From positions 1,054,001 to 1,118,000 of the forward strand of contig JBLDXI010000032.1 of NCBI GenBank assembly GCA_047495785.1: a DNA stretch of 64,000 nt, read 5' to 3'. The stretch is from Lepidodermella squamata. Its lineage: Eukaryota > Animalia > Gastrotricha. The notes under the pieces were generated by a model. The model ran no database searches and was not told the origin of the DNA. It saw only the letters and a list, made by a program, of their open reading frames with translations. The position numbers and the translations under genes are program-made. This document shows positions 1 through 64,000 of the stretch, in pieces. Numbering within the stretch: position 1 is the stretch's first letter; each line of letters begins with the position of its first letter.

Positions 1-2820
1 TACTGCGCCTGGCTGAGAACATCCGAACACTGCCTCGCCTCTCGCGCCGCCTGCTCGACATTCATCTTCGTCTTATCGCCATGCTCAGCGAGATACGTGA
101 AGTTCTTCTGCGCAGTTTTCAAGTCATTCACCGCCATTTGGACGATTTTCAGCGTCGATTTTTCGTCCCTCAACGAATGAGTGGCTAACCGCAGTAAGAC
201 CAGGCATAAATTGTAGAGGATAACCTTGTCGGAGGGGCAGACGTGACGCGCACGGACGATAACGCGCCGGCAGTCGTTCAACTTATCGGCCTTGTAATAG
301 GCACGGGCGAGGTTCATCAGCGCGTCTGTATCGTGTTCGCGGCCGAATTTTTTCATGCAGTTTTCGTACATTTGAATGGCGGCAATGTACTGCTTCTGTT
401 CGACGTAGATGTGGGCGATGTTCATCCAGACGTCGCAGAAATCGGCGGTGGATTCGCGGACTTGGGCGAAAATGTCGCGAGCTTCGGCGATGTGGCCTTT
501 GAAAGCGAGCAGACACCCGACGCCGTTGGTCGCCCAAATGTTGGCAGGGTCAACTTTGAGCACGTGTTTGAACATGGCCAGAGCTCTAAAAATATAAATA
601 AAATAAAATGATTATCTAAATCTAATCGAGGTGGGTCACTAATAGGCTACTTTTTCAACATTTACGGTAATGGCGTTTGAAAATTGAAGTCCTCAGAATT
701 TTCATTGATACAGACATTGATTTCTCTTTAAATTATCGAAAATTTTGACAAAATCGGATCATTTGATTTTCCACTTTATAAATTTTTTAATAATTTTTGA
801 AAAAATGAATTTACCTTTCGTAATGCTTGTCCTGCTTTGATTTGTCTTTCGTAGGCTGATACAGCGTCTCAAGCCACATGTTTCCGAGCGCAACGAGGGC
901 ATACGTATCATCCTTGTGCTTCTCAAGAATCCGCTCGAATTTTTTCTGAGCCAAGCCGAATTCTTTCTTGGACAAATGAATATTGCCGATTAGAGACCAC
1001 GCCTCAGGATTATCTTGATCAACACGGAAGGCTTCTTTGTAGTAGTCGAGAGCTTCGTGGACTTGACCACGGTCACGAGCCATGCAACCGAGCCGCAGAA
1101 AGCAGTCGATATAGCCACTCTGCTCGGACAAAAGTTGGCGATAAATTCGCTCGGCAACAACATCATCGTGCAAGGCCTCGTGGACTCTAGCTAAATTGTA
1201 CCGAATCGAAATCGACATCCCAGCATAGTAATTTCGGTCATGCTCGACCTCGGCCCGGCACCTATCCAACGCAGTTTGATACATTTCCTTCGCAACTTTC
1301 ATATTTCCAAGGCGGAAATTTAAAGAGGCGATGTTGTTCAAAATTTCAGGTGGCAAATCAGGAGACACGTTTTCTTTCAACAATTTCGACGCCTCTTCAT
1401 AGGCGTGGAGTGACGCTTGCAAATCTTGATCCTCCAAAATTTGAGCCAACTCAATCCAAGCTTCAATATCATCAGGCTGCTGCTTCGTTACGGCTTCAAG
1501 CAGCGTTTTCGCCTGTTGCCGTTTCTCAAGCGATGGCGAGTTTGAGTACAGTGAACCGAGAATTTTCATCGATTCGTAATTTTGCGGCATAGCTTTTAGC
1601 ACTTTTTCAAAACAAGTCGCCGCATTTTCTTTATCACCGCGATGAATATACATCTGCCCCAGGCCGAAATACGGTATCACAAATGAAGCGGGGGCGAATT
1701 GGGTCGATTGATAGTAGTACTGAAAGGCTTGATCATAGTCACCTTGAACGTGGAAAGCCCTCGCGAGCTGGTAGCAACTCTCAGCTCGCATGCCTTCATT
1801 CTCGGTATTGTGAAAAGCGTAAATAGCCAGATTATGGACCTTGGCGTAGTCCTTCTTATAGAATAGGTGATTTGACAGTAGATTCAGCACCATCGGGTTG
1901 TTGAAATCGATTGCATAGGCGCGACTCAGCAATTGAACAGCCGTTCGGACAGAGTCAACGTCCTTCTTATTAAGGTGGCACAGAGCCAACCCAACAAAAG
2001 CATCGACGTTGTTCTCATCGAGCTGAAGTACTCTTTCAAATGCAATGCGAGCTTCCTCCATCTTGTTCAATTTAAATTGGCAAAGACCGATTCCAAGCCT
2101 AAAATAAATGATTACTTCAAGGCGGGTTAGGAAATTTGTTGAATTTCAGACCTAATTCCAGGAGGTCCACTCGGGAAAGTTCTCAGCGCTTTACGATATA
2201 AATTCAAAGCACCCTTGTAGTCGCCTTTGCGAAATGAAAGACACGCTTTTCCGATCAAAGCTGGAACATTGTTCGGAGTCTCGCGTAAAACGTAAGAAAA
2301 TTGCTGATCTGCCTGGTCGAGTTTTTCGCCCTCCAGCAAGCAATAGTAAGCTCGGCACAGCAAGTGATTTGGTTCGTACATGATGATTCGATCGGCGGCG
2401 GAATAGAGTTGAAGCGCTTCCTTGAAAAAGTCACGCTTCTTCTCTTTCGCCTTTTCTCGGTATGCTTTTTGAACGTAATAGGCGCCAAGACTGTCCAAAC
2501 AACGCATTTTGTCTTTATCACTGCCTTCGTAGTTGGTACTCGCCATGTCCTTAGCATGCGTCAAAAATCTGACAAAATCGTCATGACGGCCTTGGTTGTA
2601 GTATTCAGACTAAATTAATTAAATGTAACGAAATCTTGTAAGTTTAATTGAAAAAACTTACAGCAAGGGTTATCCAGACATTTATTTGCGGTTGTTCCTG
2701 CTTCAAAATATCGAGGACCTCGTCACCTTCAGGCAGAGCATCCAAATCAAGCTCAATGACTTCATCGGTATTCTTCAGTGGAATTTCGATGCAGCCTTTA
2801 CTACCAACAGGCTGATCCAT
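1..2820 (-). CDS. CTR9: RNA polymerase-associated protein CTR9 (PAF1 complex TPR protein), 3'-partial; exons 2820-2662, 2609-2152, 2098-815, 585-<1
   Basis: The spliced translation reads [42 protein letters not shown]...[26 protein letters not shown]...[33 protein letters not shown] and follows metazoan CTR9 colinearly. GT-AG introns of 52, 53 and 229 nt keep the frame. Confidence 0.97.
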
Positions 2821-2993
2821 TCTAATAATTTATGAACAGTTCAACCTAGGCATAAATTCAGAAGTGAAAAAGTGCGTTTACTTGGAAGCAAGAATACTGT
2901 GCCAGATTTGAAAATATGTGCGATTATTAATACCAATATATTAATATTCATGGAAGCAAGGCTGGAATAACGTAGTAGAAAAACATTCATTTT

Positions 2994-4220
2994 TCAAAAA
3001 AACAGCGGACCCACTGGTGAACCAGTGGTCAGCGATGTCAAGCAGAATGGGCACGCTGCGACTGCATCAACGCCATTACCGCGCATAGCAACTTTTGCCC
3101 AAAACTTGGCCGTCTTTTCCGAAGCAATGTGACCACAAGCTCGGAAAAACCAAGTCGGCAAATCTGAATCAAAATACATTCGTGATTCATCTCCCATTTG
3201 CAACCGAATTAGAACATTTTCAGGGTCGGCATGTCGACAAACAGGGCATCCCTGTTTGCCCTTTCCCAAATCAGAATCAAGGTGTAGACCGCTGAGAACA
3301 TGACCACATAGCCTGAAAGCACAAGGATCCGATTCGGTAACAGGCTCTGGCGCAATGCCAACAACATTCGATGGCTGAGGATTTAATCGATCGGTAGTTT
3401 TCTGAGTATTCGGTCGTTTGATGATAAGAGTTTGCAGTGCTACAGGGCATTGGTTGTGCATGCCGTTGATCAAAGCTATATTTCGCTGCAAATCTTCATC
3501 GTCGAAGTTCCGGCTGGCCTCTGCAGATCGCCAAAGTAAGAGCAGTCCGCCAACGTCAATTATTGTGCCATCAACTAACTCATTAGTTTCATCTTGCACA
3601 ATATCATTCTTCAAGTTAGGTTTTGATCTTCGTTCCGTTGTCCGATAGAGCTTGCCCGAAACTGACACCTCACGCCACATGGGTTCCCAGTCATCCAAAG
3701 CTTGGCCTTCTCTGGGTGGATGTAGAAGCAAAATACCATTGGTAATTAGCGCATCATAATGACCATCGATTTCCCCTTTCATGGCGTTCTGGCCCAAAAA
3801 TATCTTCATACGATCGTCAAAACCAGCCGCGTAAATGCGAGCGGAATGTGGCGCTGTCCGATTTATGACTATACGCGCGGAATAACGCGAGACTGTCGGA
3901 ATGTTGATTAGCTGAACGTCATTTTTCTTTGATAGAGCTCTACCAATTTGAAACATGTCCTTATCTTGAACTGATTCAAAAGAAACAACCACGTCAGCGT
4001 CGTCAAGTTCGAAAGACATAGCAGCCTCATTGCTAGAAGCCATGTGCTCTTGTGCAGCTGATTTTTTCAGCAGCTCTGTCCTAGACGGCATGACAGCAGT
4101 AGCAATATCCGGTCGCCTGAGGACCAACCGACGTTGTGGAATAAGGGATGAAAGCTCTCCTTTCTCGGCACCGATAACAACAAGTTCGCCATATTTTCTG
4201 CCTGGTTCCATGACACTCAT
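2994..4220 (-). CDS. PELI: Pellino E3 ubiquitin ligase (FHA core + RING-like), intronless; probable start ATG 4220 (or 4211)
   Basis: Pellino motifs KYGELVVIG, DMFQIGR, SRYSARI, RIYAAGFD, IFLG, ITNGILL, WREVSVSG, TNELVDGTIIDVGGLLLLWR, QCPV, CGHV, CPVCR, CGHIASEKTAKFW, AACPFC. The ORF part upstream of MSVMEPG lies beyond an acceptor-like TTTTGTTACAG. Confidence 0.93.
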   Translation of the reverse strand: MSVMEPGRKYGELVVIGAEKGELSSLIPQRRLVLRRPDIATAVMPSRTELLKKSAAQEHMASSNEAAMSFELDDADVVVSFESVQDKDMFQIGRALSKKNDVQLINIPTVSRYSARIVINRTAPHSARIYAAGFDDRMKIFLGQNAMKGEIDGHYDALITNGILLLHPPREGQALDDWEPMWREVSVSGKLYRTTERRSKPNLKNDIVQDETNELVDGTIIDVGGLLLLWRSAEASRNFDDEDLQRNIALINGMHNQCPVALQTLIIKRPNTQKTTDRLNPQPSNVVGIAPEPVTESDPCAFRLCGHVLSGLHLDSDLGKGKQGCPVCRHADPENVLIRLQMGDESRMYFDSDLPTWFFRACGHIASEKTAKFWAKVAMRGNGVDAVAACPFCLTSLTTGSPVGPLFF

Positions 4221-4608
4221 GAAGAATGGTAGAAGCAAAAATATCTGTAACAAAACTGAAAACTTGAAACCGGAACTTAAGACCAGCCAATACGGAAAGA
4301 AAGAAGAAACTTGGGCCGCCAGCATTTCGGTACGGACCAATCCATTTATGGCATGTAATTTGCTTTTCATGTATGATAAAAATCAAAGTATTTTCTCAGC
4401 CGAAATTTTTTTATATTTGCAAGTTTAGACATTTTTCAAATTTTATTGCCGCAGTATTTTCAAATCGAAAAGCACGGGACGGCTCATCAATGATCGATCG
4501 AAGTGCGACGTAGATCTTTCGATTGGATTATAGTACCCAGGATCTCAGATGAAACCTTGGTGTATGACTCCAATGTTACTGTCTTAAGAATAGACGAAAA
4601 CAGACATT

Positions 4609-5655
4609 ATGCTTGCTCATTTTTCTCAAAACAGCTCTTTGCTCACCAAGTTTTGGCAGTGTTTCATCCTTCTTTCAGTGTCCTCCTTTCCATACCTCAC
4701 GAGATCAGCCGAATTCATTCTTCAAGGCAGTCCAGCGAGAGAGCTGTGTGAAAATGTGTTCTCAAACTACCTCTCATATCGAATAAATTTTGGATGCTCG
4801 TTGAATTCTGCCGCGGAGCTGTCGAGCGAGTCTGCGAATGACACAATGGAACAGTTACCCTCGAAAGCGTGCTCATCTCATATCATTGTACCTCCTTGGT
4901 TCGGTTACAGTGGCGCTTTCTTCTTCGTTCGTATTTTCAAATTGTCGAAATACGCAGCTGATTCTCGTGTGCTGTTTTATGCTGCCGATAATAGGAAGAA
5001 AAGCCGAAATAAGGATAAGGTATTTGACAGCGATTCAGATTGCTTAGCTCATCAACCTGGCGAATGCAATTTAGCTCTTACTTTATTCACGGTGCCAACT
5101 GCCCATCTGGAAATAGTATTTTTTGGCGGACCTGATATTTCCTGCAATCCTTACTCATTGCTCATTGACTTTGCCGTCACTGTTGCGACACACTCGTTGA
5201 CAACACCGACGACTGGACCGACGATTGGCTGCCCAATGGGCTTTATTTACTGCGAAAAGTTGCTGATGTGTTTTCACGAGTCACAGTTTACAGAATCATG
5301 CATATCGGATAAAATTGTCGTGGAAGAAGGATTGAAGAAGAATAATCCGTGGGCAGATACCAACCCATTCGCTGCCGGGGTTCCCCTTACCCTAATCGTT
5401 GCACCGATTATCATCGGGGCGATAATATTTGCGCTGACTCCATTTATTTCAGCCAGAATAAGGAAATATTACGCTGATCGTTTGGGATCATCAAGCAGCA
5501 GCTCCAGTTCCAACCTTCGTGACCAACTCCGACCGAACACGCAGCCGGCGGCTGTTTATTCCATACCTTTATCAACGCTCGACAATCATGTGAATGGAGA
5601 GTATTTACCTCCAACCTACGACGATTTTATGCTTTCTGTTGATTCTAAAGCTTGA
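4609..5655 (+). CDS. Array gene 1: type I membrane protein, divergent family ectodomain, PPxY tail
   Basis: Hydrophobic N-terminus; INFGCS, FVRIFKL and VFDSDSDC family motifs; TM VPLTLIVAPIIIGAIIFALTPFI; tail YLPPTYDDF. Confidence 0.85.
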   Translation: MLAHFSQNSSLLTKFWQCFILLSVSSFPYLTRSAEFILQGSPARELCENVFSNYLSYRINFGCSLNSAAELSSESANDTMEQLPSKACSSHIIVPPWFGYSGAFFFVRIFKLSKYAADSRVLFYAADNRKKSRNKDKVFDSDSDCLAHQPGECNLALTLFTVPTAHLEIVFFGGPDISCNPYSLLIDFAVTVATHSLTTPTTGPTIGCPMGFIYCEKLLMCFHESQFTESCISDKIVVEEGLKKNNPWADTNPFAAGVPLTLIVAPIIIGAIIFALTPFISARIRKYYADRLGSSSSSSSSNLRDQLRPNTQPAAVYSIPLSTLDNHVNGEYLPPTYDDFMLSVDSKA

Positions 5656-5845
5656 AATTGAATTTAATTCTTCTGGTTGTGCGAATTTTTATTTTGGTGT
5701 ACCTATTTCTATATTTTATCCTCCAAGAGGAGACGTTGTTGTGGCTAAGGACCATCCCATGTGGCTTTATTGAAATTAAATCTCTATATTATTGTTCATA
5801 ATACTTGTTTATTTATTTTAGGTGGTTAATCAAATTGAATGATAA

Positions 5846-6232
5846 ATGTCCCAATATTCGTTGGCCATTACCGTATGTGCCCCTTTTGTGCTATTGGTCG
5901 TGGTTCTATTAATTCTGGCGATGCTATGGTACATGTGTAAACATCGTCCTAGCTACGGCGATGTGGTACATCATCACTTTGAGATATTTAGTCGAGCGAA
6001 TTCTACGATCGCTTCAACTTCCAGCGCTGAAACAAGCAGTGATGCAGATGATCTTCCTCATTACGATACTCTTCCGCCTCCTAACTACGAAGAAGTAGCG
6101 AAATTGATGGCTGCGAGTAATTCTTATAGAAGATCTAATGAATGCGATACTTACATCGATCTTCCGATTCCACCTGTTCATAATACCACATTAAAAGATG
6201 CGATGAACGCAAAGCACAACAATTTGATATGA
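5846..6232 (+). CDS. Array gene 2: small N-terminally anchored membrane protein with LPxY and PPxY motifs, no ectodomain
   Basis: TM ITVCAPFVLLVVVLLILAMLWYMC followed by DLPHYDTLPPPNYEEV; acceptor-like TTTTAG ending at 5821. Confidence 0.8.
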   Translation: MSQYSLAITVCAPFVLLVVVLLILAMLWYMCKHRPSYGDVVHHHFEIFSRANSTIASTSSAETSSDADDLPHYDTLPPPNYEEVAKLMAASNSYRRSNECDTYIDLPIPPVHNTTLKDAMNAKHNNLI

Positions 6233-6494
6233 ACTGCTGATTTCTTGTTGCTACAAACTATCAAACAATATAAGCATATATTTGTATTATTGAAAATATC
6301 AAAGTCATAATTTGAAACGATTTGATTTTAATTGCTCAAAATGAGACGTTTCATGATTGTTGAGCTTCCGAGTGACATTGTTGTAATTTGTTATATATTT
6401 GAAAAAGCGAGAATTTTTAATACGATATTATTTATTTTTCATTTTAGATTATTATTTTTGCGAGATTTCCGAAGGGCGTCGATACTAACTTTGC

Positions 6495-7856
6495 ATGCTT
6501 TTAATTCCTAGAAAGTTTATTTTTATGATTTTATTACACCTGAATTGTTGCGATTCTGGATTTCATACATTTTTAATATTGGCCGGTATATTATGCTTCA
6601 ACACGGCTCAGTCGTTCGATGACAACGTGCCTGGACCTGTCGACGACGATATTGATGACTTTGTAGCCCGGAAGAACGAAGCAGCGTCTGGCACTATAAT
6701 CCGCCGAGTTTATTTCGGCTGTTCTCAATGGACCGATGAATCTTGCACGACAAATTTATCCGCTGCATTTTTAACGCAGTTTCAACAACAGGGCTCATCA
6801 ATATCCGCCCTTTTTAACCCGTTTGCGTCGACTTTCGTAAGCGTGGTCCGATTTTTTAATTACAATAACGTGAGACTACGAGTTTTCGCGCTGAAAAGCG
6901 ACCGATCTCGAGTCACGTTGTTCGATACGGATCAAAAATGTCGAACATCGGCCACGTCTGAGAATTGCTGGGCTTTTATGGCCTTAAACAGCTTTATTGA
7001 CGCAGATCGGCTTAACTGCCCACCCTGCGTTTGGAATTCCAAGTTTCAGGTTAAAGTGCCTTCTTATTCGTTCAAAAATTTGGTCGTATTGTTGGAAAGA
7101 GTGAAAAGTTCGTATCGATCATGTGGCAAGACGATAATTCGAGCTGATTTTATCGAAAATCCTACAAAAACCGGTGGATCGATTTTGGACTCGATTTTAC
7201 GAGACCCGTTACTTGGGGCAAACACCTTAATGTCTACCAGTGATGACCCTCAATGCGAGGCGAGGGACGAGGCGATAGGACAGGGCACTGAGTTATTTTT
7301 ATGCGTAAGCGAACCCTCCCTGTGGTCACCGCTAAAGGGGATACCGACTTTCGGGACGGAGTTATGCTCAGTATCCGTCGCGGTTCAACCAGCTGGTTCG
7401 AACCCGGATTCGACGTATTTGAATAACAGGTCTCGCGGCGTAACGGCCGGTTTAAGCGTGAATCGCACGATTTTCATCGGTGTAGTCCTGCCAATATCGG
7501 CGTTTGTCATTGCCGCGACTGTTATTTGGTGTTATCGCCAGAAATGTGCGCCTACTCTATTACCGAGTAGTCCAAATATTCACTATCAAAACAGGCCGAA
7601 TCCATCGGCGACAGGGCAGAATACTCAACAAATCGTTATGATAAGTAATTCCGAAACAATTCCACTTGTTAATCGTACTACTGTTGCTGCTCCTGTTGCT
7701 GTTGTTCCAAGCGGTGCATTACCACCATCTTACGAGGAATGCATACAGGCTAACCAGCCATTATTAGGCAAAGAACCGGGTGATAACACACTACTTGCTT
7801 CCACATCGTCGAATATTGCAGCTAATAGTAGTAGTAATGACAACAAATCTGACTAG
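6495..7856 (+). CDS. Array gene 3: type I membrane protein, family ectodomain, PPxY tail
   Basis: VYFGCS, LRVFAL, LFDTDQKC; TM IFIGVVLPISAFVIAATVIWCY; LPPSYEEC. Confidence 0.85.
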   Translation: MLLIPRKFIFMILLHLNCCDSGFHTFLILAGILCFNTAQSFDDNVPGPVDDDIDDFVARKNEAASGTIIRRVYFGCSQWTDESCTTNLSAAFLTQFQQQGSSISALFNPFASTFVSVVRFFNYNNVRLRVFALKSDRSRVTLFDTDQKCRTSATSENCWAFMALNSFIDADRLNCPPCVWNSKFQVKVPSYSFKNLVVLLERVKSSYRSCGKTIIRADFIENPTKTGGSILDSILRDPLLGANTLMSTSDDPQCEARDEAIGQGTELFLCVSEPSLWSPLKGIPTFGTELCSVSVAVQPAGSNPDSTYLNNRSRGVTAGLSVNRTIFIGVVLPISAFVIAATVIWCYRQKCAPTLLPSSPNIHYQNRPNPSATGQNTQQIVMISNSETIPLVNRTTVAAPVAVVPSGALPPSYEECIQANQPLLGKEPGDNTLLASTSSNIAANSSSNDNKSD

Positions 7857-8255
7857 AATTGTAGAAAAACTGATATCGAAAAATATTATAGTCTTCGAGC
7901 GGCTCAACAAATCTTAACACCACGATGATTACTTCATTTTTCTACGATATAAACGGCAATGTGCAAACACGAATGGTGCTCAGTTTGAAAAATATGTACA
8001 GATATGTAAACCCATTTTACCTTATATATATATATATACGCATGAATTATCTGAAATTATCCATTCTTGTCATAATTAAACGTGCCATTTCAAACCTATT
8101 TTCTTGGCGTTGTTTCCTGTAAAAAATCTGAAATTTTCCGTTTCTCCATAATATCTTGTTGATATTTTTTGTATTAAAAATAACTGATCTTAATTTATTT
8201 TTTCTGATTTTTAGGGACCAAATTTATCTGAAAGAATGGAAGCTCAATATTAATA

Positions 8256-8849
8256 ATGGTTGTGTGGATTTTGCCGATTTTTCTGGTCGAATTAGCGGCT
8301 GGTCAAAATGAGAATTCATCTTCGGATTCTAATCAGACTGAATTCGTCGTGTCTCGAGTAACTACAACTTCAACTATCATTCCCAGTCAGACGAGTCTCA
8401 TTTTCCCGCCTCTCTACTCATACGCAGCGTATCACAAAACCGAACTAGTCCTATCGGTTGTTCCGATAGTTATTACAACTTTGAGTTTCGTGATAATCTC
8501 AATGATAGCCGTGAGATGCGCGAGAATTTGCAAGCTGAGACGCGAACGGGAGTTACGTTTGCGTCAACATGAGCGCCGATTCGCCGAGTTACAGGCGCAT
8601 TTCAACGCAAATTCACCACCGGCTGTTCAACCGAATGATGTCCTTGTGGCGTATGACCTGGGCGACCAGCCACCGCCTAGTTATTCCACGTCTACGGTGT
8701 CGATTTCTGACGCTTCTCACACTTCTGGTGCAAATTCTATGCCTGATCTTGCCTTTGCTATCTCGGATGGGAAAGTTTCAACGGCTTTAGATGCGCCTCC
8801 GCCTGATTATAAGGAATTTGTTTCTGCTATGAATAAGGCTGATTCATAG
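8256..8849 (+). CDS. Array gene 4: short type I membrane protein with S/T-rich stalk and two PPxY motifs
   Basis: Signal MVVWILPIFLVELAAG; TM LVLSVVPIVITTLSFVIISMIAV; PPPSY and PPPDY. Confidence 0.83.
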   Translation: MVVWILPIFLVELAAGQNENSSSDSNQTEFVVSRVTTTSTIIPSQTSLIFPPLYSYAAYHKTELVLSVVPIVITTLSFVIISMIAVRCARICKLRRERELRLRQHERRFAELQAHFNANSPPAVQPNDVLVAYDLGDQPPPSYSTSTVSISDASHTSGANSMPDLAFAISDGKVSTALDAPPPDYKEFVSAMNKADS

Positions 8850-9149
8850 TTTGTTGTGCCTGAAAATTGTTTATTTTAAATTAGCGTGCGAAAAAACGGT
8901 GAATCTCTTACAGTCGTCTAATCTATTCTTTTAATTATGCTACTTTCACGGGTACATTTGAATCTCAGGTTTTCATGGTTAATATATTTTATTACCTAAT
9001 AAATTTTAATTTTATTGTTAAAAATTGCTGTTTTCTTCATTTAGATTTATTAATGTCTGGTTAATTCGCCCTTCAGACGATTGCAAGTGGCAACCAATGT
9101 TGGAGATTTCCGGTCTCCCTTGGCTTTATTATTGAAAAACGTGCCGGAA

Positions 9150-10130
9150 ATGAGTAATACTCCGTGTCGAATTTTTGCGCTTGCTATTGTTATGAAATTC
9201 GTGGGTGCAAGCGAGGAGCCATCTGCTTTCGATTCGAATCAGACAGCTATTACAACTTCTACCACTTCGACTACTACTACTACCGCCTATAGCCACGAGC
9301 AACAGTCAGTTTATATCGGCTGCAGTGATGTTAACCGCGAGAATCGGTCTGAATCGTGGTGCTTTGGCACATTTTCACGCAAAGATCTCAAAAACTACTT
9401 CAATCTGAGCAAAAATGACATAACTTCAGATATCAAAATTTACGTCAATCGATTGCAAATTGACTCGAGAATCAAAATCTACGGGCTTGAACATCAGTAT
9501 TCGTTAACCTCAATCGGCAAAATTTTGGATGATATCAACGAGAATTTAGCTGAAAGAGGTGATAATTTATTCGACTCATTGCCTGATTGCCCGGGCGCTA
9601 TATCCGAGCAATGTGAATTTGTTGTGAAACAAAATTGGTGGTCAAAGTATATTTCTTTCGGCTTAATTCTGTCTAACCCGATGGAAAATTGGTGCTCCTA
9701 TGGCTATCAAATTCGTCTGGCGTGGTTCAAAAATGAGCTAAATATTCCTCTGGAAAATATTCCGACTTCTGAGCAATTTCCTTGCTCGAAATTAGCCATT
9801 TTCGATAATTCGTCTAGTCCCTCCGCCGCTCGATTTTGCTTCGAAGATTCGCCAATTTTTTCAGCATCCAACTGTTCAGTAGGATCGAAACCTATGAAAA
9901 TTGAATTCTCAACTGGCTCAACTTCATCGAAGCCGATTTTTGATGGAAGCTTTCCAAATATCGCGTATTATTTATACGAATATTGGTATATTTTACCCGC
10001 GATCATGGTGCTCTGGCTTGTCATTTGGCAATCTCGTGGCATGTGGTTGAAACACATCAAGCGTGTCAGATCTTATTTTATGGAGCTACCAGCCCCGCAA
10101 TACGACTATACGGCGACCTCTCAAATGTAA
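9150..10130 (+). CDS. Array gene 5: family ectodomain, TM, degenerate PY tail (LPAPQY)
   Basis: ATG 9150; signal; T-rich stalk; SVYIGCS, IKIYGL, LFDS..DC, WCSYGY..RLAW, FCFED; TM YWYILPAIMVLWLVIW. Confidence 0.85.
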   Translation: MSNTPCRIFALAIVMKFVGASEEPSAFDSNQTAITTSTTSTTTTTAYSHEQQSVYIGCSDVNRENRSESWCFGTFSRKDLKNYFNLSKNDITSDIKIYVNRLQIDSRIKIYGLEHQYSLTSIGKILDDINENLAERGDNLFDSLPDCPGAISEQCEFVVKQNWWSKYISFGLILSNPMENWCSYGYQIRLAWFKNELNIPLENIPTSEQFPCSKLAIFDNSSSPSAARFCFEDSPIFSASNCSVGSKPMKIEFSTGSTSSKPIFDGSFPNIAYYLYEYWYILPAIMVLWLVIWQSRGMWLKHIKRVRSYFMELPAPQYDYTATSQM

Positions 10131-10280
10131 CAGTGTGCTAGATATTTCGATATTATTACTGTAAAAAAAATCCGGTGCCATTCAGTATTATTTTTACATT
10201 ATTTTGTGGTATAATTTTATGTTTGCTTAAAAAATTGTAGACGATATTTGCGTTTTGCCAAATTTTAGACGTGTTTTAAG

Positions 10281-11195
10281 ATGAAATTGATTGATATTTT
10301 CATCGCGTTTTCTTGCGTCAGCGCCGAAATTTTCAGAGAGCGAGAAATTACGATAGTCTTTCGATTAGCCACCGTATCATCTTTAGGCGACAATTTTCCT
10401 TCCGATTATTCGAATTCGATTTCTATCGGTTGCAATGACACGAGAGCTAGCGACGGCTCTCAGCCGTGTTTCTTTACAGTGAAAACCGCCGATTTGAAGC
10501 GATTCGTCCATTTAGACTACGACGTACCCGGGCCTCACATTTTGCTGTATCAACTCGCTTCAAAGGCTAAAATAACGATTCAGGGCCTTGATTTGTCGCA
10601 AATTCACGACGAATCTGTGCGGCAAATAATCGCCGATTCATTTCGAAATTACGCTGGCGATATAGGAAGCGCTTCGATTTCAACAATTTTCCACTCGAAA
10701 CATGAATGCTCGATTTGGTTCTCATCGTCTTCGATTCAAAATCGAGCATGTATTATTACTTTTGAAAATAATTGGCTGCAAAAATTTGATATTTTGAAAT
10801 TCATATTGACCGGATATCAGGAAAATTCCTGTCAGCATGGTTATTTGCTCTACGCAAGATTTTTAGCCTCGAAATTTGATTTCAACCCCGCGAAAAAATA
10901 TTTGCATGACAGTTTTAATTGTAAAAAATCGTCGTTTTTCACCGATTTTTACAGCTCATCGCCGATTCAGATGTGTTTCGATGAGCCGAAATCGTCGAGT
11001 CTCTCAAAATGCGCGAAATTTGAGTTTGAATCCGACCCGGCTAATGACAGTATTTCCGGGATAATATCAAAATATTGGTACGTAATCGTCGGATTTTTTG
11101 CCACTGTAATTTGTATAACAATTTTCGGACAATGCCGACGCCAATGGTCGATTTGGTTCTCAAATGGCCGGTCGAGATATAACCGTCCGCCTTAA
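10281..11195 (+). CDS. Array gene 6: family ectodomain, TM, short tail without a PY motif
   Basis: SISIGCND, ITIQGL, IFHSKHEC, GYQENSCQHGYLLYARF, MCFDE; TM YWYVIVGFFATVICITIFG. Confidence 0.87.
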   Translation: MKLIDIFIAFSCVSAEIFREREITIVFRLATVSSLGDNFPSDYSNSISIGCNDTRASDGSQPCFFTVKTADLKRFVHLDYDVPGPHILLYQLASKAKITIQGLDLSQIHDESVRQIIADSFRNYAGDIGSASISTIFHSKHECSIWFSSSSIQNRACIITFENNWLQKFDILKFILTGYQENSCQHGYLLYARFLASKFDFNPAKKYLHDSFNCKKSSFFTDFYSSSPIQMCFDEPKSSSLSKCAKFEFESDPANDSISGIISKYWYVIVGFFATVICITIFGQCRRQWSIWFSNGRSRYNRPP

Positions 11196-11639
11196 TTAAA
11201 GATGCTTAGTCCTAATTTTTGCCCGCTCACCCCCTTTCCCTTTAGTAAATTATTTTTTCGTTGTGTGATATGGTGCGTTTTATTTTTTAGTTTATTAATT
11301 AAATTAGTCTCATTTTGCGCTAATACATAAAAAGGTACCATGTATTAGTTGATTTATGCATGAGCCTCATTGTTTAGGCGTGAAGCTGTGTTTCTATTTT
11401 TTGGAACTAGGTTTCCTAGTGGTTAGAACACTCTATTACTGCGCTCAATCATATGCTTATTTTATTGATTTTTTCCCCTAGGTCCCACTCCATAGTAGAG
11501 TACTAAAATTCCCTTGGCAAATATCGTATTTCGCATGCGTTTTTCTCGTGCCTTGTATTTGATAATTTCATTTCTCTAGGTCCAGCTTTCTTTTTATGAT
11601 ATTGTTCTGTTTTGCATAAATCGGGCGCCGATCATCGTT

Positions 11640-13124
11640 ATGCTTCAATGGGGTCAATTTCTCATTGGCCTCTTGTTGAGTTTATTCACTGCAATCGCAC
11701 TCGCCGAGGATTTCGTCGCTGATTCAGCAATTTTATTAGGATGTAATACGAACAGCACATCTCCTTCATCGACACCTTTATCGTCAAATGACGCTAAAAT
11801 TTGTTTCTACACATTCAAACCCGATCCGATTCGTCGACATCTCAATTTCGTCCGCAATGACAGCAATTCGGTGGAAATGTTGCTATACCAACTTGCGCCG
11901 GGCGTTCGAGTTCGACTTTACGGCCTTCAGTCGTCGAAGCAGAAAACAGCCCAGGAGAAGGCGCAGGATAATTTCTATCCAATCAAAACTAGCCTGTTCG
12001 ATTCAAGCGTGAATTGCTCGTATTGGGACAACACCGAATCGAGTATCGAGTATCCGTGTTTTTTCTACCTTAAAGAAAGTTGGCTGGCGAAGTACAACGC
12101 GTTTAAACTGACGATCGAAGGCAATCAGACGAAATCGTGCTTCACTGGCAATATGCTGTATGCTCGATGGCGAAGCCGAGATTTCGCCATTGAAAAGTAC
12201 GTACTTTACTCAAGGTATCACGACTACAACTCGCTGAATTCTTGCCCGAATCATTTTCAATTCTACGAAACAACCCCGAGCCAGGGCGTCACTATGTGCC
12301 TTGACGATGTTATTGCGACTAATCAAATCAATAGAAAGTGCCCAGTTTTTGAGACAAATTCGAAATATCGTTACCCACCGACTGGCGAGGGGGGTAGCCT
12401 TCGCGAGATGTTGGGCGAATTTTGGTACACGGTTCTCGTCATTGGGGTATGCCTTGTTGTCTTGGCGATTTTGAGTATCAAATGCCGGGAGCGCCTGCCG
12501 TGTTTCGTGCGGAATCGACCGATTGCGGGCGCGGGCATGTATATGGCTACCCCACAGAGTGCTCCTATCTACCCGACTCAACCTATGATCCCGGTTGTTG
12601 GGGGTGCTCCGTATCCGCAAGTCGTTGGAGGACCACCTGGGGGTGCTCCCTACCCACCCGGTGCACCCGGTGCGCCCCCGTACCCACAGGGACCAGGCGG
12701 GGCTCCAGGTGCGCCTCCGTACCCACAGGGACCAGGTGGGGCGCCCTATCCTCCAGGAGGTGCTCCGTACCCCCAAGCACCCTACCCGGGTGCTCCCTAC
12801 CCACCTGGCCCGGGTGGGCCCGGTGGGTCGTACCCGTCGGCTCCTTACCCGACTTCAGGGCCAGTGCCTTATCCAAGCGGTCCTTACACGACAACTGGAA
12901 CAGCTACGCCGTCTGTCTACACCCCGCCAACCATGACTTCTCCGTATCCGCCGGCTCCGCCACCTGCTTACACCGCCACTGCCTCATCCGCGGAACAGGC
13001 GATGACAGCTTCTCAAGCACCGCCCATGTACTCACTGAACCCAGAATCTGCACCACTACTGCCATCTGCACCTCCGGCAAATACGACCACGGCCTCAAGC
13101 CCGCCATACCCGACCGGGCCGTGA
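11640..13124 (+). CDS. Array gene 7: family ectodomain, TM, long G/A/P/Y-repeat tail with PPxY and PSAP motifs
   Basis: SAILLGCN, VRVRLYGL, LFDSSVNC, EGNQTKSCFTGNMLYARW, MCLDD, KCPVF; TM FWYTVLVIGVCLVVLAILSI; tail with GAPYP repeats, PPPAY, PPMY and two PSAP. Confidence 0.9.
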   Translation: MLQWGQFLIGLLLSLFTAIALAEDFVADSAILLGCNTNSTSPSSTPLSSNDAKICFYTFKPDPIRRHLNFVRNDSNSVEMLLYQLAPGVRVRLYGLQSSKQKTAQEKAQDNFYPIKTSLFDSSVNCSYWDNTESSIEYPCFFYLKESWLAKYNAFKLTIEGNQTKSCFTGNMLYARWRSRDFAIEKYVLYSRYHDYNSLNSCPNHFQFYETTPSQGVTMCLDDVIATNQINRKCPVFETNSKYRYPPTGEGGSLREMLGEFWYTVLVIGVCLVVLAILSIKCRERLPCFVRNRPIAGAGMYMATPQSAPIYPTQPMIPVVGGAPYPQVVGGPPGGAPYPPGAPGAPPYPQGPGGAPGAPPYPQGPGGAPYPPGGAPYPQAPYPGAPYPPGPGGPGGSYPSAPYPTSGPVPYPSGPYTTTGTATPSVYTPPTMTSPYPPAPPPAYTATASSAEQAMTASQAPPMYSLNPESAPLLPSAPPANTTTASSPPYPTGP

Positions 13125-13414
13125 TCAGTGCCATGACGATTGCTTCTATTTACCGTAGTTTTTGCCGCTTCAATTTTAATTTTTTCTAGTATTCGCTTTT
13201 AATATTTTATTCAATCTCTATGAGAGCGATCGCTGTTGAAAAACTGTTCAAGTATTAAACCAAGTGTTGAACCATCATAATATGCATTTATCAATATCGT
13301 GCCGTTTTATTGTTACCTGGAACCCGCTGTGATATTAAAAAATTCGGGTCTAATTATTTGTTTGTATTTTTTTTTAGATTTTTATAAAATGAGTTGACAC
13401 CGTCATCTTGATCG

Positions 13415-14323
13415 ATGCTTTCGAATGCTCAATCGGCTCGATTTTTGTTGTTGATATCGTATGTTTTCTACTCATGTTCGAATGAAAAAATCGAAGCTAA
13501 TGAGGTGATACCTCGTGCGAAAAATTCTGTTTATCTCGGCTGCAACGGAGCAGGAAAGACGAGCGAAGTTTCGTGTTTTGGGATTATCGATTCAACCTCG
13601 TTAACGAGCCACTTACAGCCAATTCAATCAACTTCGACCATTTTCTTGCTTTCAAACAGCCTAGAAAGCGTTCGTGTACGTCTTTTCGGGTTGAACGAGT
13701 CAGAATTCGCGTCCAGTGATGCATTTCTTCAAGCTAGAACGGCCGAAGTAATATTTGACTCTGATTCTTGTAGCCTCAGGGCTAACACCTCGACCAACGC
13801 GGAAAAGTGCCGTTTTGAACTGGCTCGCATAAAGTACCACGTTTTCCCATATTTCGGCATATTTTTAAATGGTTCTCAAGCTGATTCTTGCCTCAGCAAT
13901 TACATGATAACAGCTCGTTGGCGAGGTGGAGATTTTTTGTTTGACATTCCTGATTCGAAATTCCAAAAATCTGAATCTTGTCAGCGAACTATTTTGTCGA
14001 AAAATAGTCTAAATATTTGCTTTGACGATTTGATCCAACTTAACAATGGCTCCAACAATTGCCCAAAATTTGAATTCGACGAAGATATTAAAGAGGAGAG
14101 CCACTGGCTGCTTCAAACTTTCGGCCCGGGTGGTTATCTAGTCGCTATAATCGTCTTTAATGTCATCTGGATTGGTTTAATTGGCGTCTTACGCAAATTC
14201 TGCGCAATTTTCTGCCGTGGTTGCTGTGCCTCGTGTGACCTATGTTGCTGTAAATCGAATCGACCGCCGCAAAATCTGCGTGAAAGTGAAGCGTTGTATT
14301 TGAACGAACCTAGTCACGCTTAG
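13415..14323 (+). CDS. Array gene 8: family ectodomain, TM, Cys-string tail
   Basis: NSVYLGCN, VRVRLFGL, IFDSDSC, NGSQADSCLSNYMITARW, ICFDDL, NCPKF; tail FCAIFCRGCCASCDLCCCK. Confidence 0.9.
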   Translation: MLSNAQSARFLLLISYVFYSCSNEKIEANEVIPRAKNSVYLGCNGAGKTSEVSCFGIIDSTSLTSHLQPIQSTSTIFLLSNSLESVRVRLFGLNESEFASSDAFLQARTAEVIFDSDSCSLRANTSTNAEKCRFELARIKYHVFPYFGIFLNGSQADSCLSNYMITARWRGGDFLFDIPDSKFQKSESCQRTILSKNSLNICFDDLIQLNNGSNNCPKFEFDEDIKEESHWLLQTFGPGGYLVAIIVFNVIWIGLIGVLRKFCAIFCRGCCASCDLCCCKSNRPPQNLRESEALYLNEPSHA

Positions 14324-14681
14324 TCTTATTCTACGACCATGATGTAGTATTTTCCAGTCTATCGAAAAATCTCTTGTTGCTGATCTGTGATTGTTTATTT
14401 TTGGCCTAGATTTTAGTTCTGACCTATTTTTTAACGAGTTTCGCATGCAAAATTTGACGTTGTACTTCGATGCAGAATATAAATATGGTGCAATCAACAA
14501 TTTCTCATTTATTTTTAGGATTATTAAAATCATTTTTTTCTCCCCCGATTTGATGGATTTCATCGGCTATTTTTCCACCGTTTCAACCTCCTCAATTTCA
14601 GGGTAAAATTAGTTTGGTCAAAAAGCTTCAGTTTTGTACCTCTATTGAGTTTTATTCATCATTTTGTTAGAAGTAGACGTT

Positions 14682-15644
14682 ATGTTGATTTGTTTTGGTT
14701 TAATTAAAAGGGCTCTGGTTATCAATTTAGCCTGGAATTTGCTCATTTCGATTGCTGATTTTCATGTTTATAGCTTCGATGTTCCTTTGGCTAATAGTAC
14801 CATATTTTTGGGTTGCAGCGACCCGAATCACGACTCTTGCTATTCAGTAGTCACTAAACAGGATATTGTAAGGTACCTAATCCCGAAAAAACTAGATTCA
14901 CCCCTGTTTGAGATCAACAATTTGCTGACTGAGGACATTTTTCGGGTCAGGCTGTACGCTTTAGTACCCGGAACTTACTTCAAGACTAAAGGCACCCTCT
15001 CTGAAATCGTGACCTCCTGGAATAAACACGGCACATTTTTATTTGACTCCGATTTCGCTTGCAAAGACGAAATTCGACTAAGAAAACCGTGCCTCCTTAA
15101 CGCTCGAGATTATTTTCAAATGCACGACGCATTCGGCTTGATCATCGAAGGCCCCCAGTCTTATACTTGCATACCTGGGTACTTGCTCATGGTTGGATGG
15201 CTTGATTCTGACTTCGACTTCGGAGAGCCATTATATTCGAAATCTGCCTCTTGCCGACGCTTTGTGGGTGATGCCCGGGATCCTACTAGTCAGTCTGTTA
15301 CTGGTTGCTTCGATGATTTGTTGCCCAGTGCCGAAAAATGCCCGAAATTCGGGCCGTTTGAATGTAATCCCGGGCCTCATCGGGAAGGTTTGCTAGATGT
15401 TGAAACAGATTCGAAGGCGTCCGACTGGCGAGATGTTGCTATACCTGTATTCGGCGTTGTCATTTCGGTTATATCGCTCATTATTTGCATAGTTGTGCTA
15501 TATTTGATGCGAAAGCGGATTAAGGACGACTGCGTAGCTTGTATGTCGAAGTGCTGCTGGAAAAATAAGCCTGAGACCAGATCTGATGATGAAACCGAAT
15601 TTCATGAAATGAAAGAGCTTCCGCTTGCAAATGATACTGACTGA
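14682..15644 (+). CDS. Array gene 9: family ectodomain, TM, Cys-rich tail
   Basis: ATG 14682; TIFLGCS, RVRLYAL, LFDSDFAC, EGPQSYTCIPGYLLMVGW, GCFDDL, KCPKF; tail DCVACMSKCCW. Confidence 0.9.
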   Translation: MLICFGLIKRALVINLAWNLLISIADFHVYSFDVPLANSTIFLGCSDPNHDSCYSVVTKQDIVRYLIPKKLDSPLFEINNLLTEDIFRVRLYALVPGTYFKTKGTLSEIVTSWNKHGTFLFDSDFACKDEIRLRKPCLLNARDYFQMHDAFGLIIEGPQSYTCIPGYLLMVGWLDSDFDFGEPLYSKSASCRRFVGDARDPTSQSVTGCFDDLLPSAEKCPKFGPFECNPGPHREGLLDVETDSKASDWRDVAIPVFGVVISVISLIICIVVLYLMRKRIKDDCVACMSKCCWKNKPETRSDDETEFHEMKELPLANDTD

Positions 15645-15980
15645 ACGATCTAATCAAAAAGGGTGCTAACTTATCATTTCTATTACCATTTTTTGGAGTG
15701 TTGAGTAAATAGTAAGATTTTGCATATTTAAATATATTTTAGACACATTTTATTAGTATTAATTGCCAAATACTATCAAATTATTTTAAGCAAGTAAGAT
15801 TTAACCAGCCTATAATAGAAAGCTTGCGCAACTAATGAACTAAATTTAGATTATTCATCTTAAAGTATGAGAAAAAGCTTGAGTTCGAGTTTGATTGCTT
15901 GCGGATTGCCTGCCTTGTTTCAATTTGGCTTGCAAATGTCATTTTTCATTTTCAGAAATGTAGGCGTTTAAACTTGATTG

Positions 15981-16991
15981 ATGAGAAAATTTGGGGCAAT
16001 CCTCCTTTGCCAATTAATTTGGGCAATTCTTGCCAACTTAACACAGGCTGTCGATTCTTCAACAACATCGCCTTCCAATGCTGAGAATAGACCGAATAGC
16101 GTATTCCTAGGCTGTTCTGTTACCAGCAATGAATCTTCCTGTTATACAGTTATTCACCGTCGTCATCTCGTCAAATATTTCAATCAAATGAAACTCGACT
16201 CGCCAATGCTAGAGCTGAACTCCTTGTTGATTAAAGGCAGTGTTCAGGTCAGACTATTCGGCTTCGAACGTGATTCGACGTTCGATACAGCCGGGTCGGC
16301 TGTTTCGATTTTCGAGGCGTGGAAAAAACAAGGCGCTTTCCTTTTCGACTCTGATTTCGCGTGCCGTGAAGAAGGCCGGTCGGGCAAGGCGCATCTCGCT
16401 GTCTTTCAAACAAGTGATGAATACCGCGAATCTCGCCCATGTCTATTGAATGCTCGCAATTATTTCAACTCATTTCTAGCTTTTGGCTTAATAATGAACG
16501 GATCTCAAGAAAATTCATGCTTACCGGGCTATATGGTCATGGCTCAATGGCTGGGCCAAGATTTCAGATTCTCATCTCCTCCTTACTCGAATTTCAGGTC
16601 TTGCAGCAAATTTTTAGGCGAAATCTGGTCGAATAGTTCTATTCACGCCTGTTTTGATAATTTGTTACCTCAGGGTCGAAATTGTCCGAATTTCCAACCT
16701 TTCACCCGCTATTTCCAATCACATCGTAAAAATATGATTGACGCTTATTTTACTACGCCAAAGTATGACCCAATTTTCGACACATTTGGGCCGATACTCG
16801 GCGGAATAATAATGCTAATTATGGTAGTTGTTGGTTTCATTGTTATGATAGTATTTCGAATAGCCATTGTCATTTGTTGCCAAGCATGTATTGCGGCCTG
16901 TTGCGCTGCATTTTGCGGTAGGAGTGAACCTAGGGCTGATCCTGAAATAGTCGCTGAAATGGAACGAATGACCGCTGAACCACGTATTTAA
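15981..16991 (+). CDS. Array gene 10: family ectodomain, TM, Cys-string + RADPE tail
   Basis: ATG 15981; SVFLGCS, VQVRLFGF, LFDSDFAC, NGSQENSCLPGYMVMAQW, ACFDNL; tail CCQACIAACCAAFCG...RADPEI. Confidence 0.9.
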   Translation: MRKFGAILLCQLIWAILANLTQAVDSSTTSPSNAENRPNSVFLGCSVTSNESSCYTVIHRRHLVKYFNQMKLDSPMLELNSLLIKGSVQVRLFGFERDSTFDTAGSAVSIFEAWKKQGAFLFDSDFACREEGRSGKAHLAVFQTSDEYRESRPCLLNARNYFNSFLAFGLIMNGSQENSCLPGYMVMAQWLGQDFRFSSPPYSNFRSCSKFLGEIWSNSSIHACFDNLLPQGRNCPNFQPFTRYFQSHRKNMIDAYFTTPKYDPIFDTFGPILGGIIMLIMVVVGFIVMIVFRIAIVICCQACIAACCAAFCGRSEPRADPEIVAEMERMTAEPRI

Positions 16992-17248
16992 AATTTCGAA
17001 ATAATTTTTTCATTTTAGTTTCTTACTGCCAAATGTTTTCTTCCTATCGTTTTTCATTTAAAATAAAAACGAATTTTCTAGAGGATTTTTTCTAATTTTT
17101 TAGGATTTTTCAAAAAATTATATTATAAAAACCTTTGATCACATCGGATTTACAAGTGCGTTGCTTGGTTCGATTTTTGTGAATATTCCTAATTAGATTC
17201 ATATATTTATCCTGAGCATTTATCGTATAGAGTTTTAAAAATGTTGTG

Positions 17249-18151
17249 ATGAAACTTGGCTCCGTGCGACTTTGTTTGTCGCTAGATTTCCTCATAATTC
17301 TAGTCGATTCGCTATTCAAAAATGCTGATGCCTCCGCACCGAACACAGTATTTATAGGATGCGAAAATTCCAGTCAGTGTTATTCGGTTATTTCGGCTAG
17401 TCTTCTGAACAAATATTTTCGGACCAACAAAACAAACTCGCTGCAACTTAATTCTCTGTTGACTAACGGCAATGTTCAAGTTTGGCTGTTCGGTTTCGAC
17501 CGCGATAGCGACTTCAAAACTTCAGGACCAGCGGCTGACGTATTCACAAATTGGCTGGCAAATGGGAAATTCCTGTTCGATTCAGATTACGCCTGCCGTG
17601 AGGACCAAACTTCAGCCAAATCGTTATTGAGCTCAGATAATAGCTATCGAAAGTCTCGTCCTTGCTTATTCAATACTCGTAACTACACTCATAGATACGA
17701 AAATCTCGGTCTTATGATAAATGGCTCTCAAATTAACTCTTGTCTACCGGGTTTCATGTTCATGGCGAGGTGGTTGAGCTCCGATTTTGTGTTTCTCGAT
17801 CCACCTTACTCCAAAACCGAAAATTGCCAAAAATCCACTGGTCACTTTCTGACCCTTTGTTTCGATAATTTGTTATTAGATGCTAGTCACTGTTCGAAAT
17901 TCGAGCCGTTTGTTGGCTATTCTGAAAATCATCGATCTGATTTGGAGGATGCTGATGTCGGCTTATATCAAGAAGATACGTCCCTGGTTTGGAAAGTCCT
18001 AGTCGCGTTGTTTCTAGTGATTTTTATAATTATTATTATCGACGTTATTTTTCGAGCCGCTATAAGGAATGGTTGCCAGTCGCTTTGCGCGGCTTGCAGT
18101 TCCAATTCTGCTTCCGGTGATTCGGAAATGGCGATGACCTTGAACGTATAA
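17249..18151 (+). CDS. Array gene 11: family ectodomain, TM, Cys tail
   Basis: ATG 17249; TVFIGCE, VQVWLFGF, LFDSDYAC, NGSQINSCLPGFMFMARW, LCFDNL; tail GCQSLCAAC. Confidence 0.9.
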   Translation: MKLGSVRLCLSLDFLIILVDSLFKNADASAPNTVFIGCENSSQCYSVISASLLNKYFRTNKTNSLQLNSLLTNGNVQVWLFGFDRDSDFKTSGPAADVFTNWLANGKFLFDSDYACREDQTSAKSLLSSDNSYRKSRPCLFNTRNYTHRYENLGLMINGSQINSCLPGFMFMARWLSSDFVFLDPPYSKTENCQKSTGHFLTLCFDNLLLDASHCSKFEPFVGYSENHRSDLEDADVGLYQEDTSLVWKVLVALFLVIFIIIIIDVIFRAAIRNGCQSLCAACSSNSASGDSEMAMTLNV

Positions 18152-18819
18152 ACCTACTACATACTCCTGACGTGTTTATTTCTGACCGGTTTTTCTATAT
18201 GCAATCAATTGCCTCCAACTTGCCTTCGAGTTGTTTCTCATATTTTTTGAACCGAAATTTTTATTTCTCTATGTAATAAATGATATTTTTCATATTTTAT
18301 ATAAAAGAGTGATCATTTCTAATTTTAGGTATTTTTCTAAATTAATGACTATGCAAATCCAGCGATTGTGACAAAATATGTAGGGTTTGTTGTCGCAATT
18401 TTATTTCGGATCAGAAAATATCTTAAAAGCACGGCGTGAATTTTGTTCCCTTAGTCTTTCAAACTAACGCGATTAATCTTGAAAGCTCCTGCTTTATCCT
18501 TTCGGTTTTTTTTACATATCCATCGTAATAGCATGGGCTGTCAGAAAAGCAAAAAATGAATGTTTTCATAGTAAGGGAATACCTGCTCTCATAAATAACT
18601 GTAGTACATTACTAAGAACTAAGAAGTTTGGGTATCAATTTTTGGCATGTAAACAAAGCGGTGTGGTTTTTCCTATTCTGTTTGCAAGCTTTAATTTCTT
18701 TTTTCTTTTTAATAGTTGTTTATTTCATTGAAGTTTACTCCGACCTGTGGTTTTAACCTCAGCTGGCCGATGTCTTACTTTCGAATTTTGTCTCAAATTA
18801 GCTGACGAAAAATGCAGAA

Positions 18820-19087
18820 ATGCCGTTTTTCATGTTGTTCCTGATTTCGGCTCTCCAGCTTTCAAAAACAACCATTTCAAGCGAAATCGAAGCTAATAAT
18901 ACGACTCCAGGCCCCTACGGTAATTTCCGCGACGTGACATCAATCACCACTGCCTTTTTAGGCTGTGAATCTGCTACGGGGAACGCTTCTTGCTTCACGA
19001 TTATCGACAAAGAAAAATTGCTGGCTGAATTTAGCCAAGGAGATCCTAACCGCAAAAATGAGGTGTTTAAAGTTTAATTCTCTCTGA
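18820..19087 (+). pseudogene. Truncated, frameshifted array paralog (N-terminal 85 aa only)
   Basis: TTAFLGCESATGNASCFTIIDK..LL..F.QGDPNRKNEVF matches the start of the 20725 gene. A frameshift follows (GTG TTT AAA GTT TAA versus paralog VFQLNSL), and homology ends. Confidence 0.8.
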
Positions 19088-19184
19088 TTGAAGTAGGGCT
19101 TTTAAATTTATTGGCATGGCCAGCATGTTTAATCGCAATCCACCGAGGTGATTTGATTCGCATCTGCTGCCAAAATCTGTGAGC

Positions 19185-20204
19185 ATGTCCTATTTGATAC
19201 TGCTGCTATTTCCGACCTTCCTATTATGGAGGATGGTCTATTCCATTAGTAACGAAGCTGATGGCACGACTAAAAGCTCCTTCGTAAAATACTCGGACAC
19301 CACAGCATTTTTAGGCTGTGAATTCGCAGGGGATAGCGCTTCTTGCTTCACAGTTATCGATAAGGCAACACTGCTGGATAGATTCCGTAAAGAATCTCCT
19401 GAGAAAACTTACGAAGTGTTCCAGCTCAATTCCCTCCTACCACAAAGCAGCAACCTTCGCGTTCGGCTTTACGGGTTTAGAGAAAACGGCCATTCTCCTA
19501 AATCGAAAACTTATGAGGACGGCGTAAAATATTTTCAAAATCAAGGCGTTTTCCTCTTCGATTCTGATTACGCTTGCCTGCCAAACCCATTTACAAAATC
19601 GAATCTCACCCAAGGGTTGCCTTGTATGGTCACTATCCGAGAGTATCTTACATGGGACACGTTCCAAGCATTTGCCCTAGCTGTTGAGGGCTCTCAGTCG
19701 AAATCTTGCATTCCCGGCTATATGGTAATGGTCAGGTGGATAAGACGCGATTTCAGTGTTACTCCTTCTCTTACGCTTAATAAGGATCCTGGGTGTTCTG
19801 CTTGTGTTTTTGACGATAGTAATCCGTTATCGATTCGCGCGTGTTTGGACGATTTGTTGGGTAGCTACAAAGATTCTTGTCCGAGTTATGGTCGATTCGA
19901 AAGTTACCCCGAGGAATATCGGAAGTATTTGAGAGACACCCCTAAGTCAGTAAATTGGCTCCACGATCAGATGGGCTCTACATGGTACATTATATTCATC
20001 ATTGCTGCGAATATTATTCTGCTGATTGTTGGAGTTGTCTTTAGAGTTTCACTTGTTGCCTTATGCCGAGTTTGTTGTGCTGCTTGTTGCGCGTCTTGTC
20101 GGCGAAATGCAGCTGATAATCAACGGGCTGATCCTGAAATAGCCGCTGCTATGCAGTTGATGAATGAACCGAGAGCTGATCCTCAAAGGGCGCAAAATTC
20201 CTGA
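19185..20204 (+). CDS. Array gene 12: family ectodomain, TM, Cys-string + two RADP motifs in tail
   Basis: ATG 19185; TTAFLGCE, LRVRLYGF, LFDSDYAC, EGSQSKSCIPGYMVMVRW, ACLDDL, SCPSY; tail CRVCCAACCASC...RADPEI...RADPQ. Confidence 0.9.
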   Translation: MSYLILLLFPTFLLWRMVYSISNEADGTTKSSFVKYSDTTAFLGCEFAGDSASCFTVIDKATLLDRFRKESPEKTYEVFQLNSLLPQSSNLRVRLYGFRENGHSPKSKTYEDGVKYFQNQGVFLFDSDYACLPNPFTKSNLTQGLPCMVTIREYLTWDTFQAFALAVEGSQSKSCIPGYMVMVRWIRRDFSVTPSLTLNKDPGCSACVFDDSNPLSIRACLDDLLGSYKDSCPSYGRFESYPEEYRKYLRDTPKSVNWLHDQMGSTWYIIFIIAANIILLIVGVVFRVSLVALCRVCCAACCASCRRNAADNQRADPEIAAAMQLMNEPRADPQRAQNS

Positions 20205-20724
20205 TGCAAAAACCACCGCTTACAAATGGAAATCGAAGTTCTCAAGTTCTGAATCTCGAATCCTTATTATTTCTTCTTGAAAAGCGAGAAACTTATGGGG
20301 CCAACAACTGTTTGATATTGCTGTCTTGGAAATATCGCAGAATTATGCCGACTTTGGGTATTCCTATTTTTACACTGCCATCCTTCGAAATATTGCTGTT
20401 GACTCATTTTTTGCTGGGTTTTTTTTTAATTTATTGATTTTACAAAAAATGTTATTATTTTCGATTGACTTCCAACCACCGAATGGCTATAATTGATTAA
20501 AGGGCTTTATATAAATTAATTATTTTTCACTGTTTAGGAGTATTTAATTTTGAACAAAACCATGTCGACAAGTTGAATTCCTATATCAGGTAAACGGTTT
20601 GCTGTAATTTTCAACTTGGTCCGCAATATTTTCTACTATTTCTAGAAGGCCTTTGGCAAGGATTAGAGTTATCGATAGATGAATTCCATAATTTGATTCG
20701 ATTCTGCTGAAAAAATCTGTAAAG

Positions 20725-21753
20725 ATGTCCTATTTCATTCTGCTGTTATTTTCGACTTCACAACTGTCGAAAATCGTTCTTACTAGCGATATCGAAGCTA
20801 ACGCTTCTACAACTAATTCTTATTCAAAACATTATCAGCTATCAGTACTCAACACAGCGTTTTTAGGCTGCAAATCGGCGGGAGAAAACGCGTCCTGCTT
20901 CACCGTCATCGATAAAGCTACGCTGTTGGATAATTTTAGGCAAGGAGATCCTTACCGCAGAAATGAGGTGTTTCAGCTCAACTCCCTCCTACCTCAAAGC
21001 AGCAACCTTCGCGTTCGGCTGTACGGCTTCACAAAAACCGGCCATTCCCTCGGTTCGAAATCGTTCGAGGAGGGCATTCAATATTTTGCTGATAAGGCCT
21101 ATTTCCTTTTCGATTCTGACCACGCTTGTCAGCGGAAAGAGCTCGGGAGGTCTTTATTTACTCTTGATTCAAAGTGTCTAGTTACAATTCGCGACTATCT
21201 CTATAAAGATATCTACAAATCTTTCGCCTTAGCTATTGAGGGCGCTCAGTCGAAATCATGCATTCCTGGCTATATGATAATGGTCAGGTGGAAGCAGTAC
21301 GAATTCACCGTTAGCTCATCTCTCAACTTCAGCAAAGACGCGACGTGTTCTGTTGGCGTTTCTGACGACAGTAATCCGGTGTCGATTCGCGCCTGTTTCG
21401 ATGATCTACTGGAAAATAACAAAAATTCGTGCCCTAGTTACGGTCAATTTGTCGACTACCCTAAGGACTACCGCAAAAATTTGCTAGACATACCTGGGAC
21501 GGGAGATGCGCTCTACGACAAAGTAGGTCCTGTATGGTATATTATTGTCATTGTTGTCGCAAATGTTCTCTTGCTGATTTGCGGAGCTGTGTTTCGAGTT
21601 GCTCTTATTGCCTGCTGTCAACTGTGTTGTGCTGCTTGTTGTGCGGCTTGTGGGCGAAGTACGGGGGAACAACGGGCTGATCCTGAATTAGCGGCTACTA
21701 TGCAACGATTGAATGAACCTCAAATGGCGCATCAAATGCAGCAAATGGCGTAA
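20725..21753 (+). CDS. Array gene 13: close paralog of gene 12, Cys-string + RADPE tail
   Basis: Long blocks identical to the 19185 gene (ASCFTVIDKATLLD, EVFQLNSLLPQSSNLRVRLYGF, QSKSCIPGYM); tail CCQLCCAACCAAC. Confidence 0.9.
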   Translation: MSYFILLLFSTSQLSKIVLTSDIEANASTTNSYSKHYQLSVLNTAFLGCKSAGENASCFTVIDKATLLDNFRQGDPYRRNEVFQLNSLLPQSSNLRVRLYGFTKTGHSLGSKSFEEGIQYFADKAYFLFDSDHACQRKELGRSLFTLDSKCLVTIRDYLYKDIYKSFALAIEGAQSKSCIPGYMIMVRWKQYEFTVSSSLNFSKDATCSVGVSDDSNPVSIRACFDDLLENNKNSCPSYGQFVDYPKDYRKNLLDIPGTGDALYDKVGPVWYIIVIVVANVLLLICGAVFRVALIACCQLCCAACCAACGRSTGEQRADPELAATMQRLNEPQMAHQMQQMA

Positions 21754-22322
21754 AATTACGCATTGAAAAGTGGGTTGTCTAGAATCTTCAAATTCAAGTA
21801 GTATTCGCCAATCTTGTTTTTAATGTTTGCGAGTAGTCCTCAAATTTCAGCGTAGTCACTCAATTTGAATTGCCATTGGTCAAATTCAAAACCTGTAATA
21901 TTGAAACTTTTCTGTTTTTTTTACCCCGGTTCTTGAAATTCTCATAATCTAGTCATGCATATTGTTTTTATAAATGTCTTTGACTTCCGGTATCTTCGCA
22001 AGTTTGATATTGCTTTTGAGTTTTTCGCCCTAGTCGTTATTTTGCCGAATTTGATAATCTATTATTTTATGCCGAATTTAAACCAATCGATTTGACTTCC
22101 ATGAATCTCACGGCGATTGGCTATAAAAGAGCTTTATATTTCATCATATTGTCATTTTATAATTTTTAGGTTTAATTTTAAAGCTTGTGAAATTTTCAAT
22201 CGTGCTGCACTTTGTTGGTCGCGATCGAATTCCTTTGTATCGATTCCTATTCATGACCTTTAACAAGTTTTATTTATTTTTTTCAAATAGATTTAATTAT
22301 TACCCTGTAATTGTTCGCAAAA

Positions 22323-23267
22323 ATGCATGATATCAACGCAGAATGCAGCTTGTTACTAATTTTTGCATGTGCCAATTGCTTTTTGTGCCGTCTCGACTTT
22401 GTCAAAGCTGAAAATACCCAAGAAAATTCGCAAAAAGCCGCTAAAAATGCTGTCTACCTCGGATGCAATGATTTATCTCCTGACAACCATCAATCTTCAT
22501 GTTTGGCTGTTATTTCGAGTGAAAAGCTTCAAAGCTACTTCCCACAAGCCGCCTCTGCGACGACCTCAGACGGGAAAATCGATCTGGTCCCGCAAATTAA
22601 ACTGGATTCATTTGTCCCTAAAAAATCTGGCTCAGTACGTGTTCGAATTTTTGGAATGAAGGACGCAAATTACGTGCTAAACGACGATGTTCTTCGCGAT
22701 TTCGCGTTTTGGCGAAGCTCTGGTGATGGTCTATTCGACTCTCAAATTGAATGCCCTCATTGGAATATGGCAAATTCAACTTCCGAAAGAGACTGTCTCT
22801 TCCCATTTTCTCAGAAATTTTATTCGAAATATTCAAATTTTGAACTGGTGTTAGAAGGCTCACAAAAATACTCTTGTCTACCTGGTTACATGGTTTCTGC
22901 CTCTTGGCATTCGGATGATTTTACCCTATCAAGTTCTTCCTATTCGAAAAATTCTCGCATCAAAAATTGTATACGAAGCGCTTCCTATGAGTATGACAGT
23001 CCGCATGGTATCAACGCGTGTTTCGACGATTTATCATCGAATTTGAAGTCGGATCAACCGGAATGCCCGAAAATCAAACCGATTCACGTCGATTCACGTT
23101 ATCAATTTGTTGGCAAAAAGACGCTCAATGGCGGGCTGGAGGAAGCTCTCGGACCTGTCGGATATATTTTTGCTCTTATAGGAGCTAATTTGTTCTTCGG
23201 ATTTCTTGGATTTTGCCTCCGTGGTCACGTTCAAACCTGCCGCAATCGTCGCAACGAAAACCGATGA
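22323..23267 (+). CDS. Array gene 14: family ectodomain, TM, very short basic tail
   Basis: ATG 22323; NAVYLGCN, VRVRIFGM, LFDSQIEC, EGSQKYSCLPGYMVSASW, ACFDDL, ECPKI; TM ending GFLGFCL. Confidence 0.88.
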   Translation: MHDINAECSLLLIFACANCFLCRLDFVKAENTQENSQKAAKNAVYLGCNDLSPDNHQSSCLAVISSEKLQSYFPQAASATTSDGKIDLVPQIKLDSFVPKKSGSVRVRIFGMKDANYVLNDDVLRDFAFWRSSGDGLFDSQIECPHWNMANSTSERDCLFPFSQKFYSKYSNFELVLEGSQKYSCLPGYMVSASWHSDDFTLSSSSYSKNSRIKNCIRSASYEYDSPHGINACFDDLSSNLKSDQPECPKIKPIHVDSRYQFVGKKTLNGGLEEALGPVGYIFALIGANLFFGFLGFCLRGHVQTCRNRRNENR

Positions 23268-23525
23268 AGTCAAATATAGAGATTAAAACTGAAAATACTC
23301 TCATTTTTTACGCATATTTTTCTTTCAATGCAATCAAAAAATCTCACCGGTCGCTATAAAAATGTGCAAATCTCAATTTATTTTGCCTGCAATATTTCTT
23401 GCCCAAAAGTGATATATTTTATTTTATTTCGATCTCAATTAAAAGTCTTGACTACAATTTTTTCTATTTTATTTTTAGAAAAATTAATCGAGTGATTTGG
23501 CGTGAAGCGATGGCAGCATCGAAAA

Positions 23526-24794
23526 ATGAAATTGTTTGATCTGCTTCTACGCCTAGCTGCGTTGACACTTAGTGTAGATGGTTTCAGCATCGAAAAGTTC
23601 TTCCAGCGAATAATCGACTCGTTTCGCGGCAATGAAATCGCTCGAGACGCGGCTAATAATTCCGTCTTTCTCGGCTGCAATATTTTACCGGCGAAAGCCG
23701 TCGCTCAAAAATCTTCAGTTTGCTTCGCATCGCTCACGATCGACTCGATTCGACAGCGATTCACGCCTGTTAATGAAAATCCGATTTTCGACGAAGAAAC
23801 CGCGGCTCAAATAGTGCCTACTATTCAATTGAATCCGTTAATTCCTGACAAATTCGGCGGAGTTCGGGTGAAAATTTTCGGTCTGGAAAAATTAAGGCCG
23901 TCTAAGGTGAAGTTAGCCCTGGAGGATTATTCTTCATGGCGGCCGACTGGTTCGCTGATTTTCGACTCCACCGTCGATTGCCGGTATAACTGGGCTAGTC
24001 AAAGCTGGTCTTTGAACAAATCCTGCCAATTTGCGGTTCATCTCCTTTGGCCGAGATTTCGAGCGTTTGAGCTTGAAATCGAAGGCTTTCAATATCACTC
24101 ATGCATGCCTGGGTATTTGCTCCACGCGAGTTGGTCTAGCGATGACTTCAAGTTATCGGGCGATTTTCCGGCCTATACCGAACGAGCGAGGCCGTTTGGC
24201 TGTGAACGAGCCGCGTTTTTCGACCAGGATAGTCCCTATGCAATTCACGCGTGTTTCGACGACATGTTTTCAGTGCAAAATCTTTCAAATATCGAAAATA
24301 ATAATAATAATAATAATAACGATGTAAAGGAGGCGAAATGTCCGCGGTTTGATTTGATCGCCAATCAACGCCGCCTGGTTCACGGTACTGATCCGTCGTT
24401 TTTCGACGACACGAGATTTGCGTTGTGTATGATTTTTCTCGGCGCGGTTGTTGTCATATTTTTCTGCTATCGAGTTCGAATGTGGTGTTCACGGCCGTGG
24501 CATGTTCGTACGACGCAGAATGCGCTTGAACGGCAGGTTGTTAGCCGAACGCCGAGTTATGCGCATCACATGCATAGCCATCCTAGCCACAATCGGCGGC
24601 ATCGAAATTCCAGCAGCCGGCGAAGTATTGCCTATGTGCCTCAACGGGGTCAAATAACGGAGCTAATGCCTATGGTTGCGATTCCGCCGCCGATTCAGAC
24701 AACGACGGGTAGTAGTAATAGCAATACTCAGGTTGATGATAAGCCTCCCTCTTATGAAGAAGTTATGCGGCTTCCTCAGGCGTCTAGTCAGTGA
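23526..24794 (+). CDS. Array gene 15: family ectodomain, TM, PPxY tail
   Basis: ATG 23526; NSVFLGCN, VRVKIFGL, IFDSTVDC, EGFQYHSCMPGYLLHASW, ACFDDM; an (AAT)n tract encodes poly-Asn; tail DKPPSYEEV. Confidence 0.9.
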   Translation: MKLFDLLLRLAALTLSVDGFSIEKFFQRIIDSFRGNEIARDAANNSVFLGCNILPAKAVAQKSSVCFASLTIDSIRQRFTPVNENPIFDEETAAQIVPTIQLNPLIPDKFGGVRVKIFGLEKLRPSKVKLALEDYSSWRPTGSLIFDSTVDCRYNWASQSWSLNKSCQFAVHLLWPRFRAFELEIEGFQYHSCMPGYLLHASWSSDDFKLSGDFPAYTERARPFGCERAAFFDQDSPYAIHACFDDMFSVQNLSNIENNNNNNNNDVKEAKCPRFDLIANQRRLVHGTDPSFFDDTRFALCMIFLGAVVVIFFCYRVRMWCSRPWHVRTTQNALERQVVSRTPSYAHHMHSHPSHNRRHRNSSSRRSIAYVPQRGQITELMPMVAIPPPIQTTTGSSNSNTQVDDKPPSYEEVMRLPQASSQ

Positions 24795-26220
24795 TGTATC
24801 AATGTGCGAAATTTTATACTGTGTATTTTTTCAGCTATCGATAGAATTATGTGCAATATTATTATTACCTCTATGCGGCATGAAAACTCAAAATTTATTA
24901 TTTTATTTTAAATCTCCTATTATGCGCCTCTAGTTTTGTGAAAAAAATGACCCGATTGAAAATATTAGAATACAGCTTTATTGATGTTTAATCCACCTTA
25001 ATTTCCGAAAAAAAACGAATTGAATTTTTCAATTTTTATAGTCCTTTCAAATTTCATTCGGGTCGTTTTTTGTATTTCGCAATCATCATTATATTTTATG
25101 AGAACTCTTCCGCTTGAAATCGATCAAAGTGAATGGATTAATCAATTGCCTTGATTTTTTTTATTTTTAGAAGTTTAAAGTAAACTTGTTCAATAATCTT
25201 CTACTCAAACGAGCCGAAAGAGCATAATTTTCTAAACGATATCGGTACTTACTGTCAACCCACCGTCAACGAACTCCGATATCGGCATCTGCGGCACCGG
25301 GTTAAAGTACTTTGATTGGTTTGTTCCTTTAAAAGTTCAATTTTATTTAGTTTCGATCGCAATTTGTGGCTCAACTCTTTACTGTCATTAATCCTGTTAT
25401 CGATAAAGTTAAACGCCAGACGCTAGATTAACCACTCCACGAAGGTCCTTTTTATGCAGATGATGCCCTTGTAGTATATAATTAGGGCGGTCAATTGTCC
25501 GAATCTTGTCCTCATCTCATCAGACTCTGAATTTTGTTCGAGAATTTTTGGCGAAGCTAAAAACGAAGAAATGGAGCATTTTTTAAACCTTGCTCATTGC
25601 GAAATTTTGAAAGTTGATAATTCTCATGCTTACAAAATGGAGCGTTGTGTTGAAGTTTTGGGGAAATTGCCATGTTCTTATCAAGAGGAAACATGTCTTT
25701 CGTTTTGCCGCCTTGATGATTGAACGATCCCTTGAAAAATTTTAAGGCAAAAAATTGCCCACATGGATGTTTAAGGCGAAAATATTATCGCGAACGCTCA
25801 GGGTGACTGGTTTCTCGGCTCATGCTTAGAATTCAGACAGCTCATTCATTCAACCACGCCTCAATTTTACACAGTTAATCTCTTGGGGTGGGAGGAGCGG
25901 AAGCGCGGTCAAAAACGACGGATGTATAGCGCTAGCTATGGAATTAACAAAAGGGGATGGTAATGGCGTTAGCCCTTTTAAAAAACATGGCGATTTCGAT
26001 GACCAGAATTTTATCGTTTGTCATTCAAAGAGTCATGCATATGCCTTTACGCCGGTTTATGTAGAATTATTAACCGATTGGCAGGCTGGAGTTTTCCATT
26101 TTGTAATTTCTCGAAGTCTTCCTTTCTCTTCAGGATTAGATGTATTAAATTGTGATGATTTGTTTTAATTTTTAGGATTTTTAACTGAAATCGGATGGTC
26201 ACAACTTGGCGGTTTTCGCG

Positions 26221-27360
26221 ATGAATAATTTGGTTTACCCGGTGCTAGTTAAATCATTATTCGTGCTTACTTTTACCGACATCTCCACCGGTTTCGCCCT
26301 CGAATCTCGCGCTAGATTTATCAAAAATCTCAAAAACATTCCGGCGGCTAAAGACGGCGTGTTTCTCGGCTGCGACGCCACAACCCGAAATCGATCTGAA
26401 TGTTCCATATCGCTACCCGCTGCTCAGGTCCGCCAATATTTCTCGCAGTCTGCCACCGACGATGAATCACCACTTGAAGAAACGCCCTTCTTCCAGCTTA
26501 ATTCTCTTGTCTCGAACGATTTCGGCGGGATAACCGTGAAGCTATACGCATTTGACGATCTGGACGATGGCGTTTTGTTGTTCGATTCCGATCAAAATTG
26601 CTTAAATTGGAAAAGCAACACCTCGACAGCTTCATTCGACCCATATTTTGACCCATCACTCGAAAAAGCGTGCCATTTTTCAGTCTCTAGTTGGCTATGG
26701 ACTAGGTATAAATCGTATCAGTTGATATTGTCCGGGAATCAAGTTCATTCATGCGTGCCCGGCTATATGGTTTATGCAACTTGGTTCGGCGGAGATTTTT
26801 ATTTTCCAAATATTTTCTCATCTTTCACGCAAAAATCGCTGGAATTCAACTGTCAACGCGCTTTAGTTGTGCCGTATGATCAAAACAAATCTATCCACGC
26901 GTGTTTCGACGATTTGTTGTACATCGACCCGAAATATTTGCAAGAAATCGAATTTTCTGATGTTCCACTTGAAGAATGCCCGAAATTTGAACCGATTTCT
27001 CCGTTGAAACGCCGTTTCCGCTACCGCAGCCCGTCTCGGTCGTTGTTAAGGCGGCTCGTCGGCGATTTCACGGTTGATATGATGATAATCACGAGTGGTC
27101 TAGTTGTTGTTCTATGCATGTCTGCTTATCGCTGCCGTGAGAGATGCCGCCATCAGTTGACTGGGCAAAATACGGGCGAAAATGGCGTGCCGTTGTTGCC
27201 TAGGCAACATTTGCAAAGCTTGGCTGTGCAATCTCACGACGAACAACGAGTGCTGCCGGAAGATAAGCTGCCGACCTATGAAGAGGTCATGCGATCGCCC
27301 CCGCCTCCTCCCTCGCCCCCACCTCCACCTCCTGCACCACAATCAGAAACTCGGTTTTGA
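26221..27360 (+). CDS. Array gene 16: family ectodomain, TM, LPxY + poly-Pro tail
   Basis: ATG 26221; GVFLGCD, ITVKLYAF, LFDSDQNC, GNQVHSCVPGYMVYATW, ACFDDL, ECPKF; tail DKLPTYEEV, poly-Pro, C-terminal ETRF. Confidence 0.9.
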   Translation: MNNLVYPVLVKSLFVLTFTDISTGFALESRARFIKNLKNIPAAKDGVFLGCDATTRNRSECSISLPAAQVRQYFSQSATDDESPLEETPFFQLNSLVSNDFGGITVKLYAFDDLDDGVLLFDSDQNCLNWKSNTSTASFDPYFDPSLEKACHFSVSSWLWTRYKSYQLILSGNQVHSCVPGYMVYATWFGGDFYFPNIFSSFTQKSLEFNCQRALVVPYDQNKSIHACFDDLLYIDPKYLQEIEFSDVPLEECPKFEPISPLKRRFRYRSPSRSLLRRLVGDFTVDMMIITSGLVVVLCMSAYRCRERCRHQLTGQNTGENGVPLLPRQHLQSLAVQSHDEQRVLPEDKLPTYEEVMRSPPPPPSPPPPPPAPQSETRF

Positions 27361-27612
27361 AGAAATTATTATGGAAAAAAATCTGCGATCATTATATTTT
27401 TGTAAAAATCCGTATAATATATGAAAGTATTTTCTCCGCTTTATTTTTCGATATTTATTTTTACCTAGTCGGATATGGGAATAAATATGAATATTTTTTG
27501 TAGCATTTGTATTCCTTCATTGGAAAAAAGAAATAATAATTTATGAAAAAGCTTTAATTTTGTTATTTTATTTTAGATTTATATTAATCGATGTTTTTGC
27601 CATGAGAGATCG

Positions 27613-28602
27613 ATGAACTTCGAAAATGGGCAATTTTTTACCCATTTTTCGATGATGTTCTTTCTGATGCCGGCTTTTTCGAGAGTTGCTGAGGCTACTT
27701 TCAACTCAGCATACATCGGCTGTTCAAGGCCTTCAGAACCATTTTGCTCATCAATTGTCACCTTGAATTCAACAGCCAGCCAACCAACCCCGTTTGACAT
27801 GATCAAATTTACTCTTTTTCCGTTACTTGCACCTCGCAATCCATCTCAGCTGAGCGTGAAGATTTACGGCCTAGGTGGACTGGGTGATCCAAATTCACCA
27901 ACTTTACCGCATATTAATTCCTTGATTTTTGATTCGAGAGAAAAATGTAAAGTATGGTTCCAATCTCCACCTACGCAGCCAGGGCCGTGTCATTTTACAA
28001 TTCTCATCAGCTCACTATTCAGTTATCACGCTGTGAAAGTTGTATTAGAGGGCTCTACATCGCTGTCTTGTGTTCATGACTATCTTCTATATGTCACCTG
28101 GCAGAAAAATTATAATTTTGAAATCCTGCAAAATCTCAAGGAAATGTTCGATCTTCAAAGTCCATTCTGCAAAAATGGATCGGCCTTGACGCCTCTCGCG
28201 TTAAATTCGCCGACAGTCATTGCTTGTTTCGACAACAAATGGTTGAGCGTTGAAAGTTTCCCGCAGCGATGCTCGCGGGATCCCGAATTCAATGCTGAAA
28301 CAGATTTCCAGCAGCGAAATTCTGCCGTGAATGCTCTAATTTTTGTATCTGCTGTGGGTTTAGTCTTCCTCGCTGTTATGGCGGTGTATTTTGAAGTAAG
28401 AAGACGCCGTTCCGTTGTCAATCGCCAAAACAGGATCGTGCGTCCAACCACTCGAGGTCCTTCTCAGCCGTCTTCAATGATGCCTTTGACCCATGATTTC
28501 GTGCCTAGTTTCAGCGATCAGATGGACCCACTAACCGTTATAGACGAAAGATTGCCTACCTACGCGGAGGTGATTAGAGTAACTAATGCTGAACAATTAT
28601 AA
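27613..28602 (+). CDS. Array gene 17: family ectodomain, TM, LPxY tail
   Basis: SAYIGCS, LSVKIYGL, IFDSREKC, EGSTSLSCVHDYLLYVTW, ACFDN; tail ERLPTYAEV. Confidence 0.88.
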   Translation: MNFENGQFFTHFSMMFFLMPAFSRVAEATFNSAYIGCSRPSEPFCSSIVTLNSTASQPTPFDMIKFTLFPLLAPRNPSQLSVKIYGLGGLGDPNSPTLPHINSLIFDSREKCKVWFQSPPTQPGPCHFTILISSLFSYHAVKVVLEGSTSLSCVHDYLLYVTWQKNYNFEILQNLKEMFDLQSPFCKNGSALTPLALNSPTVIACFDNKWLSVESFPQRCSRDPEFNAETDFQQRNSAVNALIFVSAVGLVFLAVMAVYFEVRRRRSVVNRQNRIVRPTTRGPSQPSSMMPLTHDFVPSFSDQMDPLTVIDERLPTYAEVIRVTNAEQL

Positions 28603-29098
28603 ATTTCTATCCATTTTGAAAGTTGCTTTGAGATAATGTGACATCTTGTTGACCTTTTTTATTCGGGGTAATGCTAATTTCGGCAGTGATCTGATTCGAA
28701 ATCGACTGAATTCACCGACCTTAAAGTATTTTGTGATTCTGTGATAGCTCTTTCTTTTAGCGGTACCAAATTTTAATAATCGAATCGCCCAAGAATAAGT
28801 TTTCAAAATTTTGGGAATTTAAAACAAATAAAAATAAATTGCCATGAAAATGTCCGTGGTTTTCTGGCCTGGTTATGACTTTGAGAACACGACTTCAATT
28901 GGATTTCACACAAATTTTCTAAAATGGAATTGTATTAGTTTGATTATTTTTGAAATTCGGTTCCGCTAAATGATGGCAGTTTGGTTTTATTAATTTTTGA
29001 TCTTCGAGTTTTTTATTTATTTTTTATTGAAATTGTTGCATTTTCATGGCTTTGATCGTATAAAATTGATTTTTGAAATTTTTCTTAGATCTCCAAAA

Positions 29099-30115
29099 AT
29101 GTTATTTTTTGTTTTATTAACTTTACGGCTCTTTTACGGCCTAGCTCTAAATTCTTCCATCCACTCAGCATTTCTGGGCTGTTCGATTCGTTCTGAATAC
29201 TCGAAATCAGTATGCTCATCGGAAATTTCACTCGACTCAATTTCAGGCTACCTATCAAGCGACGAAGAGGCGTCAACTTTCAACATCTACCCATTAATCG
29301 CGCCTAAACACCCGTCTCAAGTTCGGTTGAAAATCTTCGGCCTAACACGAGTTGGCGAGTCTGATTTCGCGCCGACTTTATTCAATAATTTAATTTTCGA
29401 CACGAGAATCGACTGCAGTTTCTGGCTAACTTCGACCAATATCACAGCCCTGCCGTGTCAATTTTCGATAAACAACGATTTGTATCACAATTTCAATGCC
29501 CTCGAAATTGTATTGGAAGGCTACCCATCCCGGTCGTGTCTACCAGACTATCTGCTATACATCACGTGGCCTGATAGTAATTTCAAACTGCCGCGGAATT
29601 TTTCGCGTTATTTAAACTGCGAAAATGGCGTGGCAATAGGCGCCTATCTCAACGATGATCGATCGCCGCGAATTTTCGCCTGCTTCGACCAGAAATTCAA
29701 CTCGTCAAATTTCGGCGAAAATTGCCCGGCAATTCAACGCCTTGAATTCAGCGACAAATCCACCTCAAAAATTGTCAAGCGAAATTTTTCGCTCCGGAAT
29801 GTGATCGGCGATTTCGGAGTTTCGCTAGCAACAGCTGGCTGTACTATTTTCGGGGTTATTTTCTTTTGTTTTCAGCTGCGCAAATGTCTGACTATTGTTG
29901 ACCGATCGCGGTTAAGACGGCCGTCCCGCCGGGCTAGGTCTATTCGCCCACGCCCCGGTCCTAACGTAACTACACCGTTAAATTGTGATGATTTGCCTAG
30001 CTATAGCGAGCACATCAGTTCTCAGCCTTCATCGTCAACGGAGGAAAAATTACCCACTTATGAAGAAGTCATTCATATGTCTAGAAGCGAACCGCCCTCA
30101 AACGCGTCGGCTTAA
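29099..30115 (+). CDS. Array gene 18: family ectodomain, TM, two LPxY motifs
   Basis: ATG 29099 lies just after acceptor-like TTTTCTTAG; SAFLGCS, VRLKIFGL, IFDTRIDC, EGYPSRSCLPDYLLYITW, ACFDQ; DLPSYSE and EKLPTYEEV. Confidence 0.88.
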   Translation: MLFFVLLTLRLFYGLALNSSIHSAFLGCSIRSEYSKSVCSSEISLDSISGYLSSDEEASTFNIYPLIAPKHPSQVRLKIFGLTRVGESDFAPTLFNNLIFDTRIDCSFWLTSTNITALPCQFSINNDLYHNFNALEIVLEGYPSRSCLPDYLLYITWPDSNFKLPRNFSRYLNCENGVAIGAYLNDDRSPRIFACFDQKFNSSNFGENCPAIQRLEFSDKSTSKIVKRNFSLRNVIGDFGVSLATAGCTIFGVIFFCFQLRKCLTIVDRSRLRRPSRRARSIRPRPGPNVTTPLNCDDLPSYSEHISSQPSSSTEEKLPTYEEVIHMSRSEPPSNASA

Positions 30116-30450
30116 TTACAAAATATTCGTAGCCCTATGATAATGTGTGAAAGTTACCGGTGATAAAGTTGAGATTGAATCAAAATACGTGTCAATTTAT
30201 ACACATTTTAGGCGTTAAAATTTCGTATTTCAATTACACGGCTCATCAGATTTATTGAATTTGACAGGTAGAAGTTACAATACCCCGTGTTTGTTGTGCA
30301 TGAGTGGATGAACTTGCGATAATATTTCTTGCATGACTAATTTTTCGATTTTTCGCGACGACTAATGACAATTTGTCTGCTATCAGTTTTAGATGGTTTG
30401 ATTTGGTTTTGTCTTTACTAATTGGTATTTTGGCGACTTATATTGGTTCA

Positions 30451-31623
30451 ATGTCGCCAAAATCTGGCTCATGTCTGGTGCTAAGCTCGATACTACTGCT
30501 CATTTTCGCCGGTTGCCATGGCTACGATTTGAAGCAAGACAATAGCCCGACTACAACCACGGCGAAAATCCTGACTTCCGATTCGGCTATTTTTCTAGGA
30601 TGTAACGATTCGCCGTTCTTGAAAAGCGGCTACAAGTCAACTTGCTACGCTGCGTATTCAGTTGAAGATATTCGGCGGATTTTCCGGCCTATCGCGGAAT
30701 ATGACCCAGAAGATGAGGACAACACGGAGGAGTCGATTCCTTACCTAACTCTGAGCCCGCTCGTCACGAAGCTAAAAGGCGGCGTTCGTTTACGGCTGTA
30801 CGGCCTCGAGCAGTTGGATCACGCCAAAATCGATGATATTATGGAGGATTTTTCAAAATGGTCACACGTTGGCGAGTTGATTTTCGATTCTGACGAAAAT
30901 TGTACAAATTGGTCGAATCAAAGTGTGGCGAAAGCGCCTAATTCCAAGTCATTCGAGTCATGCCAAGCATTGCTGCCGAGCGATTTCTGGTCGACTTACA
31001 AAGCTGTTGAAGTTGTCATCGAAGGCTCGCAGATGAACTCATGCGTGCCCGGTTACATGGTCTACGCAACGTGGTATGATGACGATTTTAGGCTGACGCG
31101 TAATTTCAGTGTCGAAAAATCGCAGTCTTACCACTGCGAGTCGGCCGCGTATTTTCGATCGAAATCTGTTCACTCTATCCACACGTGTTTTGACGACCTG
31201 TTCGCTGTGTATAGTAAGGCGGATGAGGGTGACGCTGTTCGGGAGCAAATTCGAAAATCATGCCCAACCTACGTACCGCCTGGTCAACGGCGCAGGTATC
31301 GAAGAAGGAGGAGGAGAACCGGCTGGACATTGAATCTTAAAACTATGTGGCGATTTTTAGGCCCGTGGGGCTTTACTTTAGTCGCACTTGGTATCGCTCT
31401 TCTGGTGGCCGGGATAATTTTCTACCGGTTCCGCTCTTCTTGCCCCGGTATTATGAATCGATTTAACCGCCGTCGGGTGACTCGAGACGATGCGCCTCTT
31501 TTATCCCCAAATCCGCCGATCGTCATGACAAATTTGAATGCTGAACGCCCGAAAGCGGCTGATGAGAAACTGCCAAGTTACGACGAAGCGTTACATTTGC
31601 CCCAGCCTAATACTCGACTTTGA
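30451..31623 (+). CDS. Array gene 19: family ectodomain, polybasic stalk, TM, LPxY tail
   Basis: ATG 30451; SAIFLGCN, VRLRLYGL, IFDSDENC, EGSQMNSCVPGYMVYATW, TCFDDL, SCPTY; RRRYRRRRRR before the TM; EKLPSYDEA; C-terminal NTRL. Confidence 0.9.
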   Translation: MSPKSGSCLVLSSILLLIFAGCHGYDLKQDNSPTTTTAKILTSDSAIFLGCNDSPFLKSGYKSTCYAAYSVEDIRRIFRPIAEYDPEDEDNTEESIPYLTLSPLVTKLKGGVRLRLYGLEQLDHAKIDDIMEDFSKWSHVGELIFDSDENCTNWSNQSVAKAPNSKSFESCQALLPSDFWSTYKAVEVVIEGSQMNSCVPGYMVYATWYDDDFRLTRNFSVEKSQSYHCESAAYFRSKSVHSIHTCFDDLFAVYSKADEGDAVREQIRKSCPTYVPPGQRRRYRRRRRRTGWTLNLKTMWRFLGPWGFTLVALGIALLVAGIIFYRFRSSCPGIMNRFNRRRVTRDDAPLLSPNPPIVMTNLNAERPKAADEKLPSYDEALHLPQPNTRL

Positions 31624-32453
31624 TCTTAGTTTACGTTTGAAACCCGCGTTTTGCTTGTCAAAAATATATTATTTAACCTGCTGATATTGTTTTCTGAGAA
31701 AAACTGCTGTTTTTTGAGTTTCTGACATGACCTTTTTATATCGCCAAAATCTGAATTCTATATCAAATTATATACATGATGTATCATGCGATTCCAAGCT
31801 GTGGTAAAACCTAATTACCTTTTGATAAAAAAATTGAGTATTTTGAATTATTTCATTTTTTTCTGATTTTTTAGGTTATTTAAAATTCAAGTCATAGACG
31901 AAATTACGAAATTTATTGCTTGCAAAATCACGAGATAGCGATGCGTTTTCGACTCTATCGACATCTGAAATTTTCAAATTCGAAATTGAAGATTTTTTCA
32001 ATTCGCTCTCAAAGTAATTGCCAAATAATATTGTGGATGCTCAACCTATTCAGTTGTATACAATTCTGTGATCTAGTATGGTATGTTTTTTTCAAGGTAG
32101 AGGCGCAGTTCATTTTTATGTCAATAATTTTTGGCCTAAATAATATTTTTTGAATATAGGTATGTACCTCGCTCCTACTTATCCTCGTCCCAATTTTGTA
32201 GATATTAACCGAGGTGTATTGCCATTAGGAAATATGTTTAGTGCTAATCCTGCGCTATGTTTGCCTTTAATTCGTCATTTGTGTTTAACCCGTGTTTACT
32301 TCCTGCCTTCCGCATCCTGGTTTTCCCTCTTGATCTTGCGCTGTTTATTTGCCCGAAAGAGAGAGGGGCGTCTCACTTGTGCGCATCCACGTAACATGTC
32401 TCGCTAAGTATTTTTTCTAACAATAGGCAGCTTGACAGCATTTATAACAAATA

Positions 32454-33017
32454 ATGATCAAGTCCGTATTTATATGGCTAATATACGAGCTTTCACTTGC
32501 TATTTGCTCACCAGTCTTCATCCCGGGGATAAATCTCAATATTTCACGAAATGACTCAGACTACGACCTTGTGCCGCAGCGAATCGAAGATTACAGCGAA
32601 GAAACGACAACGCCCGGCAGCGACGTATTCGCCACGACTGAATTCATCCTCCGAAAACCGTCCCATCCAACTTATAACCTGAACTACGTCGCGCTCATCG
32701 CCGTTGTAATCGCATGTGTAGCCGTTGTCGTGATTCGATTTTTACTTCACGATCTATTCGGCACGTGGCCTTGCTGTTCATGCCTAAGACGCCGCAGTCT
32801 ATCGAACGATGCGCACAATGATGCGCATAATAACTTTTGCGACGGTCATTCGGGGGATTTTCATTCGGTTGTCACGAACCCGGAAAATGTTGTCCGCCTT
32901 GTGGCGCCTGATCTCAGCGATGGCTTTGCTCAGCTTGCGGCGAGTGAAGCTCTTCGCAACAACGAAAAACCGCCGTCTTATGCCGAGGCCCTTTTATGTG
33001 CTCGGCAGGATGACTAG
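32454..33017 (+). CDS. Array gene 20: short type I membrane protein without the family ectodomain; Cys cluster and PPxY
   Basis: Signal-like N-terminus; TM YVALIAVVIACVAVVVI; WPCCSC; EKPPSYAEA. Confidence 0.8.
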   Translation: MIKSVFIWLIYELSLAICSPVFIPGINLNISRNDSDYDLVPQRIEDYSEETTTPGSDVFATTEFILRKPSHPTYNLNYVALIAVVIACVAVVVIRFLLHDLFGTWPCCSCLRRRSLSNDAHNDAHNNFCDGHSGDFHSVVTNPENVVRLVAPDLSDGFAQLAASEALRNNEKPPSYAEALLCARQDD

Positions 33018-33492
33018 AAATCGTTTTCCTCGTCTATTTTTGCACTTAATATATATAGTAGCAGATATTGATTCCCTGAATTTTTTAAATTTTAAGAAGG
33101 ACTTTTTTATTTAAAATTTAAAGTGAAAATTTGAATTGAATTTTTAAATTTTCAATATTTTTAAGGCGGCATTTTTAATTTTCAATTTTAATTGAAAAAA
33201 TCAGGGAATCAATTTCAAGTTACTTGAATTGTTCGATGATTCACTCGATTGCTCAGCAATCCGCTCAAATTTTGCTGAAAAAAATCTATTATTTAGTCTC
33301 AGAATAGCTCACACATTTTATACGGTGAAAACTCACTCGACTTCATTTTAGAAGAAATATTCAGACTTGTGCTTTCCTTGTTGTGGTTTTTTCATAAATT
33401 TGATTCTCACTCGAATAAAGAAGGACATTTTTAATTATTTTTTTTAGGTTTTTTATATGAATTTTTATGATATTTTGCGTTGATGCGACTAA

Positions 33493-36400
33493 ATGCAAGC
33501 CGGCGGTGGGCATTACATGCGGGAGAACGAGCTGGAACCTCACGTTCAACGCGAGTTGGAGCCAGGCGAGGAGGTGCTACCCGGCGATGATGGCGATGGC
33601 GAGATTGTAGTTGAAGATGAGGAAGAAATCGAAGATATCGAACCGCGGTGGTCTGAGCCGGTCAACGACCAGCACCACCACCACACCCAACAGCACCACG
33701 GCCACCCCCCGGCGCCTGGTCAGCAAACGTCAATGACGTGGCCGTTTCTACCCAATTGCCTTGCCCTAGTTTTCAAGCAAACGAATTGTGCCGTTCATTC
33801 ACTTGCGTTGAAATCGAGTAATTTATGCCGAAATTGTTCGTCTCGCTTGGTTGGAATTTGCCCTAACTGCCAGGCCAAGTCGCAACAGCAGTACCCTAAC
33901 ACAGCCATGCTACCGCCTAGTCATCACCAAAACACGCATTCTCATTTGAACGCTGCTCTCGAGTCTGATATTGGCTATCGAATTTATAAGGCTTTTCGAG
34001 ATGTTAATCGCAAGTATTTGTGTTGGCATCGTGATTTAGCGAGGTGTTTAAGGCGGCTCGAGTATATCGGATTCATTCAACCGTGTACGGTTCTAGTCGC
34101 TACGGCGGGTGGCGATGATTGGTTGGACGTGCTAAAACGATGCTGGGCTCAACAATTGCTGGTTTCACCCCCTTCCTACTCGTTGGATATTCTCGGTAAA
34201 TTTTTTTGAATTTTCTAAAATCCTGGGAAATTCTGATTTTGGGGTCTTATCAAGTTTCAGGTTGAATTTGAATTTGGGATGTAAAAAGTGGTGTTTTTCA
34301 GCTTTTTTTTTAAGAAAAATTTATCTTTCATAGTTTTCTCGACATTCTCGATCTTCAAGTCAAGTTTTCAAGTTGATGAAAAATTATTTTGCATTTTTGC
34401 AGAATTTTGGTACTCAATCATAAAATGACGAAAAATTCCTCAAGGAAGAGCGAATATATTTGAATTTCTTTCGCCAAATTAAACTCCGATATTCGTGAGG
34501 TTTTATAATCGCCAATTTTTCTGGTTTGAGATCGGCTAACCTGCTCAAGCCCGATTTTTATTCAACCTGATTGGTATAAAATTTGGAAAAAATCAGATCA
34601 TAAAATTATTGTTGTACCGGGCGAACTTCGTTCAGTAAATAGGAAGGCCCAAGAGAAATTATACCGTTTTAGAAAAAGCAACAGGAATAATGAAAATTAA
34701 GCAAAGACAAAGACATATCAATCTATTTCAGCGATGCGTGCCATTGCTAGTGACAGTGCGTCGACAAATTTAACAAAATGGAACACCCTCTGTCAAATCC
34801 GGCTGTAGTAGATGTTCCGTTTGATTGCCCTCCTGATTTCTTAGGTTAAATTTGCGGAATTCGTACTCGGAATTTGAAAGCTGAACAAAGTAGATAATGA
34901 CGCATTTAGAAATGACAGATATAATGACAGGCTTTCATATCAATTACCGATTTGAAAAACACGTCTAATTGACTTGGACCGTACTTTTCACCACGTATAC
35001 TTCTGAATCTAAAATAGCTTTAATAATCGAAAATATGAGTGCATGACATACAGCCAAGGTAGTCTAATTAGAGTTCATAGAACTGCTTCAACGAGGCGTG
35101 TAATTTTCCTCTCATCATTTCCCTTCATTTAAGAGAATTTTTTTCTGGTCGAATATTCCAAGTTGAAAAATTATTGAAGCGTTATACTTTCAATTTGACG
35201 AAAAATTTTAAATTTAATTTTTTACAATTCACCTCTATTTTTGTGATTTTTAGCCGAAATTCAAGGCTGCTCAATGCAGTCGGTTTGCCAATCGTCCGCC
35301 GTCAATTTAATCGACGCAATCTGCGGCGTAATTTGCGATCTCGCCTTCACCACCCTACCATCAACCCTGGACGTAATCTACGCAACCGTTACCAATAAAT
35401 ACGCCGCTTGTGGCGCCGATATACCCCCAATTGGCGTTTTCAACGACATGCTGTCATTTCTGGTCGCTAAACGGCGAGTTATCCTCTCGCCGAATGGCTC
35501 ATACCGCATGGCGCCGCGGGAAAGTTTCGCCCATCGGCACGGCGAAAACGGGCACGGGCACCGGTCTAGGCTTCAAAACCACGCCAGCCCGAACCAGGTT
35601 GCCGGGAATAATCTACCGGTCACGAATCATCAGAGCCATTACCAAACAACGTTGAGCCAGCCGAAGCAAAACGACCAGCCGACGTCGATTTTTCGCCGAA
35701 TTTTTCGGAAACGATTCTTCGGCCGGGCGAAAAGTCGCGATTCGACGCCGCCGCCTAACAGCAGCAATCAAACGGGCGATTTATCGGGTCAAACCCATCG
35801 CCATTACTCATCGTCCCCACCGCCGCCGGCTGCTGCTGTAGTTATCGGCTCGTTGCCCAACCAAATGGGGCCGTTATCGATTGTTACGAGTAGTAGCAAC
35901 AACCTGTTGCCGTATAGAGGCGCCGGGCCGCATTTAGTCCAGACGACAGCCGCCTCCTTAATTCAACCCCGCCCGCCTGGTTTATTCGACTGCTACAACA
36001 CCGGCGCGGTGCCATCCGTTTCTTGCTCGACTAATACGATGATGTCGACGGACCACCGGCCGTTCCACCCTAATAGAAAATCAGGCCGCAACCACCACCA
36101 CTACCCGCGTGGCTTGAGGCGGTGGACGAACCAGGAGCCGAAGCTAGAAAACGGGGGCGGAGCGTCGGCGCCGTATTCAACGCCGACCTCAGCGTATTTA
36201 TCCGCGTCGGTTAACAACATGACTATGGACCAGGGTGCGTACAGCTCGAATTCAGCCCCGCTGACTGACATCGGCCTCGGCCCAGCGATGTGTGACGAGG
36301 GCTACGAGGGCGGCCTGGCTAGCGGGTTTCAGGTCGAAAGTACTACTACTACGAAGCCGCAGGAGGAGAAAATTGAGGAGGATCTCCGCTCAATGACGTC

Positions 36401-36935
36401 ATCCGGTTCATCGTCGAGTTGGAACTCGAGCGAAAACAACCACGAGGAGGAGGAAATCGACCCGCCTGAGCTGCGGCCGCCGTCCGCTGAAGACTTCGAC
36501 AATCTCGAGCGGAATTTGAACGCAACTTGCGCGAAAATTGTCACGGCTGAGTTGGATTCGTTGATTGAACGCTACCGGCTGTTAGCGACGACAGTTCTAA
36601 GCCAAACCGCGCCTGTTGTCACGACAACAACTGCGACAGCTGGCGAGGCTAGTAACCTAGATAACACGTCTCGAGCGTCGACTGGTACGCTGTTTTCAGT
36701 CGGCGATTATATGGTGTATTCAGCCGGGTTGATGGTGGACCATGACGACCAGGTAATACCCGAATCGGGCGCGAACCAGCTGATTTCAGTCGCTGTACCG
36801 CCGCAGCAGTACGCGGCTGATAGCGTTGTTCAAACGACAACTACGGTTATAACTATTGAAGACAGCGATGATGGCGGTGAGTTAAGGGCCGATTCGCTCA
36901 AAGTCGACGCTGGTCAGGCGATTTTTGGCGCTTGA
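33493..36935 (+). CDS. STOX: Storkhead-box winged-helix protein (STOX1/2, Drosophila knockout, C. elegans ham-1 family); exons 33493-34195 and 35254-36935, ~794 aa
   Basis: CLALVF...GYRIYKAFRDVN...WHRDLARCLRRLEYIGF...LDVLKRCWAQQLLVSPPSYSLDIL matches the STOX1 N-terminal region. After a 1058-nt phase-1 GT-AG intron, MQSVCQSSAVNLIDAICGVICDL...LVAKRRVILSPNGSYRMAP matches the storkhead domain ([23 protein letters not shown]...LIKERKIYHTGEGYFIVTP). Confidence 0.88.
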
Positions 36936-37655
36936 GAGAGAGAGATTTTTACGCTGAGTTAGTGATTTTGAGATATGCATTTTGTAAAAATAGAAAAAAA
37001 TATTTCAGCGACGAGATTTAACGCTGCTCAAGTGCTTGAATGATGAAAAACGACGTATTTTTCTCTCTTTTTTTCTTCCGATTCTGTTTTTATATCCTCT
37101 TAACCTTTCAAATTTTATGAAATTTCGGCTACTTGGTGCTGGTTATATAAAACTGTTAGTTTCTTTTGTATATATCTTGACGGTCTTTACCGGTATTTTT
37201 GGGGTTTCGCCGTGACAGAAATAAAGTATTCTGAAATTATATATTATGCAAAATCTACAGCCTCCTTAATGCACTGACTGAAAATGCAGCAAATTGTTTT
37301 GTATCCATGACAAAATGAAATGATTTTACGTGTGTGAAGAATTTTAGTAGATACCGATTGATTTTTTTTGTGATTTTTCGAAATATATTATATAAAACTT
37401 CCTATTAGCGAATATTGAATTACTGCTCTATATTGTAGACCCGAGATTTTTTTGTTTGTTGAATCGGCAAAAGCGTGTGATTTTTTTCGAGTTTTTAACC
37501 GAGGTTAAATCAAAGTTTATTATCAAATGATTTTATCACAAATATATAATATACCTGCCGAACGCGTGTTTGTATGTCGAATAAAAAGTTGGATTTTTGG
37601 CATTAAATATTTTTCTAATTTTTTAGATTTTAATTTGTTGTGTTTTTTTCTAAAA

Positions 37656-39113
37656 ATGACGAGGAATAAGCCTCACGCCGTTGCTGGAAATGAGGAGGAA
37701 ATGAAAAAGCAGCCTCACTCTTTCGTTTTCTCGAAGGGCAAAGTTGGTCGGTATGTTCGCCAACTCGTCCGTGATATGAGGACTATAATGGAGCCTTTTA
37801 CCGCTACAAAATTGAAGGTAAAAAATTGACTTCAATCGGAATTTTTATGAATTTTTTAAATCTTTTTCAAGGCGAAAAGGCAAAATGTGTTGAAAGATTT
37901 CGTGCAAGTCGCTGGCGTTTTGCACGTGTCGCACCTGTTGGTATTCACGAAGAGCGACGAACACCTTAATTTGCGAATAATTCGCCTGCCCCACGGCCCG
38001 ACCCTAACATTCCGAGTTGAAAGTTACACGCTGGCCCGTGACGTGATATCCTCCTTAAAACGCTACCACACCGAACATTCAAACCTGCTACACGCCCCGC
38101 TGCTCATTCTCAACAATTTCGTGAATGCAGCAGCGGCTGAAAATGCGGCGAAAAACACCGCCGGCCCGACTATGGAGAATCACATGAAGCTAACCGGGTC
38201 GATTTTCCAGTCGATGTTCCCGTCAATCAACGTTAACACGCTGAAATTGTCGCAGATGAAACGCTGTTTCCTGGTGAATTACGACAGCGAGGCTGAGACA
38301 TTTGACCTGCGCCAATATGCTGTTCGAGCGGTGCCAGTCGGAATTTCCCGCCCGTTGAAAAAACTTCTGGTCTCGTCGAATAAAGTGCCAGATTTGAGCG
38401 CCTACAAAGACGCGAGTGAGTTTCTGCTGAAATCAGGCCAGTTATCTGAATCTGAGGCCGAATTGGACGGTCCGGCGAATGAGGTGCAGTTGACGCAGGA
38501 CATTGGCGGGCGGGGTAATATGAAGAACAACACATCGGCTATTCGGTTGTTTGAAATGGGCCCGCGGTTGACGTTGCGTTTGCTCAAAATTGAGGAGGGT
38601 ATCTCGAACGGCGAGGTGTTGTTTCATTCTTATGTGCAGAAATCGCCCGAGGAGATTGATAAGTTGCGTAAGGCGATTCATAGCCGTAAATCGGTCAAGG
38701 CGGCTCGTCGCCACCAGCAGGAGTTGAATGTTACGCGTAAGAAGAACGCGCAACAGGAGAAGGATGACAAGAAGGCGGAGGCGAAGCGGCGGCGGATGGA
38801 GCGTGCGGCTGAGCGCATTGCTAGGTCGCATGGAAAGGCCGAGGATGAGGTCGGCAGCGAGCCGGAGGATGATACCGAGTACTACCGGCAGGAGTTGGGC
38901 GTCGAGCCGGAGCCGGAACTTTTCGGCCGTGGGAATAAAAAAATGCCGCCGGCTGGTGGTGATAATAACAAGCGTCGGGTTAAATTCGACATTCCGGCTA
39001 AAAAATTGGAGGGAAAGGAGAAGGGTGACAAGGTGCCGAAGGTGCCCGGTGGCGGGGTGACGAAGAAACCGGCTGGTCAGTTCTTCCGGAAAGCTGCTAA
39101 GCATTCGAAATAG
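37656..39113 (+). CDS. PPAN: Peter Pan / SSF1 homolog (Brix-domain ribosome biogenesis factor); exons 37656-37817 and 37872-39113
   Basis: PHSFVF..G.VG....QLVRDMR.IMEPFTA..LK, NVLKDFVQVAGVLHVSHL, LPHGPTLTFRV..YTL.RDV, FQSMFPSINV, SESEAELDG, SAIRLFEMGPRLTLRLLKIEEGI..GEVLFH; 54-nt GT-AG intron. Confidence 0.95.
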
Positions 39114-39475
39114 AAAAAAACAACCTGCAATTGTTTTGCTTTGAAATATTCGGCTCAATCTGAATGGCGAAATATGCTGTTTATTTGCAATAAAATCACG
39201 AAAAAGGTCGATTACGATGCGTTATTTCTTTTTCGTTTTCGAGCTTGAAGATTAAACTTGAAAAAACGGAGAATATGAAACTTTAAGGAGTTGCCCAATA
39301 TTGCACCTCGCCACATTTTCCGACCGTCCCAACCTGATATGTGAATAGCGTTGTAAAGTGAGGCTCGATAAGAAGACCTAATAGATAACGCTATTCCGGC
39401 GCAGGAATTTACGGCGGCATAAATGGAAAACGGAGCAAATTTTTATCAAGTTGTGGTGGGCAGTCATTCCAAAAC

Positions 39476-39856
39476 CAGAGCTGGAAGCAGATAGCTATTT
39501 TCCAACCCAACTTGACCCATAACCAGGCCGGGATTTTCTCGCGAAACCCAACTCAAACCGGTTGGTAATAACCGGTAATACCTCTTATACCTTATTTCTT
39601 TGACAAATTGTAGGTAACTTGGAAAATATCATTGGGAATCATCATTTTTCTTCAAAGCTACACTTCTTACTCCTGTTGCAGCTCCCAGAGCCATCGTCAA
39701 TGCAACAACGCATTTTTCTATTATCCACGCAACTTTTTCGCTTATGGTATGATTTCCCGGTCGTTTTTTGCTCTAACCGGCCTTGACCCAAACCTGACCC
39801 ATATCGGTAACCAGTTTCTCTACCTGCCGGTTTAGCACAACCTGTTTCCACCTCTG
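39476..39856. mobile_element. Non-autonomous TIR element (hAT-like termini)
   Basis: CAGAGCTGGAAGCAG at the left end is an imperfect inverted repeat of CTGTTTCCACCTCTG at the right end. The interior is rich in ACCCA/ACCGG. The same right terminus recurs near 57390-57405. No clean TSD. Confidence 0.5.
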
Positions 39857-40151
39857 TCCCAACGGCTGGCGAGCCTTATTTTGCTTGTCTTGAGCCTATC
39901 GATTGTCCTGCGCGTGACCGGCTGGGACAAGGTTGGGATTTTCGAATATTTACCACGAATTCCATATTTTTAAGTAGCGCTCGTTGTTTATGCTTGTTGC
40001 CGCACAAAGCAAATTCAGTCGAATTGCAACGCTGTCCGATTCATTTTCCTCTTGGTTTGATCAACAAAACCTTCACGCTATCGCTAAGTTCGTTCGCTCA
40101 GACCGCGTGTCACCCGCATTATGTTTTACTAGCCATTCATGCGAGAATATA

Positions 40152-40868
40152 CACAAGAAAAAAAATGGTCCGAATTCGGGGGATGCATAATTGATCTTTA
40201 CAAGCAATTCTATCATCCGAATTCATACCCCTGGGGCCTGCTAATTCGGGGGGTTAACTATGTAAGGTCCGAATTTAGGGGTTCAAAATTAATTATTCTC
40301 ATAGGCATAAATTCGGACCTTGGCAATTAATTAATGCAATTTTTGAAAAAAATCTGTCAATATTCAGCGAATATTTTATAGTTTTAAAATGATATTTATT
40401 TTTCAAAATTCAAGTATACCTGGTTTTACCAGGCAACAAGGTAACTGATGGCTCCGATACCCTATGAGGTAACCGGGGACATGGGTCAGAGATTCTCCAC
40501 CCAGGACTACCCGGCAACAAGTGAAACTACCAACCACAACACTATTACCAAGTTCCTTGCATGAATCTAAGTGATTGTCGATTGTGAATCTATGCCAATT
40601 TTTCAGCGAGTGGACCTTCGTTCATGAATACGATTCTGACTCGGTGCCTAATTAGCATATGCACACATGAAATATTACAAAAATTATGGAATTTTTGATT
40701 CAATTATTCATCCCCTAATATCATACCGCCTAATTCGGGGGATGCTTAATTAGTATGGTATGAATTCATAGCTCTGAAAAAACAGCACTTTGCAACCCCC
40801 TGATTTTAGGGCCTACCCCTGAATTCAGATGGAGCACCCCCTGATTTCGGACCATATTTTTTCTTGTG
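40152..40868. mobile_element. MITE with CAC...GTG termini and TA flanks
   Basis: TA|CACAAGAAAAAAAATGGTCCGAATTCGGGGG ... CCCCCTGATTTCGGACCATATTTTTTCTTGTG|TA; internal AATTCGGGGG subrepeats. Confidence 0.85.
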
Positions 40869-40969
40869 TACCTTAGAAATAAAACCTATCATTAAATATT
40901 ATAATTTCGGGTTTTCCGAAGAAAAATCATTATTACAACGGCAAAGCATTACAGGAAAGTCCCTATTTC

Positions 40970-42996
40970 ATGGCTCAGTTTAACCCGGATCTGGCTGCCC
41001 TTCCGGCTCCGCTGTACAACATCCATGGCAATATAGCTACGAATTGGCAAGGAATCGAACCTATGGATATGAATGCTGACGAAGCGGTAAGTGATAGCCT
41101 GATTGCCCTGACTTGCCAGTCATTGTTTCAAATTATTTATGGGCCTCATTCTACAAAAGACAACATTTTGATAGAGATTTAGGACTAGTAAAAATCGAAA
41201 GTTTTGCAGGGTGGCTCATCGTGGTTTTGTTGGATAGGCCATCTTAAATATCGCCGTTTTCAGCTAAATCACAGGCGTAGTCCGCCTAGTAAGGTCATTT
41301 GTCATTATTAGTTTTAGGTCATATAGTTTATATAGCAGCTCAGTCATAAAGGTTGGACAGAGCGCATTTCGAAAATTGAATTTGAAAACTATAAATAGAT
41401 AATATATATAACTCAGAGGCTTTAGTAGGCTCACCACCACAGCGTAGCAGAAATCAACCAAAGTGCAACAAAAAATTTAATACTTTGCAGCACACATTTT
41501 TGCAACACGCGACCTTGCTTTTTAGGCATCAGTGAAACAAGTAAATTCAGGCAGATGTTATCGGGGTCGCGGAATCCGACCGTGGTATTCGTTTAAATTT
41601 CAGGAACGTCGATACCGGGTAAACCGGGTAAAAACGGGTAAAACCGGGGTAAAATATGAAAATCGTCCCTTTCGGTTTTCATATTCGGACTGAGCGTGAA
41701 AAACTACCCCTATCCTATATCTTCTTGGTATATCGCACTTACAAGTTACAGAAATAATTCATGTGTTGCAATTTTATCCTGCTGCAAATTGGTTGTTTTG
41801 TGTTGCGCTTTGTGTGTGCTGTTGCGTTTTGTGAATGCTTTAGTAGGCATTCACATGAACGGGGTCAGTCACGTCGTCTTCGTCGTCTTCAATTTTAGAA
41901 TCAACTTCGGCAAGCAAATGATATCATCCCTAACGATGATCTGAACCTTTGGCGTGGCGACTTTCGTGGCATTGGATTATGCCGCTTGAGTTTTGACATC
42001 ACGCATGGCATTCCGGAGTATCGGCATTGGCAATATGTGATCGCTATGCCGGCAGTTGTGTGCCTTCATTCCACGCGACAAGTTTATGACGTGAGCAAAT
42101 GAAAAGCTTGTTCGTTCAATTATGCAATCATATTCATTCATTTAAAGCTTCCAGTAAATTTGGCTAGGCACTTCAGGGAAGGATTGAACGGGCAAGAATT
42201 AGACACTTACACCAATCACGTTTTCGGGGTTTTCATGGAGACACCGACCGTCGACATACTGATCGGGGTGGTTTTCGCTCAGTTCTATGACCAGCAATCC
42301 ATTGTGAGCAATCGAAAACGCGTGAATTTCCAGTACCTGTACTGTGCCAAGGCTGCTGATCTGCCGCAAGAGCTCACGCAATACGCAAAGTCGGTTTTTG
42401 TTCGTTCGATCCTCAACTTTCTTGATCTTCTTCGCCGCTGTAATTACGAAACTGCGCATTTTACAGCCACGAACGAAACGGACGCTCCGTGGTGCCGTGG
42501 AATTATTGACCAGGCTGTCGACCAGGGGATCGCTATCGATCGCGGAGACGTGGGTGGTCGAATTTACGATTTATGGAACTATTTGAAAAGGACATGCATT
42601 CGAAGAAAAATTGCGACGATTCCCATCTTCCACGGCGACACTCTGCAGCGTGCATTTGAAGGTGACATTGTTAGGCTCACAGAAGCGGGGCAATTCAACG
42701 AAAATAAGATGTGGCTCGCCGTGAACAGAACAACAAGGGCAGAACAATGCCGTAAATTTGTCGCTGAACTTGGGTCACGCAGCCGTGGTGTGGCTGATGC
42801 AGAGCTCGAGCCCTTGTGCAGGCATTTTGAAGCACCCCAAGTCAATCAGGATCAGGAAGCTATTTTTGACAGTTTGGACATTTTTGAAGCGACCTGCGCG
42901 ACTCGATCGTTGACTTTCAACACCGTAGCTCAGGCGAGGTCTTCGACAGATTTTATTATCAGCCAAGGATATTGGACGACTCCAGTAATACGATAG
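40970..42996 (+). CDS. Stand-alone CBP/p300 (KAT11) HAT-like protein, copy A, predicted catalytically dead; exons 40970-41086, 41899-42090, 42148-42996 (~385 aa)
   Basis: Colinear with the p300 HAT domain: YTNHVFGVFME/YRTKALFAFEE, QFYDQQ..SNRKRVNFQYL/QEYGSD..PNQRRVYISYL, NFLDLLRRCNYETAHF/GYLEYVKKLGYTTGHI, WCRGIIDQAV/WYKKMLDKAV, IPIFHGD/LPYFEGD, LTFNTVAQARSST/LEFSSLRRAQWST. Phase-0 GT-AG introns keep the frame. Confidence 0.8.
41431..41836. mobile_element. Small insertion with degenerate TIRs in intron 1 of HAT-like copy A
   Basis: Flanked by a direct repeat GCTTTAGTAGGC (41419-41430 and 41837-41848). AAAGTGCAACA...TGCAGCA...TTGCAACAC is mirrored at the right end. It is absent from the paralogous intron copies near 45420, 50300 and 55880. 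Confidence 0.6.
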
Positions 42997-43673
42997 AGAT
43001 GATAGAGCGCTCACTCGCAGCTAAGAGGGTGGAACGCTATGGGCACGAGATGGTAGGGGATTAATTCATTGTCCTGGGGGATCGATCGATTGCACTTATC
43101 GCTCGATTTCTCGCTTCGATTGCTGGGGCCGCAGCTGGGCGTCGGGTCATTTAAACTTTGAAAGACGACGGATTTTTTGGTACCAAATTTGGTCCAGAAA
43201 TCTGTTCAGAAATGGTTGAAAGGTGGCCGAGAAGTAAAATTGAGACAATCGCATTTCTCTTTCCAGGTAATTAACACCTGAAAACAAGGTGAAATTGAAG
43301 GATGTTTTGCAGCCATTTTGTTCGCCAGGTCGAGACGATCATTTTGACACCTGATTTAGATCTGCGGACGCCATATTTCGATCGCTACAAATCGAATCCG
43401 AAATTAAAATACCTTTAAAATTTTACTTCTCGGCTGCCTTTCAACCAGTTCTGAAAAGATTTCTGGACCAAATTTGGTACCAAAAAATTCGCCGTCTTTC
43501 AAAGTTTAAATTACCCGACGCCCAGCTTCGAAGCGAAAAATCGAGCGATAAGTGCAATCGATCGAATTGTAATTAGTTCAGTTTTTTCCGCCAGGACAAT
43601 GAGTTAATCCTACCATCTGGTGCCCATAGCGTTCCACCCTCTTAGCTGCGAGTGAGCACTCTATCATTACTAT
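42993..43673. mobile_element. Foldback element / MITE with ~250-bp inverted arms
   Basis: ATGATAGAGCGCTCACTCGCAGCTAAGAGGGTGGAACGCTATGGGCAC... is mirrored by ...GTGCCCATAGCGTTCCACCCTCTTAGCTGCGAGTGAGCACTCTATCAT. The arms continue inward through TTTGGTACCAAATTTGGTCCAGAAATC. Confidence 0.9.
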
Positions 43674-45196
43674 GAGTAACACTGCAAACGGTGACGTGTA
43701 ATAGAGTGAACAGCTCTAACTTCGGACAGTGCTCAAATTCGGACGTCCAAAATTGGAGCCATCGCGTTGCTCAGTTTGCGGCGATTAAAACACTATAATT
43801 AAACTCTTTACGCGCTTTATTTTGCGACGCAACAATGATTGATGAATCAAAACTGAAAAATAAAAATACGTATTTTCATTTTCGTGATGTTAGGTAATTC
43901 AAGCTATTGCTTTCAACTTGAAAATTCAACTGAAATCAAGTTGGTAATGATGCAAAATGATACAAATTTGATTACTAAATTCGGTAAACCCAGATTTCCG
44001 GCCGCTTTTGCCTTGTTCTTGGCGGACACCAGAGGTCCGCATGTCTATCACTTGCATTTCACGTGGGACTCATTCCAAGGCAATAATTTGGGGTTTTCAA
44101 AGATGTTAGCCGTTTTACAGAAAAATTGGCTGCATCAGTTAAATTGACTTCAAGAAGTATTAAAATCTAAAAATTCCTGTCAGACCTAACCTATTCTATA
44201 GTTCATAGTTCAGGTTTCATCATTTCACAATTCTGTGAAGCTTTTTAAGTCAGTTTGCATCTTTTGGGCTTTGAGGCGTCTTTTTAACAACTTTCAAAGC
44301 GGGAAAATGATAACTTAATTTTAATCTCATTTGAAGCAGAAAATAACCAAATTTTTTTAACAGCTAGCGAAAATCGTTTGAGGACCACTGACTAAAGTTA
44401 CCATAGTGTGCACAAGACCGAAGTCACTTACACATCTGGACCATTTCTGGACGACCATTCCTTTCGACGAAATTCCCGCCGCTGGCTCAACCGACGGGGT
44501 CAGTGAAAGATAACGATTCGAGCAGGAAATCAGAAAGGAGCACCGAAGTCCGTCGCCCCACTTTGAAATCTGCAGCACACGCGCGCAGCACAATTCTTAA
44601 TCCCGCGCTCAATTTTAAGGTGTGCAGCCCAAATGTGTACTTTTCTCTATTCCTCCAAAGCGCTTATGGCACAGCGTTTCGCCGCGACATCTCAGTGGCA
44701 GGGTTCGATTCCAGAGTGCAAATTTTTCAAAAATGCGATTGCGAGAAGTAACTTTTTACAAGTATTGTCGCTGGGGCAGTGTTCGAAGCACAAGCACAAG
44801 CGGATGGGCAGTGTTCGATGAGCCAGGCGAACAATATTTTTCTATCACGTATTTTTTTAATTTCGACCGGCGGCGGCCGGCTGGTTTTCTATTGCTAGGC
44901 CCCGCCAGCGCAAAACAGGGTCAACGGTCAGTTCTAGAAAATGAATGTTTTTTATGCCAATTTAATCATCTATCGATTGAATATAGGGTTCTCGCTCGAA
45001 AAATTGAAAGGGAAAAAGTTTCACGCGCACTGAAAAATAAGGGCGGGTGACCTCACGCGAGCGCACCACCAAGTAAAATTATGCACGTAAAATTTTTGAT
45101 TCTCAAATTTCAATTGTAAGAAATTTATATTCAATCGATAGAGAATTTAATTGACGTCATTTTGAACTTCTGACATCTTTTGACTGGGATCGTTTA

Positions 45197-45520
45197 ATGG
45201 CTCATTTAAATGCCGATCTAACTTGGCTTAACGACAACGATCTGTTTCAAATGGATGCCGAAGTCGCAGTGAGTGATAGCCACAGTGATAGTCTGATATA
45301 TGGCTTGCAATAATACCAGTAGATACGCCTTGAATCCAACTTTTACATTAAATTCTCGTTAAATTTGGAATGAGCCAATTTCGAAAAATTATTTTGAAAT
45401 TTTTGGTGAGACTACATAAATCAGAGGCTTTAGGATAGTAGGATAGGTATTCACATAACCGCGATGTCGCATCGTTGTATGAACAACGAATCTTGATAGC
45501 GACTTTTCTTCAATTTGTTG
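45197..45520 (+). repeat. Orphan copy of HAT-like exon 1 plus start of intron 1 (MAHLNADLTWLNDNDLFQMDAEVA|GTGAGT), lacking the upstream leader
   Basis: Near-identical to 50071-50380 and similar to 55661-55980. Confidence 0.8.
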
Positions 45521-45740
45521 CTTTTAGTCCCAAGACACATGCGCGCCGTAAGTGCGCGCGTGCACAACTTTATCAATTTTAACCCCAGAAATGTGCGAAT
45601 TTCGCATCTGTTTTGTCAGATTTAAAGAATATCATTTCATCTGAAAAAATCGTCATCTATCGATATAAAATGTGCATGGTAGGTAAGGAAAATACGCAGA
45701 TTATGGCTAAATACGAAATACGAAAATACGAACGGGGACA

Positions 45741-48330
45741 GTGGTTGGACTCAGCGATCACTATGGGACAACCTTGGTAATCGAAGACGAAGGAAGCGAG
45801 AAATCTAATGTCAAGGATGTGCGCGTGTTTCGTGATCTTCGAAATATTGACTCAGACCGATTGAATAGCTGCCTAAAAGCAAAACTGGGAAAAATCGACG
45901 ACGACTTATCCGTTGAATGCGAGGCGTACTGGCTGAAACTGAAAACCGCAATTTTGGCCACAATTAACGAAGTCGTCCCGATGATTGTCAAAAAACCTGG
46001 TCGAGCAAACAAGCGAGTGCAGCCAATTATCGATCCTAATCTCTCGCGTCGCCAGCGGCAAAGACTACGGCGCAAGATTCGACGTGCCAAATACTACAAG
46101 CGAGTCAAAGAAGCTGGTCGAGATCCTCGGAAAATATGGCGAGTTATTGGCGAATTCCGACCGAAACCTAAATCTCGTGGTTCGTTTCAAGAACTGGACA
46201 AGGAGAAGTCGTTGATGAAAGCAAATGAATTCAACGTCTTCTTTGCGCACGCCGGTGAGAAGGTCGCCAAGGCGCTCTCAACTAGCCTCAACTATGTCAG
46301 ACGTCGCACAGGATATCAATGCTTCGACTTCAGATTTGTGTCTTTGATCGAAGTTGAGACGGCAATCGACAAGCTTTCTTACAAATCGACTACTGGTTAC
46401 GATGGCGTTCCGGAATGCATCGTGAAAATGGCTAAGTCAACCCTTTCGCCTCACTTTATGAGACTTTTCAACATGGGAATCTCTGAAAACGTTTTTCTTA
46501 GGGATTGGAAAGCATCAATCGTGACCCCTCTTCACAAGTCAGGAAATAGAACAGATGTCGCCAACTATCGCCCGATCTCTATCACATCGCCGGTTGCTCG
46601 AACGTTCGAACGATGCTTAGCTTTTCAACTAAAAGCTCATCTCTCTAAGTTTTGGTCGCCATCGCAGCATGGCTTCCGAGAAAAGCACTCAACTGACACT
46701 TGCGTAGTTCACTGAGGATTGGCGGCAATCTATGTGTAATGGCAAGGTTGTTGCTGCTGTTTCTATCGACTTATCGAAGGCTTTCGATACACTCAACCAC
46801 GCGGGCATTATCGAATCTTTTCGTAGCGCCGGCCTATCACCGTCGGCATTGCAACTGATAGAAAACTACCTTCAAGGTCGCCAACAAGCAACTAAGGTCA
46901 ACAACGAATTGTCTTCATTCGAATCGGTGAATCTCGGCGTTCCACAGGGATCCGTACTTGGACCCCTAATGTTTACGGTTTACGTCAACGAATTGTCAGC
47001 AGTTGTTACTCGCTGCAGAATAAAGCAATACGCCGACGATATCACAATTTACTTTTCAAGCAGAAATGTCAATGAATTACGATCAGTTCTACAGCAAGAG
47101 ATGAATCGTGTTTGCTCATGGCTCAGCAGCAACTCTTTGGCAGTTAATGGGAAAAAGTCGCAGTTTTTGCTTTTGAAATGTGCTATGCCATCCGCGCCGG
47201 ATTTTTCCATCACTATCGGCGACACAGTTATCGGACCATCAAACGTTATGATCACTCTGGGCTTCACCATTGACTGCAAACTTTCCTTCAAAAAACATAT
47301 CAAAGGTGCAAAGAGCAAGGCTCGACGGGGATTGTATGCCCTCAAACTAGCTGCGAAATTCGTCGACCGAAAAACTGCCATCATGATGGCCAATGGCTTG
47401 ATATTCAGCCATATCAATTACGGTGACCTAACCTTAGGTCAGGCAGCACCGACTACTCTAGCAAAGCTTCAGTCAACGGAAGATCGTGCCGTCCGAATCA
47501 TATGCGGCGCTCACTCACTCGCAGATGCGGAGCCTCTTCGCCATCGACTCGGCTGGGTCAACGTTCAACAGAAACACGCCATCCATTTGGCGACATTCAT
47601 CCACAATTGCCTGAATAAACAAGCACCGGCTGCGATTCAAACACTTTTCAAGCTGAACCCGGTCGGCAGCTACTCAACACGTAACACTGAGCCAATGTTC
47701 AAGCCGACGTATTTGTCAGTTCGTGGTACGTTGAGCCTTAGCTATCGCGGTCCCGATCTCTGGAATCAACTGCCTGCAGAAGCTCAAAATGCTGAGTCAG
47801 CTGAAGCGTGCCGCTCAAATGTTTATGCTTATTTTTACGAAAGAAATTCCACTGGTTTATGCCTATGATAAATTCGATACACTATATATTTTTATAATGC
47901 TGCGATGCTGCTTTGTTGTGATGTTATTATGATTTTGTTATTTTACTTAATTCTCATCATTGTTCAATCGCTCACTCTTGCTATATCGTTAGCGACGTTG
48001 AATAACTCGGAATTAAGCTTGTTTACCTCCGTTTCTTGGTGAGAGGTGACAAGTGAAAAGTCTGTTATTTTTGCCTCTTCATTTACGCAAAAAGCCGCTT
48101 TTTACTTGTCAACCGTAACTTTGAAACGGATGTAAACAACCCCAAATCCGAGTTATTCAACGACGCTACCGATATGCACTTAATAACATTTTTTATGTCA
48201 TCATTTGCCAATGTCCTATACCTCTGTAACCTGTCCTGCAATTATCTGTTTCATTTTCAATTCACTATTGTCAAGCTGCTCTCTCTTGGGCGTCATAGCT
48301 TTGAAATAAATAAATAAATAAATAAATAAA
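45741..48330 (+). mobile_element. 5'-truncated non-LTR retrotransposon (CR1/L2 group) ORF2 with one frameshift and a (TAAA)n tail
   Basis: End of the endonuclease domain (GLSDH); RT motifs WKASIVTPLHKSG, NYRPISIT, QHGFR, DLSKAFD, GVPQGSVLGP, QYADD; frameshift near 46710-46732; (TAAA)n at 48305-48330. Confidence 0.93.
47983..48175. mobile_element. MITE nested in the LINE 3' UTR
   Basis: ATATCGTTAGCGACGTTGAATAACTCGGA is mirrored by TCCGAGTTATTCAACGACGCTACCGATAT, with further internal palindromy. Confidence 0.8.
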
Positions 48331-48462
48331 TTACTTTAGGAAATATTAACCAGGCACGCTCACTCGCCCAAGTCAATACTGATGCGCACTGTTATCTATC
48401 GCTAATTTTACCGCGCGCGCAGTTGTCATAGAGTAACTTGAACTTTTTGTGTCGGTTTTTAT

Positions 48463-49380
48463 CAGGGTTGCACTATTCACAGATCGCGGTCAATTTATAC
48501 ATGTTTATACGTATAAACTGTTTAAACGTGTAAAAATATATGTTTAAACACTGCATATAAATAATAAGACTAAGGCTCAGATTTCGACGCCTAGCCAAGC
48601 ACCATATTTTTGTTTTCTTACAACAGGACTCACTGCTATCGTAAAACAGATATCACCATTGAATTCCTCGTCAAAAGTTACCCCAGAACGAGTCAAGATA
48701 ACGATTAGCAGCATGTTTCTTAGCTGCCACAGTTAGGTACCTATGATGCAAACCCGCGAGGCAAACGGAATCTAAAGGCGTGATTGCGAAACAATTTTAC
48801 GGTTAGCTGAGCTCTTGCCAACAAAGAAAGTTAACAAAGAAAATGGAAAGGGCCCCGCCGGATCGAATGGCTTTCGCAGAATTCATACCCATCGTCGTTT
48901 CCGAGATAGGATCACTTCCGGTCCAGATTACTTTATTGCAGTAATAAATAATTGATAATTGCCCTAAAGTCTTTTTGCTAGTCGTTTTCTATGACTTATC
49001 TAGGGTAACTTTTGACCAGGAATTCAATGGCGATATCTGTTTTACTATTGCAGTAACCTTAGATTCAGAAAAAGATGCTGATGAAGCTCAAGCACGTTGG
49101 GAACCCTTGTTCATCCTGCGTATATCCCATTACCCAAAAGTCATCTAATACACAATCTGAATACATGTATTATATAGTATAAATCTCGATATGTGATAAG
49201 TTTACAAAATGACGAAATTCCCTCAACTTTCACCTTAGTTTCCTTGTTTTAGTGGTCAAAACCTGCTACGTTTCTGCACCCGTATTTATACATTTTCACA
49301 TGGCACCAAAACTTTATACTGTTTAATCATGTGTTTAAACACGTGTGTTTTTACAGACTGTTTATACAAGTGCAACTCTG
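48463..49380. mobile_element. Non-autonomous hAT-type element with 8-bp TSD and an internal foldback (48632-49054)
   Basis: GTTTTTAT|CAGGGTTGCACT ... AGTGCAACTCTG|GTTTTTAT; internal arms ACTGCTATCGTAAAACAGATATCACCATTGAATTCCT / AGGAATTCAATGGCGATATCTGTTTTACTATTGCAGT. Confidence 0.88.
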
Positions 49381-49969
49381 GTTTTTATGCCAATTTAATC
49401 ATCTATCGATTGAATATAGGAAGCAAACGCTCTCTGACATGAAGTTTGGCATCCAAAATCGTCGTGATAGTCATGGCGCACTGCCAAAAGCCGGAAATAA
49501 TCTTTAAGCTACCAGCTAGAGTTGTCAGCGAATAGATGACGGCGAGAACCCCTTCAAGTTGGCAAGTTACCCGTCAACTGGGGTGACTTTGACGGTGGGG
49601 TCCCTTTGCCCTGCGAAAATGGGGTGACTTTAGCATAGCAATTCTTCAGGAGAAGCAAAAAAAGAAATCTGAGTTGGAATCTGAGGTGGGGCAAATTAGG
49701 ATGCAGACTCTCAAAGTTTTCAAAGCCCTGTTTTTTGAGGAAAATTTTACGATACAGCTTTGAAATTTATATGGTTGAATAGAGCGTGAGCTACTGCCTT
49801 TTATGACTACAGCCGATGAAAACTCTTTTTGCAACGCCAGGATATAGTGAGGGTCAAAACTGGGAAATTGCCTTGAAAATGTGCTTAAGGAATTTTTTGC
49901 GGAAAATTCTAATAATTTCGGCAGTATTGAAATGGCTTGAGTGTCCAGTCTCTTATTATTTGTCTATGA

Positions 49970-50500
49970 TTACATATAACCTCTCACTTTGCAGTAAGTT
50001 ATTTTATTTCTTATTTGTGGAAGGAAAATTATTACAACGGCAAAGCATCAGAGGCGAAAGTCTGTTTATGATGGCTCATTTAAATGCCGATCTAACGTGG
50101 CTTAACGACAACGATCTGTTTCAAATGGATGCCAAAGTCGCAGTGAGTGATATAGCCATTGTGATAGTCTGATATCTGACTTGCAATAATACCAGTAGAT
50201 ACGCCTTAAATCCAACTTTTACATTAAATTCTCGTTAAATTTGGAATGAGCCAATTTCGAAAAATTATTTTGAAATTTTCGGTGAGACTACATAAATCAG
50301 AGGCTTTAGGATAGTAGGATAGGTATTCACATAACCGCGATGTCAACGAATCTTGATAGCGACTTTCTTCAATTTGTTGTTAGTTTGATGTTATTATCAG
50401 AACAAATTTACCGAGTGTCTGATCTATAACTTTGTTTTCTCCTGCTAAACTTTTCCTGTCCCAAATCTCAAACTGTCCTAATATTATGTGTTGCTTTTTT
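49970..50500 (+). repeat. Orphan copy of HAT-like leader, exon 1 (50071-50142) and start of intron 1
   Basis: ATTACATATAACCTCTC...ATTACAACGGCAAAGCATCA...ATGATGGCTCATTTA...GTCGCA|GTGAGT matches 55560-56070. Confidence 0.8.
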
Positions 50501-50910
50501 GGGGTCGCTTGTTGGGGTGTCTTCAGTCGGACAGCTCGGTAGCGAATATTAGCGCAGTTAAATGTTATCCGGAATTAATCGAAATTTCAAAAAATTTTAT
50601 TGGTTTAATTTTTATCTCAGTTTTTCCCGCACGGCTATTTATAAATAACGATGAGTCGTACCGAAAGAGAATTCGATCGTTAGATAGCCCGTAAAATTTA
50701 GCACTAGGAAAGGCAGTTAATTCTGCCAGGATGCTTACTTATTATTGTCGCTAAAAATTGACAAGTACTGCGAAATTGAAAAAATTTCAAGTTTTAAGGT
50801 GGATCGAAACAAGTTTTATCGCGCCTATTATAACCAAAAAACTGCGAGGGCTACGACAATGAGCTTAGTCTCGTTCGTTTCGTCTTGAAGCAGCAGTCTT
50901 GAAGTTTGAA

Positions 50911-50988
50911 GCAGCGGCTGAAAATGCGGTGAAAAATCCCGCCGACCCGACTATGGAGAATCACACATGAAGCTAACCGGGTCGATTT
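50911..50988 (+). pseudogene. Displaced PPAN coding fragment
   Basis: Matches 38130-38205 (GCAGCGGCTGAAAATGCGG...CCCGACTATGGAGAATCAC...ATGAAGCTAACCGGGTCGATTT) with a few substitutions and a 2-nt insertion. Confidence 0.85.
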
Positions 50989-51402
50989 ACCGTTGTTTGT
51001 GGCGAAAAGGGCACTTGGGGCGATTTGGCCGAAAATTGAAGTCATCACATTACTTTTAATAGCTCATAGATCTCTGAAAAAATTGGTGCAGATAATCTTC
51101 AACAGACTCCCTACACCTGTAAAAAATGTTCAGCCATTGATGTCCCAAAATGAGGTCACGGCAACCCAGTATTTACAGGTAAGTTTAGGCGAGTAAAAAC
51201 GACCCATATGAATTGAATTATCTGTAACCAATCGAAAGGCTTTGAGTTCAGATGACATTTTTTCCCTCCACCATTTCCTTTGGTGATAACAAGGAAAAAA
51301 ACCGCGACTCGAGGCTCGAGGCGATGCACAGGTATGGCCAGGTAATTGCGCCCAAAGTGCCCCATGGTAAAATCAAATAATGGGGCGAATTGGTCTTTTG
51401 AC

Positions 51403-51436
51403 AAGGCCGAGGATGAGGCCGGCAGCGAGCCGGAGG
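51403..51436 (+). pseudogene. Second displaced PPAN coding fragment
   Basis: AAGGCCGAGGATGAGGCCGGCAGCGAGCCGGAGG matches 38835-38868 with one mismatch. Confidence 0.8.
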
Positions 51437-52767
51437 CTAATGTCGGCCTACGGTGCAAATTTGATGAAATTAATATTGCTGGAAAGCCCGGGATGTGCTG
51501 CGTCCAAATATATGGTCTGTAGTTAGGTCAGAGCTACTTGGACAGGTGAACAAATTCATCAAAAGTGACCAAAAACGCAAAAATGCCATAAAAATGGCAT
51601 TTTCTGACACTTTGAGCGATTATTAGGGGCACAGCAGACTCGAGTTCCTAAAATATTTTTAGATCAAAATGAGCGTCTCAACGAGAAGAATCTTATTATG
51701 CAAGAAAAAATTAGGAAGTCAGGTCTGCTGGGGGTCAAATAGAGAAAAAACCGATTTGCGAAAATCGCATGCTTTTCATTGAAATTTGAGGTTTTAAGAT
51801 AGTTTTTATTGCACGACGTTTCGAAATCAATACAGATTTCATCATCAGGTGAATTGAGTTTGAAAGTAAACAGAGTTTTTTCAGAAAAGATAAGTGACCA
51901 TTTTAAGATGGAAATTTTCAAATATACAATTTTTTTCCGCACCATTAAAATAATAAAAATAAAAAAACCGGTGATGAGTGGTGACTCATCATGGGTGAAT
52001 CTTCATGCATTTGATTGGGATAAAAAAATGGGCGACGTTAAACTAGTTCATGATTTACTGCAGCTGAGTTAGTAATTTTTTCTCACTGGATTCAATTAAA
52101 ATCTTTTAACATACAATATAATCTATCAAATATATAATGAAAGCAATTATTTTTCTTAAGGTCGGGCGCGAAAATTAGATGGAAACAAGCAGCGTTGCCG
52201 GCGCCGGGCAAACGGCGGTTCCTAATTTTGCCGAAGGCTGCCAGTCTGGGTATGTTGCGAGTCGATGTGGCAATCGGTTTTACCAGACGCAGAATCACGA
52301 GCAGAATCCGAATCTGGGGCTAGATTTTTACTGGCCAACGTTTCAAGAGATTGGCGAGCCCGAAACCTCGGAATTTCAGGAGCGGAAATGGACAGACAAA
52401 CTCGCGAGCTAATACGAGTGAATCGAATGGATCGATGATAAATGCGACAGCGAGACCTTCTACGCCGGAATACTGAGACAAAATACATAGTGACTCGAAT
52501 TAACATTTTTCTCTATGGGTTATTCTGATACCTGGTTTGATTTGATTTGGAGCACTTGTTGACCGATGAAATCGTCTCCGTGAAGCTTTGGTTGTGCATT
52601 ACCTCACATGGTATCCAAATAAAAATTAAGAAATAAACATTTTGTGTTTTACTCGAAGAAAACAATTGAACACGACACTTGTTTGTGACTTTTGTGACTG
52701 ATGGACAAATAAATTTGAAATTTGAATTTGAAATTTGACACTCATTTTTCAACCTTTTCGCGGCATA

Positions 52768-53742
52768 GAGGTGCGGAATAGAGGTGCGGAAAAAGTGCCG
52801 AATGGATGCGGAACAGGTGCGGAACAGGTGCGGAACGAGTGCGGAATGAGTGCGGAACAAGTGCCGAGAAGGTGCGGAATAGTGCCGGATGAAGGGCGGA
52901 ATGAGGTGCCGAATTACCGTATTTGCCTGAAAATAAGCCCGGCTTATATTCGAGTACTATTTCAAAATTTGAGCGTTTTCAGCAAAATAAATTTAGAAGC
53001 CCGGGCTTCTAATATGGCCCCGGGCCTATAGCTAAATACTTTTCGTTTTTGGCAGAAAATATTCGGAAAATGAACTTGATTCAATATTCAAACATCTTCA
53101 TTCGTCATTTAAAAGGACCGCAGCCCATCGCTAGCAGGATAAAATCACATTGGAAAATATCAAATGATATCAGGCGGCATGTTTAACGGTTTGTAAAACG
53201 GTAACACAAACTTACATTCGTCGTCGAACCTACATTTTCTTGACGGCTTCCTTGCTAAATTTCGCGTCGTTTGATGTGAACATTTTGTAGGTTCGAGGAT
53301 GTCTTGACACTAAATTTTAGCCGCAAAGTTGCCAGATTTGTGTCGAAAATAGCGTTTTGCGCTTAGGCACACTTTTCAGGCACAATTTTTACACCTGCTC
53401 CAAAATGACCAGCCACATCTCTGACCACTAATTCTGAAACTTCAGACAGCTATCTTTCATTGAAAATTAGTTTCGCTCATTTTCAATCATAGGCCGATTT
53501 TGCCCCTTACCGGCCCTCGTCCGAGTTCCAGTTGAGGTTTTCAGTTGAATTAATTGAAAATACGTTCAAAATGATAATATTTACTGCATTAATGTCAATA
53601 TATCGCCTCAGCTTTTGATTTCGATTTTGGTACCGAAATTAAGGCCCATCCCGTTATAGAAGTCCGTGGGCTTGTGTTTGAGACCGGGCTTTTTTTCAGG
53701 CAAATACGGTAGTGCCGAATTTGGTGCCGAATGAAGTGCGGA
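52768..53742. repeat. ~11-bp minisatellite (GTGCGGAAnnn), 52768-52914 and 53712-53742, split by a transposon
   Basis: Tandem GTGCGGAA/GTGCCGAA units lie on both sides of the 52917-53709 insertion. Confidence 0.85.
52917..53709. mobile_element. Non-autonomous Tc1/mariner-superfamily element (Tc2/pogo-like CCGTA termini), TA TSD
   Basis: TA|CCGTATTTGCCTGAAAATAAGCCCGG ... CCGGGCTTTTTTTCAGGCAAATACGG|TA. Confidence 0.88.
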
Positions 53743-54399
53743 AGAATTGGAAAAGTCGAAATCAGCAACGACCAGGAAGTTCGTCATTGAAATCAAGGTA
53801 CGAGCTCGTTGTGTGAATTCTCGGTGTTAGATAAGGTGCTAGTAGAACCAGCATAACCGGCATCGCGCCAGTCACATAAAAAATCAACGCCTTGAATAGA
53901 CACTTGAGTGACCTCGATAACGCCGACTCGTTCGCAGCCATATTTGACTCCATCGATTGAAGGGGAAAATGGTTTCTCCGAAAATTTGCCGTAAACCCCA
54001 ACTGCACTACAACCATACCGTGAAACATCTGAAGATCCTAAGATAAGTTTCACGCAGTTCTTCTGAAGACGAGGATTCTCGAAATCGCGCTTTCTTCGGC
54101 ATCGGGAACAGTGCCAGTCAAAAAGACCGACATAACCAGCATCGCGCCAGTCACATTGGAGTTCGATGTTTCGGAGAGACACGAACGAGAAATCGTTTCC
54201 AGTAGGCCCACGTTGGAACTCATCCTCGAAACCATTTGCCAGGTCGATCGTAGCGTGATTACCATAGATGATGTTTGAACAAGAAGAGGCTACTAAACCA
54301 AGATACTTGCTAAACGAATAGTTGACGCAGCATTCACCCATCGACCCCATTCACCCAGGTTGCTGGCCAAAGCGGCAACCAGTAATCCAGCGATTGGGT

Positions 54400-55246
54400 G
54401 AATGCTGGCGAAATGCCTAGCGAAAGCTGCCAGCTGTTTTGGTGCTCTTAACAAGCTGATGTGTAACAGAAAACATATAAGCCTAGCCACAAAATTGAAA
54501 GTTTTAAAATGTCTGGTAATTCCTCTACCCTCACCTACGCCTGTGAAACCTGGAACCTAACTACTAAGCAGGAACAAAGGTTAAATGTCACTTTCGTGCG
54601 CTGGCTCAGAACCATTATGGGATTTTTTAGAACAGATTATATACCTAACATCGATATTAGATTGATCTGTGACGTTTTGGAATGTAACTTTGGAATTAAG
54701 TAAAATGATTGAAAAGCATCGTTTGAAATATTTTGGGCACATTATTCGCCAAGACGAGTATGACACTGAAAGTCTCACGAATGCCATATATCATTGGAAA
54801 GTGGTCGACCCGAGTTGGTACTTGCCTCGCGGTAAACCGCCAACCCGCTGGACCGATAGCTTGAAAAGGAGTCTTCTTAAAATTGGTTTGTTCGATATTC
54901 ATGTGAAATATATTAAAAACCCAAATGAGCCAGTTAGACGCGGGAGACCTCGTAAGTCGACCCTGTTAATGCGGCGCACTGAAATTCACAAAATTGCGGA
55001 TCTAGAATTAGCGGAAATAACTGCCAGAGATCGGGATGAATGGCAATTAGTGTGCAATAGCATCGAAAATTATGAATTTTTGGGCTAAAGCAGGTTGTTC
55101 GCGACCGATCTGTCGGCCCCTGAAGCCGATCGCCTGTCGTCAGCCGTCCCCTAAACCCTCTCGGGTAAGGCCTTTTTTCTACTCTCTAATATTAACATCA
55201 CATGCCTACGGAGGACGAAAAATAAAACTGATTCATTCATTCATTC
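54400..55246 (+). mobile_element. Degenerate 3' fragment of an RTE-clade LINE with (ATTC)n tail
   Basis: AKAASCFGALNKLM...ISLATKLKV, LTYACETWNLT, RWLRTIMG, HRLKYFGHIIR and RGKPPTRWTD across two frameshifts; (ATTC)4 at 55231-55246. Confidence 0.85.
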
Positions 55247-55660
55247 CTCTCCATCTAATTAATCAGCAAAAAATAACCGACCAGCACCGCATAGCAAGCG
55301 AAGAAAAAACACGGCTGGGATTCATCATTGAATTCACTATGCAAAACACCACCCACAATGCTCTATCCTATATCGGTTGTATTGCATGCCAGCGGACGGG
55401 TCCAGGCTCCAGGCTTGGAATACCATGTTTTCTACGAATTCCATCAATTTTTTTCTCGCTCTACGTAATCAAAAATGCACACGATCGCTGAGGCCTTTCG
55501 CTCAGACCGCGTGTCACTTTTGGGTGGTACTTATACTTGCCATTTATGCCATTTATTCATTACATATAACCTCTCTCACTTTGCAGTAAATTATTTATTT
55601 CTGATTCGTGGAAGAAAAATTATTGCAACGGCAAAGCATCACAGGAGAAATTCTGTTATG

Positions 55661-58600
55661 ATGGCTCATTTAGATGACGATCTAACTTGGCTGAACGACA
55701 ACGATCTGTTTCCAATGGATGCCGACGTCGCAGTGAGTGATAGCCATAGTGATAGTCAGATATCTGGCTTAATAAGTAATACTGGTAGATTCGCCTTGAA
55801 TCCAATTTTCACATTAAATTCTCGTTAAATTTGGAATGAGCCAATTTCGAAAAGTTAATTTGGCGAGGCTACATAAATCAGAGGCTTTAGTATTGATATT
55901 CACATAACCAATGTCGCAGTCACATCGTTGTATAAACAACGAATCTTAATGGTGACTTTTTGTTCAATTTGTTGTTAGTTTAATATTATCAGCAGAACAT
56001 AATTTCCCCTACTACGCTTTTCCTGTCCTAAATAGGAAACTGTCCTGCTGAATTATTTGTTGCTTTCCCTAACTTTGTCAAGCTGCCCTCTCTTAAGGCT
56101 CGTATAAACGGGCAAACATTTTGTCAAACATTGACTTCAAACATGAATGTTTGATGAAAATGTTTGAAGAGCATTTACACGATCAAACTTGTTTGTCAAA
56201 CATTGGAAAAGGTGAAAGGTCACTTCTTGAGGCTTCAAACATTTGTTTGTCAAACTTTCATTTACACGCTCAAACAATGTTTGCAAGAAAACTAGCAAAA
56301 TCTATGCAAATCATCGAGAAAATGGCATAATTTATGCAAATTAATGAGCTAATTTGTTTAATTTATGCAAATTGGGAGAATAATTACCAATACGGGTAGA
56401 AGGGTCACATTTTATTCAACATCGAATTTACTTTTTTCAACATCAAATTACTTTTTCTATCATCAAACACTTTTTTCAACAGCTAATTTTGATATGTTAT
56501 TTTTTGCGATCCACACTCATTAAAGCCCTTGATAATGACCAGTCCGGAAAAATAACAGAAAATTTGGGCGAACAATGTAGTTTACTGCTGTCGAACCCGT
56601 TTATAAAAATATGGAAAATTGAGTTAGCTGCAATTTTGCAAAGTTACGGACAAATATTTGATTTTTTCCCAAAAAAAATTGATTTTGTAAAAATTTGTCC
56701 GAATAATTTCACGATACTCATTTTTGCGAAGACAATGATTCAAATGAGTGAAATTAGCCAGGGCCCTTCAAGGTTAAGCCGCGGGAACGTTTTACACCGT
56801 TGCGCTGCACTGAAAAGCCGCATGCGCTCCCTGTCTTGAGGGCGGGTATTATCAATGTCGATGGAGATTTTCAACTCGTACCCTGGGGATGTGTCTATTC
56901 TATTGTAATACTTCTCTATTCGCTTCTCAACTGGTGTCGTTAGTTGGGAAGTGGTCTTGTGACGCTGCTTCGCCCCGGATATGCCATCAGCACCCATGTC
57001 TCGCCGTCGAGAAACAACTTTGCCCGGCACTGACATCGTTCGTAGCCGGACTTTCGCATGTAGCGACAATAACAATTTAGGTGATGTCATCACCGTTTGC
57101 AAGGTCTCTTTATAATTGAAAGTGTCTTTCAACCACTATGAATCACCAAAAATCCAATAATCGATTAGCGCAGACCCCTGATTGTTGATAATAGCGTCCT
57201 TTCATCTCTTACGCGTGCTACTCATAACTATTCGCGGGAGTCTAACAGCCGCGTTAAATTCGCTATATGTTTTTCTTTCATGCCGAAAAGCCCAGTTTAC
57301 CGGTCAACCGGCTGGAAACTAGTCGACCCATACCCAACTCGTGACCCGACTCAACCGGTCAGCTTACAGCTTACCGGCCGGTTAACCCGACCTGTTTCCA
57401 CCTCTAGATATGATCACCTTAGCTCATTGGCACGAGCCTGGGCCCCGCTATCATCACCTGAGGTCGTAACCACATGAAATCCACAACTTCATCATGAAAG
57501 CATACTCTTCCCTATCAAATAATAATTTCTGAAGTTTGCTGTTGAAAAAAGAGTTTGATGATAGAAAAAGTAATTTGATGTTGAAAAAAATATTTTCCGG
57601 GTAGAATGCTTTCACATTTTCGACCGCTTTGATTTTATTTTTTTCCTTGCCACATGACCCGAGCGATTTAAGAATCAAATTAATCAGATTCTATCCATTT
57701 TATGAAGAAGCGCATGAAAAGTTGCGCAGATGTCGTCCCGGCTTGCAACTCCGCAGCCGCCACAGCGCCAAATGTTTGCATGTTTGTCAAACAAAATCGC
57801 CTCGACGAGTGTTTTTGTTTGAAGGCGTTTTCAACACGCCTCTCAAACATTTTCTTTCAAACACGTGCATTTAGACGGGCAAACATGTTTGAAAGCCGTG
57901 TTGGTCCCAACAATGTTTGAAGCAAAAGTTTGAACGTGTAAATGCAATGTTTGATCAAACAATGTTTGAAGCCGTTGTTTGGCAAACATGTTTGCCCGTT
58001 TATACGAGCCTTTAGGCGTATGAGCTTTCACATAAATAAATACATTTCAGAATAAACTTCGGCGAGAAAATGATATAATCGCAAACGATGATGTGGACCT
58101 TTGTCCTATGGACCCTCGTGATCCTTCGAAGCTTACAGGAGGTTATTGGAGCTGCATTTAAGAGCCGCAACTTATATGTATTATGTTGAACAGATTCTGA
58201 ATGCGACTTGACTTTGATCAAGTATGGTATTCCGGAGTATCGGTGTCGGCAAGAGGTGATCGCTAAGCCGGGAGTTGTGTGCCTTAATTCCGCGCAACAA
58301 TGTTATAACGTGAGTAAATAACAACCTTGTTCATTCAATCATGTGATCAAATTCATTCATTTATTAAAAGCTTCCAGTAAATTTGGCAAGGCACTTCAGG
58401 GGTGTATTGTGCGACCAAACAGTCGATACTTACACCAATCACGTTCTTGCGGTTACTATGGAGACGTTGACCGCTGACTTGCTCGTGGGCATGATCTTCG
58501 CTCAGTTGTATGGCCAGAATTCCATTGTTAGCAATCGAAAACGCGTGAATTTCCAGTACTTGAACTGTGCCCAGGCTGTTTATCTGCCTCAAGAGCTCAG

Positions 58601-59213
58601 AGGATACGCTGAGTCGGTCTTTGATCGGTCGATCCTCAACTTTTTGGGTCTTCTTCGCCGCTGTAATTACGAAACTGCGCATTTCACAGCCAACAGCGTA
58701 GCGGACGCTTCGCGGTGCCGTGGAATTATTGACCAGGCTGTCGACCGGAGGATCGCTATCGATTGCAGGGTCTTGGGTGGCAACACTCGAATTTACGATT
58801 TATGGAGCTATTTGGAATCGAAAAGCTCTCAAGGGCACATTGCAGAAATTCCCATCTTCCGCGGCGACACTATGCAGCGTGCATTTGAAGATGAAATTGT
58901 TAGGCAGTCGGAAGCGGGGGAATTCGACGAAACGACGTTGTGGCACTCCGTGAACGAAACGGCCAAGGCACAGCTAAACCGTAATTTTGTTGCTGTACTT
59001 GGGGGAGGCAGCCCCAATGCAGAGCTCATGCCTATATGCAGGCATTTTGGAGCGTCCCAATTCAATCAAAACCAAGGATCTATTTTTGACAGTTTGGAAA
59101 TTTTCGCATCGTTTTGCGCGACTCGATCGCTGACTTTCAACACCGTAGCTGAGGCGAGGTCTTCGACCGATTTTATAATCAACCAAGGATATTGGAAAAA
59201 TTCTGTTCTGTGA
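55661..59213 (+). CDS. CBP/p300 HAT-like protein, copy B; proposed exons 55661-55732, 58051-58141, 58194-58309, 58371-59213
   Basis: The last exon aligns end to end with copy A. The leader, exon 1 and exon 2 (NKLRRENDIIANDD...GIPEYR...VVCL) are homologous. The frame needs a 52-nt intron at 58142-58193; otherwise this is a pseudogene. Confidence 0.68.
56096..58011. mobile_element. PIF/Harbinger-type non-autonomous element with TTA TSD, in intron 1 of HAT-like copy B
   Basis: TTA|AGGCTCGTATAAACGGGCAAACAT ... ATGTTTGCCCGTTTATACGAGCCT|TTA; many subterminal TGTTTG/CAAACA repeats. Confidence 0.9.
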
Positions 59214-59239
59214 ACGCGTAATAACGGTTGTGTGCGAAA

Positions 59240-59475
59240 AGAGCAAGCGAGATAAGAGCAGTGATATAAGAGCAATGACATAAGAGCAAAACGAAATAAG
59301 AGCAACGAGATAAGTGCAGCGAAATAAGAGCAGAGCGACATAAGAGCAATTTAATACAGGGTGTTCGTTAAATAATATCTAGCTTTTAGCTTTGAAACGC
59401 TGAAACGCGTGCCAAAAAGTAGCAAAGCTATTTATAACTACCTATTATTTCTTGAACACCCTGTATAAGAGCAAT
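59240..59475. repeat. Degenerate ATAAGAGCA tandem repeat downstream of HAT-like copy B
   Basis: Repeated (A)TAAGAGCA(A) units about 15 nt apart, resuming after the MITE at 59357-59463. Confidence 0.7.
59357..59463. mobile_element. Tc1/mariner-type MITE, TA TSD
   Basis: TA|CAGGGTGTTC ... GAACACCCTG|TA. Confidence 0.8.
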
Positions 59476-60747
59476 ATTGTTATTTCTAGTTGCTATATGA
59501 ATGTTATTCTTCTATGCGGCCATTTTTTCTGTCAATCTATCGTCCCACTACCATAAGTTCGCACGCGCCCAATCAGTTTTTTTCTTCGAAGAATTGGCAA
59601 CAAAACCCGCTATTTTGGCTGGCTTTGGGGCTGCTAATGAAAAATAATGAGCGACATCGCGTGCTTGATGCCATTTTTTGCCATATCAATGTACCAAAAA
59701 ATTGCTCTTTTTATTCATGGATAAATAAAAAAGATAGATCTGACACTGTAGTACTTCGTTTGTGTTCTGCAGTAATGTAGCTTAACCATGCTATACGCAC
59801 ATTGGAAAATAAATTTTCTTAATTTGTCGAATTTAGCCTCGAAACTGGTATCAAAATGACCGTCTTGATGCGAGGATGAAGAATATGTAAAATTTGTGGC
59901 ATTTCGAGCGTCCAGTGCCACGTTAAAGCTGTTTGAGCGGTTTTTCGTCCGCGTACTGTTATTATTATTAGTGTGTGTGCAAATGCATATGCATATATGA
60001 TGGCCGCATGTAGCATCTTTTCCCGCCGTTGTTCTTTTTTCTTATTAATGCTTTGATATCTTTTAGGCTTGGGGTTAAGGTTCGGTATCTCAAAGGGTAT
60101 CTCAAAAATATTTATGTCTTAGTTTTTTCTGAAATCCGCCCATAAATAACTTCTGCTGATAAAAATAAATGTTTCGTAATCTCAACAACCGTTTGACAAG
60201 TGCAACCGATGTGCAATAAAAACGACATTACTTTTATACACCTCGCCTTCTCCCATCAATCAATTCATAACTAAAAGTTATTGCCATGTACTAGCCCTCG
60301 GAGAGTTTGTTGTGAAGCGAACCTAGCTGTTGCAGCAACGCCGAATGAACTCAACACATCATTTTAATGCGCAGCTATGAGCCGAGGGAGAATCAAAGTC
60401 GCAAAATTGCATCGTTTTCAGAAAGGTGTCAATAGCAAGATTTTTGCATAAAATAAAATTATCATTCAGCGATAATAAAACAAAACTCAGGGTTTAAAAC
60501 GATTCTTTTCTTACAAATAATTATTTATTACAATAATAATAATATGCAAATGCAAAAGAGACCCTTTCGGACTAGAAATTTCGCGTAAAAAGAGACACTA
60601 CAAAATTACAAAAACATAGTGGATAAATAGGTTTTTTTTACGAAAATGAAGATTGATTGATTGATTGTTGATGTCATCGCTCATTTCGATAGGTTTTTAG
60701 CTAGCTGTTTGCAACCACTGGCTATTAATCCAGCCGCCATCAACATT

Positions 60748-61333
60748 TTAGTCAGTTGCCATATAGCCAGACCCTTGATGTTGGAATAAAAACAATCACA
60801 ATTTGAAAATCAAAATCGTTAACTTTAACTTACTTGAGCGGCATCGGAGTAGCCAGATGCAAATCGCTAAGATGACAAGAGCAAATAGAACCCAAAGAAT
60901 GACCGAATAAGCGTCGGTAATATTATTATCCTGGTGGGACAGAGAAAAATGGTTAAACTTCGTGATTAAACTCAGGTACATTCAGAACAAACCGGTAAAA
61001 TCTGTGAGCAATCTTTCGAAATGTTCAGCACGCTGTTCGTTAGATAGGACACTGACAGGGTCTGTGCGTTTGTTGGCGGGGTCTTTGTTGTGTCTGTTGC
61101 TGTTGTGGAAGTTGTTGTTGTTATTGTTGTCGATTCAATGAGACTGCGACATACTCTGCAACTGCCAGACTTGGCGCACCATATGATATTGGCATCTGTA
61201 AAATCATTGCTGTAAGATTTTTCTAGCAAAAACTGGCAAAAAACTTGCCAGTGGGCTCAAGACAAGGCGGTGATCCCGATATCGTCTCCAACATAAAAAC
61301 CGCCAAAATCCAACTATTAGTAAGATTAATCAT
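60748..61333 (-). CDS. Small type I membrane protein with Cys motif and Thr-rich mucin stalk (~136 aa); exons 61333-61249, 61195-60993, 60930-60834, 60773-60748
   Basis: Signal MINLTNSWILAVFMLETISG, CLEPTDANIIWCAKSGSCRVC, T-rich stalk, TM VILWVLFALVILAICIWLL, tail RCRSRSGYMATD. Introns of 53 (GC-AG), 62 and 60 nt all keep the frame. Confidence 0.68.
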
Positions 61334-61616
61334 CGTTAAAACTTTACTATTCAATAGAAAATTATTTGTATCATACTAAATTCAGCAGTAAACAGGCAAC
61401 AGAGAAACTCAGCAAACGTTAGCAGCTGAAATCCTACGTAAATTATGAGGTAAATTATGAGAACGGTCAAAGCAATGATGCTCATTTGAACAGTAAAAAC
61501 TGGCAACTGACTGTCTGTTACCCAAATCACGAAGTCAGCCCTAAACCACTAGCGGGGCTTTGATGGAAGTTGTTTGATTGATGTCAAGTTTGTGCGAAAT
61601 TTGCTGAAAACTCCAC

Positions 61617-61930
61617 TTGTCACAAGTAGAAAACAATCGGGCCAGTTTGTTACGAGTAGAAAACAGGTGTGCCTATTTGTTACGAGTAGAAAACAAATAT
61701 TGGAGTCGCAGTTTAACACTTGACAGGATGCTCCAAGAAGCCCCGTTTAAGATGACTTGGTCTCGACAGTAAGAGAGCCTCCCGGGCCTTCGTGATGACA
61801 ACTTTTCAAAGGATTCAACATTGCGCGCGAGTGGACACTAATGGTTTAAAGTATAAGTATTTGTTACGAGTAGAAAACAAATAGGTCAACTTGTTACGAG
61901 TAGAAAACAGATGCATCAACTTGTTATCAG
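61617..61930. repeat. Short dispersed tandem repeat TTGTTACGAGTAGAAAACA (about 5 copies in two clusters)
   Basis: Copies near 61617, 61647, 61677, 61861 and 61891 at 30-nt spacing within clusters. Confidence 0.7.
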
Positions 61931-62279
61931 TCCTAAACATACGGATGAACTTGGATGCATTGATGGGTTAGTCATTTTTTGGTCATTTTACAGGATCTAG
62001 AGGTTAAAGACAAACCTCTACGAGTAAGTTCAGCGATGTAAATGGAAAATTTAGTGATAACTTGCGCCTACCACAGTTACTGGAGTGCTACAAGTGAAGA
62101 ACAAGCCGAAGTCTCACAACAGATCTTGCAAATGAAATCAAAATAAAAGCTTTAAAACGATTTCGAGGCAAATCTTCGGCGAAAATGAAAATGAAATTTC
62201 CCACGCATGAATGCAATGAGAGAGACTTCTTTATTATTTTGTTTCGTTCGACGACGTCAACTGAGTCTTTTTTGTTGAA

Positions 62280-62305
62280 ATGTATGTATGTATGTATGTA
62301 TGTAT
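62280..62305. repeat. (ATGT)n microsatellite
   Basis: TGTATGTATGTATGTATGTATGTA. Confidence 0.9.
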
Positions 62306-62847
62306 ATTAGCGTTGGATTCGCACTAAGGCGGTCTTCCATCCAACGGACGCAGATGGGCGCGTCGAGGTAAGGTGGCGAGTTACATCTTCTTTGTGTAGA
62401 CGAAATCGTCCACGTATTCTGCTTTCAGCAGTACTTTCAGGAGTTAGCGAAACTCCTAAACTTGAAAATAACCCGCCAAAAGACGTTCTTGGTTTTCAAA
62501 TGAAATAAAATAAACAAGAATTTTTTAATTACGTTATATTATAATGCTAAAATTAATTGAATAATGAAAAAAGCACAGCCTAGCACGCCGACGGCCAGCA
62601 CGACCGAGCACGCCGATCGCCGAGCAAAAAAAAACGTGCTAGCAAGCTTGCCTTCTTTCACTTTCATCAACTTGATCTTGCGAAGCATACTTGCGTGGAA
62701 AAGTCTTTGTAGTCTGAAATCTGAATAATTTGAAATTTTCTATTGGTTAAAATAAGTTATTTTTTCCAACAATATGGCTTTTATTGCATAGGTTTTTCAT
62801 TTGTATTTTGTACTTTTGTACTTTTGTACTTTTGTACTTTTGTTGTA

Positions 62848-64000
62848 ATGGCTGAATTTTTCCGTGGTGTTTTGCCGCCGGCCGTTGGATCGCGTGCTCT
62901 CGCCAACGATGGCGTGGTCAACGACGGTGTGGCCATCAGCGGCCATCAGCGGCAATCAGACGATTTGGCCACCATCAGCGGTGTGGTCATCAGCAGGGAA
63001 CAGCACAACTCCAACAGCACAACGCTTGTAGGTTTCATTTACATTTTTTTATTTTTGTTACCATTTCGAATGCTCTTGATCATGCATTAAACAACTTTTG
63101 ATACTGTTTCCTTCAATTGAGCCTTTTCCATTCATCTGTTACATAATACTGTAAAGCCATGAATTTCTTGTTTAGCGAATTTAATTTCTGCGTGACCGAT
63201 TTTTACACCCATTTGCAAAAAGTCCTCGTAGGACATATGATTTTACATTATTTGTATTGCATTTATTTGGAGTTTATTTGTATTTTCAGGAGCATCAGTA
63301 TTTCTACATAGCGATAATCGCCGTCACCAGCGTAACCGGAGCTATTGTGATTTGTTGTTGTTGTCTTTACATATTCACAAAAACCAGAGCTCTACGTGCT
63401 CGAATCGTCGGTAAGCTGTAATTAATTTGCTTATTTTTTCATTCATGCTTTCTACTTCAGGCTGCCTCCGAGAGCGCGCCTTTGTTAGCGTTGACATTGG
63501 TTTGTTTGTTTTTGGTTGCTAGATTCTTGTAATATTTTTTTCAACTCTAGAAACGATTCGCGGCGCGGTTTCGCCTTTGCTGGATAGGGTAGCAACGCCG
63601 TTTCGGCGTGCGTTCGCTCACCTGAGAGATGCTGGGCCATCCGTTGCTGCTGCCTCACCGGATGGAAACATTGGTAAAAGCTGAAACCCGAAATCGTAAT
63701 TATCATGATTATTCGTTTTTGCAGAATCTTGCGAATTTAAGGAGCCTGATCATCCTCAAGTGCCAGGTTTTGATTTGATTATCACACATTTCATTTGGCT
63801 AACATTGTTTTACCTAGGATCTTCTGAGATTGGGCCAACTCCTCGTGTCCCCGTGAAGCATGCTCGGGTCTGCGATGCCGATGCGAATGCCGCTGAACTC
63901 CGCGCCGCTAATGCCATGCGGCTCTTTCACATGGCGGAAGAACAGCGTGCCCGCCAAGAGGCGGCTACGCATGAAGCTGTACATTACGCTCGCGCGGCAG
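62848..64000 (+). CDS. 3'-partial multi-exon gene for an unknown single-pass membrane protein; exons 62848-63027, 63290-63410, 63461-63499, 63551-63673, 63725-63766, 63818->64000
   Basis: Five GT-AG introns (262, 50, 51, 51, 51 nt) give one open frame. TM YFYIAIIAVTSVTGAIVICCCCLYIF; Ala/Glu/Arg-rich helical segment at the window edge. Confidence 0.75.

Follow-up and report, generated by a model that had tools for sequence, protein, structure and literature searches.

Comm (Commissureless), WBP1L and Ndfip recruit Nedd4-family ligases through short PY motifs in their cytoplasmic tails (PMC5578492, PMC12101832). The critical motif of Comm is GLPSYDEAL (PMC5578492), with a further H in the translation of a Comm primer (PMC12101832), and PRRG4 has GLPSYEQAV (PMC5578492, PMC12101832). 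Another group, the Shisa-like or STMC6 superfamily, includes Shisa, WBP1, WBP1L, VOPP1, CYYR1 and TMEM92 (Pei & Grishin 2012, via PMC5578492, PMC6991692). In the excerpts of these sources, its members are described as transmembrane adaptors, type I and single-pass, with a Cys-containing ectodomain, juxtamembrane cysteines and Pro-rich PY tails that bind Nedd4-family ligases; WBP1L is palmitoylated.

The gene array reported here lies in the window (the whole 64,000-nt stretch of Lepidodermella squamata DNA that was analysed) and resembles both groups in its tails. As in Comm and PRRG4, a single transmembrane (TM) segment is combined with a cytoplasmic [L/P]PxY motif in an acidic context, and the TM-plus-PY layout of STMC6 proteins is found in 11 of its 20 genes. 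However, Comm is insect-specific, with neither a Cys-rich ectodomain nor a signal peptide, and PRRG proteins carry a Gla domain, whereas the array proteins have a 200-aa, 8-Cys ectodomain modelled as a beta-sandwich. The STMC6 ectodomains, as far as those excerpts describe them, are small with six cysteines (C*C*CC*CC), unlike the eight single cysteines of the array family, which are 5-85 residues apart over about 200 residues with no CC pair. Judged from its sequence, the 8-Cys ectodomain is a lineage-restricted new family, while the PY-tail scaffold that carries it is of a known kind.

Organization of the array

The array spans about 28 kb (window 4609-33017, + strand) and consists of 20 intact single-ORF genes (g1 to g20) and one 5' relic (18802-19074), all co-oriented. 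This agrees with the earlier note, which had listed 20 intact ORFs and one fragment; each of the 20 runs from ATG to stop (128-494 codons), and the fragment is the relic. Coding sequence makes up 69% of the span, with intergenic gaps mostly of 150-570 bp. Tandem arrays of lineage-specific Cys-rich membrane families are common in invertebrate genomes. All 20 ORFs encode a signal-like hydrophobic segment at the N-terminus and a single TM segment, which in g5 (9150) is a weaker hydrophobic stretch only. A full member consists of a signal peptide, the ectodomain of about 200 residues, a single TM helix and a tail, of which there are three kinds. The left neighbour, a Pellino E3 ligase (FHA + RING; 2994-4370, - strand), is a single ORF outside the family.

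The genes had also been called intronless, which is right for the coding sequences, all of them uninterrupted. However, in half of the array genes the 80 nt upstream of the ATG include an acceptor-like TTT..AG site (background 12-19%), and therefore their transcripts may still undergo 5' UTR splicing.

The eight-cysteine ectodomain

The ectodomain is common to 15 genes. When all six frames of the window were searched with an HMM built from these 15 members, they scored E 1e-44 to 2e-66, for example g5 (9150-10130, 2e-50), g6 (10281-11195, 1e-54), g7 (11640-13124, 8e-58) and the top-scoring g14 (22323-23267, 2e-66). The next-best matches were g3 (6495-7856, + strand, E 0.0027) and g1 (4609-5655, + strand, E 0.0066), with partial coverage and 14-16 bits against a wider HMM (g1 also given as 13 bits). 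The match of g1 (348 aa; signal-like N-terminus, Cys-rich ectodomain, TM 258-276) runs from FDSD..C to SC, and g3 (453 aa) still resembles the domain in its N-terminal half (VYFGC, RLRVFAL, LFDTD..C). Because these two match weakly, the seventeen sharers of the ectodomain proposed earlier become 15 solid and two divergent ones. Three short genes are without the domain: g2 (5846-6232; 128 aa, N-terminal TM) and two type I proteins, g4 (8256-8849; 197 aa, S/T-rich stub ectodomain) and g20 (32454-33017; 187 aa). The relic, similar to g12 and g13, encodes a signal peptide and the first two cysteines before a stop (HMM E 9e-6, positions 2-42).

Among 1.84 billion proteins, a profile search returned one true relative, P0001, from an animal-like metagenome contig on which a second family member also lies (P0042 in a later search). 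The family thus has two relatives in about 15 billion public proteins, both on one metagenome locus. None of the eight cysteines varies among the 15 solid members and the two outside relatives, and extra cysteines are almost absent; the spacing is C-x5-19-C-x60-85-C-x7-25-C-x25-29-C-x26-34-C-x10-20-C-x8-28-C, and the domain is 186-234 aa long across these 17 sequences. The alignment consensus contains the motifs that had been reported (FLGC, VRVRLYG, LFDSD..C, EG.Q..SC.PGYM, CFDDL, CP.F), and the loops are variable as described (column entropy 2.22 bits against 1.68 in strands; gaps 14% against 0%). The ectodomain had been called unassignable, and Pfam, PDB-sequence, exhaustive profile and fold searches likewise gave no known family for it. 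We regard the architecture and reality of this protein family as practically certain.

Two independent AlphaFold models, the second with g14 as first sequence, reached pLDDT 82.6 and 81.2 (pTM 0.82 each) and have their secondary-structure elements in the same order. In these models, the ectodomain is a beta-sandwich whose jelly-roll-like core (residues 1 to about 155) is joined by a Cys-containing C-terminal extension. The best structural neighbours in the fold search were jelly-roll binding modules (PirA, GOLD, the Eph ligand-binding domain, MAM, CBM32/51 and F5/8 type C), to which the core of both models aligns over about 85-125 residues. The fold classes nearest to the models are ligand- or carbohydrate-binding jelly rolls.

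Cytoplasmic tails

Three kinds of tail are present: PY tails with the end [DE][DE]K[LP]P[ST]Y[EDA]E[VA], juxtamembrane Cys-string tails with RADPE[IL]AA.M, and very short tails. The earlier count of 11 genes with [L/P]PxY is reproduced, with 15 motifs in total against 2.3±1.4 expected from composition-preserving shuffles (n=5000; shuffle maximum 8). Towards the 5' end of the array, these are LPPTYDDF in g1 (11 aa from the C-terminus), LPHY and PPPNYEEV in g2, LPPSYEEC in g3, PPPSY and PPPDYKEF in g4, and PPAY and PPMY in g7, whose Pro/Gly/Tyr-rich tail of 212 aa also holds GAPYPPG repeats and PSAP. Five 8-Cys members, g15 to g19 (23526-24794, 26221-27360, 27613-28602, 29099-30115 and 30451-31623, all + strand), carry KPPSYEEVM, KLPTYEEVM, RLPTYAEVI, DLPSY plus KLPTYEEVI, and KLPSYDEALH, respectively; the distance to the C-terminus is mostly 11-17 aa, with 26 in g16. 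The last gene, g20, has a juxtamembrane CCSC and KPPSYAEALL 11 aa from its C-terminus. The sequence context of the motifs is Comm/PRRG4/Ndfip-like, and LPSYDEALH of g19 equals the critical motif of Drosophila Commissureless. The PY motifs are short, and several overlap YxxPhi (YEEV, YAEV), a possible ubiquitin-free clathrin/AP-2 endocytosis route.

Cys-string tails without PY are found in six contiguous genes (13415-21753), namely g8 to g11 (13415-14323, 14682-15644, 15981-16991 and 17249-18151, + strand; e.g. CCQACIAACCAAFC) and the closest pair, g12 and g13 (19185-20204 and 20725-21753, + strand), which have the RADPE[IL]AA.M motif. Three further genes have short tails without PY (g5; g6, 21 aa; g14, 15 aa and basic), so that nine of the 20 genes are without the motif and Nedd4 coupling is therefore applicable to only about half of the array. 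The earlier description of the tails as Nedd4-recruiting is thus kept for the PY tails, where the excess over chance and the motif context argue for it; for these, coupling to a Nedd4-type ligase seems somewhat more probable than its absence.

Against Pfam Comm (PF15957), g2 was the only array gene with a match, and a weak one (E 0.007, 17 bits, cut-off 27). Since the Pfam threshold was never reached, the likeness to Comm is one of a short linear motif, possibly convergent. The TM and tail of g16 scored 26.4 bits against Pfam WBP-1 (PF11669), below the cut-off of 28.1, and the other 16 members gave no match.

Proposed function and alternative explanations

Our preferred explanation, to which we give a modest preponderance of belief, is that the array encodes type I membrane glycoproteins of an old and lineage-restricted tandem family, with PY tails coupled to a Nedd4-type ligase. 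The eight cysteines probably form four disulfides, and the ectodomain would serve as a binding module. In the 11 PY-tail genes, [L/P]PxY would bind WW domains in a HECT ligase of the Nedd4 family; ubiquitination would then send the PY protein, and possibly partners held in cis, from the surface or Golgi towards endosomes and lysosomes, as for Commissureless, PRRG4, Ndfip and WBP1L. The Cys-string proteins are probably palmitoylated and would be spared the ubiquitin route, giving one kind of ectodomain two trafficking fates. If this holds, a new extracellular domain family is joined to one of the best-understood trafficking signals, and the occurrence of the same ectodomain with PY, Cys-string or minimal tails in one locus is a natural experiment, useful for learning how the fate of a receptor depends on its tail module in an intron-poor animal lineage that has been little sampled. 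The observations point to no particular ligand, tissue, immune function or host interface, and a specific ligand or the immune role suggested earlier is doubtful at best. Still less likely is a truly new extracellular recognition fold in a paired receptor system, its one kind of ectodomain joined to one of two tails, a Nedd4/ubiquitin internalisation tail or a palmitoylated Cys-string tail; the animal would then have a repertoire of binders at the cell surface, with opposite trafficking fates, for ligands of environmental or microbial origin.

The array proteins might instead be cis-acting trafficking adaptors in the manner of Commissureless, Shisa and Ndfip, the ectodomain or TM gripping cargo in the same membrane while the PY tail brings Nedd4, so that each paralog down-regulates a different cargo. 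The tail motif identical or nearly so to Comm LPSYDEAL speaks for this, as do the resemblance of the domain-less short PY genes g2, g4 and g20 to minimal adaptors, the weak Comm match of g2 and the near-threshold WBP-1 score of g16. However, the ectodomains of known adaptors are tiny (as in the Shisa-like proteins) or absent, whereas a 200-aa domain with predicted glycosylation and variable loops is more typical of a ligand-binding receptor, and the Cys-string members have no PY; we consider adaptors unlikely, with perhaps one chance in several. An even smaller share goes to a tail signal independent of Nedd4, either AP-2/clathrin endocytosis through YxxPhi or other WW- or ESCRT-linked partners (YAP-type; ALG-2/ALIX for the PYP of g7). 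Y-x-x-V does occur in five motifs of five genes (g2, g15-g18), and the tails of g7 and P0001 contain PYP repeats of the annexin A7/ALIX type. Yet the invariant part is [LP]P.Y and not YxxPhi (g19 has Y-D-E-A, g20 Y-A-E-A and g1 Y-D-D-F), and the Pro at -3/-2, dispensable for AP-2, is conserved in both organisms.

A comparably slim prospect is that the ectodomain is a very divergent ApeC domain and the family membrane-bound pattern-recognition proteins for microbial cell-wall glycans. ApeC domains also have about 200 aa and eight conserved cysteines, and belong to secreted or membrane-bound proteins of aquatic invertebrates with lineage-specific expansions and rapid turnover, but this combination of size and cysteine number is not ApeC-specific. 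The match of g15 to ApeC_platyh (PF24148; E 0.056, 13.8 bits) concerns one of 17 members, stays far under the cut-off of 27, covers 46 profile positions (99-144 of 182) and sits at the extreme C-terminal end of the domain beside a poly-Asn run. ApeC (PF16977) and the other ApeC models matched no member at E up to 10, P0001 matched no ApeC model at E up to 1, and the exhaustive profile search returned no ApeC protein. For both structures, no ApeC-named model was among the top 30 AlphaFold DB cluster matches or the Atlas matches. ApeC proteins carry three conserved DXED motifs, although some true ApeC have lost them; no family member has a conserved one, with no D.ED or DE.D at any conserved position, and the conserved acidic motifs of the family are FDSD and CFDD. 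Non-functional ORFs (decaying duplicates, transposon cargo or chance ORFs) could be suspected from the relic, from the sole candidate RNA run ('RNA?'), whose even coverage of array genes and spacers is DNA-like, and from the public collection searched, which held no annotated proteins of this genome. Against this, dS is saturated between nearly all paralogs, yet all 20 ORFs are intact; dN/dS is 0.2-0.3 (about 0.23 for g12/g13, which share 57% identity over whole proteins and 63% over the ectodomain); differences among public runs are 27 synonymous and 12 non-synonymous, and both coding indels are in frame (n=2); and the invariance of the eight cysteines extends across two organisms. These signals of selection effectively refute that explanation, to which we assign next to no weight, and we are highly confident that the array genes are real and under selection. 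The saturated dS, the low dN/dS and the 27:12 ratio indicate that the array is old and under purifying selection, so the earlier proposal of a diversified repertoire, in a fast adaptive sense, is not upheld.

Returning to the preferred explanation of an old tandem family, neighbouring genes cluster in the tree (g15-g19 group together as a weakly supported clade of the ML tree), which together with the 5' relic shows that the array grew by local duplication. On the metagenome locus (L001-L004), which is separate from the array, one member has the tail PPSYEEAL, homologous to that of g15 (E 5e-7), and the tail of the other is rich in Cys; the P0001 tail motif fits [LP]P[ST]Y[EA]E[VA], as in g15-g18 and g20. 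Two separate lineages each combine the 8-Cys ectodomain with both tail kinds. More than one origin of the Cys-rich kind is suggested, though not demonstrated, by tests of tree topology. The presence of two members on an unrelated animal-like metagenome locus also speaks for an old family.

Organization of the array and possible splicing of its transcripts

The array (4609-33017, forward strand) consists of 20 ATG-to-stop ORFs of 128-494 codons each, all co-oriented and here named g1 to g20 from left to right; coding sequence makes up 69% of the span, and the spacers are mostly 150-570 bp. A signal-like hydrophobic segment is present at the N-terminus of all 20 ORFs, and each has one strong transmembrane (TM) segment, except g5 (9150), in which a weaker hydrophobic stretch is found. 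An HMM built from 15 solid ectodomains (alignment A2) was searched against the whole window in six frames and recovered the same 15 source members (E 1e-44 to 2e-66), together with a relic at 18802-19074 (E 9e-6) of a g12/g13-like gene, which retains its first ~90 codons and ends in a stop. The ORF calls and this relic agree with the earlier note, which counted 20 intact co-oriented ORFs and one fragment. Its claim that seventeen of them share the ectodomain holds firmly for the 15, while the other two are divergent: g3 (6495; E 0.0027) and g1 (4609; E 0.0066), the large genes farthest to the left, were the next-best but weak matches in the window, reached 14-16 bits with partial coverage when a wider HMM was used, and are counted as divergent family members. 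The short genes g2 (5846), g4 (8256), and g20 (32454-33017) consist of a TM segment and a tail, without the eight-cysteine domain.

Public sequencing run X1, labelled as possible RNA and the sole such candidate, showed a flat depth of ~30 across genes and spacers alike, and is therefore best read as DNA. When the sequence up to 80 nt before each ATG was scored (window 5800-32450), an acceptor-like TTT..AG[AG] site was found 18-64 nt before the ATG in 10 of the 20 genes (background 12-19%), and looser Y-rich AG sites precede the ATG in others. These sites and the same-strand spacers of 150-570 bp would fit either splicing within the 5' UTR or a polycistronic array resolved by spliced-leader trans-splicing.

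The ectodomain and its relatives outside the window

The ectodomain carries eight invariant cysteines, predicted to pair into four disulfides, and almost no further ones, with the spacing C-x5-19-C-x60-85-C-x7-25-C-x25-29-C-x26-34-C-x10-20-C-x8-28-C; the motifs G-C, F-D-S, and D-F are close to invariant, and the consensus reported earlier matches that of the ectodomain alignment. Two AlphaFold2 models with different first sequences, one led by g12 with A2 and the other by g14 (22323-23267) with alignment A4, reached pLDDT values of 82.6 and 81.2 and a pTM of 0.82 in both, with an identical order of strands and helices. Column entropy is lower in the strands (1.68 bits) than in the loops (2.22 bits), and the indels are located in the loops, which bears out the variable loops described earlier. 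Foldseek searches (PDB and BFVD; AFDB clusters and Atlas twice each) and two VIA-align wide searches with the models retrieved generic jelly rolls only. Modelling and fold search, as had been proposed for this domain, gave confident models and assigned no family. Matches to viral glycoproteins in a protein-language-model atlas scored 0.39 or less and were treated as meaningless.

Pfam returned nothing above threshold for all members, the short genes, and P0001, a relative encoded on metagenome contig L001; the sub-threshold matches were to ApeC_platyh, WBP-1, Comm, and TMEM52/154, mostly driven by the TM segment or tail. A profile search of PDB sequences with the ectodomain also gave no match. 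The ectodomain-HMM search suggested in the earlier note was run exhaustively over 1.84e9 representative proteins, in which P0001 was the sole true relative (E 5e-16). Ten other matches, four of which were inspected, were rejected as spurious; such matches were multi-stretch, at profile positions ~110-190, and the three inspected multi-stretch ones were ankyrin-like repeats aligning to the short segment ...C..G[HY]L..AQWL..F.L. Among word-index protein searches with g12 and A4, the A4 query retrieved P0042 only, the second member at the P0001 locus, and scans of JGI metagenome contigs with A3 and P0001 revealed no further members. None of the window's own proteins is present in the public protein collection.

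According to previous studies, ApeC domains are ~200 aa long with eight conserved cysteines and occur in secreted and membrane proteins of invertebrates (PMC9585378, PMC8361754). The size and cysteine number of the array's ectodomain are alike, and g15 matched the platyhelminth ApeC family of Pfam below threshold (E 0.056), which raises the possibility that the ectodomain is an ApeC domain. However, this match occurs in one of 17 members, where it scores 13.8 bits (cut-off 27) and falls at the far C-terminal end of the domain, beside a poly-Asn run. DXED is a conserved motif in none of the members, the exhaustive profile search of 1.84 billion proteins reached no ApeC protein, and none of the structural neighbours of the models is ApeC-named; we therefore regard an ApeC identity as improbable. 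As profile, PDB-sequence, Pfam, and fold searches all assign no known family, in agreement with the earlier note, the eight-cysteine ectodomain appears to be a new family, borne on single-pass PY-motif membrane proteins of a known kind.

On scaffold L001, P0001 lies among animal genes (collagen IV, Ras, importin-11, and ANF receptor) with long single ORFs. The second member, which has a Cys-rich tail, is located 1.6 kb downstream, and the two members (the PY-tailed P0001 and the Cys-tailed one) flank a ribulose-phosphate 3-epimerase gene (L001 9527-13673); the locus was found again in three more metagenome contigs (L002-L004). The metagenome organism of L001 is also intron-poor, with a GC content of ~39.5%.

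Cytoplasmic tails

The PY motif [L/P]PxY is present in 11 of the 20 tails, as previously claimed, and occurs 15 times in them, compared with 2.3±1.4 expected from shuffling each tail (maximum 8 in 5000 shuffles). An extended context, [DE][DE]K[LP]P[ST]Y[EDA]E[VA], is conserved in g15-g20 (g15-g19 within 23526-31623) and P0001; the distance between the motif and the C-terminus is 6 residues in P0001 and mostly 11-17 in these array genes, with 26 in g16. The g19 tail contains LPSYDEALH, identical to the critical Commissureless motif (GLPSYDEAL in PMC5578492; primer translation in PMC12101832), and the TM segment and tail of g16 score 26.4 bits on Pfam WBP-1, just short of its threshold of 28.1. 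Such motifs in Comm, PRRG4, Ndfip, and WBP1L recruit Nedd4-family ligases and direct the protein and its bound cargo to endosomes (PMC5578492, PMC12101832). Judged from motif frequency and context, the PY tails of the array are real and Comm-like, and they may recruit such ligases too. Alternatively, the PY motifs may act independently of ubiquitin via YxxPhi, as a YxxPhi signal (YEEV) overlaps several of them. The tails of P0001 and g15 are homologous (E 5e-7), so the PY tail is older than the split of the window's and P0001's organisms.

The tail of g7 (11640-13124) includes a GC-rich run (12480-13189) in which GAPYPPG-type repeats occur along with PSAP, PPAY, and PPMY, and P0001 has PYP repeats like these upstream of its PPSYEEAL. 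Two ORFs overlapping the g7 repeat, at 12210-12776 (reverse strand) and 12422-13189 (forward strand), look like repeat by-products.

Six contiguous genes, g8-g13 (13415-21753), have juxtamembrane Cys strings and no PY motif, and RADPE[IL]AA.M is found in the Cys-string tails of g10, g12, and g13. The tails of g5, g6, and g14 are short and lack PY. Tail kinds are thus sorted by position along the array.

Evolution of the array and its neighbouring genes

In the ectodomain tree, neighbours cluster (g6 with g7; g9, g10, and g11; g15, g17, and g18), and the tree does not resolve g12 and g13, which are the closest pair by identity. The tail classes fit single clades among the window's genes, and the two metagenome proteins are mutual sisters. 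Grouping the metagenome Cys-tail protein with the window's Cys-string genes was rejected (p-AU 0.0006, in a post hoc comparison involving long branches), so Cys-rich tails may have more than one origin or may have been exchanged.

Synonymous sites are saturated in nearly all paralog pairs, and dN/dS is 0.23 for g12/g13 (dN 0.28, dS 1.24); site-wise positive-selection tests across paralogs, as earlier suggested, are not meaningful beyond this closest pair. Between the window and contigs of two public runs, 39 coding differences were listed at 19100-25000 (27 synonymous and 12 non-synonymous), and both coding indels are in frame: a 3-nt deletion in the g12 tail (20116, run X1) and an ACC insertion in the g15 ectodomain (24043, run X2). 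The locus is quite polymorphic, yet its reading frames are kept. The saturated dS, the low dN/dS, and the excess of synonymous differences argue against the diversified repertoire proposed earlier, if understood as rapid diversification, and the immune role suggested with it finds no support in this analysis; the array is old and under purifying selection, rather than a pseudogene set or a rapidly diversifying repertoire. Just past the g12 stop, 8-nt and 3-nt indels were also seen in the public runs.

The immediate left-hand neighbour of the array encodes a Pellino E3 ligase (FHA and RING) in one uninterrupted ORF on the reverse strand (2994-4370). This protein is at best ~35% identical to known Pellino proteins, its matches being to animals of many phyla, and the host is thus an animal of a thinly sampled lineage. 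Pellino is a component of the Toll/IL-1 pathway. Just right of the array lies a forward-strand ORF of 238 aa (33493-34209), which has no TM segment and is not a family member; its N-terminus is acidic, and it contains a stretch rich in His and Gln, a weak double-zinc-ribbon match (E 0.007), and a C-terminal PPSY. Farther right, two paralogous forward-strand ORFs of ~250 aa (42235-42996 and 58458-59213) have no Pfam match, and a non-LTR retrotransposon reverse transcriptase (RVT_1, E 4e-24) is encoded in two ORFs at 45981-47868 on the forward strand.

Follow-up and report, generated by a model that had tools for sequence, protein, structure and literature searches.

Few chromatin enzymes are as conserved or as intensively studied as p300 and CBP, and their HAT domain normally occurs once per genome, within a large multi-domain coactivator. 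The KAT11-type fold is also seen in fungal Rtt109, a stand-alone protein of ~400 aa that has none of the CBP accessory domains. Rtt109 is catalytically active and binds acetyl-CoA, and it illustrates that KAT11-fold enzymes can catalyse with residues other than those of p300. In C. elegans, cbp-2 and cbp-3 represent partial CBP paralogues without HAT activity that were once termed pseudogenes; they are expressed and have RNAi phenotypes (PMC10320766). We considered cbp-2 and cbp-3 as HAT-only paralogues and rejected them, since they are TAZ/KIX fragments (PMC10320766). A further described case is the pseudo-HAT domain of O-GlcNAcase (OGA), which has recently been reported as a histone-binding domain (PMC12747287).

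We analyzed a 64,000-nucleotide stretch of the Lepidodermella squamata genome (the window), in which two neighbouring genes, copies A and B, share 65% of their residues. Their predicted proteins share with the p300/CBP HAT domain (HAT_KAT11, PF08214) a homologous central core whose motifs are collinear, equivalent to ~p300 1355-1515, in which the RRVYISYLDS strands, helix alpha3, the HIWAC strand, the WYKKML helix and LPYFEGD are matched. Unlike p300/CBP, however, A and B have no Pfam match and no L1 loop, D1399, R1410, W1436 and Y1467 are replaced, and the N-terminal third of the HAT domain is unrecognisable in either copy. Both are also stand-alone proteins of ~385 aa, without bromo, RING/PHD, ZZ, TAZ or KIX domains. 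They resemble Rtt109 in standing alone, in size and in their KAT11-type fold, but Rtt109 is active. Like cbp-2 and cbp-3, they would be short paralogues that arose from a gene for CBP/p300, although the nematode proteins keep the N-terminal TAZ1 (and, in cbp-2, KIX) and have no HAT domain, whereas A and B keep only a remnant of the HAT core. The likeness to the OGA pseudo-HAT lies in a domain of acetyltransferase fold that no longer binds acetyl-CoA and persists as a module without catalysis; in contrast, the OGA domain has a GNAT fold and forms the C-terminus of a conserved, large enzyme, while the family of A and B is KAT11-type, stand-alone, fast-evolving and multi-copy.

Both genes lie on the forward strand, and the initial annotation, which had located open reading frames at 42160-42996 (A) and 58383-59213 (B), described them as two diverged spliced paralogs whose last exons of ~280 codons both remain open. 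This description was borne out by the two reading frames, the residue identity, the GT-AG introns and a spliced copy B junction. In copy A, exon 1 (40970..41086) begins with an ATG, encodes a 39-codon acidic/hydrophobic head and ends at the donor GTAAGT. It is followed by an inferred intron 1 (41087..41898), whose acceptor TTTTAG is conserved with B, and by exon 2 (41899..42090), which has 64 codons and is in phase 0 at both ends. Intron 2 (42091..42147; 57 nt, GTGAGC...AAAG) is homologous to the intron whose junction is found spliced in copy B, and exon 3 (42148..42996) comprises 282 codons and a stop, so that the three-exon model of copy A encodes 385 aa. In copy B, exon 1 (55658..55732) begins with an ATG and has 25 codons (MMAHLDDDLTWLNDNDLFPMDADVA) before the donor GTGAGT, while intron 2 (58310..58370; 61 nt, GTGAGT...AAAG) leads into an exon 3 (58371..59213) of 280 codons and a stop that holds the KAT11-like core. 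Exon 2 of copy B (58051..58309) is 67 bases longer than that of A and may be broken, since compared with A it contains a stop and is frameshifted; removal of a putative 52-nt GT-AG intron within it (58142-58193) restores the frame. All splice signals are conserved between A and B, exon 3 contains no internal stop in either copy, and 80.6% of bases are identical between 41998-42976 of A and 58217-59196 of B.

The two complete copies belong to a tandem array in which copies have been gained and lost. Besides A and B, the locus contains two first exons that stand as orphans, and transposons have inserted many times, among them LINE, MITE and foldback elements. Orphan copy C (45197..45268, forward strand) has an intact ATG and the donor GTGAGT, lacks exons 2 and 3, and lies directly upstream of a LINE fragment. 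Orphan copy D (50068..50142, forward strand) is 96% identical to copy C across 281 nt. When the reads of run X2 were mapped to copy A's region, exon 3 was covered at single-copy level, and ~41340-41870 reached 10-15x that level, indicating a high-copy repeat inside intron 1 of copy A. We also asked whether exon 1 itself is a piece of a repeat and rejected this, as the high-copy element stops at ~40870, and all four copies retain exon 1 together with the donor.

Expression was examined in run X1, which is RNA by guess only. One X1 contig fuses the last 30 bases of copy B exon 2 to the start of exon 3, with intron 2 removed, and the X1 contigs match copy B variants at 7/7 sites. Thus, copy B is transcribed and spliced in this apparent RNA run. 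Because reads were mapped to copy A's region only, copy B expression is read from contigs that derive from B and cross-mapped to A. In the X1 reads mapped to its region, no contig is specific to copy A; the splice junction that had been proposed as a check on the gene models is present for B and unseen for A. A protein is presumably made from these genes.

An exhaustive search of 1.84 billion representative proteins returned a sole relative, P0001, a protein of 386 aa encoded by an intronless gene in another animal. P0001 has 25-27% of residues in common with A and B and is nearly identical in length to the copy A model (386 vs 385 aa). Word-index protein searches returned either nothing or P0001 itself only, a family-profile scan of metagenome loci found no member, and a literature search found neither KAT11 pseudoenzymes nor any description of the family. 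Since the family lies below the reach of Pfam and has a single relative, the usual annotation pipelines would label both genes as orphans.

The initial annotation had proposed a selected pseudoenzyme, acting as scaffold or dominant-negative, or a domain turned to a new ligand; of this, selection is supported in part, as the evidence on it is mixed. The alternative that survives best is that A, B or both are recent pseudogenes in decay, from a functional family, with frames left open by luck and by recent duplication, a reading that we regard as unlikely but deserving serious weight. Consistent with decay, dN/dS between A and B is 0.62-0.77, not distinguishable from neutrality (simulated neutral mean 0.82 with stops excluded, p ~0.06), and the differences between the copies are spread flatly over the three codon positions (58, 47 and 58). 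Intron 2 is conserved about as much as the exon, by count from the A/B alignment. The possible damage to copy B exon 2, the array decay evident in the orphan first exons and the LINE, MITE and foldback insertions, and the lack of copy A from X1 point in the same direction. However, the probability that both 280-codon exons would stay open under neutral substitution is ~0.005, and the three indels between A and B are all multiples of 3. Differences between the copies also avoid KAT11-conserved columns, the positions conserved in the fold (16/80 vs 29/66, Fisher p 0.002). The conserved splice signals, the transcription and splicing of copy B in X1 and the retention of P0001 in another animal likewise favour maintenance.

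Alignment to p300 confirmed all the residue changes that had been named from the DNA alone, and with them the proposed loss of the catalytic site. D1399 is replaced by Y in A and N in B, W1436 by T in both, and Y1467 by C in both, whereas the W1466 position is W or R, depending on the copy. R1410 is replaced by A and the pyrophosphate-binding R1410/T1411 pair is absent. The L1 loop, which covers acetyl-CoA and had been described as mostly missing, is deleted over 21 columns. Against a published list of 27 residues in the p300 acetyl-CoA pocket (PMC6770547), 4/27 are identical in A and 3/27 in B, and 7 are deleted. The autoinhibitory loop, also said to be missing, appears to be absent from both copies: the stretch after FEGD is too short to accommodate it, although the region itself is unaligned. 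What is retained is the structural framework formed by the central sheet and its helices, marked by the NR-R, Y-TAH, AVD and IP-F-GD motifs, together with the equivalents of H1434, Y1397 and L1398.

By these comparisons, A and B have lost the p300-type catalytic and cofactor apparatus. On the p300 mechanism, the proteins would be unable to hold acetyl-CoA or transfer acetyl, because L1, R1410/T1411, D1399, W1436 and Y1467 are gone. P0001, a distant relative, carries the same losses as A and B, and the dead state is therefore old. We think it very unlikely that the proteins are still acyltransferases that bind their cofactor at a remodelled site and catalyse with different residues, in the way that Rtt109 differs from p300. 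Such a reading could draw on the retained H1434, Y1397 and L1398 equivalents, the central sheet and an acetyltransferase-like fold by VIA-align, but the L1 deletion, the loss of R1410/T1411 and the change or disappearance of 23/27 pocket residues argue against it. So does the variation at the D1399 and W1466 positions, which differ between A and B and are therefore not constrained. As most of what acetyl-CoA binding and catalysis need is gone, partner binding is likelier than modification.

The copies are related to KAT11 below the level at which Pfam operates. No Pfam family matched either exon 3, copy A exon 2 or P0001 at E up to 10, and the HAT_KAT11 gathering score was not reached. Scanning all exons and P0001 with Pfam also revealed no bromodomain, RING/PHD, ZZ, TAZ or KIX domain, in agreement with the initial annotation. 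Its expectation of a KAT11 profile match thus failed with the Pfam HMM and was upheld by profile-profile comparison: against 24 domains, every one of which matches Pfam HAT_KAT11, the hhalign profile of A, B and P0001 reached a probability of 96.1% (E 3.2e-9, 214 columns), and that of A and B alone reached 88.5% (E 2.7e-6). Shuffled and reversed controls gave E 0.016 or worse, the best among 40 column shuffles reaching E 0.016. Exon-2 fragments were left out of the family alignment, as they were misaligned as separate rows, and exon 2 shows no detected similarity to KAT11 or P0001. In copy A, the KAT11-like core spans 42208..42684 on the forward strand (exon-3 residues 21-179, equivalent by hhalign to ~p300 1355-1515 minus the L1 loop). 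An earlier alignment of the C-terminal part to p300 is collinear and did not hold up as significant (E 0.32). On this profile-profile evidence, we take copies A and B to be homologous to the KAT11 core.

Searches of the PDB and structural comparisons add to this picture. In phmmer against the PDB, copy B matches only p300 chains (E ~1), and sequence searches of the PDB with copy A, P0001 and the family profiles found nothing. The AlphaFold models are poor (pLDDT 38 and 40), and on these low-confidence models the first 44 Foldseek matches of P0001 and the first 30 of copy A are all p300/CBP, giving a weak lead towards the structural match that had been anticipated. VIA-align, on the same low-confidence models, gives Z 7-7.9 to p300/CBP over ~150 residues, with HAT1 and GNAT enzymes tying. 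The ESM Atlas look-alikes are unrelated (PUF and nematode hypothetical proteins), and GNATs fall below TM 0.3 on a poor model. It is highly improbable that the KAT11 resemblance is chance or convergence in an unrelated lineage-specific protein, a view to which the lack of significant Pfam and PDB sequence matches, the unrelated language-model look-alikes and the VIA-align tie lend themselves, but which is opposed by the hhalign E of 3e-9 with clean controls, the collinearity of motifs over 214 columns, the restriction of copy B's phmmer matches to p300 chains and the first rank of p300/CBP in Foldseek for two independent models.

Together, A and B probably represent a fast-evolving, lineage-restricted, non-catalytic family derived from KAT11, housed in a tandem array with gain and loss of copies. 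Each protein of ~385 aa would consist of a degenerate core of p300/CBP type (KAT11) preceded by a short acidic/hydrophobic head at the N-terminus, and would act as a pseudo-acetyltransferase and binding module. In such a protein, the surviving KAT11 fold may dock another protein, while coactivators may be recruited, or competed for, by the acidic head. We infer that the A and B proteins bind partners rather than catalyse. More speculatively, and doubtful at present, the dead KAT11 core could serve a lineage-specific regulatory system as a new effector domain that binds partners. It would then parallel the KRAB- and SCAN-type domains of vertebrates, stand-alone acidic-headed copies might serve as modulators or decoys, and genetic conflict, perhaps with the transposons crowding the locus, might drive the fast evolution.

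If the reading of A and B as a non-catalytic KAT11-derived family is true, a HAT core kept for a long time without its cofactor site would serve as a natural experiment in non-catalytic functions of the KAT11 fold. Possible roles of such a non-catalytic fold include substrate or partner docking, decoy action and dimerisation. The short list of pseudo-acetyltransferases would then gain a KAT11-derived member.

Neither copy A nor copy B, the two paralogous genes whose third exons (42148-42996 and 58371-59213) encode a core resembling KAT11, the acetyltransferase domain of p300/CBP, matches any Pfam family at E up to 10, yet profile comparison bears out the KAT11 likeness proposed in the initial annotation. 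When 1.84 billion representatives were searched exhaustively, a single relative turned up (E 4e-18): P0001, a 386-aa intronless ORF from another animal, identical on four metagenome contigs in four ENA assemblies (L001, at 409-1569, and L002-L004). Its contig is gene-dense, and the neighbouring genes encode a BTB/Ion_trans potassium channel and a Cys-loop receptor. Our KAT11 reference set came from metagenome contigs scanned with a back-translated RRVYISYLDSV pattern; 24 non-redundant domain segments were taken from long ORFs and aligned (A7), and all 24 match Pfam HAT_KAT11. Using hhalign, a profile of P0001, A and B aligned to A7 over 214 columns with 96.1% probability (E 3.2e-9), and a profile of A and B only with 88.5% (E 2.7e-6), while the best control among 40 column shuffles and a reversed profile reached E 0.016. 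The homology spans exon-3 residues 21-179; a KAT11 relationship is not demonstrable for exon 2 or the C-terminal 100 residues. Similarity searches were run on each exon separately, and the joined three-exon proteins were neither searched nor folded. With phmmer against PDB sequences, the best E was only ~1, and the matches of copy B are exclusively p300 chains. The AlphaFold models are poor (pLDDT 38 and 40), but Foldseek searches of PDB with these poor models return p300/CBP HAT domains as all of the top 44 matches for P0001 and the top 30 for copy A. VIA-align of the models to p300/CBP gives Z 7-7.9 across ~150 residues, with HAT1 and GNAT enzymes tying, which shows a predicted acetyltransferase-like core and is insufficient alone to name the family.

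We anchored p300 numbering by PDB alignment and a gap-free reference sequence, L009. The residue changes noted initially are recovered in this alignment: D1399 is Y in A and N in B, W1436 is T and Y1467 is C in both, and W1466 is kept in A and replaced by R in B. In addition, S1400 is C and R1410 is A in both copies, and T1411 is K in A and E in B. The reported loss of the L1 loop is also real, with 21 loop columns deleted. Of the 27 residues listed for the p300 acetyl-CoA pocket (PMC6770547), A retains 4 and B retains 3, and 7 are deleted. Structural motifs are retained, namely N-R-R, Y1397 and L1398, Y-TAH including H1434, AVD, and IP-F-GD-E. P0001 has the identical L1 deletion and likewise lacks D1399, W1436 and Y1467, and its lineage has just 25-27% of residues in common with the A/B lineage, indicating that the dead state is older than the split of the two lineages.

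An ORF scan places the plus-strand ORFs at 42160-42996 (A) and 58383-59213 (B), which are identical at 65% of residues and 80.6% of bases. DNA similarity extends ~160 nt upstream of the ORFs, and the DNA alignment contains a conserved exon 1 (40970-41086 in A, 55658-55732 in B) that opens with an ATG, has 24-39 codons of acidic and hydrophobic character, and closes at a donor reading GTAAGT or GTGAGT. Exon 2 (41899-42090 and 58051-58309) starts after a conserved TTTYAG and ends at a conserved GTGAG donor, followed by an intron 2 of 57 nt in A and 61 nt in B; exon 3 starts at 42148 and 58371. The three copy A exons join in phase 0, for a total of 385 codons. Copy B exon 2 contains 67 extra bases, a stop and a frameshift, and its frame would be recovered by removal of a putative 52-nt GT-AG intron (58142-58193). 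In another frame, exon 2 of both copies holds an ATG-started 11-codon ORF (42006-42041, MAFRSIGIGNM; 58225-58260, MVFRSIGVGKR), which could be a coincidence or represent a small overlapping ORF.

Reads were placed on the copy A region (37800-43100), including run X1, presumed to be RNA from a guessed label. In X1, the Brix gene is covered, the intergenic stretch 39216-40100 is blank, and exon 3 has low-depth contigs. These derive from copy B: all seven listed variant letters are B bases, and a 112-nt piece has 11 mismatches, the number of A/B differences in that stretch. The loose end before 42148 consists of the last 30 bases of B exon 2 (58280-58309) fused to the exon 3 start, and thus represents a spliced junction. 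If X1 is RNA, copy B is therefore transcribed and spliced. One splice junction, the kind of check suggested initially, is seen for B on that condition; no contig specific to copy A occurs over the region, which does not prove A silent.

The evidence on selection, which the initial annotation had inferred, is mixed. Pairwise dN/dS between A and B is 0.62-0.77, against 0.82 ± 0.15 in neutral simulations restricted to stop-free outcomes, a difference that falls short of significance (p ~0.06). The differences are even across codon positions (58, 47 and 58), and by our count from the A/B alignment the conservation of intron 2 is close to that of the exon. On such grounds one or both local copies could be young pseudogenes of a KAT11-derived family, the main rival reading, which we consider unlikely. 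Against it, the last exons have stayed open, as initially noted, with frames intact, and an exon of such size remains open after 158 random substitutions in only ~0.5% of cases. All A/B indels are multiples of three, and differences are under half as common at KAT11-conserved columns (16/80) as at the other aligned columns (29/66; Fisher p 0.002). A and B differ at the D1399 and W1466 positions, as would be expected if catalysis no longer matters.

The window is animal DNA, with Pellino, Brix-domain and TPR-repeat genes with short introns in a Pfam scan, and a weak Storkhead-box match under the Pfam cut-off. Single-exon genes in a long tandem array (4609-33017) encode single-pass membrane proteins that have a signal peptide and a PY-motif or Cys-string tail; Pfam assigns them no family, the only match being a weak one to ApeC_platyh (E 0.058). 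On the minus strand, a 185-codon ORF (53793-54350) has an internal repeat with CDWRDAGY twice.

Transposon remains lie between and around the two copies. A LINE (non-LTR) reverse transcriptase (45741-47868) lacks its endonuclease part and has a frameshift at ~46715-46732, and an ORF resembling an ORF2 tail (54669-55088) is named by motif alone, without Pfam support. A high-copy inverted-repeat element with 37-nt terminal inverted repeats (40150-40870) lies just upstream of copy A, and another high-copy repeat (~41340-41870), which has low-depth contigs in X1 too, lies inside its intron 1; both have 10-25x single-copy depth in a second run, X2. Most of copy B intron 1 is occupied by a ~1.9 kb foldback element (56095-58012; arms 56095-56489 and 57532-58012). 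Three bases past the copy A stop codon begins a 250-nt, 85% complementary inverted repeat (42999-43241 and 43419-43667), where A/B similarity stops and which resembles a foldback or MITE-like insertion. Two orphan copies of exon 1 (45197-45268 and 50068-50142), each with 5' flank, intact ATG and GTGAGT donor, are 96% identical to one another over 281 nt and have no exon 2 or 3 downstream; they may serve as alternative first exons or be what is left of gene copies that were lost.

A literature search for KAT11-derived pseudoenzymes found no paper. The closest functional analogue is the pseudo-HAT domain of O-GlcNAcase, whose fold is GNAT. As partial CBP paralogues, C. elegans cbp-2 and cbp-3 provide the closest precedent; they retain TAZ/KIX and not the HAT domain (PMC10320766), whereas A and B hold a HAT-core remnant. 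The reading we favor, with some reserve, is a KAT11-derived family that evolves fast, lacks catalysis and sits in a tandem array with gain and loss of copies; at least one local copy would be functional. In such a family, the remnant KAT11 fold would bind a partner, and the acidic head would resemble an activation-domain-like peptide.
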